Counted from the stretch's first letter, positions 1 through 64,000 are shown. The stretch is DNA of 64,000 nucleotides from Candidatus Deferrimicrobiaceae bacterium (GCA_963792415.1 CAWBVY010000006.1:576001-640000), one strand, 5' to 3'. Translations and numbers: made by a program. Notes: a model not told the origin generated them from the letters alone.

Positions 1-2039
1 GCCGAGATGGCCTTGAGCACCGAAACAACCAGGTCCATGTCAATTTCGTAGAGCTGCAGCCACTGCACGAAAAGTCCGTCCTCGTTCAGCCGGCCTCCGA
101 TCATGCGATAGAACTCGTCCGAGAAGAGCCCCGCGACACCGCTTACCCACGGGTTCGACGGCTCGGAAATGATCAGGTCGTATTTCCGGTCGTACGTCGA
201 AAAAAACGTCTTGGCGTCCTCGTTGTAGATCCTGCTTCGCGGATCGGTGTAGACCCGCTCCACCCGCGGGCGGAAGTTGTTCGCCGCTTCGATCATCCCC
301 GCCTCGATCTCCACGGTGTCAACCCGTTGAATCGCGGGGTTGGATAGAAGGATGCTAGAGGTCAGGCCGGATCCCAGGCCGATGGAGGCCGCTGTCCGGG
401 CCTGCGGGTGCATTGTCATCGGAATCACGCCGAGAAGGATCATGGTGTACTCATCGACGCATGGGGGTGCCCCGGGCCGGAACGATATCGCCGCGTCCGA
501 CTTCCCGTTGGTACGGATCGAAAGGAGCCCGGAACTGTCGAGGAAGGCGCTGATCGTCGCCGTCTTGCCGTCTTTATGGTACAGAAGCCGGTTCGTATCC
601 GGACCCGCCAGGATTCCCAGCCGGAAGACCCCCGATCCCATCTTGTAAGGATCCAGGTCCACGAAGAAAAGCGTCCCCGCGATCGCGCCGATCGCGCCCG
701 CCGTGACGATCGCCGGCCGCAGGGAGCTCCGTCGTTCCCCTCCCGCACGCCAGTACAACGCCACGCCGAGAGCGATGTCCAGCCCGGCTCCAAGGATGAT
801 CAGCCCTTTCAGCCCGAGGGACGACATCCCGATGTGTATGGAAAACACGACCCCGAGGATCGCGCCGACGGTGTTGGCGGCGTACACCGCTCCGATGCTC
901 CGTTCGCCATGACCCTCCCGGAACAGGGCGAAGGTGATGAGCGGCAGGGTCATTCCGGCGAAAAACGTGGCGGGCAGCATGATCGCTATGGCGATGGCGC
1001 CGCTCGAAAGGTTGAACAGCGCGTATCCGGCAACGGTCTTGTCGAGGGTCTTGACAATCCACTGCATGACCGTGAAGGTGTTCCCGTAGAGGGGAAGCGT
1101 CGACAACGCCAGCAGCCCCATGACGAGCTGCACCCCCGCCAGATACCGGACCGGGCTGGGGATATGGTCGATCCGCCGCTGGATCCAGAACCCCCCAAAC
1201 GCCAGCCCGAGGATGAAAGCGCAAAGCATGAGCTCGAACGCATGGGTGGAGCTGCTCAATACGAGGCTCAACATCCGGATCCAGCCGATTTCGTAGATGA
1301 ACGAGGCCGCCCCCGTCACCGCGGCGGCGAACAGGAAGAACCGGTACCACGCCGCAGAACCCGCAGCCGGAGGTGCCGCAGCGGGCGAGCGCTCGCGGTG
1401 CCCACGTGCTTCTTTTTCCGGGGACATCCTCACCAGGTACCAGACCGCGATCGCCAAGGTGATGTTGATCAGGCCCGCAACCCTAATCGTTCCCGGCAGG
1501 CCGATCCACCGGATGAGCAGAAAACCGCTCGCCAGCACGCCAAGCGCAGCTCCGATGCTGTTGGTAAAGTAGAGCATGGCGATGGACCGACCGGGTCTGT
1601 CGGGGAAAAGGCGCAGGACGCCGGCGCTCATCAGGGGGAAGGTCATTCCCAGCAGGACGGACTGTGGCAGTATCAACGACGCCGCGAGGGTCCATTTGAA
1701 GGCGCTGATCACCGCCGGATTCCCCAGTCGCGGAATGATGGAAGCGTAGGACCAATCGATGGCATGGATGAACACGTCGTGAAAAGCCAAGGCGCAAAGG
1801 CCGACGACCCCTTCCGCGAATGCATATCCCAGCAGCACGTTATTCCAGCGGGTGGAGACTCTGCTGCAGATCCACGACCCGATGGCCATCCCGCCCATGA
1901 AGATGACGAGCACCAGCGTCTGGGCGTAGGCGGCGTGACCCAGAAAGAGCTTCAGGTAATGTGTCCAGATCGATTCGTAGATGAGCCCTGAAAATCCGGA
2001 CAAGGTGAAGAGGAGAAAATAGACGGATATGCCGGCCAT
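1..2039 (-). CDS. Fused membrane (MFS-like)/spermidine synthase-like SAM-binding protein; 3' end runs off the window
   Basis: Absent from the ORF track because it is truncated. Hand translation from ATG 2039 gives MAGISVYFLLFTLSGFSGLIYESIWTHYLKLFLGHAAYAQ..., then many TM helices, IGLGSGLTSS and YDLIISEPSNPWVSG. Confidence 0.85.
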   Translation of the reverse strand, partial: MAGISVYFLLFTLSGFSGLIYESIWTHYLKLFLGHAAYAQTLVLVIFMGGMAIGSWICSRVSTRWNNVLLGYAFAEGVVGLCALAFHDVFIHAIDWSYASIIPRLGNPAVISAFKWTLAASLILPQSVLLGMTFPLMSAGVLRLFPDRPGRSIAMLYFTNSIGAALGVLASGFLLIRWIGLPGTIRVAGLINITLAIAVWYLVRMSPEKEARGHRERSPAAAPPAAGSAAWYRFFLFAAAVTGAASFIYEIGWIRMLSLVLSSSTHAFELMLCAFILGLAFGGFWIQRRIDHIPSPVRYLAGVQLVMGLLALSTLPLYGNTFTVMQWIVKTLDKTVAGYALFNLSSGAIAIAIMLPATFFAGMTLPLITFALFREGHGERSIGAVYAANTVGAILGVVFSIHIGMSSLGLKGLIILGAGLDIALGVALYWRAGGERRSSLRPAIVTAGAIGAIAGTLFFVDLDPYKMGSGVFRLGILAGPDTNRLLYHKDGKTATISAFLDSSGLLSIRTNGKSDAAISFRPGAPPCVDEYTMILLGVIPMTMHPQARTAASIGLGSGLTSSILLSNPAIQRVDTVEIEAGMIEAANNFRPRVERVYTDPRSRIYNEDAKTFFSTYDRKYDLIISEPSNPWVSGVAGLFSDEFYRMIGGRLNEDGLFVQWLQLYEIDMDLVVSVLKAIS

Positions 2040-2075
2040 GGTCCTATTCCCGCCACCCCGCGTCGGTTATGTTTT

Positions 2076-2513
2076 TCACGGTCCTTGCTCCACGACGACT
2101 TCGATATTGTTTACCACCCCGTTGGTAATCACCTTATAGGTGGTGGTATTTTTGAAAAGAAGGCGGCGGCCCTGCTGGATGCGCGCCTGCACCGCATATG
2201 TGTGCATAGGGTCAATGTCTGCCGCCCTGTAGCCGATTTCGAACGGGATGGGGACCTGCCTGCCCCCGGTTTCAATTTCCTGCGTCCCAATGGTGAGCGC
2301 GGGAGCGCCTTGACGCGAGATATCGACCAGATCCACACGGATCAAGGCATCCGTGGGCAGAACCATCCTGATCCGATAGGTGACGGTCCCCCTCACCCTG
2401 GCTACTCCCTGCTGCGATCCGATATCCGCAATATCTTTTTGGTACGAGGCGCAACCGGCCGCCAAAGTCGCGAGCAGGACAAGAACCCCACGTATTGCCG
2501 ACCTTTTTGCCAT
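2076..2513 (-). CDS. YbaY/YscW-family lipoprotein
   Basis: Lipobox LAAGC; VRGTVTYRIRMVLP, QVPIPFEIGY and YAVQARI motifs; likely start MAKRS at 2513. Confidence 0.85.
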   Translation of the reverse strand: MAKRSAIRGVLVLLATLAAGCASYQKDIADIGSQQGVARVRGTVTYRIRMVLPTDALIRVDLVDISRQGAPALTIGTQEIETGGRQVPIPFEIGYRAADIDPMHTYAVQARIQQGRRLLFKNTTTYKVITNGVVNNIEVVVEQGP

Positions 2514-2578
2514 CGCTACCATCCTTTCCTTCGATCGAACCATGTTCACCCCCACGGAAGCAGGAGGTCCCCAGGGAT

Positions 2579-4333
2579 TCACCGTGGAAGATTCCCCTTC
2601 GACAGGGCAGCTTCCAGGTTCCTCCTGGCGACGACATTGTTCGGCTGGAGTTCCAACAGTTGCCGGAATTGCTCGATGGCCTCGCCGGTTTCCCCGTGTC
2701 GGAGAAGCATCACGCCAAAGTTGTTGTGGACCTCCGGTGGAAAATCGCCTTTCTTTTGCACCACGAATCGGTATTGGGCGATGGCGTCATCAATATTTCC
2801 CATCTGGGTGAACGCGACGGCCAGATTGTATCTTGCCTTTACGTACTCGGGATCGATCCACAACGCGTACTGGAAGTGACCCACCGCGCGGCCGAGATTT
2901 CCCAGCCGGAGATAAGACAGTCCGAGATTGTAATGGGCGAACTTGCCGGCTGGACTGAACCGGGGCTCGGTCCGGAGGACCTCCTTGAAATGAGGGATCG
3001 CCTCTTCCGGTTTCCCTTCGTCGAGGAGCGCGGTTCCCAAGTGGGTTTGGCTTACCCAGTTGCTCGATGTAACCTCCAGTGCGTGCCGGAAAAGTGTGAC
3101 GTTTTTCGCCCAATTGCGGATCTGAACCCACGACACCGTCATCGCCGAAAGAAGCATCAACCCGCACGCAACTCCCAACCCGACGCGGCGATCCTTCCAG
3201 GCGGCCGTCGCCTCGGAGATTCCCCAAGCCGCCATGATGAAGATTCCAATCAGGGGGACATACGTGTACCGGTCCGCCATGGCTTGTCCCCCAACCTGCA
3301 CGATCCCGATCACAGGCACGAGGGTCCCGAGGTACCAGAGCCATCCGGCAAGGAAATAGGGACGTTTTCCTGCCCCCCGGAGAACAAGAAAGGATACGGC
3401 AACGAGAACGATGGCGGAACCTGCAATCTCCCAGGTCGGAATATTGACCGGGTACGGATAGAATATGGACAGAGACGTGGGCCACACCGTCTTGACCAAG
3501 TAAATGACGTACGATATTGCCGCATTCATGGCCCGCACGGCGACAGGCAAATCCGCCGCCGCGACCACCGCCTCCCCCTTCCTCTGAGCAAGAAAAGTGA
3601 CGATGGAGGAAGCCGCCGCCATTCCCAGGAGGGGGACCTTTTCCATCACGAGTCGTTTCCATGTCTCCGACTTCCCTGTGCCCGCATCCTCTTTACCCGA
3701 CTGGAATCGCTGCAACGGCCAGTAATCGAGCACCAGGAGAACGAAGGGAAGCGTCACCAGCATCGGTTTGCTCATCAGGCCGAGGGCCAGGAAGGCGGCC
3801 ACGAGGAAGTATCTTCCGATGCCGGGCGACGTCGTGTATCGCCAATACGCCCACATCGTTGCCATCCAGAAAAACGTGCTCAGGACATCCTTTCGTTCCG
3901 CCACCCACGCCACGGACTCCACGTGCAGCGGATGCACCGCGAAGAGCGCGGCAACGACCAAGGAACGGGGCACGTTGCCGGTCATCCGGAACAGGACCAA
4001 AAACAGCGCGAGCGAACTCAGCCCATGGAAAAACACGTTGACCAGGTGGGAACCTCCCGGCCACAACCCGAACAGTTCGACATCCGCCATGTGGGAAATC
4101 CATGTCACCGGATGCCAGTTGCCCATGTGCATCGTCGTGAAGGCCCACGCAAGCCCCGCTTTCGTCAGACCTGCTTTCACGCTCGGATTATCGAAGACGT
4201 ACCCGGGGTCGTCAAAGGATGTGAAGGGATGGCTCCGGACCTGGCCGAAGACCAGGAGAACCATGATCACCAAGGCGGCACACCCAAGGGCTTGCGGCGA
4301 GATGGAGCGTGTATTACCCGTGGTATGTAGCAC
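2579..4333 (-). CDS. TMTC-like GT-C membrane glycosyltransferase with C-terminal TPR repeats
   Basis: FDD acidic loop after TM1, NWHPVTWISH, HPLHVESVAWVAERKD, MADRYTY, TPR tail. Confidence 0.85.
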   Translation of the reverse strand: MLHTTGNTRSISPQALGCAALVIMVLLVFGQVRSHPFTSFDDPGYVFDNPSVKAGLTKAGLAWAFTTMHMGNWHPVTWISHMADVELFGLWPGGSHLVNVFFHGLSSLALFLVLFRMTGNVPRSLVVAALFAVHPLHVESVAWVAERKDVLSTFFWMATMWAYWRYTTSPGIGRYFLVAAFLALGLMSKPMLVTLPFVLLVLDYWPLQRFQSGKEDAGTGKSETWKRLVMEKVPLLGMAAASSIVTFLAQRKGEAVVAAADLPVAVRAMNAAISYVIYLVKTVWPTSLSIFYPYPVNIPTWEIAGSAIVLVAVSFLVLRGAGKRPYFLAGWLWYLGTLVPVIGIVQVGGQAMADRYTYVPLIGIFIMAAWGISEATAAWKDRRVGLGVACGLMLLSAMTVSWVQIRNWAKNVTLFRHALEVTSSNWVSQTHLGTALLDEGKPEEAIPHFKEVLRTEPRFSPAGKFAHYNLGLSYLRLGNLGRAVGHFQYALWIDPEYVKARYNLAVAFTQMGNIDDAIAQYRFVVQKKGDFPPEVHNNFGVMLLRHGETGEAIEQFRQLLELQPNNVVARRNLEAALSKGNLPR

Positions 4334-4343
4334 CGGTTTTATT

Positions 4344-5084
4344 TTACTTGCGGAAGAGGGAATCTTTCCTGATTCCCATTTTCTGCAGGCGGTATTTCAT
4401 GGCCGTGGACAGGACCCCGAATCCATACGTGACGCTTCTGGAAAAATTGATGGAGGATGCGTCCGCGAAATATCTCGTTGGACAGCTGATCTCGCCGATG
4501 CGGAACCCGAAGAAAACGGCCTGAACGAGCATCTCGTTATCGAAGACGAAATCGTCCGAGTTCCGCTCGATGGGGATCGTCTCGAGTACATTCCTTCCGA
4601 AGGCGCGGAACCCAGTATGGAATTCGGACAACTTGATCCCCAACAGGATATTTTCTACCAGGGTGAGGAACCGGTTCGCCACGTATTTGTAGATCGGCAT
4701 CCCTCCCTTGAGAGTTTCCCCCGTGAGGATCCGCGACCCCAGGACCACATCGTAATGCCCAGATGCGACCATCGAGGCCATCGCGGTGACCAGTTTCGGG
4801 GAGTATTGATAGTCGGGGTGGATCATGACGACGATATCCGCCCCGAGCCGGAGGGCTTCCTTGTAGCAGGTTTTCTGGTTGGCTCCGTATCCCCTGTTTT
4901 CAGTGTGAACGATGGTGTTAATCCCGAGGGCGCGGGCAACCTCCACGGTGCTGTCCCTGGAAGCATCGTCGACCAGGATCACCTCGTCGACGTATTCATG
5001 GGGCAATTCCCCGAACGTCTGGCGGAGCGTCTTCTCCGCGTTATACGCCGGCATGACGACCACCAGTTTCTTCCCCTGGATCAT
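4344..5084 (-). CDS. GT2 glycosyltransferase, polyprenol-phosphate sugar synthase (DPM1-like)
   Basis: [32 protein letters not shown]. Confidence 0.9.
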
Positions 5085-5257
5085 CCGGGAAGATCTCCCG
5101 ATTTTATCGCATGGATCTCGAACGTCCCTCCTTCATTCAGCAAATACGCCTCCGCAAGGGAAAGGATCAGCGCCAATGGTGCAAAAACCGGCAAGAGGAT
5201 GAAGATCGTGCAGGTCCACTGCAAGTCGCGATTACCGAGACCCATTGTATCTTTCAT
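5081..5257 (-). pseudogene. Short ORF or gene remnant (about 58 aa) coupled to the GT2 start
   Basis: [58 protein letters not shown]; its TGA overlaps the GT2 ATG (ATGA). Confidence 0.4.
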
Positions 5258-5429
5258 CCCTTATGGGAACGAACCGTTCCATTTTCATGAATAGTTTTAT
5301 ACCATCTCCGCATGGGAGGAGTCTTTCGGGTTTTCCCCCTCTTCGTACGGGCACTCGTGGTTTCTATAAGCAAAAGGGATTCGTACTTGGAATGGCCAAA
5401 GCCGCCTGCGGTTCCAAAAGGAAATTCGG

Positions 5430-7265
5430 ATGAGAGTGAAAACATGGACTTGCATTCTTCTTGTTCTAATAACCCTTGGCATATATTACCAGACCAGCAA
5501 TCATCATTTCATAAACTACGATGACCCTTCTTACATTATTGACAACCTGCATGTTAACACCGGATTAAACGCAAATAACATCGCTTGGGCGTTCACTTCC
5601 GTTCACTCCTCAAACTGGCATCCCGTAACCTGGCTATCGCATATGCTAGATGTACAATTATTCGGCCTCGCTCCAAAGGGCCACCACCTTGTTAATGTAA
5701 TGTTCCATCTTATCAACACCTTGCTATTGTATTTTCTGTTATTTGGAACTACCAAGTCGCACTGGAAAAGTTCCTTCGTTGCGGCGTTGTTCGCTCTTCA
5801 TCCACTCCATGTGGAGTCCGTTGCATGGGTCTCCGAGCGGAAAGACGTACTGAGCGCGTTTTTCTTCTTCATCACATTGATATTATATGTTTGGTACGTG
5901 AGGCGCCCCGTTTTCCGGAGGTACCTGCTTGCTTTATTCGCCTTCGCCCTTGGTCTCATGTCGAAACCCATGCTCGTTACACTCCCGTTTATTCTCTTGC
6001 TCATGGATTATTGGCCGTTACAGCGAATAACTCAATATGAGGGAATAGTTGATGCCAAAGGAAACAGTATCACGGAAAAGGAACAATCAACCCTCAGGCA
6101 ATTGATTCTCGAGAAATTCCCGTTTCTTGCTCTTTCCACCTTGTCCTGCATCATCACATTTTATGCTCAATCCAGAGGAGGAGCGGTAGCGAAAATAAAA
6201 TCAGTCCCGATAAGCTTCAGATTTTTAAACTCACTAGTCGCTTACGCAAATTACATATTCAAAACAATCTTGCCGCTTAAATTATCCGTAATCTATCCGT
6301 TACCCGATACCATAACAGTTTTACATGGGCTAGCGACCGGACTGCTCCTGACTGTCATTTCCACCATATCCATTCGAATGTGGCGGCGTCATCCATACTT
6401 TATTGTCGGGTGGCTTTGGTATATCGGGATGCTGGTTCCTGTAATCGGCTTGGTACAAGTAGGAAGACAATCCATGGCGGACCGGTACACGTATTTACCG
6501 CTCACAGGCCTGTTTATCATTGTCGCATGGGGCGTTCCATCAATCCTGAAAAATTGGCGTTACAGAAATACGCTTCTTTCCATTATGTCTGTGCTATTTC
6601 TGTTTACGTATTCACTATTAACCTGGTTTCAACTAGGATATTGGAAAAACAGCGTTACCCTCTTCCGGCATGCGACACAAGCAATTTCAAAAAACTATGT
6701 GGCTTACAATCTGCTTGGGAGTACTTATACCCAGTCAGACATGCTTGATGAAGCAATCTCCAATTACTTGGAGGCATTGCGTATATCTCCAGATGACGAA
6801 GAAGCCATTAGCGGGATAGGTATTGCCTTGGCGAAAAAAGGAGATCTCGAAAGAGCAACCTCGTATTTCAGGAAGGCAGCCTATCTGGAACCGGACTCGG
6901 CAGAGTGTCATTCCAACCTGGGATTCGCGTTATCGCAGCAGGGGCAATTTGAGGATGGAATTCGCCACTTGCTGGAAGCAGTAAGACTGCAACCCGGCAA
7001 CCCGAAAAATGCGGAGATACATTTCCACATAGGTACTTCCTTGGCAGCGCTGGGGGAAATCGATCCATCCATAGATCACTTCGTCAAGGCAATTCGGATA
7101 AAACCGGATTTCGTGGAGGCTCACTACAATTTGGGGGTTGCCCTGGCGAAGCAAGGGAGATGGGACCAGGCGATTGCCAGTTTTTCCATGGCACTTCAAT
7201 TGAAACCTGACCTGCAGGAGGCTTCCCTGTCCCTGGAGAAAGCAAAACGCATGAAGGGAAAATGA
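5430..7265 (+). CDS. Second TMTC-like GT-C/TPR protein; AT-richer and oppositely oriented
   Basis: Same motifs as 2579-4333 (YDD, NWHPVTWLSH, HPLHVESVAWVSERKD, MADRYTY) with a longer TPR array. Confidence 0.87.
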   Translation: MRVKTWTCILLVLITLGIYYQTSNHHFINYDDPSYIIDNLHVNTGLNANNIAWAFTSVHSSNWHPVTWLSHMLDVQLFGLAPKGHHLVNVMFHLINTLLLYFLLFGTTKSHWKSSFVAALFALHPLHVESVAWVSERKDVLSAFFFFITLILYVWYVRRPVFRRYLLALFAFALGLMSKPMLVTLPFILLLMDYWPLQRITQYEGIVDAKGNSITEKEQSTLRQLILEKFPFLALSTLSCIITFYAQSRGGAVAKIKSVPISFRFLNSLVAYANYIFKTILPLKLSVIYPLPDTITVLHGLATGLLLTVISTISIRMWRRHPYFIVGWLWYIGMLVPVIGLVQVGRQSMADRYTYLPLTGLFIIVAWGVPSILKNWRYRNTLLSIMSVLFLFTYSLLTWFQLGYWKNSVTLFRHATQAISKNYVAYNLLGSTYTQSDMLDEAISNYLEALRISPDDEEAISGIGIALAKKGDLERATSYFRKAAYLEPDSAECHSNLGFALSQQGQFEDGIRHLLEAVRLQPGNPKNAEIHFHIGTSLAALGEIDPSIDHFVKAIRIKPDFVEAHYNLGVALAKQGRWDQAIASFSMALQLKPDLQEASLSLEKAKRMKGK

Positions 7266-7294
7266 AACCGTGGGGACGCAGTCCCCTTTTCTCG

Positions 7295-10200
7295 CTACTT
7301 CACGCCGTCCCCGGCAATCTTCCGGACCTTCTGTTTTATGACCGCCCTCATTCTCCCCGTGGTAACCACGAGATCGGGGAATGAATTCCCTTGCGTCCTG
7401 GCCAGGTCCGCCTCCTTCCTGTAGACCTCCTCCAGGCCCGCGTTCACGTCATCGACGAAGTTTCCGATGATCACGTCCATTTCCCCAGGCTGCGCGTCGA
7501 AATATCTTTGCCCGTAGATGATCTTGGCCCGGTTGTCGGCAAAGACAACTACGGCCCGCTCCGGACCAATTCGCATAGTAACCGATGAGATTTCCAGGAC
7601 GGCCTTCTCCCCGTCCCCCTTTCTCAATGCAAACGACTTCTCCTTAAGCAGTTTCGGGGCTCTTGCCAGTTCGTCCAGGTATTCCCGCTTCAGGAAGCGC
7701 GCCGGTGCATACCCCGGATCCGTTTCCTCCAGGCGTGCCAGCAACAGCCGGAATTCGGGCGTGTTGCTCCCCCCCCCGAGGTAGAGGGCATGCGCTCGAT
7801 CGTACACCTGCGCAACCTCCATACGGTGGTCCCAACGCGCCATCTGTTCACTTCGTTCCAACGCTCCCTTTGCAGGCAGGAGGTATGGGAACAGGTTCTC
7901 CCGGTATCTCGTCAAGGCGTATGCATTCCGTCCCATAAGGTTCTTCCCGACGGAGAAGGGAGCGGAAAATTCCAGGTACAGGTTGTCGTCCGTATTCACC
8001 GTGCCTTCCCGGCTGAATTCCGCCAACCCTTTCGTTCCGGCCACGAAATAGCTCAGGAGATTGGATGCCGATCCCATCTCGACGGCCTTCAGGTCTCCCG
8101 CGACGGCCGACGCGGAAATTCTGCGCTCCAGGTCCGCCTCGTCGATCCGGATCGGCTCGTTGCTTCCGATCAACTCCGCATCCCAATGGGTCGACCAGAG
8201 CATGGCGTACCGGAAATTTTTCATGAACGTCCTGACGACGCTTTTCAGGTCGTCGACGGTCAATTCGTAGAGCGGGAGCCACTGGCACATGATGCCGCCC
8301 GGAAGCAGCCTCGTCGCGGCAAGTCGATAGTACTCCGTCGTGTACAGGTACGCCGCCCCCTGCGCCCAGGGGTGTATCGGGTCCGCGGTGATCACATCGT
8401 ACTTTTCCGTGGTGGTGAGCAGGTCGTTCCGTCCGTCATTGTAGCGGATCGAGAGTTTCGGGCTGTCCAGGACATCGTGATTGAAGCGACGGAACGTTCT
8501 TGCCGCGGGGAGGACGTTGGCGCTCGATTTCGGCGAGGATGATCTTCTCGACTTCCGGGTGGACGGAAACCGCTCCGAGCGTCATTCCGGTCCCAAGCCC
8601 CAGGACCCAGACCTTCCCCGGGTTTCGGTGCAGCAGCACCGGCAGGTGCCCCAGGGCCATCTGGCACTGGATGTCCTGCTTTATGGAGGAGGCGACCGTT
8701 TTCCCGTTGACCAGCAACGCCTGGGGCGCCCCTTTCGGCTTGATCACGCTTATCGTCTCATTGATCCCTTCCCGGAAGAACAGCACGTCGGTGTTCTCCA
8801 TCGCGTCCTCGATCTCTCCCGGGCTGTCGAATGCCTCGCGCTGGTTGTTTCGGTAGATGGCGAAATATTTCGTGTCCCAGCCTTTCCAGCGGTCGGGATT
8901 GAGCGCGAGGGCGAGGAGTACCGCCGCGGTCACGGCCGCAGTCCCCCAGGTAGCCAGGGGTCGCTCCGCCGTGCTCGCGGCAATCAACAGGCCGGTCCCC
9001 ATGTTCAGTGCGACAAGGATCTGGAGAGACCGCTCGATTCCGAAGAGGTAGATCAGGACGAACCCGCTGACCGAGGCGCCGAGAATCGCCCCGATCGTAT
9101 TGTAGGTGAGAACCTCCCCCACCGAACTCCCCGCCGTGTTCCGGAAATTTGCGTGGATCGTCCCCGCCAGCGGAAAAGCGACCCCCATGAAGAACGCCGG
9201 GAGAAACATGTAGCAGAACGCCACCAGGATATTCGCAACCAGCCTCACCTCGAACACACTGATATCCGTTCCCAGAATCAGGTTCTGGATACGAATCGCC
9301 TCCGCCGGTAAATCCCGCAGGGTGTACGTCACCAGCAGGGCGGTGACCCCGATGAGGAACTGCACCAGCCCGAAGCCGGTGATGAACCTTCTGCCTCCTT
9401 CCCTGCCGCGCGCGATTTTCAGGAAGATGCCGCAGGCACCGCTGCCGGATGCGATCCCTGAAAGGAAGGCAGCCAGCATGATGGTAAAGCCGTACACCGA
9501 AGTTCCGATCACCATACTGAGGACCCGGGTCCAAAGCACCTCGTACCCCAGCGCACAGAACCCACTGATCCCGATTCCCCAGAGCACAAGCCGATAGGGG
9601 ATACGGCTCTTCGGTCCGTTAAACGCGAAGGTTTCGGGTTTCACGGCAACCCCCTTCTCCCACGGCGGGTGCGCAGCCTCCCTCGCAAGATGGGACGACA
9701 CCGTGTCCTGCAGGGCGATCGAGGAAAGACCGATTGCCAGGTTGATTCCGATTGCGACCGCAAGGGTACCGTTCACGCCCAGGTACGGGAGGAGGAGAAA
9801 CCCCGCCGCCAGGGTGCCCGCCACGGCGCCGATGGTGTTGATGCCATAGAGGAAGGAGAGACGCGCTCCCAGCCGCTCCGGCCCCGATGAAACCAGGCGC
9901 GCCAGCACAGGGAGCGTTCCACCCATCAGCGTGGCAGGCACAAGCATGGACGCAACTGCGAGCACGATCCGCAGGGAGGAAAGGTACACCGTGTTGTTCG
10001 CCCCCAACCGCGCGAGGGGTACATACACGTGAGGATACAGCTTCATCAGAAGAACGAAGAAAACCGCAAATACGGCGATCCCAACCTCCAGGAAACCGTA
10101 CAATCTCAGAGGCTTCGCGTGGTGCTCGACACGTTTTCCGAGGAGATGGCTTCCGAGCGCCAGTCCTCCCATGAACACGAATAGCACGGTCGATACCGCA

Positions 10201-10319
10201 AGGTGGGATGCGCCGAAGATGAGCGAAAAAGACCGGAACCAGACCACCTCGTAGATCAGGGCGACCGCGCCGGAGAGGAAGAACAGCGGGTAAATCAATG
10301 CGAATATCGGGCAGGACAT
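7295..10319 (-). pseudogene. Fused membrane/spermidine synthase-like protein split by a 1-nt frameshift near 8520 (real lesion or assembly error)
   Basis: 8436-10319 frame reads to LGLGTG...ILAEIE. The shifted frame continues ANVLPAARTFRRFNHDVLDSPKL...DGRN...KYDVITADPIHPW into the 7295-8395 ORF. Confidence 0.8.
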
Positions 10320-10386
10320 TCCGAACCCGGATTATACCGCGCGGTGTTTTCCGATACGCTGGCCACCTCTCTTCGGTATTGGCCTG

Positions 10387-11298
10387 TTATCTGGCCGTGG
10401 AAAATATCTGTATCCTGTTATTATCCCTGTCCGCGACGAAGACTTCGCCTTTGTCGTTGACGCACACCTGGCATGGATAGCGGAGTTGCCCCTCTTTCCA
10501 CCCCATGGTCAACTGCTCTCCCTTTAAGGAACCGTCCTGACCGACGATATATATATTGCCGCCGTTTTTATCCGCAAGATAGATGTTCCCGTGCGCATCG
10601 GTGGTGATCGTGGCAGGGAATTTCATCACTTCTTTCATGGATTCCGTCAGAGGGGAAAATTTTCCCGATCCTTTCGCCGCGACATACACCATTGCCTTGA
10701 CGCTGTCGACCAGGAACACATTTTCCTTCCCGTCGACCGCCAGATCGGAAATCACTTCATAACCTGCCGGAAAATCAATGGATTTTAAAAATTTCCCCTC
10801 TGGACTCAGGATCATCACCCTGGCCCCAAAGACGTCGAGAAGGTAAATGGAGTCGTCCTTGCCGATGTCGAAACTTCTAGGGACGACGGTTGAGGGGGGA
10901 GGAGAACCCGCGGGATCCAGCCGCCCCAGGTACTCTCCGGCCGGACTGAATCGAACGATTCGTTTCTGGCGGCCGTCAAGGACAAAGATCTCGCCTTTCG
11001 AATTGGATTGAACCCGCACCGGGAACGACAATTCGGGCGCCCTGATTTCCTTGTCGGGCATCGCATTCCCATTGATCAAGGTAAATTGAACGAGACGCCC
11101 GTTTCCCGAATCCGCCACGAGGATGTGGCCTTTCCCGTCGCAACCTACCCCCTCGGGAGAACGGAATCCCGCTTCCTTGCCGTCGGCATAGACGGACTGG
11201 AAATGCCTCAACTTCAACGCCTCCGCGCCGAAGGACACCTTCGCCAACAACAGCATCGCGACAATGGAGACGATGATTCTCACCAAGGGATTTCCCAT
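10387..11298 (-). CDS. Secreted NHL-repeat beta-propeller (omcS-cluster companion)
   Basis: Signal peptide; repeats such as PEGV...ILVADSGNGRLV and FVADRDNNRIQIF. Confidence 0.88.
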   Translation of the reverse strand: MGNPLVRIIVSIVAMLLLAKVSFGAEALKLRHFQSVYADGKEAGFRSPEGVGCDGKGHILVADSGNGRLVQFTLINGNAMPDKEIRAPELSFPVRVQSNSKGEIFVLDGRQKRIVRFSPAGEYLGRLDPAGSPPPSTVVPRSFDIGKDDSIYLLDVFGARVMILSPEGKFLKSIDFPAGYEVISDLAVDGKENVFLVDSVKAMVYVAAKGSGKFSPLTESMKEVMKFPATITTDAHGNIYLADKNGGNIYIVGQDGSLKGEQLTMGWKEGQLRYPCQVCVNDKGEVFVADRDNNRIQIFSTAR

Positions 11299-11311
11299 CG
11301 AATCACCTCGT

Positions 11312-12568
11312 TTACTGTTTATGACACTGTGTGCACAGGTCCGTGGATGTTGTGAAGGGAACCATCTTCTTGTACGGCGTCCCGTGCGATCGGTGACAAC
11401 TCATGCAATCCACGCTCAAGTTCTTGTTGCGCATATCGCGAACTTTCTCTCCGACGGGGTGCGAAGAATGCTTCCCCCAATTATGGCAACTGCCGCATAG
11501 ATCGTTGACCGAAGGATTCGTCATCAACAGGGGGACATCGGACGCGTGCGGGGAATGGCATGCCGTGCACTCCCCTTTCGCGACGGGCTCATGCTTCGTG
11601 AGGGACGTTGCCTGCCGTTTGATCGTATCGGCGTGACAAGCGCCGCATACGGAAATCATGGGCCCCTTCAGCAGCGCCGCCTCCGAGGACGCATGAGGGG
11701 CATGGCATGCAAGGCAACTGCCCTTGCCGACCAACGCCCAGTGCAACTGGTTCTTCCCGAAGGTTTCGTTGACCATTTTCGAGTGGCATCCCCGGCACAA
11801 TTCATACCCTGTTTTAATGAGCTTGAACGGGGTCGGGGAGGACGGGGATTCATGGCACTGATTGCACATTTTGCTCAGGACAGGACGGTGGACATTCGCG
11901 TACATGATGGCGGCCTTTTCCGACCCGTGGGGGTTGTGGCAGGAAGTACACCGAGCCTTCGCAACCGGGTAACCGCTGTGCTGCCGAATAAACGCGGGTT
12001 TGTCCACCTTGTGGCATTTTGTGCACAATTCGGGCACATCGGTTTTCAGAAGATGCCCGAATTTTTCGGACGCGTGCGGGTCGTGGCAGTTGAGGCACCC
12101 CTTCTCCACGGGCGAGTGTTTGAACTTCGCCTTCGTCACCGCCTGCCCGAGATCCTTGTGACACCCGAAGCAGAGTTCGTTCCCCGCCTTCACGAGGTTC
12201 CCCTTGTTGCCCGCCGCGTGGGGATCGTGGCAACTTGTGCATTTGCCATCGACGACGACCTTGTGCGTGCTCTTCGCTTTTTTCCGCGCAATCCCCTCAT
12301 GGCAGCGGAGGCAGATCCTGGAGGGATCGGCCTCCAGCAATTTTCCGTGGGAGGAAGTGTGGGGATTGTGGCAGCCGGAACAGTCTCCCTTTTTTACAGG
12401 CGTATGAAGGAACGGTCGCTTGAGCTTGTCCTGGAAGTCCACGTGGCAGTTCACGCAGATCTTCCCTTTCGCCCCGGGTTTGAGACGGTAGACGTCGGCC
12501 GGGAACGCCGTGGCGGCGGAAAAAAGGACAAGGAGAAAAAATATCCCAAGAGATACCCTGTACCGCAT
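11312..12568 (-). CDS. 16-heme periplasmic cytochrome c (paired CxxCH type)
   Basis: 16 CxxCH counted; signal peptide from MRYRVSLG at 12568. Confidence 0.93.
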   Translation of the reverse strand: MRYRVSLGIFFLLVLFSAATAFPADVYRLKPGAKGKICVNCHVDFQDKLKRPFLHTPVKKGDCSGCHNPHTSSHGKLLEADPSRICLRCHEGIARKKAKSTHKVVVDGKCTSCHDPHAAGNKGNLVKAGNELCFGCHKDLGQAVTKAKFKHSPVEKGCLNCHDPHASEKFGHLLKTDVPELCTKCHKVDKPAFIRQHSGYPVAKARCTSCHNPHGSEKAAIMYANVHRPVLSKMCNQCHESPSSPTPFKLIKTGYELCRGCHSKMVNETFGKNQLHWALVGKGSCLACHAPHASSEAALLKGPMISVCGACHADTIKRQATSLTKHEPVAKGECTACHSPHASDVPLLMTNPSVNDLCGSCHNWGKHSSHPVGEKVRDMRNKNLSVDCMSCHRSHGTPYKKMVPFTTSTDLCTQCHKQ

Positions 12569-12585
12569 GGTCGCAGCCTCTCCCT

Positions 12586-14559
12586 TCACTGTTTTTCCCC
12601 GGCGACATGACACTCCCCGCAGGAGCGTGACGCAAACGGCGGGTGCGTGACCTCTTTGAAGAACTTCGGGTCCGTCGATGCATGAGGGGTATGGCAGCTC
12701 ACGCAGTGCATGGCGCTTGCCTCGATGGAGAAGTGGGCTTTCCGGAACGGCCCCCCTTTGAGATCGTGGCACTCCCCGCACAGTGTGAGGACAGGTGTCG
12801 TGAGCAGGGGGGATTCCGGGGAAACGTGGGGCTTGTGGCACCGCAGGCAATCCCTGCGCGCCGGCGAATGCACCTTCTCCCGGTCGAACCTCGCCTTCAG
12901 ATCCTTGTGACAGGTCAGGCACATGTCCGGGCTGCTTGCCAGCAGGAGCTTCTCAAGTTTCGCCTTGTGCGGGCTGTGGCACTTCGTGCACTCCCCTTTC
13001 AGAACCGGAGCGTGCCTGCTCTTGCCCTCCTTGATCCCTTTTTCCAGTTCGGAATGACACTCGGCACAAACCTTGTCCTGCGATTTGACGATCATCCCGG
13101 CGACATTGCTCCCGTGGGCGTCGTGGCAGGCAAGGCACTCCCCTCCCGCAAAGGGGTCGTGGCTCGACCCGCCCTCCGCCTTCTTCATCAGGTCGCCGTG
13201 GCAGTTGGAACAGAGTGCCGGAGGGACCGCTTTCAGGAGATTCTTCTCCTCGGACCCGTGGACGTTATGGCAGGCGTTGCACTGCGCATTGGCGACCGGC
13301 TTGTGCGTGTTCGCCTTGACGAATTTCCCCTCCGCTTCCGCGTGACAGGAGTAGCAGACCTCGTCCATCCGGGCCCGGAACATCCCCTCGAAATTCGAAC
13401 CGTGGGGATTGTGGCAGGACGTGCAGGAATCTTCCATGAAGGGGTCGTGTCGGACCTTCGCGGTCTTGGCCGCCTTTGCCTTCGCGTGGCAGGAATAGCA
13501 GAGGTCCCCTTCCTTCGACAACAGGAGCTTCGGGTTTTTTGCAGCATGGGGACGATGACAGGAGAGGCATCCCTTCCCCCCGGTGGCGGCTGCGTGGGGT
13601 TTTGCCACCTTCTCCCCTTTTCCCTTGTGGCATCCGATGCAGAGCTGGTTCCCCTCCCCGGAAAGGAGGGCCGGATTCTCCGAACCGTGGGGATTGTGGC
13701 AGGAAAGACACGCCCCCTTCCTGAAGGGCTCGTGCTCCACCCCGCCCGCCTTCAGTCCCTTCTCGTCATGGCACTGGTAGCAGAGAGTGCTCCCCTTCTC
13801 CGTGGTTCCGAACGGCTTCGGAGAGGCGGCCGGGTTGTGGCAATCGCCGCAGCCTGCGTCGGCGACGGGTTTATGGGAACTCGTTTTCAGTAGTTTCGGT
13901 TGCGCAGAAGCATGGGGGTTGTGGCACAGGGAGCACGAGGACGTTTCCACAGGATAGCCGCCGTGCGCCTTCTTGAACGCCCCTTTCCCCGGATCGTGAC
14001 AGGAGATACAGAGAGGGATTGCCGCCTTGACCAGCAGGTTCTTTTCGTCGGAAGCGTGGGAGAGGTGGCATGCCTTGCATCCGCCCGTGGTCAAGACTTT
14101 GTGGACGGTTTTCTTTTCGTAGCTTTCCTTATTGTGGCACTGGTAGCAGAGTTCGGGACCTTCCCCCTTCAGGAGGTGGCTTGCCTGGGAGGCATGCGGG
14201 TTATGGCACGTGGTGCATTTCCCCTGCGTCAATACGGTGTGAACGTTGGCCTTGTTCACCCCGATTTTCTCCTTGCTGTGACAGGCGTAGCAGACCTCGT
14301 TGCCGTCTTTCTTGAGGAGCAGCCTCGGAACGACCCCGTGGCGGATATGGCACTCCTCGCATTTCTTCTCCTTGGTCACGGTGTGCACGTATTTCATCGG
14401 GAAATATTGATCGGCGAATTTCTTATGGCAGTCGAGACACTCCTTCTTCGTGAAGGACTGCCTCACGACCGTGGGCCCGCAGGCCAGGAAGAGCGCCCCG
14501 CACAGAAGGAATGCCGCCGCGATGAGAAAGGCCTTTTCCTTTGCGCACACCGTTTTCAT
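12586..14559 (-). CDS. 26-heme cytochrome c lipoprotein
   Basis: 26 CxxCH counted; lipobox FLAC. Confidence 0.93.
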   Translation of the reverse strand: MKTVCAKEKAFLIAAAFLLCGALFLACGPTVVRQSFTKKECLDCHKKFADQYFPMKYVHTVTKEKKCEECHIRHGVVPRLLLKKDGNEVCYACHSKEKIGVNKANVHTVLTQGKCTTCHNPHASQASHLLKGEGPELCYQCHNKESYEKKTVHKVLTTGGCKACHLSHASDEKNLLVKAAIPLCISCHDPGKGAFKKAHGGYPVETSSCSLCHNPHASAQPKLLKTSSHKPVADAGCGDCHNPAASPKPFGTTEKGSTLCYQCHDEKGLKAGGVEHEPFRKGACLSCHNPHGSENPALLSGEGNQLCIGCHKGKGEKVAKPHAAATGGKGCLSCHRPHAAKNPKLLLSKEGDLCYSCHAKAKAAKTAKVRHDPFMEDSCTSCHNPHGSNFEGMFRARMDEVCYSCHAEAEGKFVKANTHKPVANAQCNACHNVHGSEEKNLLKAVPPALCSNCHGDLMKKAEGGSSHDPFAGGECLACHDAHGSNVAGMIVKSQDKVCAECHSELEKGIKEGKSRHAPVLKGECTKCHSPHKAKLEKLLLASSPDMCLTCHKDLKARFDREKVHSPARRDCLRCHKPHVSPESPLLTTPVLTLCGECHDLKGGPFRKAHFSIEASAMHCVSCHTPHASTDPKFFKEVTHPPFASRSCGECHVAGEKQ

Positions 14560-14625
14560 GTCTGCTCCCGCCAGGAGATATCGAGGGTGATGACGGCAAG
14601 TTCGGACAATATCGATAACGCATAC

Positions 14626-14654
14626 CGTATACTAGTTTCGGGTTCCGGGGTCAA
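14626..14654 (-). promoter_or_regulatory. Possible internal sigma70 promoter for the 26- and 16-heme genes
   Basis: Minus strand TTGACC-17 nt-TATACG in a 120-bp intergenic gap. Confidence 0.4.
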
Positions 14655-14679
14655 TTTCAAAATGCGAGGCATCGGCAGT

Positions 14680-16341
14680 CTATGACCCCGGTGATTTCAG
14701 GAAGATCTTGACAGGATACGTCTCCCTGAGCTTCGCGGCGTACTCCTCCACCTCCCGCTTCGTTTTCTCACCGGCGACCTTCCCCGCGATCTCCTCCCTT
14801 ACCTTCTCATAGGGCTGCGGCTTCGGTGAGAAGACCTCCCGCAAGGACAGGGCATAGAAGTAACCCTCCGGGCTTTCATAGAGCCTGAACTCCCCCGGCT
14901 TCGCCCCGGAAACGACCTTCTGGAGATCCCCCGGCAAGGCGTCCACAGCCACGAGGTTTCCTTCAAACTTCAACAGTTTCTCCTCTTTGTCCGCCACAAG
15001 TCCTTCCGCGTTCGCGCCGAGCCAGGAAAAGTCCGTGCCCCCACGGAGTTTTCGAATCGCCTCTTCCGCAAGGTCTTTCCTTGAAAAAACGAGACTGTTG
15101 ATCCTCATCATCTCGGGGGAGGAGAATTCCGCGATATGCTTTTCGTAATAAGACGTTAAATCCCCTTCCTCCAGTCGGATCCCCGGGCGGATGACCTTCT
15201 GTAGGAATACCCCGAAAAGGACCGAGTTCCGGTACTCCCCGACCATCTCCTTGTACGCCTCGGACTTGTCGATCCCTTGCCGAAGCGCCTCCGCGCGGAC
15301 GGCGCGCCTGTCGAGGATCGGATCGAGAACATCGAACTTTCTGTTGTTGATCCGTTTTTTCGCCGCGGCCATTTCCGTCCCGTGGAAATATTTCTTCCGG
15401 ATCGCCTCGCTCAACTCCCCCACGGTAACCGGTTCGCCCCCCTTGATCTCGGCGACCACGCGCCGGTCGTTCAGCAGCGCCTCGAACCCGGGGGTTTCCG
15501 CCTCGTAATCCAGACCGTCAAGGACCTCTTGGTTCACGTTCACATATTCCTTCCTCAAGTCGGCAATGAACTGGAATTTTACTTCGGTCTCCCTGGATTT
15601 CAAGGCGGTAACCTGTGCCCGCTCCCTCGCGCCCGCATCTTCCGGGAAACGGATTTCCTCCAGTTTCAGGATGACGAATCCCGGCTTACTCCTGATGATG
15701 GGGCTCATGGCGCCGACTTCCATTCGCGATACCGCTTTCCTTATCTCCGGAAGGAGTTGTTCCTGTTTCAGATACTCTCCTTCCCCTGCCCCCTTCGCGA
15801 TCCCTTCCGCGGTCGCTCTCTTCACGATCACATTGAAGTCCTGTCCCGACTTGATCTCCGCCTCGATCCGTTTCGCATCCTCCTCTTTTCCGAACACCAG
15901 AGACAGCAACTTGTATTCCTTCACGGACTCCTTGTAAATCCTGTCCGCTTCGTTTTCATCCGCGCGGACCCCCTTTGTCTGCTGCATCAGCAACACCGCC
16001 ATCAGAGCGCCGCGGGAGTAACTGTCCACACTTTCCTTGACCTCCGGCAATTCGTCGAGTCCGATATTTCTGGCCTCCAGGAGGATAAGCCGGATGTTGA
16101 TCAAACGATTCAGGATCTCCGTATAATCCACTTTTCCGACCCGTTTACCCGCGGCCATCTCGGCATGCCCCATCCCGAGCGCCTGGTTCAACTCCTCCAC
16201 CGTGATCGGGTCCCCGTTGACCGTGGCGACGGCCTCTTTCCCGCCGATCCGGGGGAGCGGCGGTTCCCCGGCGAACCCGGTAGCCGCCATCAGGAGAAAT
16301 GTCGCGATTAGAATGTTGATCGTCTTGAATACCCGTCTCAT
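14680..16341 (-). CDS. SurA/PpiC-type periplasmic chaperone (OscH-like)
   Basis: Signal peptide, VATVNGDPITVEEL, two degenerate rotamase-like halves; start MRRVF at 16341. Confidence 0.8.
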   Translation of the reverse strand: MRRVFKTINILIATFLLMAATGFAGEPPLPRIGGKEAVATVNGDPITVEELNQALGMGHAEMAAGKRVGKVDYTEILNRLINIRLILLEARNIGLDELPEVKESVDSYSRGALMAVLLMQQTKGVRADENEADRIYKESVKEYKLLSLVFGKEEDAKRIEAEIKSGQDFNVIVKRATAEGIAKGAGEGEYLKQEQLLPEIRKAVSRMEVGAMSPIIRSKPGFVILKLEEIRFPEDAGARERAQVTALKSRETEVKFQFIADLRKEYVNVNQEVLDGLDYEAETPGFEALLNDRRVVAEIKGGEPVTVGELSEAIRKKYFHGTEMAAAKKRINNRKFDVLDPILDRRAVRAEALRQGIDKSEAYKEMVGEYRNSVLFGVFLQKVIRPGIRLEEGDLTSYYEKHIAEFSSPEMMRINSLVFSRKDLAEEAIRKLRGGTDFSWLGANAEGLVADKEEKLLKFEGNLVAVDALPGDLQKVVSGAKPGEFRLYESPEGYFYALSLREVFSPKPQPYEKVREEIAGKVAGEKTKREVEEYAAKLRETYPVKIFLKSPGS

Positions 16342-16379
16342 GCCCTTCCTTTCTTTACCCGGAAATTGGAATCCCGTTC

Positions 16380-17528
16380 TCACTTCCACATCATTCCTCT
16401 CACGATCCGCGACATCTCGGAGGCCATCGCATTTGCCGTACGCTCCCTGCCCATGTCGAAGAACCAGACGCCGTCCGTCCCCCGGTTGTAACTCTTGGAG
16501 GACCACCCCACCTCCCGCCCCTTTCTCTCCATCACCTCCAGGGAGAAATCGACGACGGGAGCGCCGTCGGCGCCCTGATAATCCTGGTAATCCATCACCT
16601 TTCCCGTGACAAGCAGGTCCGCGTTCAACGCGTTCCAGGCAATGTCGGCCTGCGCAAGGGAGATGCCGTCCTCCATGATGATCCGAAGGGCCAGAAGCTC
16701 CTTCCGCACGACCCCGGGCTCGATGACCTCGATGTTCCCCACCTTCGTCATCTCCCGAACAAGGTGCAGCTGCATGATCTCCCCCGCATACTTCCTGAGG
16801 CTCTCATTGAAGAAGGGGATGACCGCCACGGTATGCCGGGCCCGGGGGTCGAATGCTGGAGAGCGGTAGATTATTTTCGGGCGGAACTTCTTCCTCTTCT
16901 CCTCCGCGGAATCCCTGCCCCCCTTTTCCGACAGGCTTCCCGCAAGGGAGACCGAAAGGGAGCGCAGCGCCTTGTCCCGGAGGACGACGGGATTCTCGAT
17001 CAGGCCGAGATCCAGGATCCCCGGAGCGTCGTCCCCCGCGAGCCCCACGCTGTCCATCCACAAAATGACCGGGGACTCCTCTGTCGAAACCAACCGTGAG
17101 GTCAAGGCGATCTTGGGTGGAATCGTGTCATTGTAGAGCTCCAGCGAGGTGATGAGGACGGATGCGGACCCCGTCTCTTCTCTGATGGCCTTGGCCGTGG
17201 CCCCGTCGATCCCGCCGATGTACCGTAAACGGCGCCTTGCCATGAATTTCTCGAGGAGTTCCTCTTCAAGGACGTTGAAGCCCCGCGCCTGCAGACCCTC
17301 GATCAACGCCTTACGGATATCCCTCAGGGGGGCGGCGGATCCGCTCAGGTTTTCCACCGGCAGTATGGCGATCGGATGGGTATAAATCGATTTGTTGGAA
17401 ATATTCTGCGGGAGCGTTGACGGCGCCTCCGACACTCCTTTCCTGGTCGCGGAGCACCCCGAAAGGAAAACCAGGCCAGTCACCAATATGAGGATCGTCC
17501 TATTTGTAAAGCTTGTTGATGAGGTCAA
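16380..17528 (-). CDS. Lipoprotein with two tandem CsgG/PelC/DUF799-like domains (OscG-like)
   Basis: Lipobox LSGC; IAILPVENLS and VAVIPFFNES repeats; start uncertain. Confidence 0.7.
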   Translation of the reverse strand: MTSSTSFTNRTILILVTGLVFLSGCSATRKGVSEAPSTLPQNISNKSIYTHPIAILPVENLSGSAAPLRDIRKALIEGLQARGFNVLEEELLEKFMARRRLRYIGGIDGATAKAIREETGSASVLITSLELYNDTIPPKIALTSRLVSTEESPVILWMDSVGLAGDDAPGILDLGLIENPVVLRDKALRSLSVSLAGSLSEKGGRDSAEEKRKKFRPKIIYRSPAFDPRARHTVAVIPFFNESLRKYAGEIMQLHLVREMTKVGNIEVIEPGVVRKELLALRIIMEDGISLAQADIAWNALNADLLVTGKVMDYQDYQGADGAPVVDFSLEVMERKGREVGWSSKSYNRGTDGVWFFDMGRERTANAMASEMSRIVRGMMWK

Positions 17529-18084
17529 CGACCGCCTCTTCCGTGACGATGTTCATCGGTCTGCCACCCCCTCCGAACAGCCGGTCCGTCGTGCTGACCC
17601 CGCCTTTTGTCGAGGATGCCGACCAGACGACCTTTCCGGTCTTGACCTCGAACATCATCATGCTAAAGGATACCAGGTTCGCAGACACCGAGCCGGACCG
17701 GACCTCTCCGTACTCCTTGACCACACCGGCCATCACCGCATCCACGCCGAGAACGCCTCCCAGTCTCTTGATCTCCTCCTCGGAAGGAGCCGACCGGTCG
17801 ATGGGCTGCGCCCTGGAAATCCCCCGCGCGACCTCTCCGGTGGGGAGGAGATAGAGGCCTCCCGTAGCCATGAGCATGTTCATATATACATCCCGCACCC
17901 GGTCCGCCGCTTTCTCGTCCCTGGTCAGATTCGCGAACGGAAGCACCGCGACTTTCCGGATGGATCCGAAATCCATGTTCGGATCACGGTACGTGTTCGG
18001 ATCACGGTGCCTGGCCGGACCGGTACCGGCACAGGCGCCGACACAGAGAAGGATAAGAACGGCAAGGATGTTTTTCGTGGTCAC
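17500..18084 (-). CDS. CsgG/PelC/DUF799-like lipoprotein (OscF-like)
   Basis: GTG start 18084; VGAC lipobox; VAVLPFANLT...LGVDAV...TGKVVWSAS. Confidence 0.75.
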   Translation of the reverse strand: MTTKNILAVLILLCVGACAGTGPARHRDPNTYRDPNMDFGSIRKVAVLPFANLTRDEKAADRVRDVYMNMLMATGGLYLLPTGEVARGISRAQPIDRSAPSEEEIKRLGGVLGVDAVMAGVVKEYGEVRSGSVSANLVSFSMMMFEVKTGKVVWSASSTKGGVSTTDRLFGGGGRPMNIVTEEAVVDLINKLYK

Positions 18085-18151
18085 CGCGTCTCTCCTGTTT
18101 TCGAGATCAATCCTTTTCCCCCGTATTCTATACTTTCCTCCGCGCGTCTTC

Positions 18152-20350
18152 TCAGAAGTACGCCCGCATCCTCGTGGAGAAGATCTTATCGTCCGATTCC
18201 CCGGTCCTGGACTCATCCTTTACGACCTGGTACGACATGTCGAGAGAGATCCGGTTGGTGACGTTCCATCGCAAACTGGGGCGGATGGTCTGGACCTTCG
18301 CGTTGTCCCTCGTCGACAGGTCCTGATTGAAGGCGAAGTTGAACAGGAGGGCCCCGGACGGAAAGGGGGACCAGTTGAGGGAGTAATTTTGCGTGTTTTC
18401 AATAATGCCTGGTCGTTCGATCCGGCTGAAGGCGGCGAGCAGGTAAAGAGTGTCGAAGGGCCTGTAGGAGATGCTGGCGTCCCCCCTCCGGTCCACGATG
18501 GCCTCGTCCGGCCTTTCCCCGCCGGACCGGTCCGTCCACGTTCCGTTGAAGTTCAGCGTCACGGTCAGGGTCCGGTTCGGCACGAAAGAGGCGCCGAAAA
18601 GCAGGTTCTCGATCTCCTGCCTTTCGCCCGTGTCCGATTTCTCCCTGGTGACCCCCCCGTTGAGGAAAACATCGATACCCTTGTAGAGTTGGGCCGAGTT
18701 CTGCAATATCAGGGTATACACGTCCCGCAACTCCTCGACCAGTTGCTCGTTCCGCCCGCTGAACAGGAGGACGTGGCGCAACGTCTTCAGCGGTACGGCC
18801 TGCAATGAGGCGGTGTAGGCATAAGCGGACTCTTTCAGGCCATCAACCGTACGGTTATCCTCCCTCGTGACCCTCCCGTTGGCGGAAAATATCCTGGAAA
18901 AGACGTGCGAGGCCGAAAGGCCGTTGATCATGCTGCTCTGCGTACGGGACGGAGGGCTCACATTCACGGTGTTGTAAGAGAAATCGTAGTAAAGGGAGGG
19001 GCGGTCCAGCAGCCTCGTCCGGAAATCGACGGACCCGGTCTGCGTGGTCCGGGTGATTTCCCCCTTCACCTCGTCCGCGGGCCTGGTAAGGAAAGCCTGG
19101 ATCTCCGTCACGAAGATCTCCGGAAATTCCGACGCTCCTGGCACGATGGCCGTGAGCGGCCGGGTCACCACCTTGATGTATCGCGACGTCACGTTCGGGA
19201 GGCGGATCTCGAAACGGTTCTGGAAAGGGCCGAACGGGGCAGTGGCAACGGCCGTCACCAGGTTCCAGACCTTGTTGTCCGGGCTGGTGTAAACCACCCA
19301 GGAAAAGGCGTTTGCGATTTCCGGAAGGAGTTCCCTGTCGACCCAGACGTAGAGGGTGGTCATCTCCTGCGGGATCAGAAAATCGAGCCCCATGTTCCTC
19401 GGCCGGGTGTCTCCGCCCAGCGGGGGGAGCCCCAGGTTCAGGCCGGCGCTTGCGGCCAGGTTTCCGTCGATCAGGGCGGGGTTCGGATCAAGTTCTCCGT
19501 CTGCCGGGCTGTCGTCCAGGGCGGAGAGCCCGGAAAGGGGAATCAGCGGAAAACTCACCTCGCCCCCACCGCTGGTGATGACTTCCGTCTCCGAGCGGGT
19601 CGCCTCGTAGTTTGCGGACAGGGTGGTCCGCCCCTGGAAAAAGGAACCCGAATATCTCGCCCGTCCGTTGTGAGTCCGATTTTTCAGCTCGAGGTCGTCG
19701 ATCCTGTTCACCTCGTCCCTGTAGGAAGGCTGATACCGGAGGTCCAACCCCTTGTAGGCATAATGTACTGCCAATATCGCCTGTTCCGTGCTGGTGTCCT
19801 GATGGACCCGCTCCTTGTCGAACGTGTCGGATTTTTCCAGCCGCAGGTTCCAGTCGGGAAACCCTTCCGGCAACCATCCCAGGACCGCGTATTGCCGCTC
19901 GTTCACATCCGTGGTGGAAGGAGCGCCGGAGCTCTTCAGCTCGTTCTCCCTTCTGCTGTACCCCACCCCCGCCTTGTAGAGGGGGGTTGTCAGCCTCAGG
20001 TCGAAGGAGGGCTGGATAATGGTGTTTGTCGACGTGGTTTGCACGCCGCCCGAATCCGAATCCGTCATCAGTTTCTCGAAGACGCCGCCGGCGATCAGGT
20101 TTAGGTTGGGATAGAACGATTTGTTCAATCCAAGACGGTACTGCTGGAAGAAACCGCTCGTTTGGGTGTTCGTCTCCGCCCCGGAGATGTCCTTGGTTTT
20201 TACGTCGCTACTGGCGTAACCGATATCCAGCAGCCCTGTCAGGCTGTCGGCGGAGGCCACTTCCGTCGTGAACGGGACGGGGCTGAATCCCGCGATCAGG
20301 AAGAAAGCCAGGAGCCGGAAACGGAAGGCTCTCTTCGCCTTGATTTTCAA
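18152..20350 (-). CDS. Outer-membrane beta-barrel with an inserted soluble domain (OscE-like)
   Basis: Signal peptide, amphipathic strands, C-terminal Phe (MRAYF). Confidence 0.8.
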   Translation of the reverse strand: MKIKAKRAFRFRLLAFFLIAGFSPVPFTTEVASADSLTGLLDIGYASSDVKTKDISGAETNTQTSGFFQQYRLGLNKSFYPNLNLIAGGVFEKLMTDSDSGGVQTTSTNTIIQPSFDLRLTTPLYKAGVGYSRRENELKSSGAPSTTDVNERQYAVLGWLPEGFPDWNLRLEKSDTFDKERVHQDTSTEQAILAVHYAYKGLDLRYQPSYRDEVNRIDDLELKNRTHNGRARYSGSFFQGRTTLSANYEATRSETEVITSGGGEVSFPLIPLSGLSALDDSPADGELDPNPALIDGNLAASAGLNLGLPPLGGDTRPRNMGLDFLIPQEMTTLYVWVDRELLPEIANAFSWVVYTSPDNKVWNLVTAVATAPFGPFQNRFEIRLPNVTSRYIKVVTRPLTAIVPGASEFPEIFVTEIQAFLTRPADEVKGEITRTTQTGSVDFRTRLLDRPSLYYDFSYNTVNVSPPSRTQSSMINGLSASHVFSRIFSANGRVTREDNRTVDGLKESAYAYTASLQAVPLKTLRHVLLFSGRNEQLVEELRDVYTLILQNSAQLYKGIDVFLNGGVTREKSDTGERQEIENLLFGASFVPNRTLTVTLNFNGTWTDRSGGERPDEAIVDRRGDASISYRPFDTLYLLAAFSRIERPGIIENTQNYSLNWSPFPSGALLFNFAFNQDLSTRDNAKVQTIRPSLRWNVTNRISLDMSYQVVKDESRTGESDDKIFSTRMRAYF

Positions 20351-20357
20351 CGGATTA

Positions 20358-21752
20358 TTACCTTTCCCCCATCACGGCCACCCAACAGGCTCCTTCCCCG
20401 ACGTCGATCAAGGGAGCCATCTTCCTGCTGACGAGGCCGAGGACCGCCACCGCCTTCCTTTCCGGGAGGACCAAGTAGAGGCTGTTTTCATCCCCGTCGA
20501 TCGTCATGTGGGATGTTCCTCCCCCGGCCGGAATGGAGTCCACGGGGAAAAGGGAAAATGGGTCGAGGATCTCCAGGGCGTCCGGCTTCCTGCCGACATA
20601 CAGGAGGTCGGTCCGCTCGTCCACCTTGACCGCGGTCATCCCGGCCCCGACAAAGACCCGCTTCACGGAAAGCGAGGACGGATCGATGACGGTCATGTAG
20701 GGGGACTGTTCATGGATCACGTAAAGCCGGTCCCCCTTCCGGTTGAACTGCCCCCTCAGGGGTCCCGGCAAGGTCGTGATGGTCGCCGCGAGGGACCGGG
20801 AGACGACGTCGATCACGGAGATCGTGTTGGAGAGGGTGTTGAAAACGTACGCCCGTTTCCCGTCGCGGCCCATCAGAACCGAGTTCGGGCCTTTCCCCAC
20901 CGGGATCCGGTTCCTTTCGATCAGGGAGGCGGTGTCGACGACGCTCACCGAGTCCGAACCGGAGTTGGCGGTGAGAAGGATCGAGCCATCCCCGGAAAGC
21001 GCCGGCTCCTGCGGATGGTCGCCGGTCTGGAGTCGTAAACGGTTTACGACGTCCCACGCTTCCGTATCCACCACTTCGATGGTGTCGTCCCCCGCGAGAG
21101 TCACATAAGCCCTCCGCGACCGTTGGTTCAGTGCGATCCCGCTGGGCCCCCTCCCTGTGGCGATCACCCCGACGACCTGCCCCTCCTTTTTATCGAAGAC
21201 CGTGACGTTGTTGGATCCGGAATTGGCCGCGTACCCTAAGAGGCCTACGGGGGGCCGGTCGGGGACGAAGATGGAAAAGGCGGGGGAAAAACGGTACCGG
21301 TCCCCGGCCGATTTTCTGTAGTCGAGACCCAGTGAGAGAAGGAGCGCCTTTCTCCTGGCGACCTGGAAGGGAAAGCCGATCGTTACGGGCTCTTCCGGGA
21401 CCAGGAGGGCGGCTGTACCCTCCTCCCCTTTGAGAGAAGCGTTCTTAATCTTGAACGAAAGCCCGGTGTACCTCCCGGGGGGCAAATTGCCCGATGCGAG
21501 GAACCGCTGTCTTTGGAGTTTCCCCCCTCGCATCTCCGCCAGGTACAGGGTGAGTGGGTAGGAGCCCCCCCCCTCCTTCACCGCCGAGATCCCCTCCAGG
21601 GTGAAGGCCAGAGGCTCCGCCTCCTGCGGCAGGGGGCGGAGGTAAACGAGCAACTCCCCTTCCTCTTCCAGAGCCGGTTTCACCAGGACGGATTTCGCCT
21701 GGCAACCGGAGAATATCGCCAACGTGAGAATGGCAATGCAGAGACGCTTCAA
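20358..21752 (-). CDS. YVTN/YncE beta-propeller lipoprotein (OscD-like)
   Basis: FSGC lipobox; YAANSGSNNVTVFD, YVTLAGDDTIEVVD and YVFNTLSNTISVID repeats. Confidence 0.85.
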   Translation of the reverse strand: MKRLCIAILTLAIFSGCQAKSVLVKPALEEEGELLVYLRPLPQEAEPLAFTLEGISAVKEGGGSYPLTLYLAEMRGGKLQRQRFLASGNLPPGRYTGLSFKIKNASLKGEEGTAALLVPEEPVTIGFPFQVARRKALLLSLGLDYRKSAGDRYRFSPAFSIFVPDRPPVGLLGYAANSGSNNVTVFDKKEGQVVGVIATGRGPSGIALNQRSRRAYVTLAGDDTIEVVDTEAWDVVNRLRLQTGDHPQEPALSGDGSILLTANSGSDSVSVVDTASLIERNRIPVGKGPNSVLMGRDGKRAYVFNTLSNTISVIDVVSRSLAATITTLPGPLRGQFNRKGDRLYVIHEQSPYMTVIDPSSLSVKRVFVGAGMTAVKVDERTDLLYVGRKPDALEILDPFSLFPVDSIPAGGGTSHMTIDGDENSLYLVLPERKAVAVLGLVSRKMAPLIDVGEGACWVAVMGER

Positions 21753-21870
21753 GAGGCCCCTTCCCTTCTCCTGTCCCCGGCGGAAATCCACGAAAGGACA
21801 GATCCATTGCCATGGCGTTGCGACCTATGCACTTCTATCAGAACTTCGTCCGAGGCTCAACAATGAGGAA

Positions 21871-21893
21871 GGGCCGGCAGTTCCTGCCGGCCC
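21871..21893 (-). terminator. Strong hairpin downstream of omcS (partial terminator or mRNA stabiliser)
   Basis: gggccggcag-ttc-ctgccggccc perfect 10-bp stem with only a weak U tract. Confidence 0.6.
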
Positions 21894-21947
21894 CTCCCCT
21901 TGCTTCACCCAGCGAGGGAGAATACCCCCCTCGCTATATTTCCCCGA

Positions 21948-23204
21948 TCAGTCTTTCGCGTGGCACTTGTTGCAGAGGGACCGCTGGTACGAGCCGTAGT
22001 GCATCGTCGTGTCGTTGTACGCCTTCGTCGTCTCCGCCACCGTGCGGCCCTGGGCGTACTTCGCCGACGCCGCTATCGTAGATGGGGAGTCCGTCCCGGG
22101 CCACACGCCGTCGACGGCGATGAATTCATTCCCGGTGGCGTTCCACCGCGCCATGTAGTCCCATCCGGTGGCGTGCGCCCGGTGGCACGACAGGCACATC
22201 ACCCTGTCGCTGGTCGCCGGGCCGGTGGTTACCGTGGTCGGATTCGCGAGGGTTTTGAGAGTTGTATAATTGCTGGTGTTGTTCGACTGGAAGGGAACGA
22301 TCGAATCGTAGGATGTCGCTACGGTTCCCGTCATGTCGCCGCTGCCTTTATACGCGTTGTAGTTGGCCACTACAGCGGCACTCAGCCCCTGGTTGACGGG
22401 GTGCGTCATTTTGGAAGAGGTCCCGCTGTGCATATCGGGATGGCAGGCCGCGCACCAGTCGGAAGTTCCAGCGCCATACGCAACACGGGTGGCCGAGACC
22501 GCCTCGGTACGATTGTACGTGGACGGCGAGGAGGCGTTGAAAACGGCGGAAAAAGTCTTGCCGCCCGGACCGGCCGTGGAACCGTCCCCGCGCAGGATCC
22601 GGTACGCGCCGACTGCCTGGCCGGCCGCGGGTTCCACGCTGTTCCAGTAGGAGCCGGAGGCGATGATGGGGCCGCCGGTCACGCCGAACGTGGGAGCGGC
22701 ATCGGTCCCCGTTCTCCGCAGCTTGCCGTGCTGGTCGTGGCAGCTGGTGCAGCTGAACAAGGTCGAATCCATGTCCCCGCCCGGAGCGGTCGTGTTCTGG
22801 ACGTCCGCAATATAACCGAAATCGGCCGCGATGATGTTGTGTCCCTTCTTTTCGGCGAAACTGGTCTCGGTGGTTCCAGAGCGCGGAGACCAGGTGTACC
22901 CTTTCTTCAGCCACCCGAAATCACCGCCCGGGGTCCGGTTTCCCGGAGGGGTCCCGACGGGCATGTCCGCATCGGGGGTCGCGATGTGGTAGCTGGAGGC
23001 ACCGGACGCTCCGTGGCAGCTGAGGCAGGTGGAGCTGGCGTCTGTATTCGCCAGGAGAGACGATGTCGATTTCGCATCGTGGATGTTGTGGCACCCCATG
23101 CACTCGGCGACGCCGCCCGAATGGAAGGCGAGCGCCATCCCGCTGAGCCCCACGGTGATCAGGGCCGCGGCAAAGACGATAAAACCGATTCGTAAGCCTT
23201 TCAT
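21948..23204 (-). CDS. omcS: OmcS-family hexaheme nanowire cytochrome
   Basis: Signal peptide then FHSGGVAECMGCH; TPGGDFGWLKK, GHNI, six CxxCH, C-terminal YQRSLCNKCHAKD. Confidence 0.92.
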   Translation of the reverse strand: MKGLRIGFIVFAAALITVGLSGMALAFHSGGVAECMGCHNIHDAKSTSSLLANTDASSTCLSCHGASGASSYHIATPDADMPVGTPPGNRTPGGDFGWLKKGYTWSPRSGTTETSFAEKKGHNIIAADFGYIADVQNTTAPGGDMDSTLFSCTSCHDQHGKLRRTGTDAAPTFGVTGGPIIASGSYWNSVEPAAGQAVGAYRILRGDGSTAGPGGKTFSAVFNASSPSTYNRTEAVSATRVAYGAGTSDWCAACHPDMHSGTSSKMTHPVNQGLSAAVVANYNAYKGSGDMTGTVATSYDSIVPFQSNNTSNYTTLKTLANPTTVTTGPATSDRVMCLSCHRAHATGWDYMARWNATGNEFIAVDGVWPGTDSPSTIAASAKYAQGRTVAETTKAYNDTTMHYGSYQRSLCNKCHAKD

Positions 23205-23222
23205 CAGATCCCCCTTTTTCCT

Positions 23223-23304
23223 CTCCGGCAGCCCGGCCATCCGTTGCACATGGATCCGTCGGCTTTGTGTCCCCGCCTTTCGGTCGGGTTTACCCTTTTC
23301 GGAG
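23223..23304 (-). promoter_or_regulatory. Cyclic di-GMP-I (GEMM-I) riboswitch in the omcS leader
   Basis: Minus strand CTCCGAAAAGGGTAAAC-CCGACC-GAAA-GGCGGG-GACACAAAGCC...GGATCC...GGATGGCCGGGCTGCCGGAG: GNRA loop, T-A covariation at 22/45, P1 CTCCG/CGGAG. Confidence 0.88.
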
Positions 23305-23438
23305 GATCGGTTTGTTGGTTGGTTCCCTGAAGCCCCTCGAAGAATTACTCTCCGGATTCCACTTCGCACTTTCTATCGCTTCTTCTCCCCACCCCCTTTC
23401 GGATAATTTCGCGCCCCGGCCTTCCCCCGCTTTGCGGA

Positions 23439-24389
23439 TCATTCGTAGGAGACCCGGAAGACGCTGATCCCTCTTTTCCTTGCCTGGCTGACGAACACGC
23501 GGCCGGCTTTATCGACCACCAATTCATTCGGGGCGATCAGGTCGCCCGGCCCGGTACCCCGTTGGCCGAACTGCGCCTGGAACTTGAACTCCTTGTCGAA
23601 AACCGACACCGCGGAGCGCAGGGTGTCAGTCACGTAGATATCCCCCCTGCCGTCGACCGCGATCCCCGACACGATGTTGAACCTCCCGGGGAGGTTGCCG
23701 GAGGTCCCGAACGAGGAGAGCCGTCTGTCGGGAGAGAGCTTGAAGACTTTGAACAGCGTGGGCACGGTAAAGAACAGGTTCCCCTCCGGGTCCACGGTGA
23801 TGCCGGCGATGTTGTATTCGGCCCCGGGTTTCTGCTCGAAATCGACAAGGAGGGGGGCGATGTCGAACCCCTCCTGAAAAACACCGCTTGCATCCGTCAC
23901 CACCACCTTCTTCGCGACCAGGTCCGCAAGGTACAGTTTCCCGTTCCCGGAAAGGAGCCTCCCGGGGAAGATCCGGTCGAACTCGCTGGGGAGATTCCGG
24001 ATTTCGATCCCGGCCTGCGGCTCCCCCCGGTAGTCGCACCGCGTCACCCGGAACCGGTCCCCCGCGCGGGAAAGGATGAGGATGTTGCCGTCGCTCTCGA
24101 CGGCAACATCGATGAAACCGCCGATATCCAGGTCATCCCCGAACCGGTACACCTCCATCCCGCTGCTGTTGAAGACCGCCACGGAGTCGCCGGTGACCAC
24201 GTAGATTTCGCCTCTCTCCGGGTCGATGGATTGCTTGACCCAACCATACGGAACGGTTCCTGAAAAATTCGAGAGGCTGTACAGATAGGTTGCTTTTACC
24301 CCTGCAACGGACGAGGAAGGAGCGCATATCAACAGCAGGAGCAGTGCCGCCGCGAGACCTCCGATCGATGAAGAGCGAACCCGTATCAT
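23439..24389 (-). CDS. Secreted NHL-repeat beta-propeller upstream of omcS
   Basis: Signal peptide; GIAVDGRGDIYVTDT and related NHL repeats. Confidence 0.85.
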   Translation of the reverse strand: MIRVRSSSIGGLAAALLLLLICAPSSSVAGVKATYLYSLSNFSGTVPYGWVKQSIDPERGEIYVVTGDSVAVFNSSGMEVYRFGDDLDIGGFIDVAVESDGNILILSRAGDRFRVTRCDYRGEPQAGIEIRNLPSEFDRIFPGRLLSGNGKLYLADLVAKKVVVTDASGVFQEGFDIAPLLVDFEQKPGAEYNIAGITVDPEGNLFFTVPTLFKVFKLSPDRRLSSFGTSGNLPGRFNIVSGIAVDGRGDIYVTDTLRSAVSVFDKEFKFQAQFGQRGTGPGDLIAPNELVVDKAGRVFVSQARKRGISVFRVSYE

Positions 24390-24401
24390 GCCGAAAGGCA
24401 G

Positions 24402-24417
24402 AGCAACAGGCATGCCA
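24402..24417 (-). promoter_or_regulatory. Sigma54 (-24/-12) promoter for the NHL-omcS operon
   Basis: Minus strand TGGCATGCCTGTTGCT, GG-N10-GC consensus. Confidence 0.75.
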
Positions 24418-24685
24418 GACCAATTCCAGGAAAAATGTCTTTAATAACAAAGAGGTATGGATTAAAGCCTTCGATCCTCCCGGTGCAATGGTGGATTCCC
24501 CGGGTTCCTTGTGGGGATATGACCACATCGGGAGCGCGGGTAGGGCGGGGGTTTCCGACGGGAAGCGCCCCATTGCGGGACCCGGCGGGACGGGTTGCCA
24601 TGCAGGCAGGAAATTTCCCTCAATAAAACGAGCCGCATTGCCGATATCTCCCCTTAGCGGATATGTGCCCGAATGGAGAAACATT

Positions 24686-25984
24686 GTGGCGTTAACATCC
24701 TGCCCCAGGGGTAGTTCCCTTGGTTTCTGGATCTTCCTTCTTGCCGCCGCTACGGTGGGAAATCCCGCTTCCGCCTTCCACTCGGGAGGGACCGGTGAAT
24801 GCACCGGGTGCCACGACATGCACCAGGCGCAATCGTCCCCGGAAGGGACGGATAACAATGTCGCGCTGCTGGCAGGGAAGGACCCGGGATCCGTCTGCCT
24901 GGAGTGTCACCAGAGGGCCGGACAGAAGCAGCCCGATTCCCACCTCGTGGCAACCGCAGACCCGGACATGCCCGCCGGAATGCCACCCGTTCAGCTCACA
25001 CCTGCAGGGGATTTCGGCTGGGTAAAGAAAAGTTACCGCTGGGGGACCGGGGGGGGGGAAGACGGAGGGTACAGCCCCGGAGAGCGTCACGGTCACAATA
25101 TCGTCGCGGACGGATACCGGTTCTCCCCCGACGCGGAACGGGTCACGGCTCCTGGAGGGACCTACCCGTCGATCAGCCTTTCCTGCATCAGCTGTCACGA
25201 CCCGCACGGGAAGTACAGGCGGTTTGCCGGCGGTTCCATCGGAACCGTGGGCGCACCGATCCAGGCATCGGGGTCCTACGACTCGAGCCCGGACCCTTCC
25301 GGGGACCGTTCCGTCGGGGTCTACAGGCTCCTCGGGGGGAAAGGGTACAGGACGTCCTTGTATGATGGCGAGCCATTCACCGCCGACCCTCCCTCCGCGG
25401 TATCCCCCGCGACGTACAACCGCAAGGAAGATGCGGGCGACACGCGGGTCGCCTACGGCGCCGGTTTCTCGGAGTGGTGCGCCAACTGCCATCCCCGGTT
25501 CCTGTCCGGCGGAGGCACGGGCGCGAAGAGCCACCCCGCGGGAACCACCGTAAAACTTTCGCGGAACGTAATCGCGAATTACAACTCCTACGTGGCCTCG
25601 GGGAATCTCTCGGGGAGCAGTTCCACGTCGTATACCTCCATGGTTCCGTTCGAGGCCGGTACGTCGGATTACGGGCTATTGAAAAGGATGGCGAAGAGCG
25701 ACGGATCCGCGGCCGCGGGTCCCGGGTCCCAGGCCAACGTGATGTGCCTCTCCTGCCACCGGGCCCACGCCTCCGGGTGGGACCACGGGGGCCGGTGGAA
25801 CCTGAAGTCGGAATTTCTCGTCTACAACGGGCAGTTCCCGGGAATCGACGACGGGACCGTGCCGGCAAGATTCTCCCAAGGGCGCACGGGCGCCGAAACC
25901 CGGAAGGCGTATTACGATCGACCGCCGACCGCCTATGCCACCTACCAGCGTTCGCTCTGCAACAAGTGCCACGCGAAGGATTGA
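24686..25984 (+). CDS. Second OmcS/OmcT-family hexaheme cytochrome, divergently transcribed
   Basis: GTG after GGAGA; ASA-FHSGGTGECTGCH, TPAGDFGWVKK, six CxxCH, YQRSLCNKCHAKD. Confidence 0.9.
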   Translation: MALTSCPRGSSLGFWIFLLAAATVGNPASAFHSGGTGECTGCHDMHQAQSSPEGTDNNVALLAGKDPGSVCLECHQRAGQKQPDSHLVATADPDMPAGMPPVQLTPAGDFGWVKKSYRWGTGGGEDGGYSPGERHGHNIVADGYRFSPDAERVTAPGGTYPSISLSCISCHDPHGKYRRFAGGSIGTVGAPIQASGSYDSSPDPSGDRSVGVYRLLGGKGYRTSLYDGEPFTADPPSAVSPATYNRKEDAGDTRVAYGAGFSEWCANCHPRFLSGGGTGAKSHPAGTTVKLSRNVIANYNSYVASGNLSGSSSTSYTSMVPFEAGTSDYGLLKRMAKSDGSAAAGPGSQANVMCLSCHRAHASGWDHGGRWNLKSEFLVYNGQFPGIDDGTVPARFSQGRTGAETRKAYYDRPPTAYATYQRSLCNKCHAKD

Positions 25985-26119
25985 CGCCGTGGATGGGGAA
26001 ATTCCCACCCAAGGTGGTGAATTCGCATGAATTCTTATATCGGAATTTATTACCGGGAAATTGCTCCGACCAGGAGATTGATAAAAAAGGGAAATTTCTC
26101 CCCCCGCCCGCTTTATTAA

Positions 26120-26135
26120 CGGTACCGAATTTGCA
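26120..26135 (+). promoter_or_regulatory. Probable sigma54 promoter for the REC-PilZ gene
   Basis: CGGTACCGAATTTGCA, GG-N10-GC, at the end of an AT-rich intergenic region. Confidence 0.55.
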
Positions 26136-26142
26136 TTCATTC

Positions 26143-26829
26143 ATGGACATGCCCCTGCAAATTCAGCCAAGAATCCTTGTCGTCGACGACGACAAGCTGA
26201 TTTGCTGGGCTCTTGAGAAGGAATTTGCAGGCTTGGGCCTTGTCACCCGGGTTGTCGAAAACGGGGAGGAGGCGCTCGCGGAACTTCGCAGGCAACCTTA
26301 CGACATCGTCTTCCTCGACATCCACCTTCCCGATGCGAACGGGATCGAACTCCTCCGCGACATCGATGCGATTTCCCGGGATGTGAAGATCATCCTCATG
26401 AGCGGCGACGCCACCGAGGCGAACCGGGAAAGAGCGTTCGCAAGCGGCGCGCTGCAATTCCTCGAAAAGCCGCTCGATCTCCCGGAAATCCACAGCATCC
26501 TGAAAAGCACCCTGGGAAAACACGCGCATAAGAGGAAACACCCGCGGCACATCTGCCGCATCCCGCTCCGAATCTCGGTCCTGGATCCTTCTCCCGAAGA
26601 AACCCAGTACGATCTAAAGAACCTGAACGGCACGGCGGCCGACTTCGGATCCGGGGGGCTGCGGCTTCACATGGAATATCCGCTGCGTGTGGGACAGCGT
26701 GTGCGCGCGCAGGCGGAAGCGGACAATGAACGGTTCAGGAGGTTCGTTCCCCCCGAATCCCCCGCACGGGTGGTATGGGTCACCCCGGCGCAGGATGGGG
26801 TCATGGCCGGTCTGCAGTTCGTGAACTGA
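26143..26829 (+). CDS. Response regulator, REC + PilZ domain
   Basis: ILVVDDD...FLDIHLPD...EKP, then RKHPR (RxxxR) and DFGSGG. Confidence 0.85.
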   Translation: MDMPLQIQPRILVVDDDKLICWALEKEFAGLGLVTRVVENGEEALAELRRQPYDIVFLDIHLPDANGIELLRDIDAISRDVKIILMSGDATEANRERAFASGALQFLEKPLDLPEIHSILKSTLGKHAHKRKHPRHICRIPLRISVLDPSPEETQYDLKNLNGTAADFGSGGLRLHMEYPLRVGQRVRAQAEADNERFRRFVPPESPARVVWVTPAQDGVMAGLQFVN

Positions 26830-26830
26830 T

Positions 26831-28219
26831 CTACTCCAGCCCGAACTTCTTCACCTGGTACCGCAGGGAGTCGTAGGTAATCCCGAGGAGCTTCGCCGCA
26901 AGCGTCTTGTTTCTCCCCGCTTTCTCGAGCGCCTGGAGGATCAGGGTCCTCTCCACCTCCTCCAGGGAGAGCCCCTTGTCGGGGATCGTCAGCCTCGGGG
27001 CTGCCTTCGTCTCGGCCTCCCCCTTGCAGTGCAGGATCTCCCCGGGAAGGTGTTCCGGCCGGACGATCTCGTCGCTTTCCAGGACGACGATCCGCTCGAC
27101 GACGTTCCGCAGTTCCCGGACATTCCCCGGCCAACGGTAGGCGACCAGCATCTCCTCCGCTTCGGGGGAGATATCCTTCAGCGCCATCTTGTTGTACTTC
27201 TCCGTGTAGCCCCGCAGGAAGTGTCGCGCGAGCAAGGGAATGTCCCCTTTCCTCTCCCGCAGCGGCGGCAGATGCAGTGAAAAAGCGGTGAGCCGGTAGT
27301 AGAGGTCGACGCGGAACTCTCCCGCCGCCACCGCCCCCTCGAGGTCCCGGTTCGTTGTGGCGAACACCGTGGCATCGATCGGAAAATCCTGTCGTCCTCC
27401 GATCCGCCGGAACTTCCGTTCCTCGATCACGCGGAGGAGCTTCGCCTGCAGGTCCAGACGCATCTCCCCGATCTCGTCGAGGAGGATCGAGCCGCCGTCC
27501 GCCTGCGCGAAGATCCCCTTCTTCTCGGTCTTGGCGTCCGTGAACGCCCCCTTCTCGTGTCCGAAAAGCTCGCTTTCGATCAACGGCTCCGGCAGGGCGG
27601 CGCAGTTGATCCCGAGGAACGGGGCGAAGGAGGCGAATTCGGACGGGTGCATCAGGTGGTGGATGTGCCGCGCGAAGACCTCCTTCCCGGTGCCGCTCTC
27701 GCCCGTGATGAGGACCAGTGGAACTCCGGCGTCGGCGAATTTTTTACACTTCTCCTTCAGCTTGTAGACCTTGTTCGTCTTCCCGATGATCTCCTGGTCG
27801 GCCAGGTTTAAACTGACCCTCCGGAGGTATTCGACCTCGAGCTTCAGGTTTCCTTTCTCGATGATCCGCCCGACGACGATCTTCACCTCGTCAAGGTTGA
27901 ACGGCTTCGTCAGGTAGTCGGCGGCGCCGATCTTCATCGCCTTGACAGCCGTTTCCGCCGTGTCGTCCGAAGTCAGCATCACCACCTGGGTGGAAATCCC
28001 CTGCCCGACGATCTCCCCGAGGATGTCGATTCCGTCCCGCCCCGGGAGTTTAATGTCGAGCAGCACGATGTCGGGGGAGAATGCCCGGATCCTGTCGAGG
28101 ACGCCCTCGGGGTCGCTCACCGCGTGGACGTCGTATCCGTCCCCGCGCAGCGCCCGCTCGAGCATGGAGACGATCAGTTCGTCGTCGTCCAGCAGGAAGA
28201 CTTTCCCCTTGGTCTTCAT
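26831..28219 (-). CDS. Sigma54-dependent response regulator (NtrC family)
   Basis: REC, GESGTGKE, ESELFGHEKGAFTDA, LLDEIGE, WPGNVREL, Fis-type HTH. Confidence 0.93.
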   Translation of the reverse strand: MKTKGKVFLLDDDELIVSMLERALRGDGYDVHAVSDPEGVLDRIRAFSPDIVLLDIKLPGRDGIDILGEIVGQGISTQVVMLTSDDTAETAVKAMKIGAADYLTKPFNLDEVKIVVGRIIEKGNLKLEVEYLRRVSLNLADQEIIGKTNKVYKLKEKCKKFADAGVPLVLITGESGTGKEVFARHIHHLMHPSEFASFAPFLGINCAALPEPLIESELFGHEKGAFTDAKTEKKGIFAQADGGSILLDEIGEMRLDLQAKLLRVIEERKFRRIGGRQDFPIDATVFATTNRDLEGAVAAGEFRVDLYYRLTAFSLHLPPLRERKGDIPLLARHFLRGYTEKYNKMALKDISPEAEEMLVAYRWPGNVRELRNVVERIVVLESDEIVRPEHLPGEILHCKGEAETKAAPRLTIPDKGLSLEEVERTLILQALEKAGRNKTLAAKLLGITYDSLRYQVKKFGLE

Positions 28220-29664
28220 CCCGCCGCCCCTTCCGCCTTGACGGGGAGCAGGATGGTGAACAGCACCCCACCGCCGGGCCGGTTCGCGACGGTGATCGTG
28301 CCGTCGTGCTGCTCGATCATCTGGTGGGAGAGCGCCAGCCCCAGCCCGGTCCCCTTCGGTTTTGTCGTGAAGAACGGCTGAAAGACCTTGCCGATGAGGT
28401 CTTCGCGGATCCCGCTCCCTGTGTCGGAAACCTCGATCCGGATCGTCTTTCCGTCCTCTTCCAGGCAGGTCCGGACGCCCAGCTTGCCTCCGCGGGGCAT
28501 CGCGTGAAGGGCGTTGAGGAACAGGTTCAGGAAGACCTGCTGCAGCAGGGTGGGGTCGGCCTGCATCGGAGGAAGTTCTCCAAACTCCTTTACGATCTCG
28601 ATATTCCCGGATCCGCCCGACCCGCCGGCCCGGTGCTTCAGGTGGAAGGCGAGGGTCGTGTTCAGCGTCTGGTTCACGTTGACCGGTTCCAGCCGAGGCT
28701 TCTGCGGCTTGGCGAAGTTGAGGAAGCTCTTCATCAATCCTTCCAGCTGGGTGATCTCGGCGACCACCTTCTGAAGGACCCCCTTGTCCTCCGGGGAGAT
28801 GTACGCTTCTTCGGAGAGGACGCTCATCGCGACCTTGATCCCCGCCATCGGGTTCTTGATCTCGTGGGCCAGCCCCGCCGCCAGCTCCCCGACCACCACC
28901 ATCTGCTCCGCCCGCTGCATCTTCTGCATCTGTTCCTTCAGGGAGAGGGACATTTCGTTGAATGCGTCGGCCAGTTCGCCGAATTCGTCCTTCAGGCGAG
29001 GAACCCGGTGGTCCAGTTCCCCTCCCTTCAATTTCCGGGTGGACTCGACCAGGACCTTGACGGGGCGGGTCAGCCCCGAGATGAAGACGAACCCAAACAA
29101 TGCCGAAACCAGGGGGCCCAGCGACACGAGCCCGTACAGGTAGTATTTCGTGCGCTCGATCTCGTTCATCGCTTTCTGCGTGCTTTCCCCGAGCCTGGAG
29201 GTGGTGAAGGCGATCACTTCACGGACGTCCTCGATCAACTGTTCCCCGATCCGGAAGGCGGCATCCTCCTCCGCAGCGCGCCTGGAGGCGTTCGCCCGGA
29301 TGGTCAACACCCTGCTCAGGGCGTCCTTGTATTTCTCCGTCTGCTGCTTCAACGCGCTCAGCCGCTCCATCCCTCGCGGGGAATGGTGGCAGTCGAAGCA
29401 GGTGTCGATGATTCTCCCCATGCCCCTGACGTGTTTTACGATGGTATCGAAGCTTCTTTCATACTGCGTATCCTTGAGCGTGAGATCCGCCTGCACTCTC
29501 TTGATCTCCAGCAGGTAGTGCTCCCGCAGGATCTCCACCTGGTGAAGCGTGATCAGCCGGTCCAGGCTGACCGTGGCGGTACGGATGGTGCGGATGACGT
29601 ACACGCCGACCAGGAGGAAGATGGCGGTGTAGATCGCCAGCCCGATGACGACCTTCCGTTTCAT
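28216..29664 (-). CDS. Sensor histidine kinase with a periplasmic haem-c motif and HAMP domain
   Basis: Two TMs flanking CFDCH; AHEIKNP; NLFLNA; DTGSGI; GTGLGL. Confidence 0.9.
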   Translation of the reverse strand: MKRKVVIGLAIYTAIFLLVGVYVIRTIRTATVSLDRLITLHQVEILREHYLLEIKRVQADLTLKDTQYERSFDTIVKHVRGMGRIIDTCFDCHHSPRGMERLSALKQQTEKYKDALSRVLTIRANASRRAAEEDAAFRIGEQLIEDVREVIAFTTSRLGESTQKAMNEIERTKYYLYGLVSLGPLVSALFGFVFISGLTRPVKVLVESTRKLKGGELDHRVPRLKDEFGELADAFNEMSLSLKEQMQKMQRAEQMVVVGELAAGLAHEIKNPMAGIKVAMSVLSEEAYISPEDKGVLQKVVAEITQLEGLMKSFLNFAKPQKPRLEPVNVNQTLNTTLAFHLKHRAGGSGGSGNIEIVKEFGELPPMQADPTLLQQVFLNLFLNALHAMPRGGKLGVRTCLEEDGKTIRIEVSDTGSGIREDLIGKVFQPFFTTKPKGTGLGLALSHQMIEQHDGTITVANRPGGGVLFTILLPVKAEGAAG

Positions 29665-30581
29665 CAGTCGTTCCTGTAATCGTAGGTGGCCAGGTCCAGG
29701 TGGATGTCTTCCGCGTACTCCTGGATGATGTGGTACTCCTCGTTCCGGGTTTCGATGAACCTCCGCGCGCCGAACCGCTCCAGCACCTTTTTTCCGTCCG
29801 GGTCCAGGTTCATCTTGAGGAGTACATCCTTCAACCGGTCCCGCACCGACGCGTCGATATCCTTCCTGAGGGCGAGGGCGTTTTCCGGCACGTCGGGGGA
29901 CCTCTCGAGGACGATCAACTCTTTCATGATCCGCGGGTTGGCCTTCGCGAGCCGCTCGAACACCGTGTTCTTCGCCGCGCCGATATCGGCCTTCCGTTCG
30001 AGAACGTCGGAGATGGCGTCCTCGTGCGTCCCGGCGAAATAGGCCTCCTTCAGGTATCTCTTGTAATTCGATATCCCGTTTTTATGGAAATATTCGAGCG
30101 GGAGGAGGTACCCGGCCGTGGTCGCCTTGTCCACGAAGGCGAACCGTTTCCCCTTCATGTCGCGGGCGGTCCGGATGGAGCTGTCTTTCCGGACGAAGAT
30201 CAGCCCGTGGTAGGTGGAGGTGTTGTCGGGCGCCACCGGCCGCGCGAGGACCTCCACCCCGACCTTCGCGTGGGCCAGCGTGTAGGTGAAGCTGCCGAAA
30301 AAGGCGCCGTCAAGGCCGGAGGAGTTGAAATTGTCGACGATGTTCCCGTACCGGGGGAGGATCATCAACTTCATCTTCGTGGCGGTTTTCCGGTGGAGAT
30401 ACTCCATCAAAGGCTCGTACCGCTCCATCTGCTTGAAGATGTTCTGCTCCGGGATCAGGCCGATCCGCAACTCCTTGACGGGGGGCTTCTCCGCGGGGGC
30501 CGGCGGCGCCTGCGGGGAACAGGCCGCGAGGAGCGGAAGGCCCAGCACGAGCAGGGTGCAGGCGATCGGTCGGTTTCGCAT
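29664..30581 (-). CDS. PhnD-like phosphate/phosphonate-binding lipoprotein with no adjacent permease
   Basis: LAAC lipobox; LRIGLIPEQ, FAFVDKATTAGYLLP, FAGTHEDA. Confidence 0.85.
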   Translation of the reverse strand: MRNRPIACTLLVLGLPLLAACSPQAPPAPAEKPPVKELRIGLIPEQNIFKQMERYEPLMEYLHRKTATKMKLMILPRYGNIVDNFNSSGLDGAFFGSFTYTLAHAKVGVEVLARPVAPDNTSTYHGLIFVRKDSSIRTARDMKGKRFAFVDKATTAGYLLPLEYFHKNGISNYKRYLKEAYFAGTHEDAISDVLERKADIGAAKNTVFERLAKANPRIMKELIVLERSPDVPENALALRKDIDASVRDRLKDVLLKMNLDPDGKKVLERFGARRFIETRNEEYHIIQEYAEDIHLDLATYDYRND

Positions 30582-30645
30582 CGCGACATAGTAGCATGAA
30601 GTTCGGGAGCGACGGCAAGGGCGGCATGCACCGCCATGGTTCGAT

Positions 30646-32496
30646 TCAGGCCCCGGGGGCCTCCTCGAACTGCAGGGCGTACAGCCGCCGGTAGATCCCC
30701 CCCGCGGCCATCAGTTCCTCGTGCGTCCCCGTCTCCCGCACCTTCCCCTTGTGCATCACGAGGATCCGGTCGGCGGACAGGACCGTCGACAGCCGGTGGG
30801 CGACGACGAGGGCGGTCCGCCCGGGAAGGATCCCGGACAGCGCCTCCTGGATCCGGCCCTCCGTCACGGGATCGACGCTCGACGTCGCCTCGTCCAGCAG
30901 GAGGACGCGCGGCTCCCGCGCCAGCGCGCGGGCGAACGACACCATCTGGCGCTGCCCCGTCGACAGCCGCACCCCCCGCTCCCCCACGTCCGTCGCCAGC
31001 CCCTCGGACCATTCCCGGGTGAACCGTTCCACGCCGATCGCCGACAGCGCGGCCCCGACCGCCTCGCCGCCCGCCGCGACGTTCTCCCGCACCGTCCCGG
31101 AGAAGAGGAACGGATCCTGTAGGACGAGGGCGAGCGACCCGCGCAGCTCTTCCCGCGGGATCTCGCGGATGTCCCGACCGAAGAGCAGGATCTTCCCGCG
31201 GCGGATCTCGTAGAAGCGGCACAGCAGGGAGAGGATCGTCGTCTTTCCCGCCCCCGTCGCCCCCACGATCGCCCCCGTCTGCCCTTCCTCGAGAACGAAG
31301 GAGACACCGCGAAGGACCGGCGGCCCCTCCTCTCCCCCTCCCGCCTCTGCGCCGACGGATCGGGGGTAGGAGAACCAGACGTCCCGGAACTCGATCGCGG
31401 GGACGGCGAGACCGGAGGGGAGCGGGGACGGCGCCGGCCGTGCATCGGGCCCGGATTCCGGTCGGACTTCCGCGTATTCGGGGGATACCTCCTCGTCGAG
31501 GAACCGGAAGATCCGCTCCGAGGAGGCCAGCGCCGTCTGCAGGATGTTGTACTTGTCGCTCATGTCCTTGATCGGGTCGTAGAACCTTCGGGCGTATTCG
31601 AGGAACGCCACGAGCGTCCCGAAGGTGAGGGCACCGGACAGCAGGCCGACGCCGCCGCGCCACAGCAGGAGCGCCACCGCGATCGAGGCGAGCATCTCCA
31701 CGCCCGGGAAGTAGACGGAGTAGAGGTTGGTGAGCCGGACGCTCTCCGCGGCGTACTCCCCGTTCAACCCGTCGAACCTCCGCTCCGACTTCCCCTCCCT
31801 TCCGAACGCCTTGACCACCGCCACCCCGGTCACATGCTCCTGCAGGAAGGCGTTCATCCGCGCGAGCTTCCGCCGCATCTCCCGGTTCGCCTCGCGGATC
31901 CTCTTCTTCATCAGTTCGACGAACAGCACGAGGACGGGGAGGACGGCGAATGTGACGAGCGCCAGGCGCGGGTCCATCCAGAGCAGGATCGCGGTCGTGC
32001 CCGCCAGTACCGCGACGTCGCCGATCGTCGAGACGAGACCGGAGGAGAGGAGTTCCTGGAGCGCCTCGACGTCGGAGGTCAGGCGCGTCATGAGTCTCCC
32101 GGTCGGCGTGCGGTCGAAGAAGACGACGGGGAGCCGCTGCATCCGCGCGAACATCTCCCGGCGCAGGGCGAGGATCACCCGCTGCCCGAGGATCGACACG
32201 GTGTACATCTGCAGGAAGAGGAACCCCATCGCGCCGACAAGGGCCGCGAAGTACAGGAGGACCCAGCGCCCCATCCCGGACAGCTGACCGGTCATCACGT
32301 TCCGGTCGATGACGATCTTGATGAGGTACGGCCCCGCCAATTGGCATGCGGTCCCGCAGAGGAGCGCGGCCAGCGCCGCGGCGAGGAGACGCCGATGAGG
32401 AACGACGTACCGCAGGAGACGCCCGAGGAGACGCCGGTCGATCCCCCGGGTTTCGACGCGGTCGTCCGTGAAGAAGTCGTCCGGCCCGTGCCTCAC
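30646..32496 (-). CDS. ABC exporter, permease + ATPase (heterodimer subunit)
   Basis: GATGAGKT, LSTGQRQ, LLLDEAT, AHRL; GTG start 32496. Confidence 0.92.
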   Translation of the reverse strand: MRHGPDDFFTDDRVETRGIDRRLLGRLLRYVVPHRRLLAAALAALLCGTACQLAGPYLIKIVIDRNVMTGQLSGMGRWVLLYFAALVGAMGFLFLQMYTVSILGQRVILALRREMFARMQRLPVVFFDRTPTGRLMTRLTSDVEALQELLSSGLVSTIGDVAVLAGTTAILLWMDPRLALVTFAVLPVLVLFVELMKKRIREANREMRRKLARMNAFLQEHVTGVAVVKAFGREGKSERRFDGLNGEYAAESVRLTNLYSVYFPGVEMLASIAVALLLWRGGVGLLSGALTFGTLVAFLEYARRFYDPIKDMSDKYNILQTALASSERIFRFLDEEVSPEYAEVRPESGPDARPAPSPLPSGLAVPAIEFRDVWFSYPRSVGAEAGGGEEGPPVLRGVSFVLEEGQTGAIVGATGAGKTTILSLLCRFYEIRRGKILLFGRDIREIPREELRGSLALVLQDPFLFSGTVRENVAAGGEAVGAALSAIGVERFTREWSEGLATDVGERGVRLSTGQRQMVSFARALAREPRVLLLDEATSSVDPVTEGRIQEALSGILPGRTALVVAHRLSTVLSADRILVMHKGKVRETGTHEELMAAGGIYRRLYALQFEEAPGA

Positions 32497-34295
32497 GACG
32501 ACTCCTCCAGCTCCCGGGCGAGCATCTGGCGGGAATACAGGTCGAAGTAGGCGCCGCGCAGGGAAAGAAGGTCGTCGTGCGTCCCCTCCTCGGCGATCCG
32601 GCCGTCCGCCAGCACGAGGATCCGGTCGCACCGGGAGAGGGAGGCCATCCGGTGCGTGCTGAACAGGACGGTCCGCTCCCCCTTTTCCGAGAGGATCCCC
32701 TCGAAGATCTCCCGCTCCGTCTCGGCGTCCACGGCGGAGAGGGCGTCGTCCAGCAGCAGGATCCTTGCTTCGGCGCACAGCGCGCGGGCGATCGTGGCCC
32801 GCTGCTTCTGCCCCCCCGAGAGCGAGATCCCCCGCTCCCCCACGACGGTGTCGAACCCGTCCGGCATCTCCTCGACCTCGGCGAGGAAGCGGGCGAGGCC
32901 GGTCGCCTTCCTCGCGGCGTCCGGATCGGTCCGTTCCAGGCCGAAGCAGACGTTCTCGAGGACGGAGTCGGAGAAGAGGAACGGGTCCTGGGAGACGACG
33001 GCGAAGCGGCGGCGCAGTTCGGGAAGCGGGATCGCCGACGCGTCGATCCCTTCGAGGAAGACCGTTCCGGGCGGCGCGGGGTAGAGTCCGGAGAGCACGG
33101 AGAAGAGCGTGCTCTTCCCGCCGCCCGTGGGCCCGACCAGCCCCAGCACTTCCCCTTTCCCCGCGGAGAAGGAGACGCCCCGGAGCGCCTCCCCCCTCCC
33201 GTCGCCCCCGTGGGAGAAGGCCAGGCCGCGGACCTCCAGGAGCGGCGGCTCGGCGATCCCCGATTCCGGCGCATCCCCGATCGGCGGCGTCCCCGCCGCC
33301 GCGGGCTGCGTACCGTCTTCGGAAAACTCCACGGGCAGCCGCAGGAACTCGTTGATCCGTCCCATGGCGGAGCTCCCCCGCTGGAAGAGGTTGATCACCC
33401 ACCCCATCGCCATCGTCGGGAAGGAGAGCATCGCGAGGTACGCGTTGAAGGCGACGAACCCCCCGAGGGTGAGGTCGCCCCTGGCGACGGCCGCTCCACC
33501 GAGGAACAGGACGAGGGCGACGCCCGCGCCGGCGAGCAGGCCGATCGCCCCGTGGAACGCCGCGGAGGTTCGCGCGACGGCCAGGTTGTGCCGGTAATAC
33601 CGCTCGCACTCCGCGGAGAACCGCTCCTCCTCCCGCGCCTCGAGGGTGAACGCCTTCACCAGGCGGATCCCGGAGACGTTCTCCTGCAGCGCCCCGTTCA
33701 TCGAGGCGAGCGACTCCTGGACCAGGCGATGCCGCCGGTGGAAGGCGCGCCCGTACTCCCGGGAGAGGTACACTACCGCGGGGGCGATCAGCAGCGAGAC
33801 GAAGGTGAGCGTGGGACTGATCCGGAGCATGAATGCGATCGCGAGCAGCCACGAGATGACGGTCCCGACGAGCATGAGCAGGCCGGGGCCGAGGAAGAGC
33901 CACACGGCGGTGAGGTCGTTCGTCAGGCGTGACATCACGTCCCCGGTCGGGGTCGCGTGGAAGAAACGGATCGGGAGGCGAAGCACGTGGGAGAAGAGGC
34001 GCCTCCGCACCTCCTGTTCCACGTCCCGCGCGGCCACGAACAGCGACCGGCGCGAAAGGAACCGGAAGACGGCGTGCAGGATCGAGAAGAGGATCATGAG
34101 CCCGACGGCGCGAAGAAGAGGGCCCGCGCCGGGGGGGCCGCCCCCCCGCGTGGCGGATACGGCGTCCACCGCCTCCCGGGTCATCCAGGGGACGAGGAGA
34201 CCGAAGACGCTGGCGACGAGGAGACCGAGGACGCACAGGGCGTACACCCGCCGCCGCGTGGCGAGGTGCGGGCGCAGGGTGAGCAGCTCGCGAAT
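32493..34295 (-). CDS. ABC exporter, permease + ATPase (heterodimer subunit with degenerate Walker B DD)
   Basis: GPTGGGKS, LSGGQKQ, LLLDDA; start either GTG 34247 or ATT 34295. Confidence 0.9.
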   Translation of the reverse strand: MRELLTLRPHLATRRRVYALCVLGLLVASVFGLLVPWMTREAVDAVSATRGGGPPGAGPLLRAVGLMILFSILHAVFRFLSRRSLFVAARDVEQEVRRRLFSHVLRLPIRFFHATPTGDVMSRLTNDLTAVWLFLGPGLLMLVGTVISWLLAIAFMLRISPTLTFVSLLIAPAVVYLSREYGRAFHRRHRLVQESLASMNGALQENVSGIRLVKAFTLEAREEERFSAECERYYRHNLAVARTSAAFHGAIGLLAGAGVALVLFLGGAAVARGDLTLGGFVAFNAYLAMLSFPTMAMGWVINLFQRGSSAMGRINEFLRLPVEFSEDGTQPAAAGTPPIGDAPESGIAEPPLLEVRGLAFSHGGDGRGEALRGVSFSAGKGEVLGLVGPTGGGKSTLFSVLSGLYPAPPGTVFLEGIDASAIPLPELRRRFAVVSQDPFLFSDSVLENVCFGLERTDPDAARKATGLARFLAEVEEMPDGFDTVVGERGISLSGGQKQRATIARALCAEARILLLDDALSAVDAETEREIFEGILSEKGERTVLFSTHRMASLSRCDRILVLADGRIAEEGTHDDLLSLRGAYFDLYSRQMLARELEESS

Positions 34296-34298
34296 CGC

Positions 34299-35132
34299 TT
34301 AGCCCCTGCCGATCGGGAACGGATCGAGGGTGAAGCAGAGAAGGAACAGGAGGCACGCCGCCGCGCCGAATGCGCGCCGCGCCGGAGTCAGCGGGACCTC
34401 CTCGGCCATCGGCCTCGGGTGCCCCGTCCCCATGACGAAGAGGAGCACCGCCCAGACGAACCAGCCGTTCCCCGCGAGGCCCATCAGTAGGAGCGCGTAG
34501 GGGATCAGCCGGGCGACCTCCGAGAACCGCTCCCCGAACAGGGCGAAGGCGACGTGCCCGCCGTCGAGCTGTCCCGCGGGGATGAGGTTCAGCATGGTGA
34601 TGTACAACCCGAGCCAGCCCGCGTACGCAACGGGGTGGAGGATCACGTCGTACCCCGCGGGGATCTCTCCCAGGACGACCCGCGAGAGGATCTTGAACAG
34701 CAGGGACTCTCCGAGGGGCACCCCGAGGGCGCCCGTCGTCTTCCGCACTTCGGAAATGGCGAGACCGGCGATCAGCACGGGAATCGCGACCAACGCTCCG
34801 GCCAGCGGTCCCGCGGCGCCGATGTCCATGAGGGCGTTCCGGTCCGGGAACGGCGATTTCAGCTTGATCACTGCCCCCATCGTTCCCGGCAGCGGCGGGA
34901 TCGGGAGGAAGGGGATGAAGAACGGCAGGGAGACCCGGACGCGGTGCCGGCGCGCCGCCGTGTAGTGCCCCATCTCGTGCACCCCGAGAATCGACAGCAG
35001 CGGGACGTTGAACACGAGGCCGAGAAGCAGGTCCGCGGGGCGTGCGAGAGGATTCCCCCCGGCGAGGAACGACCCGGCGAACAGCGTCGTTACGAAGGTG
35101 GCCAGAAGCAGCAGGGTCGGTACCGTTGGAAT
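34299..35132 (-). CDS. Site-2 protease (M50)
   Basis: HEMGH and NLIPAGQLDGGH; the frame stays open and hydrophobic upstream of GTG 35015 to ATT 35132. Confidence 0.9.
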   Translation of the reverse strand: MPTVPTLLLLATFVTTLFAGSFLAGGNPLARPADLLLGLVFNVPLLSILGVHEMGHYTAARRHRVRVSLPFFIPFLPIPPLPGTMGAVIKLKSPFPDRNALMDIGAAGPLAGALVAIPVLIAGLAISEVRKTTGALGVPLGESLLFKILSRVVLGEIPAGYDVILHPVAYAGWLGLYITMLNLIPAGQLDGGHVAFALFGERFSEVARLIPYALLLMGLAGNGWFVWAVLLFVMGTGHPRPMAEEVPLTPARRAFGAAACLLFLLCFTLDPFPIGRG

Positions 35133-35208
35133 CTCTCCTTCCCCTTCGGGGAAAAATCCGGTGTACTATCCCCTGTTAAGATCACCGACAGGAGGGGCGG
35201 GTTCCCTG

Positions 35209-35772
35209 GTGCGGCTCCTTTGCGACATCCCGTCGGGCACGGAAGCGCTGGTCCATATCTGCTGCGCCCCCGACGCATCATACGGCATTCGCGCGTTGCG
35301 GGACCGGTTCGACGTCACCGGCTTCTTTTATAACCCAAACATTCACCCCCGGGAAGAGATCCGGAAGCGGCTCCAGGCGGCCTTCGAACTTCACGAGAAG
35401 GACCCCTTCTCCCTGGTGGTAGGCACCGGCGGCGAGGAGTCGTGGGAAGAGGCCGCCCGGGGGATGGAGGCCGAACCCGAGCGGGGGCGTCGGTGCGAGG
35501 CGTGCGTCCGGCTTCGCCTTCGGGAAACAGCGAGGAAAGCCGCGGAACTCGGGATGCCCGCCTTCGGCACGGTGCTGACCGTCAGCCCGAAGAAGGACGC
35601 CGCAATGGTGAACCGCGTGGGACGCGAGGAGGGGGAGCGCTCCGGGGTCCGCTTCGTCGAGGCGGACCTGAAAAAGGGGGACGGGTACCTCAAAAGCGTC
35701 CGCGCCAGCAGGGAGTTGGGGCTCTATCGCCAGAGCTACTGCGGGTGCAGGTACTCCATAAATGGGAAATGA
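35209..35772 (+). CDS. queH: Epoxyqueuosine reductase QueH
   Basis: HICCAP, FYNPNIHP, PERGRRCEAC, LYRQSYCGC. Confidence 0.9.
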   Translation: MRLLCDIPSGTEALVHICCAPDASYGIRALRDRFDVTGFFYNPNIHPREEIRKRLQAAFELHEKDPFSLVVGTGGEESWEEAARGMEAEPERGRRCEACVRLRLRETARKAAELGMPAFGTVLTVSPKKDAAMVNRVGREEGERSGVRFVEADLKKGDGYLKSVRASRELGLYRQSYCGCRYSINGK

Positions 35773-35817
35773 CTGCCCTCCTTCGCTCCGTGACACAACA
35801 GAAATACCGAAGTCCCG

Positions 35818-35846
35818 GAGCTACGGAGGGCTATCCTCCGTAGCTC
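35818..35846. terminator. 12-bp-stem hairpin between convergent queH and selC
   Basis: gagctacggagg-gctat-cctccgtagctc. Confidence 0.6.
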
Positions 35847-35887
35847 GAAATTTCCAGGGTTTTATTATAATTTCGAGCGAAGGAGGA

Positions 35888-35983
35888 TGGCGGAAGCGTG
35901 AGGGAATCGAACCCACCGGAGACGTTTCCGCCTCCCGACCGGATTTGAAGTCCGGGGGGGCCACCAGCGCCCCATCCGCTTCC
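35888..35983 (-). tRNA. selC: tRNA-Sec (UCA)
   Basis: GGAAGCG.../CGCTTCC-G-CCA acceptor, CCGGA-CTTCAAA-TCCGG anticodon arm, long variable arm, GGTTCGATTCC. Confidence 0.93.
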
Positions 35984-36070
35984 GTCCATTAACCGTTACC
36001 CGTAAGGATTCGTACCCTTCCTGCCGATAATACACCAAATGGAGATTTTCTCGGATGAGGAAAGGAGTGC

Positions 36071-36859
36071 GTGATGCGACGGTTTCTCGCGGTTGTGACG
36101 GCGGCGGGACTCCTTCTCACGGCGGGGAGCGCGTTTGCGCCATCGGCGTTCGCGCTCGGGGCGGGCGTGCGCGGGATGTACTGGGATTCGACGATCTCCG
36201 GAAATGTCCAGACGGTCACCAGTGGCGTTCCCGAAACCGAGTTGGACGTGAAGAGCGACCTGGGGATGAAGGACGAGGGCGTTTTCAACGGGGAGGTTTT
36301 CCTCAAGGCGGGTTCCTTCACCTTCCGTGTCGCGTACACCCCGCTGAAATTCACCGGTTCCGCCGTGTTGTCGCGATCGATCGATTTCGACGGGAACACG
36401 TTCCCGGCGGGGACCCCCGTATCCTCGAAACTCGAGACGAAGATGATCGACGGCGACGTGCAATGGGACCTGCTCAACCCGGACCTCGGAGTGGCCAAGA
36501 TGAACCTCGGCGTCTTCCTGCGTCTGAAATATGTCGACGGCTCCGTGGAGATCTCCAGCGACAACCCCGTGTTGCCGGTTTCCGCCGCGCAGGACTTCCG
36601 GCTCCCGATCCCGGAGGTCGGGGCCGCCGCGGGGATCGGCTTCCTGAAGGACATCGTCCGCGCCGACGCCCGCGTCAGCGGGATGGCGTACTCGGGGAGC
36701 CACCTCTACGAGGGGGACGCCTTCCTCTCGGTGATCCCCTTCCCGTTTCTCCGGCTGCAGGGGGGATACCGGTTCATCGACCTGAAGGCGGACGAGAACG
36801 ACCTCAAGGGCACGCTGAAGATCAAGGGCCCTTACGCGGGGATCCAGGTCGCGTTCTGA
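36071..36859 (+). CDS. Outer-membrane beta-barrel (TIGR04219-like)
   Basis: Signal peptide; LDVKSDLG; ends GPYAGIQVAF. Confidence 0.75.
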   Translation: MMRRFLAVVTAAGLLLTAGSAFAPSAFALGAGVRGMYWDSTISGNVQTVTSGVPETELDVKSDLGMKDEGVFNGEVFLKAGSFTFRVAYTPLKFTGSAVLSRSIDFDGNTFPAGTPVSSKLETKMIDGDVQWDLLNPDLGVAKMNLGVFLRLKYVDGSVEISSDNPVLPVSAAQDFRLPIPEVGAAAGIGFLKDIVRADARVSGMAYSGSHLYEGDAFLSVIPFPFLRLQGGYRFIDLKADENDLKGTLKIKGPYAGIQVAF

Positions 36860-36893
36860 GAGACGGGGTGGGACCCTCCCGGTGAAATTCTCA

Positions 36894-36921
36894 TTGAACG
36901 GATCCCGCGGGAAGGTACAAT
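36894..36921 (+). promoter_or_regulatory. Sigma70 promoter of tRNA-Val
   Basis: TTGAAC-16 nt-TACAAT. Confidence 0.6.
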
Positions 36922-36933
36922 AGGGGTCTCTTT

Positions 36934-37008
36934 GGGCGCTTAACTCAGCGGTAGAGTGCCACCTTCACACGGTGGAAGTCACAGGTTCAAATCCTGTAGC
37001 GCCCACCA
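36934..37008 (+). tRNA. tRNA-Val (CAC)
   Basis: GGGCGCT.../AGCGCCC-A-CCA; CCACC-TTCACAC-GGTGG; GGTTCAAATCC. Confidence 0.96.
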
Positions 37009-37019
37009 CCGGAATACAA

Positions 37020-37050
37020 GGGCTGGCGGGTTTTCCCGTCAGCCCATTTT
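37020..37050 (+). terminator. Intrinsic terminator after tRNA-Val
   Basis: gggctggcggg-tttt-cccgtcagccc followed by atttt. Confidence 0.7.
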
Positions 37051-37265
37051 CTTGCCCTGCTTGCTACTCATTTGAGTCTCTTGTCACACCCTCCCCTTCC
37101 GTCGATCCTGCGCGATCCTCGTTCGTCTACCACGGCTTTGTATGGAGGCCGGAACCATTGTCCATCGCCATCGCCGATTGGCTGATCAAGTGATCTACCG
37201 TTGGAACGTTCGGTGAGAGAGGAATATTCCGTTTCCTTCGTGCCGAAGAGGTACCGCCCGAGCAG

Positions 37266-37538
37266 TTAGTGCGATCCTATATCTCGGGCTAACGCCTTCT
37301 CGATAAGCGCACTCGGAGTGTAACGGTTTATTTGGACTGCCCGTGTATTCCCGCACTGGCAGTCCCATAGAATTGCCCTGATCAGATGAGTCCCGATTGG
37401 ATCGACCAATGCCAGATCTTCTATCCGTCCGCATATCGAGCAGGGGGTTGACTTCGAACCACTGCGGCGTACAGCAATACCCAAAAAAAACATCGCCGCG
37501 CCGACGAGACCGAGACCGAGTAACAGGCGTTCGCGCAC
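37266..37538 (-). CDS. Small membrane-anchored protein with possible Zn ribbon
   Basis: GGGAG SD, one TM, CSIC...CQC. Confidence 0.55.
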   Translation of the reverse strand: MRERLLLGLGLVGAAMFFLGIAVRRSGSKSTPCSICGRIEDLALVDPIGTHLIRAILWDCQCGNTRAVQINRYTPSALIEKALARDIGSH

Positions 37539-37553
37539 AGTACGTTCTCCCTA

Positions 37554-38258
37554 TTCCTGAAGTCCGAAAATGCACCGCCCGTGCAGTTCGCGCCACTTGC
37601 GGTTCGACAGCCGCTCCATCATCCCTACCCTGCGAAGAGTCGGATTCAGACCGAGTGTATAACGTGGGGTGGGATGAAGATAGCGTAAGGTTGGGGGGGG
37701 ACCCCCCGGACACGAACACGGGAACCTCCCCATTTATTTCCACATCCATTCCCTTCCGCTTGTTATAGTCCCCGGTGACGGCAATCTAATTTCGAGGGAC
37801 TGAAATGACCATAGACCGGAAAGGTTTTCTGGCGATTATGCTATACCTGCTGGCGGGGTTTGTCGTCGTTGACGCTATTTATTTTTTTGCATTAAAAGAG
37901 GTTTTCCCCATAAAACCTGTTGAAAACTACAGTAAATACGAGGATGAGAGTGATACGTCGTACAATAAAATGTCTGGGCGGCGCCCAACGCAAAGAATCG
38001 TAAACATGCAAAACAGGAGAAACATTAGAAACCGTAGAAAGTGGTTCAACAAAGTTCTGGTTATCGAGGGGATTGCATACATCGCAATCGGTCTCGTGGG
38101 TGGCGGGTTATTACTGCGGAAGGGGAAGATTGAATGGAAGGGGAAGGCCGTAAAGTGAGGGTGCCGTTGCGGGAAGGTTATTCCCTTTCCTGAAGTCCGA
38201 AAATGCACCGCCCGTGCAGTTCGCGCCGCTTGCGGTTCGACAGCCGCTCCATCATCCC
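37554..38258. repeat. 72-bp direct repeat, two copies (37554-37625 and 38187-38258)
   Basis: ttcctgaagtccgaaaatgcaccgcccgtgcagttcgcgccRcttgcggttcgacagccgctccatcatccc, one mismatch. Confidence 0.92.
37805..38158 (+). CDS. AT-rich two-TM hypothetical protein
   Basis: GAGGG SD; hydrophobic segments at both ends. Confidence 0.6.
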   Translation: MTIDRKGFLAIMLYLLAGFVVVDAIYFFALKEVFPIKPVENYSKYEDESDTSYNKMSGRRPTQRIVNMQNRRNIRNRRKWFNKVLVIEGIAYIAIGLVGGGLLLRKGKIEWKGKAVK

Positions 38259-38492
38259 GTTCATCGCCAGCACATCGCCTACCGTCCCGTGCCTAACCCC
38301 AACATACGCTACCTTGCCAGACCCTGCCGTGCCGTGCCCTGCCATAAAACAGCTTCGAGAGGAGGGGGGCCGGTTCCCGCTTTTTGGGCCCGGTGTTCCT
38401 TCAGTCATATTACTATACTAAAAAATAAGGACATTCGGATTCGGCAGTTCGAGGGCACCGCGGGAATGGCGAACCGCGGGAAAGGAGCATCC

Positions 38493-39317
38493 ATGGCCAT
38501 CGTGACGATATCGAGGAAATGCGGGACGGGGGCCAGGGAGGTCGCCAGGGCCGTAGCGAAAAGGCTCCGGTATGAATTCGTCGGCAAGGAGTCGATCTAC
38601 AAGGAAATCGAAGTGTACGGGAAGGAGTGGCTGGATTGGGTCGCGCGGCTGGACGATCGCGCTCCCACCCTCCTGGAACGGTACGACCAGTCCCACGCCG
38701 CATACCTGGCGCTGGTGGAACATTGCATCTACGTGAACGCACTGAAGAACGACGTGGTCATCCTGGGCCGCGGGGGGAACTATCTCCTCGAAAAGATCCC
38801 TTACTCGCTGCGGGTCCGTATCACGGCGTCCGCGAAGGATCGCGGCAAGGTCCTCTGCGACCGGTTCGGAATCGATGAGGCGGCGGCCCGGAAAATGGTG
38901 ACGCAGAGCGACCACGAAAGATCCATCTACATAAAAAGGGGCTACCACAGGAACTGGGACAACCCCGACGATTACGACATGGTATTGAATTCCGGGAGGA
39001 TGGGCTTCGACGAACTGGTGGCCCAGATCGTGAGCGAAATCCCCGCGAGAGACCGGCTTTTCACGCCGGAAACCGAGGAACAGCTGCGCCGGCTGGAACT
39101 GGCGTCGCGGGTCAAGGTGGAGATCATCACCCGTTTCTACATGTTTATCAGTACATTGGAAGCACATCACGACGGAACGGCCATCGTCCTTCGCGGCGTA
39201 TGCCTGCTGACGAAGGAAAAGGCGCGGGAATTGATGGAAACCGCGGTGCGCTCGGCGGGAGCGACCCGGATACGGAACGAACTCTATACCGGACCGCCCG
39301 CCGGGGAGGAATCCTGA
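38493..39317 (+). CDS. Cytidylate-kinase-like family protein with a BON-like C-terminus
   Basis: MAIVTISRKCGTGA, VILGRGG, YDMVLNS; AAAGGAG SD. Confidence 0.82.
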   Translation: MAIVTISRKCGTGAREVARAVAKRLRYEFVGKESIYKEIEVYGKEWLDWVARLDDRAPTLLERYDQSHAAYLALVEHCIYVNALKNDVVILGRGGNYLLEKIPYSLRVRITASAKDRGKVLCDRFGIDEAAARKMVTQSDHERSIYIKRGYHRNWDNPDDYDMVLNSGRMGFDELVAQIVSEIPARDRLFTPETEEQLRRLELASRVKVEIITRFYMFISTLEAHHDGTAIVLRGVCLLTKEKARELMETAVRSAGATRIRNELYTGPPAGEES

Positions 39318-39365
39318 CCCTCCGCCCGCCGCATTCGGCATTGTCGATCCGCGCAGGAGATCGAA

Positions 39366-39394
39366 TTGACATCTCCGGACGACGGGAGTATGGT
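39366..39394 (+). promoter_or_regulatory. Sigma70 promoter of the terC-usp unit
   Basis: TTGACA-17 nt-TATGGT. Confidence 0.75.
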
Positions 39395-39445
39395 TAGCCT
39401 AGAGAAAAGATCGTTTCCACTGGCGACTCCGGAAGGAGGAGTGGA

Positions 39446-39559
39446 ATGAACTTTCTCTGTCTAGCGGCGGTTTGCGTTTCCCTCCCTTCATTGCGGCGGC
39501 GGTCGGGGAAAAATATTCTCCTGGCCAAGCGTGCGCGCATCGCATCTCCTTCTTCATAA
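39446..39559 (+). CDS. Candidate 37-aa leader peptide (uORF) of terC
   Basis: AAGGAGG SD 6 nt before ATG; MNFLCLAAVCVSLPSLRRRSGKNILLAKRARIASPSS; TAA overlaps the terC SD. Confidence 0.45.
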   Translation: MNFLCLAAVCVSLPSLRRRSGKNILLAKRARIASPSS

Positions 39560-39568
39560 GGAGGGGCC

Positions 39569-40579
39569 ATGGACGTCGTAGCGTTGTGGGGACTCTTCGC
39601 GGGACTGGTGCTGGGGACGCTCTTCGTCGACCTCCTCAAGTTCAACAAGAACCCCCATGTGATGTCTCTTCGGGAGGCTTCCGTGTGGTGCGGCATCTGG
39701 GTCTCCCTGGCCGCGTCGTTCGGAGCCGCCGTTTTCTACCTCGAGGGGTCGGTCAAGGGGCTGGAGTTCGTCACGGGCTACATCATCGAGTGGTCCCTGA
39801 GCGTGGACAACCTCTTCGTGTTCATCGTGATCTTCCGCTACTTCGCCGTCCCGCCGGCCTTTCAGCACCGGGTGCTCTTCTGGGGGATCATGGGAGCCAT
39901 CGTCCTGCGGGGCATCTTCATCGCCGCCGGCGTCGGCCTGCTGACGTATTTCCACTGGACGATCTACCTCTTCGGGGCCTTCCTGGTCTACACGGGAGTA
40001 AAGCTCCTGCGCGCGGGAGAGGTGGAGGTCGAGCCGCAGAAAAACCCGGTTCTCCGATTTTTCAAACGCCTCATGCCGATCGAGACCGGATACGACAAGC
40101 AGAGCTTCTTCGTGCGGCGGAATGATCGCCTGGTCGGGACCGCCCTCGTTCCGGTCCTGATCGTCATCGAGACGACCGACGTCATGTTCGCCGTGGACTC
40201 GGTGCCCGCCATCCTCGCCATCACCCGCGACCCCTTCATCGTGTACACGTCCAACATCTTCGCCATCCTCGGCCTCCGCGCCCTGTACTTCCTGCTCGCG
40301 GGGGTCATGGGAATGTTCCGGTACCTCAAGATCGGGCTCTGCTTCGTCCTCTCGTTCGTGGGGATCAAGATGCTGATCTCCGACTTCTACAAGATCCCGA
40401 TCACGGTGTCGCTCGGTGTCGTGGCGGGCATCCTGGCGGCCTCGATCGTGGCATCCCTCGTTTTCCCCGAGGCCGACAAACCCGCGGAGGCGCAGCACAC
40501 CGATGCATCGGCGGCACCGAAGGGCGAACCGGCGGGTCCGGACGCCAATGGAAAGGACATCCAGCATCGCGCCGCCTGA
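39569..40579 (+). CDS. terC: TerC/Alx-family membrane protein
   Basis: EWSLSVDNLFVF, QHRVLFWGI, DVMFAVDSVPAI, SNIFAILGLRALYF. Confidence 0.92.
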   Translation: MDVVALWGLFAGLVLGTLFVDLLKFNKNPHVMSLREASVWCGIWVSLAASFGAAVFYLEGSVKGLEFVTGYIIEWSLSVDNLFVFIVIFRYFAVPPAFQHRVLFWGIMGAIVLRGIFIAAGVGLLTYFHWTIYLFGAFLVYTGVKLLRAGEVEVEPQKNPVLRFFKRLMPIETGYDKQSFFVRRNDRLVGTALVPVLIVIETTDVMFAVDSVPAILAITRDPFIVYTSNIFAILGLRALYFLLAGVMGMFRYLKIGLCFVLSFVGIKMLISDFYKIPITVSLGVVAGILAASIVASLVFPEADKPAEAQHTDASAAPKGEPAGPDANGKDIQHRAA

Positions 40580-40610
40580 CCGGAACGGTACGGGGGGCGT
40601 ACGGCCTCCG

Positions 40611-41549
40611 ATGCACATCTTCTTCGCCACGGACGGGTCCGCCTCGGCCCGGTTCGCGCAGGCGCAGATCCTCGCGATGCCGTGGCGCGCCCCCGTCCAA
40701 CTCACCGTGATGACGGCGGTTCACATCCCCCCGCCGCCGTTCGCCTCCTTCGTCTCGTCGGCCCAGCAGGCGTTCGAGGCCGAGTTGGTCACCCTGCGTC
40801 TCGAGGCGGAAGTCCGTGCGGAAGAGGTGTTGGCCAAAGCGCGACACGCCTTCGAGGCAAGCGCTTCCAGCGTCGCCACGCGGATGCACGCAGGCTCCCC
40901 CGGGGCGACGATCGTCGAAATGGCCAGGGCGTGCCGCGTCGACCTGGTGGCGGTCGGCTCGCGGGGGCTGGGGCCCTACAAGGGATACCTGCTGGGGAGC
41001 GTGTCGGATCACGTCGCGAACCACGCCCGCTGCTCCGTGCTGCTGGCGAAGACTCCCCCGAAGAGGACGGAACGGTACCTGCTGGCCCTGGACGATTCCC
41101 GGTACGCCGTGGCGGTCCTCCGGTGGCTCAGGGAACTCGATCTGTCGAAGGGAGCCCGGATCCACCTGGTGAAGGTCTTCCGGTCCATGGACGACTTCCC
41201 GGATGCCGACGGCCGGGACTGGGTATGCGCCTGCGACAGGACGGCCCCCGCCATGTTCGCACCGTGGGGGGACGCCCCGGAGGTGCTGGAGGCGATGTGC
41301 GAAGAGGGGCTCGACACGAAGGTCGCCCGGGTGACCGTGGAGGTCCGGTTCGGCCAGGAGGTTCCGGAGATCCTGGCGTCCGTCCGGAAGTTCAAGCCGG
41401 AACTGCTGGTGATGGGCGCCAGGGGGCACTACTCGAGCGCGGCGTCCCCGCTCGGCAACGTGGCGCGCGAACTGATCGATGACGCGCCCTGCTCGGTCCT
41501 CATCGTGCGGCCTTCCGGTCCGGAGTTTCCCGATCCGATCTCCCTGTGA
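40611..41549 (+). CDS. Tandem-domain universal stress protein
   Basis: ATDGS, VGSRGLG...LGSVSDHV, VMGARG...LGNVA...PCSVLIV. Confidence 0.9.
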   Translation: MHIFFATDGSASARFAQAQILAMPWRAPVQLTVMTAVHIPPPPFASFVSSAQQAFEAELVTLRLEAEVRAEEVLAKARHAFEASASSVATRMHAGSPGATIVEMARACRVDLVAVGSRGLGPYKGYLLGSVSDHVANHARCSVLLAKTPPKRTERYLLALDDSRYAVAVLRWLRELDLSKGARIHLVKVFRSMDDFPDADGRDWVCACDRTAPAMFAPWGDAPEVLEAMCEEGLDTKVARVTVEVRFGQEVPEILASVRKFKPELLVMGARGHYSSAASPLGNVARELIDDAPCSVLIVRPSGPEFPDPISL

Positions 41550-41598
41550 CCTCCGGATCTTACCCTCCGGGTCCCTTATCGCGGCGAGATGCGGCGAT

Positions 41599-42576
41599 TC
41601 ACGCGGCCCCCCGCACGATGCCCACGCCCAGCGGGTCCGGCGGGTCGGCAGCGATCTTGCGGAACCCCGCCGACCGCATCATCCCGGCGATCTCCTTCGC
41701 CGTGTAGGCCCGTCCGCCCTCGGTCACCGCCACCATGTGGACGGAGAAGAAGGCCGGCCCCGGCGGGGACGTCTTCCCTTCCGCGAGCAGGAATTCCTGT
41801 ACGGCCGCCCGCCCCCCCGGCGCCAGGGCGGCGCGGGCCTTGCGCAGCAGCTTCCGGCAGTCGTCTTCGGGGAAGGCGTGCAGGATCTGGGAGATCCAGA
41901 TGAAGTCGTACGGTCCGCCGAGAGGGTCCTTGAGGAAATCCCCCTCCATCAGCCGGATCCGCGCCTCCACCCCCTTTTCCCGCAGGATCTTCCGGGCGAT
42001 CCGCAGCGTTCCCGGCGTGTCGAAGACGGCGATTTCCGCGCGGGGGTACGCCTGTGCCCACGCGACGGCGTAGGTGCCCGGCCCGCCCCCGAGGTCGAGG
42101 AGGCGGTCTCCGGCGTGGAGAGGAATCTTCCGGGCCACGGCCGCCGCCCGCTTCCGGGCGTTCTCCTCCATTCCCCGGATGAAGTTCTCCTGGTACCCGC
42201 CGTCCGCGCCACCGCCCTTTCCTTGCCCCGCCCGGATCGTGGCGGGAAGGCGACCCCATTCCCCCCACCCGTCGAGGTGGTGCAGGAGGATGGACTCCAT
42301 CGAACGCGGCCCCGGGAGCAGAACCTCCCGCGCCAACCGCGAGATCCCGTACCGGCGGCCGGCCTTGGAAAGCAGGCCGAGGACCACGAGGGCGTCGAGG
42401 AGGATGGAGAGCTTCCCGGGGTCGGCTCCGACCCGGCGCGCCAGCGCGGAGGCATCGCATTCCCCGGACGCAAGCCCCCGGAACACCCCGAGCTTCAGCG
42501 CGGCGAACAGGATCATCGCGCGCTGGTAGCCGTGCCCCAACGCCATCAGGTCGTCCATGTTCCGAACCGGTCTCAT
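41599..42576 (-). CDS. SAM-dependent O-methyltransferase (family 2, with dimerisation domain)
   Basis: LFAALKLGVF, LLDLGGGPG, GDFL, SQILH. Confidence 0.88.
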   Translation of the reverse strand: MRPVRNMDDLMALGHGYQRAMILFAALKLGVFRGLASGECDASALARRVGADPGKLSILLDALVVLGLLSKAGRRYGISRLAREVLLPGPRSMESILLHHLDGWGEWGRLPATIRAGQGKGGGADGGYQENFIRGMEENARKRAAAVARKIPLHAGDRLLDLGGGPGTYAVAWAQAYPRAEIAVFDTPGTLRIARKILREKGVEARIRLMEGDFLKDPLGGPYDFIWISQILHAFPEDDCRKLLRKARAALAPGGRAAVQEFLLAEGKTSPPGPAFFSVHMVAVTEGGRAYTAKEIAGMMRSAGFRKIAADPPDPLGVGIVRGAA

Positions 42577-42581
42577 CCGCG

Positions 42582-44066
42582 TCACCTCCTCCGGGCCTTC
42601 TCCATTTTCCGAAGGACCGCGGCTCCCCCCGCCGCGTCCACGACATCGTACCCCGCGGCGCGGATCTTTTCCCGCAGCGCATCCGCCGCCGGGTAGTCGC
42701 CCCCCCGCCTTCGGGACTCCCGTTCCCGCGCCATCGCCGCCACCTCGGCGGGGATCATCGAATCCTCCCCTTCGCCGACTCCGACCGTTTCGTTTTCGGC
42801 GTCGGCTTCGGAGAGCAGGCCCACGCAGAGGACCGCGTCCCACTCCGTGGCGAGCGCCCGGGCAGCCTCCCCTCCGATCCCCGACCGGAGAGCCTTGCGA
42901 ACGACGGCGAGGGCGCGCGGCATGTTCAGGTCGTCCGAGATCGCGTCGCGGAATTCCGTCCTCGATGCCGCCGCGGCGTCCTCTCCCGACGTCGCCTCCA
43001 GCGCCGCCCGACGGAAAGCCGCCCGCAGGCGGGAACGGGCGCGGGCCGCCGCGGCCTGGCCCTCCCAGGTGAAGTTCATCGGCGTCGCGTAGTGAAGGGT
43101 CATGCAGTAATACCGGAAATCGGCGGCGGAGAATCCCTTCCCTCCCCCGGGCGGACCGGTTTCCAGGTCGTCCAGGGTGTACTCGTTCCCCGCCGACTTG
43201 GACATCTTCTTCCCGTCGACCAGCAGGTGGGCCGCGTGCAGCCAATGGGCGGCGAACCGCTTCCCCGTGGCCACCGTCGCGAGGGCCCGGGAATTCTCGT
43301 GGTGCGGGAACCGGAGGTCGATCCCCCCCACGTGCAGGTCGAACTCGGGCCCGAGGTGCCGGATCGCCATCGCCGCGCACTCCGAGTGCCAGCCGGGCCA
43401 TCCCCTCCCCCAGGGGCTGTCCCACTGGAACTCCCGCCCCGGCTCGGCGGGCATCCAGAGGACAAAGTCCTCCGGCCTCCTTTTGTGGCGGTGGCCCCCC
43501 GGGTCCGTCCGTTCCGCGGGCGCCCCCTCCCCGAGGGCGGCCCCCGAGAGGGCCCCGTACCCCGGAACCTTCGACACGTCGAAGTAGAGGTACCCGCCTC
43601 CCCCGTAGACGGCCCCACGCTCCTCGAGCGCGCGCACGAGCGCGATCATCTCCGGGACGTGTTCCGAGGCCCGCGGGTAGGCGTCCGCCGGGAGGAACGC
43701 CATCCTGCGGCAATCCCTGAAGTAGGCCTCCGTGAAAAATGCGGCGATCTCCCGCGCCGACTTCCCGGCCGCGCGGGCGGCGGCGATCACCTTGTCTTCG
43801 CCCTCCTCCAATTGCTCCTGGTGCATGTGCCCCATGTCCGTGATGTTCTGGACCGCGAAGGTGCCGTACCCGAGGAAGCGCAGGGTGCGGACGAGAAGGT
43901 CGGTGAGGAGGTACGTGCGGAGGTTCCCGATGTGGGCGTACCGGTAGACGGTGGGGCCGCAGGTGTAGATGCGCACCCGCTCCGGGTCGGCGGGTGCGAA
44001 GGGCACGCTCCCCCGGGATGCGCTGTCGTGCAGGAAGAGGCGCGTCCCGTCGCGCGTGTGCACCAA
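42582..44066 (-). CDS. cysS: Cysteine--tRNA ligase, divergent
   Basis: CGPTVY, HIGN, WDSPWG.G.PGWHSEC, KMSKS, DDLN, ADALR. Confidence 0.88.
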   Translation of the reverse strand: MVHTRDGTRLFLHDSASRGSVPFAPADPERVRIYTCGPTVYRYAHIGNLRTYLLTDLLVRTLRFLGYGTFAVQNITDMGHMHQEQLEEGEDKVIAAARAAGKSAREIAAFFTEAYFRDCRRMAFLPADAYPRASEHVPEMIALVRALEERGAVYGGGGYLYFDVSKVPGYGALSGAALGEGAPAERTDPGGHRHKRRPEDFVLWMPAEPGREFQWDSPWGRGWPGWHSECAAMAIRHLGPEFDLHVGGIDLRFPHHENSRALATVATGKRFAAHWLHAAHLLVDGKKMSKSAGNEYTLDDLETGPPGGGKGFSAADFRYYCMTLHYATPMNFTWEGQAAAARARSRLRAAFRRAALEATSGEDAAAASRTEFRDAISDDLNMPRALAVVRKALRSGIGGEAARALATEWDAVLCVGLLSEADAENETVGVGEGEDSMIPAEVAAMARERESRRRGGDYPAADALREKIRAAGYDVVDAAGGAAVLRKMEKARRR

Positions 44067-44067
44067 G

Positions 44068-44265
44068 CTACATCTCCTGGTGCGATTCCTTCTCGATCTC
44101 ATCGGAGAGGAGTTTCACGTGCTTCTTCTCCTCTTCCGCGAGATACCGGAACAGCTCCCGTATCTCCGGCTGCGTGGCGATCCGCGCATATTCCGTGTAG
44201 TTCCGGTACGCGACCTTCTCGCGCTCCAGCGCCATCCGGATCACGTCCATCGGGTTTACGGGCAT
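44068..44265 (-). CDS. 65-aa half-ferritin/rubrerythrin-like protein
   Basis: ALEREKVAYRNY...LFRYLAEEEKKH. Confidence 0.8.
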   Translation of the reverse strand: MPVNPMDVIRMALEREKVAYRNYTEYARIATQPEIRELFRYLAEEEKKHVKLLSDEIEKESHQEM

Positions 44266-44334
44266 CTCGATACCTCCAGCGGGATGGAAGGTCCGGAGCG
44301 CCTCCGGGCGCGCCGGGCAACCGGGGGAATCCTT

Positions 44335-44718
44335 TCAGCCGGGGTGCTTCTTGTCGTAATCCGCGAGAGCGGACTTGACCGCCTCCTCCGCCATGACCGA
44401 GCAGTGGATCTTCACCGCCGGCAGCCCGTCGAGCGCGTCCGCGACGTGCTGGTTCGAGATCGCCCGCGCCTCTTCGAGGGTCTTCCCCTTGATCATCTCC
44501 GTCAGCATCGAGCTGGAGGCGATCGCCGCCCCGCACCCGAACGTCCGGAACTTCGCGTCGACGACCTTCCCCCCGTCGATCTTGAGGTAGAGGCGCATCA
44601 TGTCGCCGCACGCCGGGTTGCCGACCTCGCCGACGCCGTCGGCGCTCTCGATCTCCCCCACGTTCCGGGGATTCATGAAGTGGTCCATCACCTTTTCGCT
44701 ATAGGGTCCCGCCGCCAT
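44335..44718 (-). CDS. iscU: IscU/NifU-N Fe-S scaffold
   Basis: [33 protein letters not shown]. Confidence 0.94.
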
Positions 44719-44725
44719 GATCCGG

Positions 44726-45934
44726 TCATCCTCCTTTGATTTGCTGCTTCTGGTAGTCGAGATACGTCGGGGACATCTCCCTGAGCCGTTGCACGATGCC
44801 GGGCATCGCGTCGAGGGCCAGACGGACCTCGTCCGCGGTGTTCCCCTTCCCGAGACTGAAGGTGATCGACCCGGTGCAGATGTCGCTCGGCACGCCGATC
44901 GCCCGCAGGACGGGGGAAGCCACGAGATCCTCCTCGTCGTGCCCCCGGAGATTGGAACTGCACGCGGATCCGGACGCGGCCATCACCCCTTTCATGTTGA
45001 GGAACAGGAGGAGCGATTCCCCCTCGACATGCTCCACCCAGAAGGAGACGTGCCCGGGAAGACGCTCGGACGGGTGCCCGGTGTAGTGGAGCATCGGGAT
45101 CGCGGCCAGGCCGTCCCACAGGACCTTCCCCAGGCGGGAGAGATGCTCCGCCCACGCGCCCATCTCCCGACCCGCGAGGATCGCCGCCGCGCCCATCCCC
45201 ACCACGGCGGGGACATTTTCGGTCCCGGCCCGGTACCCCATCTCCTGGAACCCGCCGAACGTCCGTGGCGCCACCTTCGTCCCCTCGCGGAGGTAGAGCG
45301 CCCCGGCCCCTTTCGGTCCGTAGAAATTGTGCGCCGAGAGGGTGACGAGATCCGCGGGGATCTCCCGGACGTCCAGGGGGATGTGCCCCGCCGACGCGGT
45401 GGCGTCGACGTGGAACGTGACTCCCGCCTCCTTCGCGATCCGCCCGATCGGACCGACCGGCTCGATCGTTCCGATCTCGGAGTTGGCGTGCATCACCGAG
45501 ACGAGTGCCGTGTCGGCCCGAAGGGCCTTCCGGACGGCGTCGGGGTCGACCACGCCGTTCCGGTCCACGGGAAGAATGGTCACCTCGTACCCCGCGTTGC
45601 GCAGCGGAATCAACGCGTTCATCACGGAGAAGTGCTCGACGTCCGACACGACGACGTGCCGCTTCCGGGCGCCTGTCCCTTCCGCCGCGCCGAGGACGGC
45701 GAGGTTGTTCGACTCGGTGGCTCCCGAGGTGAAGACGATCTCTCCCGCCTTCGCCCCGATCAGCGCCGCGACCTCGCCCCTCGCCTGATCGACCGCCCGC
45801 AGCGCCGCCTGCCCCTGGTCATGGATGTGGGAGGACGGGTTCCCGTACCGATCGAGGAAGTACGGACGCATCGCCTCGAAGACGCGGGGGTCGAGGGGGG
45901 TGGTCGATATATGGTCGAAAAAGGCCTTGGTCAT
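44726..45934 (-). CDS. iscS: IscS/NifS-family protein with the PLP lysine replaced by Asn
   Basis: [36 protein letters not shown]. Confidence 0.88.
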
Positions 45935-45956
45935 CGGATCGTCCACCCTCCCCCGT

Positions 45957-46154
45957 TCACGGCGTGACGTTGAACTGCTCCATCTTTTCCCTGATGAGTT
46001 TCAGGTGGTTGCGCTCCTCGTCGGCAAGAAAGCGGAACATCGACTTCACGGCCGGGTTGGCCGCCTCGGCGGCGCTCTTCTCGTACTCCGCGAAGTTCTC
46101 CGCCTCCAGGCGGAGCGCCATCCGCAATGCCTCTTCCATGGACCAGTTCGCCAT
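45957..46154 (-). CDS. 65-aa half-ferritin/rubrerythrin-like protein
   Basis: ALRLEAENFAEY...MFRFLADEERNH; GGAGGAG SD. Confidence 0.8.
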   Translation of the reverse strand: MANWSMEEALRMALRLEAENFAEYEKSAAEAANPAVKSMFRFLADEERNHLKLIREKMEQFNVTP

Positions 46155-46352
46155 CACGCTCTCCTCCGACGGCACGTATCAATTTATGATTTACCCGGAG
46201 CGGATTCCGTTTCAAACGAATCCTCCCGGATCGCCATAATACCATGGAGGGGGACGGTGGTCGCCCGCCGATGGGCCGCATCGAGGCAGGCGGGCATCGG
46301 ATTTGCTATCATGTGCATCGAAGGTGGACAGATGCATCACGGGGGACATGGA

Positions 46353-46922
46353 ATGAAGTGGGGTACGTTGTCGCGCAGAGGGATCGGGGCGGTTCCGCTG
46401 ATCCTGGCGCTGGTCGTGGTGCTGGCGGGAGCCCTGCTTCTATACCGGAATTGGCAACAGGAACGAGGGTTTACGAAGGCAGAGTCGGGATCGGCGGCGG
46501 GGCTTCCCGGGTCCGGGACCGCCCCCCCGTTTTCCCTCAAGGACACGAACGGAAACATCTACTCCTCCGTCCAGCTCGCGGGGAAACCGGCGGCCATCAA
46601 CTTCTTCGCTACCTGGTGCCCCCCCTGCCGGGAGGAGATCCCCGGCTTCGTCGAGGTGTACAACAAGCACAAGGAGAAAGGGTTCGAGTTGATCGGCATC
46701 TCGCTCGATACCGACACGCGGGAAAATCTTCCGGGATTCCTGATGAGCAACAAGATCGGCTACAAGATCCTTTTCGGGGACCTGGCCACCGCCCGGGCGT
46801 ACGGCGGGGTCTCCGCCCTCCCGACCACCTTCTTCATTGGCAAGGACGGGGAGATCAAGAACGTGCACGTCGGCTACATGGACAAGGACGCGTTCGACGA
46901 GGAAGTCCGGAAACTTCTCTAA
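46353..46922 (+). CDS. Membrane-anchored TlpA/ResA thiol-disulfide oxidoreductase
   Basis: TM helix; NFFATWCPPC; LPTTF. Confidence 0.9.
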   Translation: MKWGTLSRRGIGAVPLILALVVVLAGALLLYRNWQQERGFTKAESGSAAGLPGSGTAPPFSLKDTNGNIYSSVQLAGKPAAINFFATWCPPCREEIPGFVEVYNKHKEKGFELIGISLDTDTRENLPGFLMSNKIGYKILFGDLATARAYGGVSALPTTFFIGKDGEIKNVHVGYMDKDAFDEEVRKLL

Positions 46923-47004
46923 AAAAGGGAAGGGGGCGAAAAGGTGTTCTTTCGCCCCCTCCGGCCGGCCGATGCCGGCAATTTTCGTCCCGGTGCCGTT
47001 CCCG

Positions 47005-47175
47005 TTACGCCGGGACGCACGCCGCGGTAGGGCACACCCCCGCGCACGCCGCGCAATCCGTGCAGGTGCTTGCGTCGATCGTGTAGATCGGGTCCCCCTC
47101 CGCGATGCACTGGACGGGGCATTCCGGTACGCACGCGCCGCAGGCGATGCACTCCTCCGTGATTTTGTACGCCAT
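47005..47175 (-). CDS. 2x[4Fe-4S] ferredoxin, 56 aa (not in the ORF track)
   Basis: MAYKITEECIACGACVPECPVQCIAEGDPIYTIDASTCTDCAACAGVCPTAACVPA; GGAGGAGG SD. Confidence 0.93.
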   Translation of the reverse strand: MAYKITEECIACGACVPECPVQCIAEGDPIYTIDASTCTDCAACAGVCPTAACVPA

Positions 47176-47203
47176 GACACCTCCCTCCGAATGAGTTAGT
47201 GGG

Positions 47204-47422
47204 TTATACGGATTCCACCCGTTCGACGGCCGGAATCCGCTCCTTGAGAGCCGCCTCGATGCCGCCCTTCAACGTCATGTTGGCCATCGGGCAGCCGCCG
47301 CATGCGCCCAAAAGGCGCACCTTCACCACGCCGCCGTCGATGTCGACGAGTTCCACGTCTCCCCCATCGGCCTGGAGGGCGGGGCGAATGCTTTCCAGCA
47401 CTTTCTCGACTTCTGGTCTCAC
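47204..47422 (-). CDS. Nfu (NifU C-terminal) Fe-S carrier
   Basis: [22 protein letters not shown]. Confidence 0.92.
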
Positions 47423-47515
47423 CGGTACACCTCCTCGATTTCCCGCAATGTCGTCAACATTCCGCCATCATCCCAATAAGATGCAGGGGGAGGATCCTCC
47501 GTTCCTTGACGCGGG

Positions 47516-48154
47516 TCAATCCGCGGAAAGAAGGTCGAACCCCGATTTCCTGATCGCGGCCTTCACCACCTTGTAGTTCCTGGCCTCGATCCGAAGGACG
47601 AACACCTTGCGCCCCGGATCGTCGTGCGGCGAGGTGGCCACCGACACGATGTTCGCGTCGAAATCCTTCAGGAGTTTCAACACCTCGAAGAGCATCCCGG
47701 GCCTGTTCGCCAGCGCGACCTCGATCCGGTACCCCGGGCCGCTGACGCCCATCGCCTCGATGAAACTGTCGATGATGTCGGTTTCCGTGAGGATCCCGAC
47801 GAGCTTCCCGTCGTCCACGACGGGCAGGCAGCCGATCTTCTTCTCCCGGAGGATCAGGGCCGCCTCCTCGATCGGGGCCGTGGAGGAGACGGTGTACGGC
47901 CGCCGCGTCATGATCTGCTTCACCTTGACCTTGTCGAGAAGGTAGTAGATCTCCCGGATCTCGAGGGCGGTCGCCGGGGAAGGGGACGCCTGCTTGATGT
48001 CCCGCTCCGAGAGGATGCCGACGAGCCGTTCGCCGTCTTTCAGGACGGGGAGGTGACGGATCTCGTGTTCCTTCAGAAGGTCCATCGCCTTCTTCATCGA
48101 GTCCCCCTCGTCGACGACCACGGGGTTCCGCTTCATCCGCTTGGCGACGTTCAT
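47516..48154 (-). CDS. AcuB-like CBS-pair + ACT protein
   Basis: IRHLPV, GILSERDI, IGCLPV, NRPGML. Confidence 0.88.
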   Translation of the reverse strand: MNVAKRMKRNPVVVDEGDSMKKAMDLLKEHEIRHLPVLKDGERLVGILSERDIKQASPSPATALEIREIYYLLDKVKVKQIMTRRPYTVSSTAPIEEAALILREKKIGCLPVVDDGKLVGILTETDIIDSFIEAMGVSGPGYRIEVALANRPGMLFEVLKLLKDFDANIVSVATSPHDDPGRKVFVLRIEARNYKVVKAAIRKSGFDLLSAD

Positions 48155-48191
48155 CGCAGTCCCTCCTCGGCGAATTCGTTACCGCTCCGCA

Positions 48192-48785
48192 TCAGGTGAA
48201 CAGGCGACGGACCAGATCGAACGCCCGGGTCACATCGCCCCCCGAAACGACAATGCAGGTGGACCCCTCCCGCTTCCACAGGACGAACGACTTCCCGTCC
48301 CGCTCCCCCGAGACGAACGACCCCTCGGGGAAGATCGCGACGGTGGAAGTCCCGAGAAACCGGTCCCGGGCGGACACCACGAGCAGATACCTCTCCCCCG
48401 CGTAGCGGAACCGCAGCGAGACGACCGGGCGGTTCGGAAACACCTCCCTGCGGACCTCGACGGGGACGAAGTCGGGGTCGTCCCTCGGGAAAGCGATGGG
48501 GACGCCCGCGAGGGCCCGGAACCTCTTTTCCGCCTCAGCGGCATCCGGCGGCGCGTTGACGGCTCCCGTCGACGGTGCGGCATCGAACAGAACGATCGCC
48601 TCGCGGGCGAAGGCGTCGACCCGGCGGACTCCCGTGTCACGGGCGATTCGCCAGCCGACGACGGCGACCATGAGGGTGAGAAAAACAAGGACGAACGCCA
48701 GCCGGGGGCGAAACTCCAGAAGCCCGGCCAGGGACGACGCGTCATCCAATCGGCGCGCCGGGTCTCGGTTCGTCGCACTCCCCAT
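48192..48785 (-). CDS. Hypothetical single-TM protein (anti-sigma-periplasmic-like)
   Basis: One TM helix; in operon context. Confidence 0.5.
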   Translation of the reverse strand: MGSATNRDPARRLDDASSLAGLLEFRPRLAFVLVFLTLMVAVVGWRIARDTGVRRVDAFAREAIVLFDAAPSTGAVNAPPDAAEAEKRFRALAGVPIAFPRDDPDFVPVEVRREVFPNRPVVSLRFRYAGERYLLVVSARDRFLGTSTVAIFPEGSFVSGERDGKSFVLWKREGSTCIVVSGGDVTRAFDLVRRLFT

Positions 48786-48836
48786 CGATCGATCCCCTCC
48801 GACGCCCGCCCGCCACATACCAAGGGTATTGTACGA

Positions 48837-50750
48837 CTACCACTCGACGATTTCCACACCCATGTCTCCGAGCAGCGCCCGGGTGGCCGAGTGAATTTTC
48901 CTGTGAACGAGCACGATCCTCCGTCCCGCGCCACTCGAGGGACCCGGCAGGGAAAGGAACGCGCCCGTGACCCGGATCTCGTATCCCGCCTCCGCGCCCC
49001 CCTTCAGCAGGTACTCCTTCCGCTCTTCCGACACGATTCCCGCCGCCTTCATCAGCCGCTGGAAAATTTCCCTCCCGGAAACGTCCTCTCCCGCCATGAA
49101 GACGGCGTACCCCGATTCCCGGAGGATCGAGCGGATCGCGGGGGACATCCTCCCCGTATCGACGACGTACTTCTTCCCGCCGGCCTCGAAGAGGCGCTCC
49201 GGCGAAACCACGAGCCGGAAGGCGTCCCCCTTCCCGCCCACGCTCAGGCGCTCCCCGGTCCTGGCGGCGATCCCGAGGAGGGAGAGCCCGAAGTCGACCG
49301 CCGGGAGCCCGCCCGTCTTCGGAACCGCGAGGGCCACCGGGATTTCTCCGTCCGACGTATCCTCCTGGATGCCCACGAGGAACCCTTCCATCGCGTTCGG
49401 GTCGTCGGCGTAGGGAAGGACGCGAAGCCCGATGCGGCGGGCGTACCGAAGGACGGCGAGAAGTTCGGGGTCGGGCTTTTCCGGGACCTCTTTCAGCAGG
49501 ATGAGGTCGCCGGAGAGGAGACTGTCCTCGGTCCGCTGGATGACCCAGCGCGCGGGGAGCGCTACCGAAACGGTCTCGCCCATCACCAAGGGCCGTGAGA
49601 TCCCCTCTTTCACGGAATGGTACCCCGACACGCGCAGAATCCGGTCGACCCGCTCCCCCGCGCCGCCCGCGTCGGCGAGAGAGACCACCCGGAGAGATTT
49701 CCACTGGGAGGAGATCGCATCCGCAACGCGGTGGGGGATGCCGCCGCGGAAGTCGATGAGCGCCTCCTTTCCCCCGGAGAACCGCACGACGGGGAAATCG
49801 GACAGTTGCAGCACAACGTCCCCCCCGGAAGGGAGAGGAAGGTACATCGTTCCGCGATCGACCCACTTTTCTCCGATCGCCAGGAAGAGGTCCGACAGGA
49901 GCCCGCGGTACGGAGACCGCGCCGGAGGGGTGACGACCTCCTCCGCGGGCTTCGCCTTCCCCGTTTCCACGACCGACGCCGCCGGGGGGACGGGCTTGGG
50001 AACCAGCAGCTCCGCCCCCGGCTTACCGGCGGCCAGAACGTCCGTGCCCGGGCCGGCGGCGATGTCGCGCGTCAGCGTCGGGGCGGGGGGAACCTCCGGG
50101 GCGGGCATGGCCGTCACCGGGGGCGGGGCGGCCGTCGGCGCGACCTCCGGCGGCGCGATCTTCTCCGGTTCCTCTGCGGCCATCGCCTTTTCCGGCTCCG
50201 CCGGCGGCATCGCTTGCGTGAAGTACTCTTCCGTCGGAAGACGGAGGGTGCGCCCCGCGAAAATCCGGTTCACGTCCGTGACCGACGCGTTGATCTCCCG
50301 GATCGCGTCCAGGTACTTCGGCCGTTGCTGGGCCGGAACGCCCCGGGAGGCGAGGATCTCCAACAGGGTGTCCCCCCGCTCCACCGTGTAGCCGACCGTC
50401 TTGCCGTCGTCCATCGTCTTCGGTCTTCCGCCGGACGGAATGAGAAGCTTCTGGCCCGGCGTGATCCGCGATGGGTCGGGGACCTCCGGGTTGGCCCGCC
50501 GGAATTCCTTGAGGCGCTCCGAGTACCGGTCCGGGGTGAGGGGCTCCTTCCGCTCGAGGAGCTTCCAGAGCGTATCCCCCTTCTCCACCGTGTGCGCCTC
50601 GAAGATGCTCTGCCGCCCGCCCGCCATGTCGGAATAGACCTTCTTCTCGAGGAAGATCCGGGGGGGATCCTCCCTCTCCTGGGCCGCCGCCGGACCCGGC
50701 AGCATCGCGGCCAGAAGGAACGCCAGGGGAAGAAGACGCGCCGGAATCAA
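48837..50750 (-). CDS. Secreted protein with two LysM domains and a Pro/Ala linker
   Basis: HTVEKGDTLW...ITPGQKLLIP and YTVERGDTL...IFAGRTLRLP. Confidence 0.85.
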   Translation of the reverse strand: MIPARLLPLAFLLAAMLPGPAAAQEREDPPRIFLEKKVYSDMAGGRQSIFEAHTVEKGDTLWKLLERKEPLTPDRYSERLKEFRRANPEVPDPSRITPGQKLLIPSGGRPKTMDDGKTVGYTVERGDTLLEILASRGVPAQQRPKYLDAIREINASVTDVNRIFAGRTLRLPTEEYFTQAMPPAEPEKAMAAEEPEKIAPPEVAPTAAPPPVTAMPAPEVPPAPTLTRDIAAGPGTDVLAAGKPGAELLVPKPVPPAASVVETGKAKPAEEVVTPPARSPYRGLLSDLFLAIGEKWVDRGTMYLPLPSGGDVVLQLSDFPVVRFSGGKEALIDFRGGIPHRVADAISSQWKSLRVVSLADAGGAGERVDRILRVSGYHSVKEGISRPLVMGETVSVALPARWVIQRTEDSLLSGDLILLKEVPEKPDPELLAVLRYARRIGLRVLPYADDPNAMEGFLVGIQEDTSDGEIPVALAVPKTGGLPAVDFGLSLLGIAARTGERLSVGGKGDAFRLVVSPERLFEAGGKKYVVDTGRMSPAIRSILRESGYAVFMAGEDVSGREIFQRLMKAAGIVSEERKEYLLKGGAEAGYEIRVTGAFLSLPGPSSGAGRRIVLVHRKIHSATRALLGDMGVEIVEW

Positions 50751-51532
50751 TATTTCTCACCGGTAAAGGTGTCGACGCCCGCGTGCACGCCGACCGTCTT
50801 GTACATCTTCGGGCTTTCCCACGGCTCGTCGAGGATCCCGTCGTGGATCGCCCACGCCCGCCCCCGGACGGTCAGGGCGAGCGAAGGCCGCCGGAACGGC
50901 GTGCTCCCGTCGAGCCGCTCGCACAGCATCCCGCCGGGGCGGAACTCCCTGTCGGTCCACACCATTTTTTCCTTCCCCTTCAAGTACTGGAACCCGGCAC
51001 GCTCGTACAGGATCGCGCTGTTGTACCCCAGCGGTTCAAGAAAGTAAAACTTGTATCCCAGCCGGCCGAAGAAGGCGTCCCAGCACTCCACCATCTCCGA
51101 CATCATCCGCAAGCCCCTGCGCACCTGCCCCGGCGCCAGGCCGGCCTCCATCGCCCGGAGTTCCTCCGGCACGTTTCGCCGCGCGGTCCCGAAGTACGTC
51201 TCGTGACCGTTTTCGTCCCGGTCGATCCCGAACCGCTCCCCCTCGGGATCGTTGACGATGATGAAGGAGATCTCCATCTGCCCGAATGCCGAGGTCGACA
51301 CGTCGAGAAAGTACGCCGCGTCCTTGTCCGCGGGATCCCTCCGAACGTCGATCTGGAAGAACGGCATCTCGTCCGGGCAGGTGAACTTCACGCATTCGAT
51401 CCCGGAAGGATTCCGGAACGTGCGGGGGTCGATCGAAAACATTGAAAAGAGACGGACCGGGACAAGGAGCGACAATAGGGCGGACCGCTCCCCCTCCGGC
51501 ATCCGGTTGAGCTCGCAGATCGTGGTGGGCAA
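50747..51532 (-). CDS. Conserved hypothetical protein, probable GNAT-fold acyltransferase
   Basis: GQVRRGLR (motif A-like) and NSAILYERAGF (motif B). Confidence 0.6.
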   Translation of the reverse strand: MPTTICELNRMPEGERSALLSLLVPVRLFSMFSIDPRTFRNPSGIECVKFTCPDEMPFFQIDVRRDPADKDAAYFLDVSTSAFGQMEISFIIVNDPEGERFGIDRDENGHETYFGTARRNVPEELRAMEAGLAPGQVRRGLRMMSEMVECWDAFFGRLGYKFYFLEPLGYNSAILYERAGFQYLKGKEKMVWTDREFRPGGMLCERLDGSTPFRRPSLALTVRGRAWAIHDGILDEPWESPKMYKTVGVHAGVDTFTGEKY

Positions 51533-51541
51533 CGGTCCCGG

Positions 51542-53335
51542 TCAATCCTTCCCGTAGAGATCGTCGAGAATCCGGCCGTACTTCTCGACCACCACCTTGC
51601 GGCGTACCTTGAGCGTCGGCGTCAGTTCGCCGGTTTCCTGGGAGAAGTCCGTTTCCAGCACCGCGAATTTCTTCACCTGCTCGAAGGTGGCCAGCCCGCG
51701 GTTGACCTCGTCGACCCGCTCGCGGATCAACTCGAGCACCTTGGGGTTCCTCGACAGCGCCTCGACGCTGCGATCCGGGATCCCCTGCTTGGCCGCCCAG
51801 GCGACGATCTCCTCGGGAGCGAGCGTGAGGAGGGCGGTCAGATACTTCTTCCGGTCGCCGAACACGACCGCCTGGCTGACATACCGGTCGTTCTTCAGGA
51901 GATTTTCCAGGTTCTGGGGGGCGATGTTCTTCCCCCCCGAGGTGACGATGATGTCCTTCTTCCGATCTGTGATGCGAAGGAATCCCTCCTCGTCGAGAGC
52001 CCCGATGTCCCCCGTGTGGAACCAGCCGTCCGGGTCGATCGCCTCCCGGGTGGCGGCGGGGTCGTTGAAATACTCGCGGAAGATGTGCGGCCCCCGCACG
52101 AGGATCTCGCCGTCCGCGGCGATCCGGATCTCCGTGCCGGGGAGCGCCTTCCCCACGGTGCCGAACTTGTACCGCTCGAGCCGGTTGACCGTCGTGACCG
52201 TGGAGGTCTCCGTGAGCCCGTACCCCTCGAGGATGAGAACACCGATGGCGTGCAGGAACTCGGCGATCTCCCGCGACAGGGGGGCCCCCCCCGAGATGAA
52301 GAAACGGAGCCTGCCGCCCATCCGTGCCCGGATCTTCTGAAAGACCAACCGGTCGGCGATCCTGCTCTTGAGCGCGAGGATCCCGCCCGGTTCCTCGCCC
52401 CGCTGGCGACACCGCGACGCCTCCCGCCCGACCCCGAGGGCCCACTCGAAGATCGCCTTCTTCAGCCCACCGTCCTCCTCGACCTTCGCCAGCACGCGGG
52501 CGTAGAACTTCTCGTAGAGCCGGGGCACGCTCACCATGATTTCCGGACGGACCGCCGCGAGATCCTCCGCGACCGTCTGAAGGGAACGGGCGAAGGAGGA
52601 GACGGCCATCGCGTCGAAGGCGAGGAAGTGCTCCAGGCGCCCGAGGGAGTGCGCCAGCGGGAGGAACTGGAGGAACATCGACCCCCGGGGAACGTTGACC
52701 GCCTCCAGCGCCGAGGTCACGTTGAAAGCATAGTTGCTGTGGCGCGTCACGACCCCTTTCGGGGGTCCGGTGGTGCCGGAGGTGTAGATGATCGTGAGGT
52801 CATCCGTGGGGAGGATCTCCTCTGCGCGCGCCTCGAGGGCGCCGGGATTCCCGGCGCCGTGCTCCTTCCCGCGTTCCCGCAGCGCGGACAGGGTCGTGGC
52901 GCCCTCCTTCCCCTCGACGCCGCCGGTCATCATCACGACGCTCGAGAGATGAGGCAGGCGTGGCCGGACCCCCGCGACCTTGTTGTACTGCGACTCGTCC
53001 TCGACGAATACGGCCCGCGCGCGCGAGTGGGCCAGGATGTACTCCACCTGGTCCGGGAGATTCGAGGGGTAGATCGGCACCGTGACATATCCACCGAGGG
53101 TGGACCCGATGTCCGCAAGACACCATTCCAGGCGCGTCGTCGCGAGGATCGCCACGCGGTCCCCTCGCGAAAGCCCGAGCGCCATCAGCCCGAGACCGAT
53201 CTCCCGAACCGCGTCGCCGACCTGCCGGTACGTCACCGGCGTGTAGCCGTGGTCGCCCGGGACCATGTACCGGACCGAGTCCCCGCCCTCGGCGATCCGG
53301 TTCAGGAACATCCGGTGAAGCGTCGTCTCCTTCAT
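51542..53335 (-). CDS. Long-chain fatty acid--CoA ligase
   Basis: YTSGTTGPPKG, EGYGLTE, FHTGDIG, LTPTLK. Confidence 0.92.
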   Translation of the reverse strand: MKETTLHRMFLNRIAEGGDSVRYMVPGDHGYTPVTYRQVGDAVREIGLGLMALGLSRGDRVAILATTRLEWCLADIGSTLGGYVTVPIYPSNLPDQVEYILAHSRARAVFVEDESQYNKVAGVRPRLPHLSSVVMMTGGVEGKEGATTLSALRERGKEHGAGNPGALEARAEEILPTDDLTIIYTSGTTGPPKGVVTRHSNYAFNVTSALEAVNVPRGSMFLQFLPLAHSLGRLEHFLAFDAMAVSSFARSLQTVAEDLAAVRPEIMVSVPRLYEKFYARVLAKVEEDGGLKKAIFEWALGVGREASRCRQRGEEPGGILALKSRIADRLVFQKIRARMGGRLRFFISGGAPLSREIAEFLHAIGVLILEGYGLTETSTVTTVNRLERYKFGTVGKALPGTEIRIAADGEILVRGPHIFREYFNDPAATREAIDPDGWFHTGDIGALDEEGFLRITDRKKDIIVTSGGKNIAPQNLENLLKNDRYVSQAVVFGDRKKYLTALLTLAPEEIVAWAAKQGIPDRSVEALSRNPKVLELIRERVDEVNRGLATFEQVKKFAVLETDFSQETGELTPTLKVRRKVVVEKYGRILDDLYGKD

Positions 53336-53399
53336 AGCCCCCCCTGGCACAGCGTCTCTCCCGACACCACCGCGCCCTCTTCCGTCCTTTTTTCCCTTT

Positions 53400-55073
53400 T
53401 CAACGGAAGAAGGGCGCGACGTCCTCGTAGGTTACCATCCCGGACCGGAGCATCTCCTGCACCGATTGCGTGGCGGAGTATAAATCCTCCTGTATGATCC
53501 GCGACAGCTTCTCCTCAAACGAGCTCTCCGATGCGACGATGTTCTGTACCCCCGGTGTGAAGGGGACCAGCTCGATGAGCGCCATCCGTCCGGAGAAGCC
53601 CGTCCCGCCGCACTTCGGACACCCGGAGGGAAGGTAGAACGAGGCGTCCGCGAGGATCCGCTCGAGTTCGTCCCGGTACCGCTCCCCCACCATCCGCAAG
53701 GAGGGCTTCGCGGGAACCGGGCGGCGGCATTCCATGCAGAGCAGTTTCACCAGCCGCTGGTGCAGGACAAGTCGCATGACGTGCGCGAGGATGAACGGGT
53801 CCACGTCGAGGGTCAGCACCGTGCGAAGCGTCCGGTCGAAGTTGAACCTCCGGATGCCGCACAGCACAAGGGGCCCTGCCTGCGCGAGGTGCAGCAGGCC
53901 GCCAAGGGCCGCCGGATCGGGCAGGTGCTCGATCATCAGGATGTCGGGGTCAAGGGACTCCGCCAGCCGGGACCAGTCGCCGGAATACCGCTCCTGCGCC
54001 TGACGCCGATCCATCTGTATATACCCCTCGTTCCGGAACCGGTGGCGCTCCTCGACGGTGATGGTGCGGAGGCCGGGCCGATACCCCTCGCGGAGCATGG
54101 CGAACAGGGTGGTGGCGATCCCCTCGGGGCCAGGGGACGACACGAGGAAGAGCCCGCTCCTCTTTCGGAGGATCTTTTCGGTGATGTCGAGCTGGCCGGC
54201 GTTGAGGCCGACAGAGGCGAGGGAGATCCCCGCCCGCAGGTCGGGGAGAATCTTCACGATCACCTCGGGTCCGGAGAGACCACGCAGGAAACTCGCCTGG
54301 AAGGCGACGACCCCGGCCTCGGACTCGAGGTGGAAGACCGTCTCGAGGGGAAGGACCGGCCCGCCCGGGGCGCCCGCAAGTTCCAGGAACGCGTCGTAGA
54401 GCGGTCTCCGGAACCGGAGGGGGAAGGAGAGGAGGCGCACGGGCGTCCCCCCCTGGGAGCGACCCTCGATCACCACGTCCCGGCCGACGGGGGACATCCG
54501 GACGCCCGACATCCCGCAGGACGCCGCGTGGAGCAGGATCTGCCCGCAAACCCGCTTCCTCCCCCCCTCGGAGAGCCACTTCTCGGCCTCTTCCAGGGAA
54601 ATCGCGCCTTCCCCGAGGTCGAACGGCTCGAGACCGGACGGGTCGGGGTAGAAGCGGGCAAGGATCTCCCTGATCGTCCGCCCTGGGCATACCACCAAGC
54701 GTAGAGAGAGCCCCGTCATCTCCTCGAGGACCGCGAACGCCCCGTGGCAAAACGGGTCGGTCACGGCCACGGTCACCCGGTCCCCTTCCCGGGCGATCGG
54801 AACGATCCGGTTCTTCCGGGCCAGCGCTTCGGGGAACAGGTGGGCGAGATCGAGGGAAATGGAGTCGGGTTCGACCTCGAGAAACGGGATCCCGAGCGAT
54901 TCCGAGAGAATCCATGCGCGCGCGTCGGGGTGCAGCCGGTCCGCAAGGAGGGCGGCCTCGGTCAGCGGGATCCCGAGGGACGAGGAACGCCCCCTCATCT
55001 CCTTCAGGTCGTCGGGAGTGAGGTAGCCGAGCGCGCGGAACTTCTCGAGGAGATCGTCAGGCGCGGATTGCAC
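53400..55073 (-). CDS. GspE/PilB-like protein with degenerate ATPase motifs
   Basis: MshEN/GspE-N-like region, TITVEE, QRLVKLLCMEC...CPKCGGTGFSGR; Walker A reads SPGPEGIATT. Confidence 0.75.
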   Translation of the reverse strand: MQSAPDDLLEKFRALGYLTPDDLKEMRGRSSSLGIPLTEAALLADRLHPDARAWILSESLGIPFLEVEPDSISLDLAHLFPEALARKNRIVPIAREGDRVTVAVTDPFCHGAFAVLEEMTGLSLRLVVCPGRTIREILARFYPDPSGLEPFDLGEGAISLEEAEKWLSEGGRKRVCGQILLHAASCGMSGVRMSPVGRDVVIEGRSQGGTPVRLLSFPLRFRRPLYDAFLELAGAPGGPVLPLETVFHLESEAGVVAFQASFLRGLSGPEVIVKILPDLRAGISLASVGLNAGQLDITEKILRKRSGLFLVSSPGPEGIATTLFAMLREGYRPGLRTITVEERHRFRNEGYIQMDRRQAQERYSGDWSRLAESLDPDILMIEHLPDPAALGGLLHLAQAGPLVLCGIRRFNFDRTLRTVLTLDVDPFILAHVMRLVLHQRLVKLLCMECRRPVPAKPSLRMVGERYRDELERILADASFYLPSGCPKCGGTGFSGRMALIELVPFTPGVQNIVASESSFEEKLSRIIQEDLYSATQSVQEMLRSGMVTYEDVAPFFR

Positions 55074-55138
55074 GGGGCGCCACCCTCCCGTGTTTATTTT
55101 CAACTTTATTAAATCGGTGCCGGAAAGTAAAATCATTA

Positions 55139-55522
55139 ATGCCCGTAGCGGATATCATCTTCCGAGGAGAGCCGCATTTGCCCCGTCGCATCATGATCAC
55201 GCTTGCCGCGGTGGCCGCGCTACTTTCCTGCGCCGGCTGCATCGTAACGACGGCGGCCTACGACGCGAAGGTGCGCGAGGTCGATGCTCTCCGGGATGCG
55301 TACGCCTCGTCGAACCGGGAAAAATCGCGACTTGCCGGCGAGGTCGAGACTCTCTCGAAGCAGGTCGCAGGGCAGAAGACCGACCTTCAGGAGCTTTCCT
55401 CCCGGGCAGACGCGTGCGAAGCGGTGCTGGCGCTTGAGGACCGGGAATCGGCCGACCGCAACCGGGAACTTGCGGGGCTTCGCGAAAAGACGGTGACGAA
55501 GGGAAAGACCGTCGCGCGATAG
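55139..55522 (+). CDS. Coiled-coil lipoprotein resembling the N-terminal part of OmpA/MotB-type lipoproteins
   Basis: CAGC lipobox followed by heptad-rich helix; no OmpA domain. Confidence 0.55.
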   Translation: MPVADIIFRGEPHLPRRIMITLAAVAALLSCAGCIVTTAAYDAKVREVDALRDAYASSNREKSRLAGEVETLSKQVAGQKTDLQELSSRADACEAVLALEDRESADRNRELAGLREKTVTKGKTVAR

Positions 55523-55543
55523 TCGGAGTAGGGCATACGGCCG

Positions 55544-55698
55544 CCCCACTCCCGTACGAAGTGCGCTCCCTGGGGTACCCCACTGCAGGAAAAACGGGGG
55601 CGCCCCACTCCCGTATGGAGTGCGCTCCCTGGGGTACCCCACTGTAGGAAAAACGGGGGCACCCCACTCCCGTACGGAGTGCGCTCCCTGGGGTACCC
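55544..55698. repeat. 59-bp tandem palindromic repeat, about 2.6 copies (REP-like)
   Basis: Units start at 55544, 55603 and 55662: ccccactcccgtacggagtgcgctccctggggtaccccactgYaggaaaaacgggggcR. Confidence 0.92.
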
Positions 55699-55737
55699 GG
55701 GCTGGGAGTGACCCGACCGAGCAACAGGAGGAACCGA

Positions 55738-56343
55738 ATGGACGTCTTCGAGACAATGAAAGGCCGGCAAAGCATCCGGAAGTTCCGGAAGGACCCGGTC
55801 CCGAGGGAACACATCCTGCGGATGGCGGAAGCCGCGTCCTGGGCGCCCACGGCGGGAAATGCGCAGAACTTCCGGTTCATCGCGGTCCAGGAGCGGGAGA
55901 CGATCGCCCGGATGCGGGGTATCGTCGACGAGATCGTCTCGCGCGTCACGGGGAACGAGCCCGCCGGGGGAAAGGCGACCTACCACAACCTGTTCGCCTT
56001 CGCCCCCGCCGTGATCTGCGTGGTCGGCGCACCCTACGAATCGGCGACGGACAAGGCGCTCCGCGAGAAGGACCCCGAGCGGTACAAGGCGCGCCGTTTC
56101 CAGGTGAACCCCGGGCTTCAGGGGATCTCGGCAGGGATCACCCAGTTCCTCCTTGCGGCCTGCGCGCTGGGGTACGGCACCTGCTGGATGACCGGTCCGC
56201 TGATCGCGAAGGCGGAGCTCGAATCGGCGCTCTCCGTCCGGCATCCGGAAGAGTTGGTGGCGATCATCGCCGTGGGGAAACCGGACGCGTCCCCCCCGAA
56301 ACCGCCGCGCAAGCCGGCGTCGGAGATCACGACGTTCAGGTAG
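55738..56343 (+). CDS. Nitroreductase-family protein
   Basis: RQSIRKF, APTAGNAQ, LGYGTCW. Confidence 0.9.
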   Translation: MDVFETMKGRQSIRKFRKDPVPREHILRMAEAASWAPTAGNAQNFRFIAVQERETIARMRGIVDEIVSRVTGNEPAGGKATYHNLFAFAPAVICVVGAPYESATDKALREKDPERYKARRFQVNPGLQGISAGITQFLLAACALGYGTCWMTGPLIAKAELESALSVRHPEELVAIIAVGKPDASPPKPPRKPASEITTFR

Positions 56344-56389
56344 CCAGAAACCGATGTCGATATAGTGTCGGGGTGCGTATGGAACGCTC

Positions 56390-57340
56390 ATGAAGCGAGT
56401 CGCCTGGATCTACCACCCCGACTACCTCCTCCACACGCCTCCGTTCGAACACCCCGAGTCCCCGGAGCGCCTCGTCGCCATCACCGATCATCTCGGGAGG
56501 GTCGGTCTGATCGAGCGGATGGTCCCGGTAACGCCGGAGTATCCCGAAGACGCGGATATCCTTTCCGTCCACGACCGGAAATATCTGAACCGGCTGGAGA
56601 CCGCCTGCCGGCGCGGCGACTTCACCCTCGACTCGGAGGACACCTACCTCAACCGGCACTCCTTCAACATCGCGCTCCTGTCCGCGGGAGGCGCGATCGC
56701 GGGGGCGAAGGCGGTGGCGGAAGGGACGGTCGACCGCGCCTTCTGCGCCGTCCGGCCTCCGGGCCACCACGCGGGACGGGACGTGGGGATGGGGTTCTGC
56801 CTCCTCAACAACGCGGCCATCGCGGCCCGGTACCTCCAGGCGAGGCACGGCGTGGGAAAGGTCCTCATCGTCGACTGGGACGTCCACCACGGCAACGGCA
56901 CGCAGAATATCTTCCTCGAGGACCCGGCGGTCTTCTATTTCAGCATCCACGAGCACCCCACCTTCCTCTACCCCGGCACCGGCCGCCGGTGGGAAATCGG
57001 CAAGGGGAAGGGGGAAGGCGCGACGCTCAACGCCCCGATGGCCCCCGGCGCGGGGGACGCGGAGTTCCGGACGACCTTCGAACAGACGCTCGAGCCGGCC
57101 GTGGAACGGTTCCGGCCGGAGATCATTCTCGTCTCGGCGGGGTTCGACGCCCACCGCGACGACCCGCTGGCGGACCTCCTTGTGACGGAGGAAGGGTTCC
57201 GCTTCATGACCCGCCACATCCTCGCGCTGGCCGACCGGTTCTGCGGCGGGAAGGTCGTCTCGATCCTCGAGGGAGGGTACGAAACCTCCTCGCTCACGTC
57301 CTGCATCGAAATTCACATCCGGGAGCTCCTCGGCGAGTGA
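56390..57340 (+). CDS. Zn-dependent deacylase (HDAC/AcuC family)
   Basis: HPESPER, RPPGHHA, GFC, DWDVHHGNGTQ, SAGFDAH, LEGGY. Confidence 0.93.
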   Translation: MKRVAWIYHPDYLLHTPPFEHPESPERLVAITDHLGRVGLIERMVPVTPEYPEDADILSVHDRKYLNRLETACRRGDFTLDSEDTYLNRHSFNIALLSAGGAIAGAKAVAEGTVDRAFCAVRPPGHHAGRDVGMGFCLLNNAAIAARYLQARHGVGKVLIVDWDVHHGNGTQNIFLEDPAVFYFSIHEHPTFLYPGTGRRWEIGKGKGEGATLNAPMAPGAGDAEFRTTFEQTLEPAVERFRPEIILVSAGFDAHRDDPLADLLVTEEGFRFMTRHILALADRFCGGKVVSILEGGYETSSLTSCIEIHIRELLGE

Positions 57341-57364
57341 TCCCGGCCCACGGAGGGTGGTCCA

Positions 57365-58021
57365 ATGTTCGTCGCACGCAGAATGAAGAAAAATATCGTG
57401 ACGGTCGCCCCGTCCGCGTCCCTCTTCGAGGCGCAGCGCATGATGCGGGAGAACACCATACGTCAGATCCCGGTGGTCTCGGAGGACGGCACCCTGCTCG
57501 GGATCGTCTCCGACAGGGACATCCGGGCCGCGGTGCTCCCCGCGGGCCTGGTGCCGGGATTCACTTCCGGGGAGGCGGAGAAGTTCATGAAGAGCACCCC
57601 CGTGGAGCGGGTGATGACCCGCAAGGTCGTCACCGCCACGCTCACCGACACGCTGGAAGACGCGATCGTCCTGCTGCACGACTTCCGGGTGAACGGCTTG
57701 CCGGTCGTGGACAGCGCGGGGAAAGTCGCCGGGATCATCACCCGGACCGACGTGCTGGAGGCGTTCATCGACGCCCTCGGGGTAGGCGAGGTCTCCTCCC
57801 GCCTCGAGGTCGTCGTCCCCGACCGGCCCGGAATGCTCGCGCAGCTGGCGGCGATCATCGGCTCCTTCCACGTGAACATCACGAGCGTGGTCTCCATCGG
57901 GCACGAGAAAGGGAAGCGGGCGGACTTTCTCCGGGTCGCCACGCTGAACGTCGGGCCGATCCGGAAGGCGATCGAGGAGGCGGGGTTCGAGATCCTCGAC
58001 CCCTCGAAGTTTATTCTGTGA
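57365..58021 (+). CDS. Second AcuB-like CBS-pair + ACT protein
   Basis: IRQIPV, GIVSDRDI, GIITRTD, DRPGML. Confidence 0.88.
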   Translation: MFVARRMKKNIVTVAPSASLFEAQRMMRENTIRQIPVVSEDGTLLGIVSDRDIRAAVLPAGLVPGFTSGEAEKFMKSTPVERVMTRKVVTATLTDTLEDAIVLLHDFRVNGLPVVDSAGKVAGIITRTDVLEAFIDALGVGEVSSRLEVVVPDRPGMLAQLAAIIGSFHVNITSVVSIGHEKGKRADFLRVATLNVGPIRKAIEEAGFEILDPSKFIL

Positions 58022-58039
58022 AGAGGACCCTCCCGCCCG

Positions 58040-59409
58040 TTATCCCTTCCCCTCCTTCCGCAGGATCCCCTCCGCGGCAAGGCAGCCGTTGAGGGCGGCG
58101 CCGACGATCCCGCGGGATTTCCCCACCCCGTCGCCCGCGACGAACAGGTTCGGGACGTTCGTCTCGAGATACCGGTCGGTGACGTACTTCGTATCGTAGA
58201 ACTTGATCTCCGGAACGTAAATCGCCGTGGACGGGTGGGCCACGCCCGGGATCACGCGGGACAGGAGCGTCAGGGTCTCCCGGATATTGTCGACGATCCT
58301 TCCGGGGTAGGCGAAGGAGATGTCCCCCGGCGTCACCCCCGGTCCGGGGGGCAGCGTCGGCGTCATCTTGTCGTACCCGAGTCCGGCGGAGTGGAACGTC
58401 TCCTTCCGGGAACGCCCCCCCCGCATCAAATCCCCCAGGCGCTGGACGACCAGGCTCTCCCCCCTCCCCAGAAGTTGGCGAACTCCGCCACCTTCCGCCC
58501 CATCTCGGTCGTGTCCTGGACCGGCTCCGTCATCGACACGGTATTGAGGATCGCGAAGTTCGTGTTCGCCGTCTTGCGGGTCTTGAGGGCATCGCCGTTC
58601 ACCAGCCGGAAGCCGTTGCGCGCTTCCACGCGAACGCGCCCTCCCGGGTTGGTGCAGAAGGTCCGCGTCGGGTCACCGTGGGTGGGTGTCACGAAGAGGA
58701 ACTTCGGATCGTACAGAACGCGGGTGATCTCGTCGTAGACCGGGGACGCCACCTCCACCCGGCAGCCGATGTCGATGGAACCGTAGCGCGTGGTGACCCC
58801 GAGCCCCCGGGCCGCCTCCCGGAACCAGTAGGCGCCGTCGCGGCCGGGTGCCGCCACGACGTACCTCGCGAGCACTTCGCCCTTCGCCGTGCGCAGGGCG
58901 AAGAGGCCGCCCGGCCCCAGGGAGATCCCGGTAACCCGCGTATCGAGGGAGAACGCCGCTCCAGCGGACGTGATCGACTCCGTCATCCGGGTTACGACGC
59001 GGTGGGCGAGATCGGTTCCCATATGGCGTTGGCGCGCCGGCCGAAGGGTGATGTCCCACTCCCCCTTCGGAGTCTTGTGGCGGACCCAGGAGACCCGGTC
59101 GAGCCACGCGTCGATCCGCTCCCGGTCCTCACCGTAGACCGTCGGATCGGCGCCGTGGGCGACGAAGACATCGTCGACGGCCGCAATGCGTTCGTTCGCC
59201 TCCTCCTCGGTCATCTGCAGTTCGGCGAGGTCGAGTCCGATGTGGGGAGAGAGGTTGAGCTTCCCGTCGGTCATCGCGCCCGCCCCGCCGGTGCGCCCCT
59301 TCTCGTCGAGGACGAGGACCGAGAGCGTCCCGGCCAGCGTCCGGGCGACGAACATCCCCGCGGGACCCGCGCCGACGACGGCGACGCCCCAGGTTTTTTC
59401 AGCCGCCAT
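58040..59409 (-). pseudogene. FAD-dependent oxidoreductase split by a frameshift in a G6 run at 58459-58464 (likely sequencing error)
   Basis: VVGAGPAG, RTFCTNPGG; adding one G gives NFWGGGESLVVQRLGDL, joining the 58040-58429 ORF (PEIKFY, AGDGVG). Confidence 0.82.
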
Positions 59410-60451
59410 CCCCGGTTTCCTCGAACCGCGGTCCACCGGAGAGGCGGAACGGGAGGACGGACATCCCCGCCCCGGAAAGGAGCGCCTCCACCGCCTCGCG
59501 ATCCTCCGCGTCCTTGAGGAGGCCGAAGAGCATCCCTCCCCCGCCCGCGCCGCACAGTTTCGCTCCGTTCACCAGGCGCCGGAACCGGCGGCCGGAAATG
59601 AGCTCCTCCACGCCCGCCGTCGACACGCCGGGGGCGAGGGTCCTTCGGATCGCCCACTCCGCGGCGATCGCGGCGCCCGTGCCTCGCGGGTCCGCGGCGG
59701 AAACCGCCTCCCACGCGTCCCGCGCCGCGGCGGCGATCCCCCGGAACTTCCGCAGCACCAGGCCGTCCCCCTCGATCGCCCCGCGGATCATCCGCCAATT
59801 CACGTCCGACGAGCGGTGGGCGATCCCCGTGTGGACGAGGAACGCGTGGTCCCGGAGCATCGTCCCTGCCGGGCCCCCGGGAGGGAGCCGTCGCGCGTCG
59901 ACACGTCCGGGGGAAAACCGGATCCCCTGGATGCCGCCGCGCAGCGCCGCCAGGTGGTCCTGTCGCCCGGTCAGGCTCTTCAGGTGGGCCGCCTCGATCT
60001 CCATCGCCGCCATGGGGATCTCGTCCCGGCGGCACGCGGTCCGGGTCAGCCTTCCGGCCGCCAGCATCAGGGCGACCAGCAGGGCGGACGACGCGCCGAT
60101 CCCCGAGCCTACCGGGGCTTGATTGCGAACGCGGATCTCGACGCCGGAAACCGCGGGAAAATACCGCAGGGTCCGGGAGAGGAGACCCATCCTCCCCCCG
60201 GGGGAGAAACCGTGGGTGTCGGCGGCGGTGACCGCGATCCCGAAATTTCCCGAGGAGAGCCTTGCCGCGCCGCGCCGGAACGGGCGCACCTCGACCTCGC
60301 TGCGCACCGCGACGGCTGCGTTCACCGTCATCGCGTCCCCGATCAGAAGGTACAACGGGTAGATGTCAAGGGTCCCCCCCGCGATGTCCACGCGGTTGGG
60401 GACCACCACCCGGAAGGAGTTCGAAAGCCCCGCTGTCCTCGCATTTTTCAT
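59399..60451 (-). CDS. GHMP kinase, HddA-like (heptose-7-phosphate kinase-like)
   Basis: PNRVDIAGGTLD, PVGSGIGASS, GRQD, KLCGAGGGG. Confidence 0.82.
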   Translation of the reverse strand: MKNARTAGLSNSFRVVVPNRVDIAGGTLDIYPLYLLIGDAMTVNAAVAVRSEVEVRPFRRGAARLSSGNFGIAVTAADTHGFSPGGRMGLLSRTLRYFPAVSGVEIRVRNQAPVGSGIGASSALLVALMLAAGRLTRTACRRDEIPMAAMEIEAAHLKSLTGRQDHLAALRGGIQGIRFSPGRVDARRLPPGGPAGTMLRDHAFLVHTGIAHRSSDVNWRMIRGAIEGDGLVLRKFRGIAAAARDAWEAVSAADPRGTGAAIAAEWAIRRTLAPGVSTAGVEELISGRRFRRLVNGAKLCGAGGGGMLFGLLKDAEDREAVEALLSGAGMSVLPFRLSGGPRFEETGDGG

Positions 60452-60594
60452 GATGTGCTCCGTTCGCCGCATCCTGGTTCTAATTTAACCACGCTCACCC
60501 TCCGCCGGGTAGGAGGCATTTCCCCCTTTACGGATCGGGCGCCGTGCCGTTATATAAGAATCTGGAAACTCCCAACGCGCGAAGGAGGACGGCC

Positions 60595-61290
60595 ATGGCA
60601 TCGGTGCGGATCCGCTGGTTCGGACACTCCGGCTTTTCCATCCGGGACGGGAAGACGGCGCTCATCGACCCGTGGTTCGAGGGGAACCCGAAGGCGGCGG
60701 GCGGGGTGGACACCGCGCCCGGGGCGGACCTGTTGCTCCTCACGCACGACCACTTCGACCACGCGGGGGACGCGGTCGCGATGGCGAAGAAGACGGGAGC
60801 CCTCGTCGTGGCGATCTTCGAACTGGCGGGGGACCTGAAAGCGAAAGGCGTCCCCGAGTCCCGGCTGCTGCACGGGGGCGGCGGGATGAACGTCGGCGGG
60901 ACGGTCCGGGTGGAGGGATTCGAGATCACGATGACGGAGGCGCGCCACTCCTGCGCGCTGGGAGCCCCCGTCGGCTACGTGCTGAAAACCCCGTCGGGCC
61001 TGACCGTCTACCACTCCGGGGACACGGGGATCTTCGCCGGGATGGCGCTCATCGGCGAGCTGCATCCGATCGACGTGGCGATGCTGCCGATCGGGTCCGT
61101 GTTCACGATGGATTACCGGCAGGCGGCGAAGGCGTGCGCCCTTCTCAAGGCGAAAGCGGTGATCCCGATGCACTACGGCACGTTCCCGATCCTAGAGCCG
61201 AACGCGGAACGGTTCGTCGCCGAACTGGCGAAGGTTTCGCCGGGAACGCGCCCGATCGTCCTCGCGCCGGGGGAAGAGACGACGGTCTGA
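60595..61290 (+). CDS. UPF0173 metallo-beta-lactamase-fold hydrolase
   Basis: WFGHS, IDPW, THDHFDH, HSGDT, IPMHYGTFP. Confidence 0.9.
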   Translation: MASVRIRWFGHSGFSIRDGKTALIDPWFEGNPKAAGGVDTAPGADLLLLTHDHFDHAGDAVAMAKKTGALVVAIFELAGDLKAKGVPESRLLHGGGGMNVGGTVRVEGFEITMTEARHSCALGAPVGYVLKTPSGLTVYHSGDTGIFAGMALIGELHPIDVAMLPIGSVFTMDYRQAAKACALLKAKAVIPMHYGTFPILEPNAERFVAELAKVSPGTRPIVLAPGEETTV

Positions 61291-61296
61291 GGGGGT

Positions 61297-62235
61297 TTAC
61301 CTCCGCTGCTCGGCGATGGCCGCCATCAGGAGCGGGAAGAGGATCTCGTGCGGACCGATCAGGTGGTACCCCTTCCCGCCGCCTTGCGTGGGGCGGGTCA
61401 CGACGTTGACGTCCGGGCGGTACTGCCGCAGGAAGTCCATGTTGACGGTCGTGATCCGTGACAGGGGATGCCCCAGGTTGCGGGCCACCGAGACGGCCTT
61501 GAGGAAGACCTCGGGGAGGATGACCGCCGACCCGACGTTGACGTAGACGCCCCCGGAGAGCCCCGCGACGAGGGAGCAGAACGTCCGGAAATCCCGCAGC
61601 GACCCTTCGCCGATCGTCGCTCCGTCCGCATCGGGATGCATGTGGACGATGTCGGCCCCCACGGCCACGTGGACGGTCACGGGCACTCCGAGCCGGTGCG
61701 CCTCCCCGAGCAGGCTCTTTTTCCGGTAGCGCGCTTTCGACGAAACGATCGCCTTCCCCACGGAGGCGCCGAATCCGAGGCCCGCGGGTATGCCTTCCGA
61801 CAGCGCGCCGTGGATGAACTGCGCCGTCTCTTTCGCCATGCCGAACGATCCGTCCGGAAGGTGGGCCGCGACGTCCTCGGAGGTCTTCCCGGCGAGCGCG
61901 AGCTCCACGTCGTGGATCACCCCGGCGCCGTTCATCGCCACGGCAGTGAACACGCCGTCCCGGATCCCCTGGAGAAGCAGCGGAGAGAGCCCCACCTTGA
62001 TGAAGTGCGCACCGATCCCGAGCAGCACCGGCGCCCCGCGCCTGCGGGCCCGAGCGATCGCGGAGACGACGGCACGGAAATCCTTCGCGGCCAGATACTC
62101 CGGCAGCCCGTCCAGGAACCGGGCGAACGACATGCCGCGCCGCGGGGGGACCCCGAAGCCGCGGAACGACACCTTGCTCGTCCGGGAGTACAGGGACGTG
62201 CGCCGGAGGCGCGAGAAGTCGAGGGAGCGGGTCAC
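61297..62235 (-). CDS. Conserved protein with deoxyhypusine-synthase-like fold, coupled to gmhA
   Basis: [31 protein letters not shown]; GTG start overlaps the gmhA stop. Confidence 0.65.
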
Positions 62236-62813
62236 CGCTTGCCGACGTCCTTGAAAAGGATCGCGTCGGTCAGGTCGCACAGGATGTGCCCGACCGCGAT
62301 ATGGGCCTCCTGGATCCGGGGCGTGCTCCGGGAGGGGATCTGCAGGGCGATGTCGGAGAGGGATGCCGCCTTCCCCCCCTCCCCGGTCAGTGCGATCGTC
62401 GTCATCCCCAGCCTCTTCGCCGCGCGCAGCGCCTTGAGGACGTTCACGGAAGACCCGCTGGTCGTGATCCCGAGCGCCACGTCCCCCTTCTTCCCGAGGG
62501 CCTTCACCTGCTTGCTGAAGATCTCGTCGAACGCGTAGTCGTTGGCGATGCTGGTGAGAACCGAGGTGTCCGTGGCGAGGGAGATCGCGGGCAGGGGGGG
62601 CCGCTCGATGAGGAACCGGTTCATGAATTCGGCGGCGATGTGCTGCGCGTCCGCGGCGCTGCCGCCGTTGCCGAAGAGGAGGAGTTTCCGGCCCGCCTTG
62701 AACGCCTCGGCGATCGCCGTCGCGGCGGCCGCGATCTCCGCCGACATCGTTTCCGCCATCTTCAGGCGCAGGTCGGACCCTTCCTTCAGCGAACGCGCGA
62801 CCGAATCCTTCAA
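62232..62813 (-). CDS. gmhA: Phosphoheptose isomerase
   Basis: [33 protein letters not shown]. Confidence 0.93.
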
Positions 62814-62955
62814 GGGAATCTCCCCTCCGGCAAGAGTAGGGAAACGATAATCTTTTCTTTCGCGGGCTGTCAAGGAACGTCGCGAGGGGATCTATTTCCA
62901 TTCGGGAAAAACCGATGTAGCATGAACCGCATCTCAATGGGGGACGGAGGACCCG

Positions 62956-63354
62956 ATGGAACGACGGATCGAGGAGATCCTCTCCGGGTCGAAGACGGTC
63001 GCCGTGGTCGGAATCTCCGACAAGCCGGACCGCCCCAGTCACGTGGTGGCGAGGTACCTGCGGGAGCGGGGATACCGGGTGATCCCGGTCAATCCTTTCC
63101 TGACCGAGGTCCTCGGGGAGAAGGCATTCAAGTCGCTCGCGGAGATCCCCGGGCGGGTCGACCTCGTAGACGTGTTCCGCAAGTCGGAGGACGTACCGAA
63201 GATCGCGGAGGAAGCCGTGCGGATCGGCGCCCGCTTCTTCTGGATGCAGGAAGGGGTCGAAAGCGATCGCGCCCGCGAAATCCTGGACGCGGCAGGGATC
63301 CCGTGGGTGATGGATCGTTGCGTGAAGAAGGAACTGGCGAAGCGGGGTAAATAA
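62956..63354 (+). CDS. CoA-binding protein (YccU-like)
   Basis: VAVVGISDKPDRPS, IPVNP, DVFR, WMQEG, MDRC. Confidence 0.9.
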   Translation: MERRIEEILSGSKTVAVVGISDKPDRPSHVVARYLRERGYRVIPVNPFLTEVLGEKAFKSLAEIPGRVDLVDVFRKSEDVPKIAEEAVRIGARFFWMQEGVESDRAREILDAAGIPWVMDRCVKKELAKRGK

Positions 63355-63377
63355 CACAGGGCGCAGGGAGGGACGGA

Positions 63378-63701
63378 ATGGCCGGAAACATCCTTGAACT
63401 GAACAACGCGAACTTCCAGTCGACGGTGGAGAGCGGAACCCCCGTCCTCGTCGACTTCTGGGCCCCGTGGTGCGGACCGTGCCGCGTCATCGCCCCGATC
63501 CTCGAGGAGGTCGCGAAGGAATTCGACGGTAAGACGCGCGTGGGGAAGGTGAACGTCGACGACAGCCCGGAGATCGCCTCTCGGTTCGGCGTACGGGGGA
63601 TCCCGACGCTCATCCTCTTCAAGGACGGCCAGATCAAGGGGCAGATGGTCGGCGTGAACCCGAAGGCCAACATCGTTTCGCTGGTGCAGAAGAACCTTTG
63701 A
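63378..63701 (+). CDS. trxA: Thioredoxin
   Basis: DFWAPWCGPC; IPTL. Confidence 0.95.
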   Translation: MAGNILELNNANFQSTVESGTPVLVDFWAPWCGPCRVIAPILEEVAKEFDGKTRVGKVNVDDSPEIASRFGVRGIPTLILFKDGQIKGQMVGVNPKANIVSLVQKNL

Positions 63702-64000
63702 GAAAGGGCGCCCCCTTCGTGGCGCTGATCGCGGGCCTGCTCCTGATGACGGGATGCGGACCGAAGGCGATCACCGTGGGGTCCCGCCCCTTTCCGGCCA
63801 GGCATCCCGTTTTCTCCGACGCCTCCGGGAAGGCCCTCGAAGGGCTCCCGGAAGCCGACGGGACGATACGGCTCGTCTTTCTCGAATTCCCGTGGTGTCC
63901 CCCGTGCACGGACGTCTGGAGAGCCTTGCGGGCCGCCGCGGCGCCGTTTCCTCCCGGGACCGTACGAATCTACCGGGTCCTGTTCGACCGCGAAACGGTG
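63698..64000 (+). CDS. Thioredoxin-like lipoprotein, partial
   Basis: TTG overlaps the trxA stop; MTGC lipobox; EFPWCPPC. Confidence 0.7.
   Translation, partial: MRKGAPFVALIAGLLLMTGCGPKAITVGSRPFPARHPVFSDASGKALEGLPEADGTIRLVFLEFPWCPPCTDVWRALRAAAAPFPPGTVRIYRVLFDRETV

Follow-up and report, generated by a model that had tools for sequence, protein, structure and literature searches.

The closest described system to the locus treated here is the omcS-companion (osc) cluster of Geobacter sulfurreducens, GSU2493-GSU2505, which was reportedly presented by Shen et al. 2025 (Cell Chem Biol 32:239). In the available part of PMC13194489, roles are proposed for several of its products, namely folding for OscH, secretion for OscE, F, and G, and morphology for OscD, and GSU2495 and GSU2494 are named oscI and oscJ, respectively. 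The accessible portion of PMC12977616 describes an eight-gene block (GSU2500-2493) that always follows a GSU2501-type hexaheme, gives GSU2495 as a protein of about 70 kDa with 26 hemes, and treats wire formation as known for OmcS itself only. As far as the available text of PMC7096707 goes, all six hemes of OmcS are bis-His ligated, with the heme-5 His supplied by the neighboring subunit. The osc-type system has already been published as widespread.

The window, a stretch of 64,000 nucleotides from a Candidatus Deferrimicrobiaceae bacterium, carries a complete copy of this already published osc gene set in a distant relative of Geobacter. The reading of ORFs and domains yielded ten minus-strand genes at 10387-25984 together with a divergent second hexaheme gene, and every gene listed in the initial annotation, from NHL propeller to NHL propeller plus the divergent OmcS paralog, was present in the translations; its total of 54 heme motifs was likewise recovered when CXXCH motifs were recounted (16+26+6+6). 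The extent it had given (10387..25984) stood for the genes lying there but not for the end of the unit, which reaches about 7295, taking in a GSU2502-like gene with a frameshift, downstream of which lies a two-way terminator-like hairpin (7264-7286). Gaps between consecutive minus-strand genes, taken from the coordinates, range from -29 to 234 nt, a spacing that appears compatible with one or two operons. The frameshift falls near 8518-8523, leaving an N part (8436-10319) and a C part (7295-8518) and splitting the Spermine_synth profile in two; GSU2502 accordingly finds its best genome-wide match here in two frames, with 52% identity over query 13-618 and 44% over 620-1022. In a congener (L036), this gene keeps its frame. 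Since it is frameshifted in this assembly, the cluster may be impaired, or the assembly may be in error. The neighboring two-component pair (26831..29664) comprises candidate regulators, which adjacency alone links to the cluster.

Table. Features of the osc-type locus and the adjacent two-component pair, in window coordinates
Feature	Coordinates	Strand	Basis
GSU2502-like membrane protein	7295..10319	-	many transmembrane segments, spermine/spermidine-synthase-like domain
NHL-repeat beta-propeller, GSU2493 counterpart	10387..11298	-	Pfam NHL E 1.6e-19
16-heme periplasmic cytochrome, GSU2494 (OscJ) counterpart	11312..12571	-	16 CXXCH, Paired_CXXCH_1 E 1.7e-89
26-heme periplasmic cytochrome, GSU2495 (OscI) counterpart	12586..14559	-	26 CXXCH in 657 aa
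SurA-like periplasmic peptidyl-prolyl isomerase/chaperone, GSU2496 (OscH) counterpart	14680..16344	-	Rotamase_2, Rotamase, SurA_N
Lipoprotein with two tandem PelC-like domains, GSU2497 (OscG) counterpart	16380..17528	-	lipobox LSGC
Single-domain PelC/GNA1162-like lipoprotein, GSU2498 (OscF) counterpart	17500..18084	-	lipobox VGAC
Outer-membrane beta-barrel, 732 aa, GSU2499 (OscE) counterpart	18152..20350	-	AF2 fold
YVTN/YncE-type beta-propeller lipoprotein, GSU2500 (OscD) counterpart	20358..21791	-	Pfam YNCE, TIGR02276
omcS1, OmcS-family hexaheme, presumed exported polymerizing cargo	21948..23204	-	PDB 6ef8 match, 6 CXXCH
NHL/SBBP beta-propeller, GSU2505 counterpart, first gene of the unit	23439..24413	-	Pfam NHL, SBBP, DUF5128
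omcS2, second OmcS-family hexaheme, divergently transcribed	24686..25984	+	6 CXXCH, 51% identity to omcS1
Sigma-54-dependent response regulator	26831-28219	-	Pfam Sigma54_activat E 7e-59, Response_reg, HTH_8
HAMP histidine kinase	28216-29664	-	Pfam HisKA, HATPase_c

Orthology was assessed against a Geobacter genome (G471) whose OmcS matches 407/407 positions of PDB 6ef8 with 938 bits. The resemblance to the gene order of GSU2493-2505 noted in the initial annotation was borne out by tblastn, the same genes lying in the same order at the G471 locus. Reciprocal BLAST agreed with this, as all 13 proteins of that locus had their genome-wide best match in the present cluster and five out of five matched back. 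The five are the barrel, both lipoproteins, the YVTN protein, and the peptidyl-prolyl isomerase (PPIase), whose forward best matches fall inside the G471 osc locus with far weaker next hits (E 1.5e-106 against 3.9e-13 for the PPIase), the barrel giving a single hit in that genome; for the NHL pair, the multiheme pair, and the hexahemes, matching was in the reverse direction and at the level of the locus only. Identities to the hexahemes of G471 were 47% for OmcS, 50% for OmcT, and 43% for GSU2501. For the remaining products they were 38% for the first NHL protein (38-39% as the best genome-wide match of GSU2505), 47% for the YVTN protein, 35% for the barrel, 55% (OscF counterpart) and 48% for the lipoproteins, 37% for the PPIase, 57% for the 26-heme protein (over its full length, to a 660-aa protein with 26 CXXCH), 55%/50% for the 16-heme protein, and 42% for the second NHL protein, which matches the last gene of the Geobacter block and for which the name OscK would be an interpolation from the letter scheme. 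The eight genes homologous to GSU2500-GSU2493 keep their order directly downstream of omcS1. Among other genomes, the barrel gene adjoins a hexaheme in 20 of 27 fetched loci and in 5 further genomes of the host family. Because the hexaheme matches PDB 6ef8 end to end and the gene order recurs in many genomes, the cluster is not a product of chance. The homology and conserved gene order, the reciprocal best hits, the predicted folds, and the retained ligand set are what the analysis shows directly, and we consider it probable that ~7295-25984 is an osc-type cluster making an extracellular OmcS-family cytochrome polymer.

The presumed cargo, omcS1, aligns with OmcS (PDB 6ef8) at E 3.4e-98, query residues 27-418 covering positions 1-407 of the chain. 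For omcS2, a GTG at 24686 preceded by GGAG is the likely start, the ORF start at 24290 being less likely. In the alignment both proteins retain all 12 heme-ligand His residues, including the N-terminal one, so that the inter-subunit ligand whose absence would have spoken against polymerization is in place. The non-motif ligands correspond to OmcS mature positions 2, 16, 110, 147, 257, and 335, of which we take residue 16 to be the His donated to the neighboring subunit. Each of the 12 is present in 41 to 43 of the 43 aligned hexahemes, and the pattern is retained equally in OmcT, GSU2501, and OmcJ; it is necessary for polymerization but does not single out wire-formers. In the hexaheme tree, whose backbone is unresolved and in which separateness rests on the clades with supports of 99, 92, and 96, omcS1 belongs to a 19-row clade (99) distinct from those of OmcS/OmcT/OmcJ (92) and GSU2501 (96), and groups in a 13-row clade (99) with proteins of Nitrospirota-labelled genomes. 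The label omcS, in the sense of a GSU2504 ortholog, therefore had to be abandoned in favor of a separate OmcS-family clade. As the cargo hexaheme lies outside the OmcS/OmcT/OmcJ clade, we can only infer filament formation, and polymerization in the omcS1 clade would be by analogy with OmcS. Contigs from libraries labelled as metatranscriptomic are identical to omcS1 over stretches of 649, 127, and 327 nt, which is a hint only, since such libraries may hold DNA.

The export-related part of the locus was analyzed through profiles and AF2 models. The barrel protein has no Pfam match; its model (pLDDT 86.6) predicts 11 + 17 long strands, ~28 in total, with a beta-sandwich domain inserted at residues of about 264-424. 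The top solved fold was MtrB (6r2q_B, E 2e-9), followed by TonB-dependent receptors and pilus ushers, and PelB was absent among the top fold matches listed. The OscF counterpart matches the Pfam GNA1162-like family (28.9 bits, cut-off 25.9) as well as LpoB, and is weakly paralogous to the C-terminal domain of the OscG counterpart. The latter has no Pfam match, and its model (pLDDT 80.9) predicts two alpha/beta domains with PelC structures (5t0z, 5t10, 9h80; E 2e-9 to 5.8e-8) as the top solved folds. The lipoproteins had been described as CsgG/PelC-like, of which the PelC side holds as a PelC/GNA1162/LpoB-type fold and the CsgG side reduces to a weak fold match (rank 38, E 2e-4), with no CsgG family found in the Pfam or NCBIfam profile searches of the window proteins. 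A CsgG-type pore-forming lipoprotein was consequently rejected given the lack of a family match and the presence of a separate large monomeric barrel, and with it the curli-like channel that the initial annotation had envisaged. According to the models, a PelC-ring-plus-barrel or a porin-cytochrome layout would suit the locus better.

All functional steps are inferred by analogy with Geobacter genetics, taken at second hand. OmcS1 would be exported via Sec, its signal peptide cleaved ahead of the conserved FHSGG N-terminus and its hemes attached in the periplasm, where the SurA-like OscH counterpart would maintain its export competence. The three PelC-like domains of the OscF and OscG counterparts would sit beneath the outer membrane and feed the ~28-strand OscE counterpart, and the YVTN and NHL propellers may influence filament shape or assembly. 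Outside the cell, subunits would join head to tail, the N-terminal His completing the bis-His ligation of heme 5 in the next subunit as in OmcS. The 26-heme and 16-heme cytochromes (OscI and OscJ counterparts) may serve as an electron relay, delivering electrons to the filament base.

The locus also bears on how such clusters are inherited. The suggestion that the organism is not a Geobacter was sound, given RpoC identities of 69% to the Geobacter anchor genome and 84% to a member of the organism's own family; against Nitrospirota-labelled genomes, the identity is 64-67% for four and 45% for a fifth. OmcS1, in turn, shares 70-75% identity with copies in the Nitrospirota-labelled genomes in tblastn searches, reaching 78% in the tree alignment, and at most 52% with copies in the host family. 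AU tests reject the grouping of omcS1 with the cargo of a family relative (p 2.4e-4) and of the barrel with six family barrels (p 0.0028), indicating that both are closest to the Nitrospirota-labelled versions; the YVTN and NHL genes also appear closest to these versions, with weaker branch supports. The host shares the phylum of Geobacter, and it is with the host's family that the outer genes agree: omcS2 and the 26-heme gene nest among host-family copies (98 and 95, respectively). Three of the 12 single-gene trees were unresolved, a clade of window and family relative was not rejected for the eight companions joined (p 0.425), and a grouping of the 26-heme gene with Nitrospirota-type copies was not rejected either (p 0.165). 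The locus looks assembled from two sources, NHL-omcS1-YVTN-barrel being of the type seen in Nitrospirota-labelled genomes and omcS2, the 26-heme gene, and the GSU2502-like gene of the host-family type, groups that were named only after the trees had been seen. This apparent mosaic origin in a host of Geobacter's phylum is what is new here. Tentatively, and with somewhat more doubt than belief, we propose that the osc machine is modular and that the window caught one swap, by recombination, of a cargo-proximal specificity module (NHL, hexaheme, YVTN, and barrel) exchangeable between phyla, the resident chassis being the lipoproteins, the chaperone, the 26/16-heme cytochromes, the GSU2502-like protein, and the second hexaheme. 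If this were true, the subunit, propellers, and pore would co-adapt and travel together, which would reveal the parts that recognize the filament subunit.

Three other readings of the cluster were weighed against that of a polymer-exporting system. The exported hexaheme could be a monomeric or loosely associated surface cytochrome, wire formation having evolved later as a specialization of the Geobacter OmcS clade, an interpretation in keeping with the position of OmcS1 outside that clade and with a His pattern that does not separate wire-formers from others. We find this unlikely, however, because the N-terminal His, donated to the neighbor in OmcS, is kept in 41 of the 43 hexahemes and the mature FHSGG N-terminus is nearly universal; strict conservation of a ligand that can be satisfied only from another subunit argues for family-wide polymerization. 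Quite improbable, in our judgment, is an MtrCAB-like porin-cytochrome conduit, in which the 26- and/or 16-heme protein would thread the barrel and pass electrons to the surface hexaheme, the barrel being an electron conduit and not a protein export pore. The MtrB match of the barrel points in this direction, as does the 26-heme protein, which exceeds the cut-off of the DmsE/MtrA decaheme model (TIGR03508, DmsE family) as repeated modules (317.5 against 192.2 bits), but the TM-scores to MtrB are low (0.34-0.38), and the beta-sandwich insert, the PelC-like ring lipoproteins, and the SurA-like chaperone are export-type parts. The Geobacter genetics in the available part of PMC13194489 moreover give OscE, F, and G to OmcS secretion, and conduit and export roles need not be mutually exclusive.

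We attach very little credence to the view that the cluster was acquired horizontally as an island and is now silent or in decay, with no current function in its host. The frameshifted GSU2502-like gene would fit decay, as would the fragmented appearance of the congener L036 copy, the sparse occurrence of the barrel gene (3 of 27 congeners and 9 of 70 family genomes, the window's own counted), and the GC content of the region (0.51-0.62, with a genome mean of 0.648 and sd of 0.046). Nevertheless, the other 11 genes (ten on the minus strand plus omcS2) are full-length and intact with conserved ligands and signal peptides, and the omcS1-identical contigs offer their hint of expression, DNA being possible in those libraries.

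Read as an osc-type, polymer-exporting cluster, the locus can be placed among the known systems. OmcS1 shares full-length homology with OmcS (GSU2504; PDB 6EF8/6NEF) at about 51% identity in the alignment, with six CXXCH, the same twelve His, and the mature N-terminus FHSGGVAEC.GCH, but it belongs to a separate clade known from sequence, whereas the filament has been seen for OmcS. In the PelBC exporter (5t0z, 5t10, 9h80), a ring of PelC lipoproteins lies under a beta-barrel porin; PelC-fold lipoproteins (target-normalized TM 0.69-0.76) also stand beside an outer-membrane barrel gene here, although the cargo is a heme protein in place of an exopolysaccharide, three PelC-like domains are spread over two proteins, and the barrel is much larger and not PelB-like by fold ranking. 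The resemblance to MtrCAB (6r2q) lies in the large barrel, for which MtrB is the top fold match, and in the DmsE/MtrA-like heme modules of the neighboring cytochromes, but 26 and 16 hemes replace 10, TM-scores are low, export-type accessory genes are present, and an MtrC-type decaheme is absent. With curli, the lipoprotein domains share a distant fold found in the periplasmic domain of CsgG, yet the CsgG lipoprotein is itself the pore, unlike the separate monomeric barrel seen here. The G. sulfurreducens osc cluster has the same order of NHL, hexaheme, YVTN, barrel, two lipoproteins, PPIase, 26-heme, 16-heme, and NHL genes and likewise a GSU2502-like gene, which in the present cluster lies frameshifted at the far end. 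In contrast to the omcS, omcT, and GSU2501 cargo genes of Geobacter, there is one in-line gene and a divergent paralog, and the CXXCH found at the lipobox of the Geobacter YVTN protein is missing from its counterpart here. The proteins of the two clusters share only 35-57% identity, Geobacter and the host fall in different classes of one phylum, and the central block is apparently foreign to the host family.

The ten tightly packed genes on the minus strand at 10387-24413, together with a further hexaheme gene that diverges from them on the plus strand, form a real and complete cluster of the omcS-companion (osc) type, and the 54 haem motifs counted in the initial annotation were recovered exactly (16+26+6+6 CXXCH). 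The best match of GSU2502, whose product is a membrane protein bearing a domain similar to spermidine synthase, was found directly downstream of the last NHL gene in two different frames (10331-8523 and 8518-7307). This GSU2502-like gene changes frame at 8515-8525, where the Spermine_synth profile is also split, and occupies a single frame in the congener locus L036 and in the Geobacter anchor; in the present assembly it is broken, by either a real break or an assembly error. Because this match lies downstream of the last NHL gene, the congener carries the gene in one frame and a two-way terminator-like hairpin stands at 7264-7286, the unit extends over about 7295-25984. The promoter and terminator scan as such revealed no enrichment (28 terminator-like sites versus 21.4 +/- 4.4 in shuffles).

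Features of the osc-type cluster and its surroundings. Genes 1 to 10 are in transcription order and were assigned by family scans; the last two columns give the best protein identity (%) in the host family and in Nitrospirota-labelled loci.
Feature	Position	Strand	Host family	Nitrospirota-labelled
Second GSU2502-like paralogue (26% identical), downstream of cluster	3-2039			
YscW-like lipoprotein, downstream of cluster	2076-2582			
PMT_2/TPR protein, downstream of cluster	2579-4333			
Family-2 glycosyltransferase, downstream of cluster	4344-5084			
TPR protein, downstream of cluster	5430-7265			
GSU2502-like gene	7295-10319	minus		
Gene 10, NHL propeller		minus		
Gene 9, 16-CXXCH cytochrome		minus	60	52
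Gene 8, 26-CXXCH cytochrome		minus	65	59
Gene 7, SurA-like PPIase		minus	45	45
Gene 6, 382-aa lipoprotein, no family match		minus		
Gene 5, 194-aa lipoprotein, GNA1162-like and LpoB-like		minus		
Gene 4, 732-aa protein (barrel), no family match		minus	42	50
Beta-sandwich insert of the barrel (residues ~260-430)	19061-19573			
Gene 3, YVTN/YncE propeller lipoprotein	20358-21791	minus	49	58
Gene 2, hexaheme cytochrome (omcS1)	21948-23204	minus	52	75
Gene 1, NHL/SBBP propeller		minus	44	51
Sigma-54-like TGGCAT-N5-TTGC	24417-24403	minus		
Divergent hexaheme (omcS2)	24686-25984	plus	70	52
Response-regulator-PilZ gene, sigma-54 activator, histidine kinase	25474-29664			
Repeat-like segment	39558-40000			
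383-aa frame, no Pfam match	39554-40705			

For comparison with Geobacter, an anchor genome (G471) was drawn from the class sample of the genome G257; one of its contigs carries four OmcS-like genes, including a cluster of three, and since the first scored 938 bits over 407/407 positions of the OmcS structure 6ef8, its locus (L030) was taken as that of G. sulfurreducens. The anchor order is NHL, OmcS, OmcT, a 1035-aa membrane protein, the GSU2501 hexaheme, YVTN, barrel, two lipoproteins, PPIase, 26-heme, 16-heme and NHL, and the window proteins aligned to it followed the same order with identities of 35-57%. The orthology and synteny with GSU2493-2505, on which the initial annotation had staked its reading, hold because the order matches, all 13 anchor-locus proteins found their best match in the window cluster when the whole genome was searched, and the five proteins tested forward (barrel, both lipoproteins, YVTN and PPIase) all found theirs in the osc locus, the next matches being many orders weaker. 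A published study names omcS (GSU2504), omcT (GSU2503), oscC (GSU2501), oscI (GSU2495) and oscJ (GSU2494), and credits OscH with folding, OscE, F and G with secretion and OscD with morphology (PMC13194489); the letters D, E, F, G, H and K were interpolated here from the three anchors oscC, oscI and oscJ. The eight-gene block GSU2500-2493 is described as always preceded by a GSU2501-type hexaheme (PMC12977616). At the OscD position, the Geobacter YVTN protein (L030 15274-16770) bears a CXXCH at its lipobox (CSGCH), whereas the window protein reads FSGCQ there and is devoid of a heme motif. At the GSU2494 position of the anchor (L030 6190-7530), a 446-aa frame with 10 CXXCH overlaps a 118-aa frame with 5 CXXCH, and the window 16-heme protein aligns to this region in two frames; an oscJ frameshift at position 868 is listed as a strain difference in the literature (PMC13194489). 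Three Nitrospirota-labelled loci (L003, L004 and L006) arrange the cluster in two divergent halves, with PPIase, 26-heme, 16-heme and NHL on one strand and NHL, hexaheme, YVTN, barrel and lipoproteins on the other.

The whole genome harbors exactly two OmcS-type genes, omcS1 and omcS2, whose products are 51% identical to each other, and the omcS1 product aligned with 6ef8 from the first to the last mature residue (E 3.4e-98, query 27-418 on chain 1-407). When 43 hexahemes (window, anchor genome and fetched loci) were placed in a tree, omcS1 fell in a 13-row clade (support 99) with proteins of Nitrospirota-labelled genomes, itself nested in a 19-row clade (99) that also comprises one Anaeromyxobacteraceae copy and three from Geobacter's phylum. 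This clade is separate from those of OmcS/OmcT/OmcJ (92) and GSU2501 (96), with an unresolved backbone connecting them; an AU test that held omcS1 alone with OmcS/OmcT/OmcJ was disregarded as ill-posed, as it shuts out the close kin of omcS1. The single-hexaheme clusters sampled (e.g., L018, L019, L021 and the Nitrospirota-labelled loci) have their lone cargo in this third clade. Both window hexahemes conserve the six motif His and six further His (OmcS mature positions 2, 16, 110, 147, 257 and 335), the ligand His being kept in 41-43 of the 43 aligned sequences; residue 16 is presumably the ligand donated to the neighbouring subunit. This set of 12 fits six bis-His hemes, one ligand of which comes from the neighbouring subunit, as described for OmcS (PMC7096707). 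Since OmcT, GSU2501 and OmcJ have the same set, the pattern is a necessary feature but no diagnostic one. A complex prediction with two mature OmcS1 chains and four hemes, run without controls, reached a score of 0.01 where the mark was 0.42, and weighs neither way. OmcS homologues are numerous (3962 with E <= 1e-20 among 8000 candidates scored), and omcS genes in Thermodesulfovibrionia have already been noted (PMC8478452).

Structural models addressed the export parts. The AlphaFold2 model of the barrel, built on 20 orthologues (pLDDT 86.6), shows 11 + 17 long strands, with a beta-sandwich insert (~residues 264-424 in the model) between strands 11 and 12 whose motifs are conserved across orthologues and whose similarity to F5/8 type C is very faint (E 0.05). 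The best solved fold for the barrel was the MtrB porin 6r2q_B (E 2e-9, TM 0.34-0.38), followed by TonB-dependent receptors and pilus ushers. The 382-aa lipoprotein, modeled on 16 orthologues (pLDDT 80.9), consists of two tandem alpha/beta domains with PelC as the best folds (5t0z, 5t10 and 9h80; E 2e-9 to 5.8e-8, TM to target 0.64-0.76), followed by GNA1162, the TolB N-terminal domain and LpoB; the 194-aa lipoprotein is a weak paralogue of its second domain. We read from these models a putative layout of three PelC-like domains beneath a large monomeric barrel. The curli-like channel proposed in the initial annotation was abandoned: CsgG came only at rank 38 among the folds of the 382-aa lipoprotein, and a separate large barrel accompanies the PelC-like lipoproteins.

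Around the cluster, omcS2 is adjoined by regulatory genes, and a sigma-54-like site just before the first gene overlaps the start codon of its longest ORF; matches to this pattern in the window were not significantly enriched (3 versus 2.2 expected by chance). Glycosylation genes beside cytochrome-filament clusters have been described for OmcE (PMC13712944). Farther away, the segment at 39558-40000 has a 98% identical copy on a second contig of this genome, and congeners contain it several times at 73-82%; the segment, which overlaps the 383-aa frame, probably represents a mobile or repeated element. Contigs from two libraries labelled metatranscriptomic matched omcS1 over 649, 127 and 327 nt with zero differences, and an RNA library yielded fragments of several companion genes with slight divergence, which only hint at expression of the cluster because such libraries can contain DNA. 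In the runs X2 and X13, contigs covered omcS1 and the end of omcS2 and not the adjoining genes, the uncovered parts proving nothing. Going by coded run labels, partial near-identical matches came from estuary and marine-sediment runs, which indicates a habitat only tentatively.

The nearest loci are labelled Nitrospirota or Thermodesulfovibrionia. The phylum sample drawn for the window's genome shares its contigs and coordinates with the one drawn for a Syntrophales-labelled genome, and one genome among them falls in the class of the Geobacter anchor; this puts the host in Geobacter's phylum, though in a different class. The host RpoC shares 84% identity with that of a same-family genome, 70% with an Anaeromyxobacteraceae genome, 69% with the Geobacter anchor and 68% with a Syntrophales genome, and reaches 64-67% with four Nitrospirota-labelled genomes, 65% with a fifth and 45% with a sixth, being no nearer to these than to other phyla. 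The barrel protein found matches in 12/401 genomes of the phylum sample and 9/70 of the host family (the window's genome included in both), and in three of the 27 congeners. At the right flank, formed by an ABC transporter gene, DNA identity to most congeners is 80-93%, and cluster DNA occurs in three only, at 64-72%. Clusters of the host family share the window layout, with a divergent second hexaheme and a GSU2502-like gene at the far end. The congener G1259 has its cluster (L036) at the same site with the same right flank, and its NHL, hexaheme, lipoprotein, PPIase and 16-heme genes appear as fragments; this may reflect decay or poor assembly, the genome being 64% complete.

Within the cluster, the nearest relatives differ from gene to gene. 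Best identities favour the Nitrospirota-labelled loci for some genes and the host family for others (table), and the far NHL, both lipoproteins and the GSU2502-like protein differ by at most 3 points. Among 12 single-gene trees, five placed the window gene with Nitrospirota-type copies (PPIase, barrel, YVTN, omcS1 and first NHL), three with the host family (GSU2502-like, 26-heme and omcS2) and one with another family of the phylum, and three were unresolved. For groups that were defined once the trees were known, AU tests rejected a grouping of omcS1 and the cargo of the family relative (p 2.4e-4) and one of the barrel and six family barrels (p 0.0028); they did not reject the window with the family relative for eight joined companions (p 0.425), nor the 26-heme gene with Nitrospirota-type copies (p 0.165). 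The GC content of the region is 0.51-0.62, versus 0.648 +/- 0.046 genome-wide. We read the locus as a family-type resident osc locus whose cargo-proximal block was replaced by the type now present in Nitrospirota-labelled genomes; the case for such replacement is firm for omcS1, fair where the barrel is concerned and suggestive for the other genes of the block. This mosaic origin is the sole part of our findings that may be new.

Since the lone cargo of the sampled single-hexaheme clusters belongs to the omcS1 clade, this cargo type would lend itself well to the question of whether the ability to form wires is ancestral in the family or confined to Geobacter OmcS. Subunit, propellers and barrel were apparently exchanged together, which singles them out as the candidate parts for recognising the subunit. 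Neither the third-clade cargo nor the joint exchange alters the known picture of the osc system, which is already published and of which the window cluster is a member. A paper title reportedly calls this OmcS assembly machinery widespread and ancient, and the complete osc cluster added here, in a lineage far from Geobacter, is consistent with the published view of it as widespread. The export parts of the window cluster are closer to PelBC, or to a porin-cytochrome complex, than to curli: in curli the lipoprotein itself forms the pore, whereas here the barrel is separate from the lipoproteins.

What the first reader, a model, noticed from the sequence alone, without database searches (positions are those of the whole stretch)
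41599..46154. Atypical Fe-S operon: half-ferritin, IscS(K->N), IscU, half-ferritin, divergent CysRS, methyltransferase
Seen: [10 protein letters not shown] (AAT at 45326-45328) replaces the Schiff-base Lys of SxHKxxGPKG, while the loop Cys (SGSAC) is kept and followed by an acidic stretch (GHDEED). Known: Archaeoglobus fulgidus IscS has Asp at this site, lacks desulfurase activity, and still ligates the cluster on IscU. Inference: a minimal system using environmental sulfide with its own iron-binding partners; co-transcription with cysS and a methyltransferase suggests a wider sulfur/selenium-handling unit.
Basis: partly seen in the sequence, partly recalled or inferred. Interest (0 to 1): 0.72.

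Follow-up and report, generated by a model that had tools for sequence, protein, structure and literature searches.

The report
Lysine-less IscS with half-ferritin partners
A conserved bacterial operon pairs the genome's only detected IscU iron-sulfur scaffold with a cysteine-desulfurase look-alike that has lost its catalytic lysine and with two tiny half-ferritin proteins, which hints at an unusual way of feeding sulfur and iron into clusters.

Summary
The minus-strand codon AAT at 45328-45326 puts Asn where IscS has its PLP Schiff-base Lys. All 28 orthologous loci of 62% identity or more have Asn. Of the 120 nearest metagenomic proteins, 117 have Asn, 3 His and none Lys. Two more active-site residues are lost with it (Gln183 to Ala, Arg354 to Thr), while the mobile-loop Cys stays invariant.

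The protein belongs to a large, mostly unannotated Lys-less group of IscS/NifS homologues. Its characterised relative is Archaeoglobus fulgidus IscS, which has no desulfurase activity and gives a Cys ligand to the cluster on IscU (PMC7585200).

It sits beside the only IscU found in a genome with no SufBD, A-type carrier, HscB or CyaY. A Lys-bearing IscS lies elsewhere, in a cysE-rrf2-iscS-mnmA operon, so use of sulfide is not forced.

The conserved core is hFtn1-IscS(N)-IscU-hFtn2. The CysRS paralogue (11 of 13 loci) and the methyltransferase (5 of 13) are accessory. The half-ferritins carry an EncB-like E...ExxH motif and model as a heterodimer (score 0.81, best control 0.14).

Verdict: a new variant of a known kind. 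The scan noted the half-ferritin pair earlier on another genome.

The parts
45957..46154 (-). hFtn1: 65-aa half-ferritin (one helix pair) with invariant E, Y and EExxH. The ORF opens at GTG 46175, but the Met at 46154 is invariant in orthologues and has a GGAGGAG site before it.
   Evidence: (PF02915, E 8.7e-07, profile positions 1-58 of 137)
44726..45934 (-). IscS(N): a type I cysteine-desulfurase homologue without the Schiff-base Lys. It is 402 aa from ATG 45934; the ORF opens at GTG 45946.
   Evidence: PF00266, E 8e-77; TIGR03402 421 bits, under its cut-off of 530.75
45326..45328 (-). AAT = Asn at the position of the PLP Schiff-base Lys (E. coli IscS Lys206)
45395..45397 (-). GCG = Ala at the position of PLP-binding Gln183
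   Evidence: Role of Gln183 from passages of PMC9978102.
44861..44863 (-). ACC = Thr at the position of active-site Arg354
44960..44962 (-). TGC = the mobile-loop Cys (Cys328 equivalent), kept in 145 of 145 Lys-less sequences examined
44927..44947 (-). 7-residue acidic insert (RGHDEED) that lengthens the Cys loop. The DE[ED][DE]L core is kept in all 28 orthologous loci. The loop is disordered in the model (residues 327-336, pLDDT under 50).
44335..44718 (-). IscU/MisU scaffold of 127 aa. It is the only NifU_N match in the genome.
   Evidence: PF01592, E 6e-53; TIGR03419 208.5 bits, over its cut-off of 187.9
44068..44265 (-). hFtn2: second 65-aa half-ferritin, 31% identical to hFtn1
   Evidence: (PF02915, E 4.6e-09)
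42582..44066 (-). CysRS2, a paralogue of the canonical CysRS and an accessory gene of the cassette. The Met start kept in relatives is ACG here. Likely starts are TTG 44066 or GTG 44063; the ORF opens at ATG 44102.
   Evidence: (TIGR00435 358 bits, over its cut-off of 340)
41599..42576 (-). Family-2 O-methyltransferase with a dimerisation domain. Substrate unknown. Found in the cassette in family f1 only.
   Evidence: (PF00891, E 2e-30; PF08100, E 8e-13)
46186..46215 (-). Promoter-like site (TTGAAA, 18 nt, AATCAT) just upstream of hFtn1, in the divergent intergenic region
   Evidence: 2 sites in 6.3 kb, both in this region; shuffles give a mean of 0.6. A consensus match only.

Best explanation
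This is the housekeeping Fe-S cluster assembly operon of a Candidatus Deferrimicrobiaceae bacterium. It is built around a desulfurase-dead IscS.

Shown: IscS(N) is a full-length type I desulfurase homologue under clear constraint. It has lost Lys206, Gln183 and Arg354 but keeps the mobile-loop Cys. It lies 7 bases upstream of the only IscU detected in the genome.

Inferred: like A. fulgidus IscS, it cannot cleave cysteine. It docks on IscU as (IscS-IscU)2, and its loop Cys acts as a ligand and assembly partner of the nascent [2Fe-2S] cluster. Sulfur then comes from elsewhere: free sulfide, or persulfide from the Lys-bearing IscS of the cysE-rrf2-iscS-mnmA operon.

Shown: the two flanking 65-aa genes each encode half of an EncB/EncFtn-type di-iron site, and they are always found with IscS(N)-IscU.

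Inferred: they pair, probably as an hFtn1:hFtn2 heterodimer, into a four-helix di-iron unit that handles iron for the scaffold as a donor or buffer. The 7-residue acidic insert in the Cys loop may be part of that iron or partner contact.

CysRS2 (probably an ordinary, active second CysRS) and the O-methyltransferase are co-transcribed passengers, not core parts.
For: - Asn codon. Asn in 28 of 28 orthologous loci; 117 Asn, 3 His, 0 Lys in the 120 nearest clusters.
- Joint loss of active-site residues. Among the 125 Lys-bearing representatives, Gln183 is kept in 120 and Arg354 in 124. Among the 25 Lys-less representatives, Gln is kept in 2 and Arg in 5. In the close group of 120, Ala stands for Gln in 116 and Thr for Arg in all 120. 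Cys328 is kept in 145 of 145 Lys-less sequences.
- E. coli IscS K206A and Q183E have no desulfurase activity (PMC9978102, passages).
- A. fulgidus IscS lacks activity because Asp replaces the Lys, and it gives a Cys ligand to the [2Fe-2S] cluster on IscU (PMC7585200, passages; PMC13066941, passages). Its sequence shows the same DATAS and a missing Arg.
- Model of IscS(N): pLDDT 93.1 with a disordered Cys loop. TM 0.89-0.97 to 4hvk and 4eb5.
- Trees: the query lies in a starred clade of 24 rows, 22 of them Lys-less. One clade holding 29 Lys-less rows is not rejected (p-AU 0.43).
- The system is minimal in the readable genome: one NifU_N; no SufBD, A-type carrier, HscB or CyaY.
- Synteny: hFtn1 and IscU are present in 15 of 15 relatives' loci, and hFtn2 in 13 of 13 loci where the contig goes on.
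- Half-ferritins: invariant E24, Y31, E53, E54, H57. Best solved relatives are EncB 7s5k and 7s5c (E 6e-09), and the hits include the designed 'due ferri' helix-pair dimers.
- Heterodimer model: ipSAE 0.81 against a best control of 0.14. That mark was reached by 116 of 157 solved complexes and 2 of 215 mismatched pairs. The runs agree in at least 90% of contacts and partner pLDDT is at least 86. E24, Y31, E53, H57 and E16, Y23, E45, H49 lie in the interface.
- Contigs from three RNA libraries cover most of the operon.
Against: - No biochemistry exists for this protein or for any bacterial Lys-less IscS.
- His104, Asp180, Ser203, His205 and Thr243 are still conserved in the Asn clade, and E. 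coli K206A still binds some PLP (PMC9978102). Non-covalent PLP binding and some residual or different chemistry are therefore not excluded.
- A Lys-bearing IscS is present in the genome. Sulfide is thus not required, and IscS(N) could be a persulfide relay rather than a pure ligand.
- In the trees the query is not in the same starred clade as the A. fulgidus-like sequence. The AU test was framed after the tree had been seen.
- The heterodimer pass may only reflect likeness to solved EncFtn, EncB and DF1 dimers. Homodimers were not tested.
- Nothing shows contact between the half-ferritins and IscS(N) or IscU. Related half-ferritins in another family sit in a different context, CBS-hFtn-ferredoxin-AOR.
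- 72,000 bases of this contig are withheld, so 'not found' holds only for the readable part of the genome.
- RNA-library contigs do not prove transcription.
Confidence: 0.6

Rival explanations
1. IscS(N) is a persulfide relay. Its loop Cys takes S0 from the Lys-bearing IscS, or from another donor, and hands it to IscU, as SufE or SufU do for SufS. Cysteine, not sulfide, remains the sulfur source.
For: A Lys-bearing IscS is present in the genome. A second hit of 42-47% identity is present in most relatives searched; their Lys site was not checked. The loop Cys is invariant and its loop is lengthened. No other sulfur acceptor was seen beside IscU.
Against: No case of one IscS loading another is known to me (recalled, not searched). 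The Lys-bearing copy sits with mnmA and a methylthiotransferase-like gene, an arrangement that suits tRNA thiolation. The A. fulgidus precedent is a ligand role with sulfide (PMC7585200).
Confidence: 0.2
2. The half-ferritins are not iron donors. They are a mini-rubrerythrin or ferroxidase that removes O2 or H2O2 (or oxidises stray Fe2+) around an oxygen-sensitive assembly complex.
For: The best Pfam family is Rubrerythrin. The profile also hits rubrerythrins, sulerythrin and symerythrin. Four of 15 loci carry an extra full-length two-repeat ferritin-like gene in the same cassette. Di-iron carboxylate sites usually hold iron as a cofactor (general knowledge).
Against: There is no rubredoxin or other electron-entry domain. 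The closest solved relatives are the iron-transit EncB/EncFtn type. Strict pairing with IscS(N)-IscU would not be needed for a general stress protein.
Confidence: 0.3
3. IscS(N) still does PLP chemistry with non-covalently bound PLP, for example as a slow cysteine or selenocysteine lyase or as a PLP- or cysteine-sensing regulator of IscU.
For: Five other PLP-pocket residues are conserved in the Asn clade. E. coli K206A keeps some PLP (PMC9978102).
Against: Lys206, Gln183 and Arg354 are lost together across a diverse Lys-less group, with many different replacements (Q, R, T, S, L, N, D, G, P, M, H, A). K206A and Q183E are inactive (PMC9978102). A. fulgidus IscS has no desulfurase activity (PMC7585200).
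Confidence: 0.07
4. IscS(N) is a decaying duplicate with no function.
For: Catalytic residues have been lost.
Against: The reading frame is intact at 62-97% identity across two families, with a conserved loop Cys and insert. Synteny with the only IscU is fixed. It is present in contigs from RNA libraries.
Confidence: 0.02

Closest known systems
Archaeoglobus fulgidus IscS (PDB 4eb5, 4eb7, 4hvk), the desulfurase-inactive partner of IscU
   Same: Type I desulfurase fold (TM 0.89-0.97, 42-44% identity). Lys206 replaced, Gln183 replaced within the same DATAS motif, Arg354 replaced, loop Cys kept. Encoded next to IscU.
   Different: Asn instead of Asp at the Lys site. A 7-residue acidic insert after the Cys. 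Bacterial host. Not in the same starred clade. Flanked by two half-ferritins. The genome also has a Lys-bearing IscS.
MIS, the minimal ISC system (MisS-MisU) of Garcia et al., as described in PMC13066941 and PMC12442378
   Same: An IscS-like and IscU-like pair with no chaperone, A-type carrier or frataxin found in the genome.
   Different: The passages read describe MisS as a cysteine desulfurase; here the Lys is missing. The two half-ferritin genes are not part of MIS as described in those passages.
EncB/EncFtn, encapsulin-associated half-ferritins (Myxococcus xanthus EncB 7s5k and 7s5c; Pyrococcus 5n5e)
   Same: A single helix pair with the E...ExxH motif. Best solved relatives of the hFtn profile (E 5.8e-09). 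Weak NCBIfam EncB hits. Modelled to complete the metal site across a dimer interface.
   Different: No encapsulin shell (PF04454) in the genome. Only 65 aa. NCBIfam scores are far under the cut-offs (26-34 bits against 90-210). Two distinct paralogues bracket Fe-S assembly genes.
IscX and CyaY/frataxin, small acidic iron-binding modulators of IscS-IscU
   Same: Small, acidic (pI 5.1 and 5.4) and encoded in the Fe-S operon. This is an analogy of role only, recalled rather than tested.
   Different: Unrelated fold. No CyaY in the genome. IscX was not searched for.
Canonical cysteine-tRNA ligase (TIGR00435)
   Same: CysRS2 passes the NCBIfam cut-off (358 against 340). It keeps HIGH (as HIGN), KMSKS, the Zn-site Cys, Cys and His, and the C-terminal domain.
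   Different: It is a second copy, 37% identical to the genome's main CysRS. In this genus HHENE reads HHENS. It sits in the Fe-S operon and is missing from some variants.

Membership tests
Catalytically active type I cysteine desulfurase (IscS/NifS) | Aminotransferase class V fold and sequence | tested here: met
   PF00266, E 8e-77. Foldseek TM 0.93 to NFS1 and 0.91-0.95 to E. coli IscS. It is under the NCBIfam equivalog cut-offs: TIGR03402 421 against 530.75, and IscS 346 against 643.
Catalytically active type I cysteine desulfurase (IscS/NifS) | PLP Schiff-base Lys (Lys206) | tested here: not met
   Asn
Catalytically active type I cysteine desulfurase (IscS/NifS) | Gln183 (bonds the PLP O3') and active-site Arg354 | tested here: not met
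   Ala and Thr here. Lys-bearing relatives keep Gln in 120 of 125 and Arg in 124 of 125.
Catalytically active type I cysteine desulfurase (IscS/NifS) | Mobile-loop nucleophile Cys328 | tested here: met
   SGSAC is present; the Cys is invariant.
Lys-less, A. fulgidus-type IscS (cluster-ligand partner of IscU) | Lys absent, loop Cys kept, gene next to iscU | tested here: met
Lys-less, A. fulgidus-type IscS (cluster-ligand partner of IscU) | Common descent with A. fulgidus IscS | tested here: inconclusive
   Two neighbouring Lys-less clades in FastTree. One clade of 29 Lys-less rows is not rejected (p-AU 0.43), but the group was named after the tree had been seen.
Lys-less, A. fulgidus-type IscS (cluster-ligand partner of IscU) | No PLP, no desulfurase activity; the Cys ligates the [2Fe-2S] cluster on IscU | not testable with these tools
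   Needs purified protein
MIS (minimal ISC system) | IscS-like plus IscU-like genes without HscAB, an A-type carrier or frataxin | tested here: met
   This holds for the readable genome; 72,000 bases are withheld.
Encapsulin-associated ferritin (EncFtn/EncB) | Helix pair with E...ExxH that forms a di-iron site across a dimer | tested here: met
   The motif is invariant. EncB is the best solved hit. The dimer model passes; it is a model, not a measurement.
Encapsulin-associated ferritin (EncFtn/EncB) | Encapsulin shell gene and a targeting peptide | tested here: not met
   No PF04454 in the genome. The proteins end right after the second helix. Other encapsulin families were not searched.
Cysteine-tRNA ligase | Family score, HIGH, KMSKS and Zn-site residues | tested here: met
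   TIGR00435 358 against 340. Motifs are present; the fourth Zn-site residue is Glu to Ser in this genus only. The Zn-ligand roles are recalled.

The most novel reading that the evidence does not exclude
In Deferrimicrobia the only Fe-S assembly machine works without a desulfurase. A dead IscS holds the nascent cluster on IscU through its lengthened, acidic Cys loop, and sulfur enters as sulfide. A dedicated hFtn1:hFtn2 di-iron heterodimer is the physiological iron donor. That would be a natural, genetically linked answer to the long-open question of who delivers iron to IscU. The Lys-less IscS group seen here (25 of the 150 nearest 50%-clusters, in Bacteria as well as Archaea) would then mark a widespread sulfide-fed mode of Fe-S biogenesis that is hidden under 'cysteine desulfurase' annotations.
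Probability: 0.22. Interest if true: 0.85.

Novelty: new variant of a known kind. Interest (0 to 1): 0.62.

Why it matters
Lys-less IscS is known from one solved archaeal protein and one methanogen paralogue. Here it is the fixed partner of the only IscU found in a bacterial lineage. The searches also show the Lys-less state to be common among the nearest relatives and routinely annotated as an active desulfurase. The iron donor of IscU-type systems is still disputed, so two tightly linked di-iron mini-proteins give a concrete, testable candidate. The cassette is small (about 2.1 kb for four genes) and could be tested directly in an E. coli strain lacking ISC and SUF.

Tried and rejected
- one reference (methyltransferase) was out of frame and gave no family. 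It was corrected; the TlpA reference was out of frame and was not repeated. Its WCPPC motif is read directly from the translation.
The taxa of the Lys-less representatives are therefore known only for the few named hits: Archaeoglobaceae, Candidatus Schekmanbacteria, Nitrospirota (two) and a subsurface metagenome.
- The search for related loci with the Lys-less alignment failed because no stretch was conserved enough.
- the word-based search with hFtn2 found only 80 proteins, and the named ones are uncultured 'Deltaproteobacteria' genomes. This is no evidence that the family is that narrow. The Atlas lists similar 65-66-aa clusters in Thermodesulfobacteriota.
- the AU test needed four runs and finished.
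- parts of the operon without RNA-contig cover say nothing. The table of differing letters was cut (188 rows not shown), so I cannot say what the more divergent RNA contigs carry at the Asn codon.
- the searches 'encapsulated ferritin' + IscU + 'cysteine desulfurase' (2 papers) and IscS + 'PLP-binding lysine' (2 papers) found no paper on half-ferritins in an isc operon or on bacterial Lys-less IscS. The library lacks most subscription journals, and Garcia et al. 2022 was not read.
- Rejected: encapsulin cargo (no shell), pseudogene (conservation), sequencing error (orthologues).
- Considered but left as speculation: CysRS2 as a cysteine-persulfide synthase, recalled from work on CARS2. It is optional in the cassette and looks like an ordinary CysRS.

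Full report
**What is in the sequence**

On the minus strand of 41599-46175 lie six closely spaced genes.
- A 65-aa rubrerythrin-like helix pair, hFtn1 (45957-46154).
- A class V aminotransferase of the IscS/NifS type (44726-45934).
- IscU (44335-44718).
- A second 65-aa helix pair, hFtn2 (44068-44265).
- A CysRS homologue (42582 to about 44066).
- A family-2 O-methyltransferase (41599-42576).

Pfam and NCBIfam confirm each label. The gaps are small: 22 bases between hFtn1 and IscS, 7 between IscS and IscU, 69 between IscU and hFtn2, and 5 between CysRS2 and the methyltransferase. The only two promoter-like sites in 6.3 kb lie in the divergent region upstream of hFtn1 (shuffles give a mean of 0.6).

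The minus strand reads [11 protein letters not shown], with AAT at 45328-45326. In the closest solved structure, 9wep, the aligned residue is the Lys of AHKMYGPKG.

**The Asn is real and old**

A search of 40 relatives gave 30 loci. The 28 loci with 62-100% identity all read AHN at this site: the window's own genome, 20 genomes of the genus and 7 of a sister family. The two more distant loci (47% and 43% identity) also lack Lys. Of the 120 nearest 90%-cluster proteins (72-95% identity), 117 have Asn, 3 have His and none has Lys. A 284-base contig from an RNA library spans the codon without a difference. Names given by the sources place the lineage in Candidatus Deferrimicrobiaceae. The Atlas names the phylum Candidatus Deferrimicrobiota. 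For the lineage's description, PMC9386147, I saw only the search listing and abstract.

**More than one residue is gone**

I aligned the 120 close proteins and the 150 nearest 50%-cluster representatives. The 125 Lys-bearing representatives keep Gln183 in 120 cases and Arg354 in 124. The 25 Lys-less representatives keep Gln in 2 and Arg in 5. The window's protein has Ala and Thr at these positions, as do 116 and 120 of the 120 close proteins. The mobile-loop Cys is kept in all 145 Lys-less sequences.

His104, Asn155, Asp180, Ser203, His205 and Thr243 remain conserved in the Asn clade. In E. coli IscS, K206A and Q183E abolish desulfurase activity, although K206A still holds some PLP (PMC9978102, passages).

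After the Cys there is a 7-residue insert, RGHDEED. Its DE[ED][DE]L core is kept in all 28 loci. It falls in the disordered loop of an otherwise confident model (pLDDT 93.1, residues 327-336 under 50).

**Relation to what is known**

A. fulgidus IscS has Asp at the Lys site and no desulfurase activity. In the solved complex it gives a Cys ligand to the [2Fe-2S] cluster on IscU. M. acetivorans IscS1 also lacks the Lys (PMC7585200, passages; PMC13066941, passages).

The A. fulgidus chain shows SSNDIYGPKG, DATAS and LLLTLG, which are the same three losses. The model superposes on 4hvk and 4eb5 at TM 0.89-0.97.

- In a FastTree of 146 rows the query lies in a starred clade of 24 rows, 22 of them Lys-less. 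The sequence closest to A. fulgidus IscS lies in a neighbouring starred clade of 8 rows, 7 of them Lys-less.
- In an IQ-TREE 'quick' tree of 65 rows (the 30 Lys-less rows plus 35 of the 116 Lys-bearing rows of the first tree), a tree holding 29 Lys-less rows together is not rejected (p-AU 0.43). The group was named after the tree had been seen, and one isolated Lys-less row (P0186) was left out.
- Of the 119 new best hits to a Lys-less profile, 58 lack Lys. All 58 keep the Cys and lack the Arg. The named ones come from Archaeoglobaceae, Candidatus Schekmanbacteria and Nitrospirota, and are labelled 'cysteine desulfurase'.

The Lys-less state is therefore widespread, occurs in Bacteria too, and is not reflected in annotation.

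**Genome context**

The genome is rated 100% complete, with 72,000 bases of this contig withheld.
- It has one NifU_N match, the IscU of this operon.
- It has no SufBD, A-type carrier, HscB or CyaY.
- It has no siroheme sulfite-reductase domain.
- It does have a Lys-bearing IscS, 45% identical to IscS(N). That copy sits in the order cysE, Rrf2 regulator, iscS, mnmA, methylthiotransferase-like gene.
- It has two further class V proteins with Lys.

Sulfide as the sulfur source is thus possible but not forced.

In three genus genomes where IscS(N) was not found (72-97% complete), IscU was not found either.

**Synteny**

In 15 relatives' loci from five genera of family f1 and sister family f2:
- hFtn1 and IscU flank IscS(N) in 15 of 15 loci.
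- hFtn2 follows IscU in 13 of 13 loci where the contig goes on.
- CysRS2 follows hFtn2 in 11 of 13 loci.
- The methyltransferase is present in 5 of 13 loci, all of family f1.

One locus has hFtn2 followed directly by the methyltransferase. One contig from an RNA library joins 42589 to 44067, skipping CysRS2 exactly.

A divergent TlpA-like gene (15 of 15) and an Nfu (15 of 15), ferredoxin (12 of 15) and CBS-ACT (14 of 15) operon upstream are also conserved.

In a sample of 301 genomes of the phylum, hFtn matches at E 1e-20 or better occur in 9 genomes, all of families f1 and f2.

**The half-ferritins**

hFtn1 and hFtn2 are 31% identical. They share invariant E24, Y31, E53, E54 and H57 in hFtn1 numbering. 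Their profile hits M. xanthus EncB best (E 5.8e-09). It also hits symerythrin, rubrerythrins, a Pyrococcus encapsulated ferritin and the designed 'due ferri' helix-pair dimers. No PF04454 encapsulin shell is found in the genome.

A two-chain model supports an hFtn1:hFtn2 heterodimer. The ipSAE is 0.81 against a best control of 0.14. That mark was reached by 116 of 157 solved complexes and 2 of 215 mismatched pairs. The runs agree in at least 90% of contacts, and partner pLDDT is at least 86. The motif residues of both chains lie in the interface. This supports binding but does not show it. The pass may reflect likeness to solved half-ferritin dimers, and homodimers were not tested.

Both proteins are acidic, with pI 5.1 and 5.4.

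**CysRS2 and the methyltransferase**

CysRS2 is 37% identical to the genome's main CysRS. It passes the TIGR00435 cut-off. It keeps HIGH (as HIGN), KMSKS, the Zn-site Cys, Cys and His, and the C-terminal domain. In this genus HHENE reads HHENS. All five relatives checked carry both copies. It looks like a working second CysRS, and it is optional in the cassette.

The methyltransferase has no close characterised relative: the best NCBIfam match is BchU at 62 bits against a cut-off of 276. I saw nothing that points to selenium, and I searched for no selenium gene.

**How it most likely works**

Shown:
- A constrained IscS homologue without Lys206, Gln183 and Arg354, but with the loop Cys.
- Its fixed place beside the sole detected IscU.
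- Two di-iron half-sites always present in the cassette.

Inferred:
- IscS(N) cannot desulfurate cysteine. It serves as the docking partner and Cys ligand of IscU, as in A. fulgidus.
- Sulfur comes as sulfide, or from the Lys-bearing IscS.
- The half-ferritins pair into a di-iron unit that handles iron for the scaffold.

Rivals:
- A persulfide-relay role for IscS(N).
- A protective peroxidase or oxidase role for the half-ferritins.
- Residual PLP chemistry.

Each rival has a direct biochemical test, listed under the next steps.

**Verdict**

It is unproven about sulfide and not supported about a wider sulfur or selenium unit. This is a new variant of a known kind.

Noticed in passing
L059:5856-6332 (-), L055:8602-9078 (+), L056:5317-5793 (-), L075:7693-8154 (+): In 4 of 15 relatives' loci an extra gene of about 153-158 aa lies between IscU and hFtn2. 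It encodes a full-length ferritin-like protein with two E...ExxH repeats. Those cassettes therefore carry three ferritin-like genes. The window has only a 69-base gap at that place.
   Followed up: partly
window 42589-44067: One contig of RNA library X15 joins 42589 to 44067, skipping CysRS2 exactly. This matches the hFtn2-methyltransferase order seen in locus L074. CysRS2 is thus an optional insert in natural populations.
   Followed up: partly
window 44045-44047 and 44063-44068: The Met start of CysRS2 that relatives keep is ACG (Thr) in this genome. The gene must start at TTG 44066 or GTG 44063, right after the hFtn2 stop, or at ATG 44102 inside hFtn2.
   Followed up: partly
window 42582-44066 (CysRS2), motif HHENS: In this genus the HHENE motif of CysRS reads HHENS, while the sister family keeps HHENE. 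The last Glu is recalled as a Zn ligand of E. coli CysRS.
   Followed up: no
L068:5725-5931 and 5950-6570; also L070, L072: In another family of the phylum (f38), a single hFtn-like gene directly follows a CBS-domain gene. It precedes two small unknown ORFs, a 4Fe-4S ferredoxin-domain gene and an aldehyde:ferredoxin oxidoreductase. In the window a CBS-ACT gene (47516-48154) lies just upstream of Nfu and ferredoxin.
   Followed up: partly
window 46353-46922 (+), 47005-47175 (-), 47204-47422 (-), 47516-48154 (-): A membrane-anchored thioredoxin-like protein (WCPPC motif) is transcribed divergently from the operon. Beyond it lies a ferredoxin, Nfu (PF01106) and CBS-ACT operon ending at a terminator-like site (46929-46962). 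This layout is conserved across both families.
   Followed up: partly
G000:C6:31309-36000 (outside the window; locus L003): The Lys-bearing IscS lies in the gene order cysE, Rrf2-family regulator, iscS, mnmA, UPF0004 (methylthiotransferase N-terminal domain).
   Followed up: partly
L077 (G015:C109:11081-11437) and G015:C109:11575-12606: Some genus members carry a further class V gene (about 30% identical). In G015 a weak NifU_N (SufU-like) match lies next to it. No such second NifU_N match exists in the window's genome.
   Followed up: no
P0081, P0093, P0111: Three close relatives (73-75% identical) have His instead of Asn at the Lys site (AHHFYGPKG).
   Followed up: no
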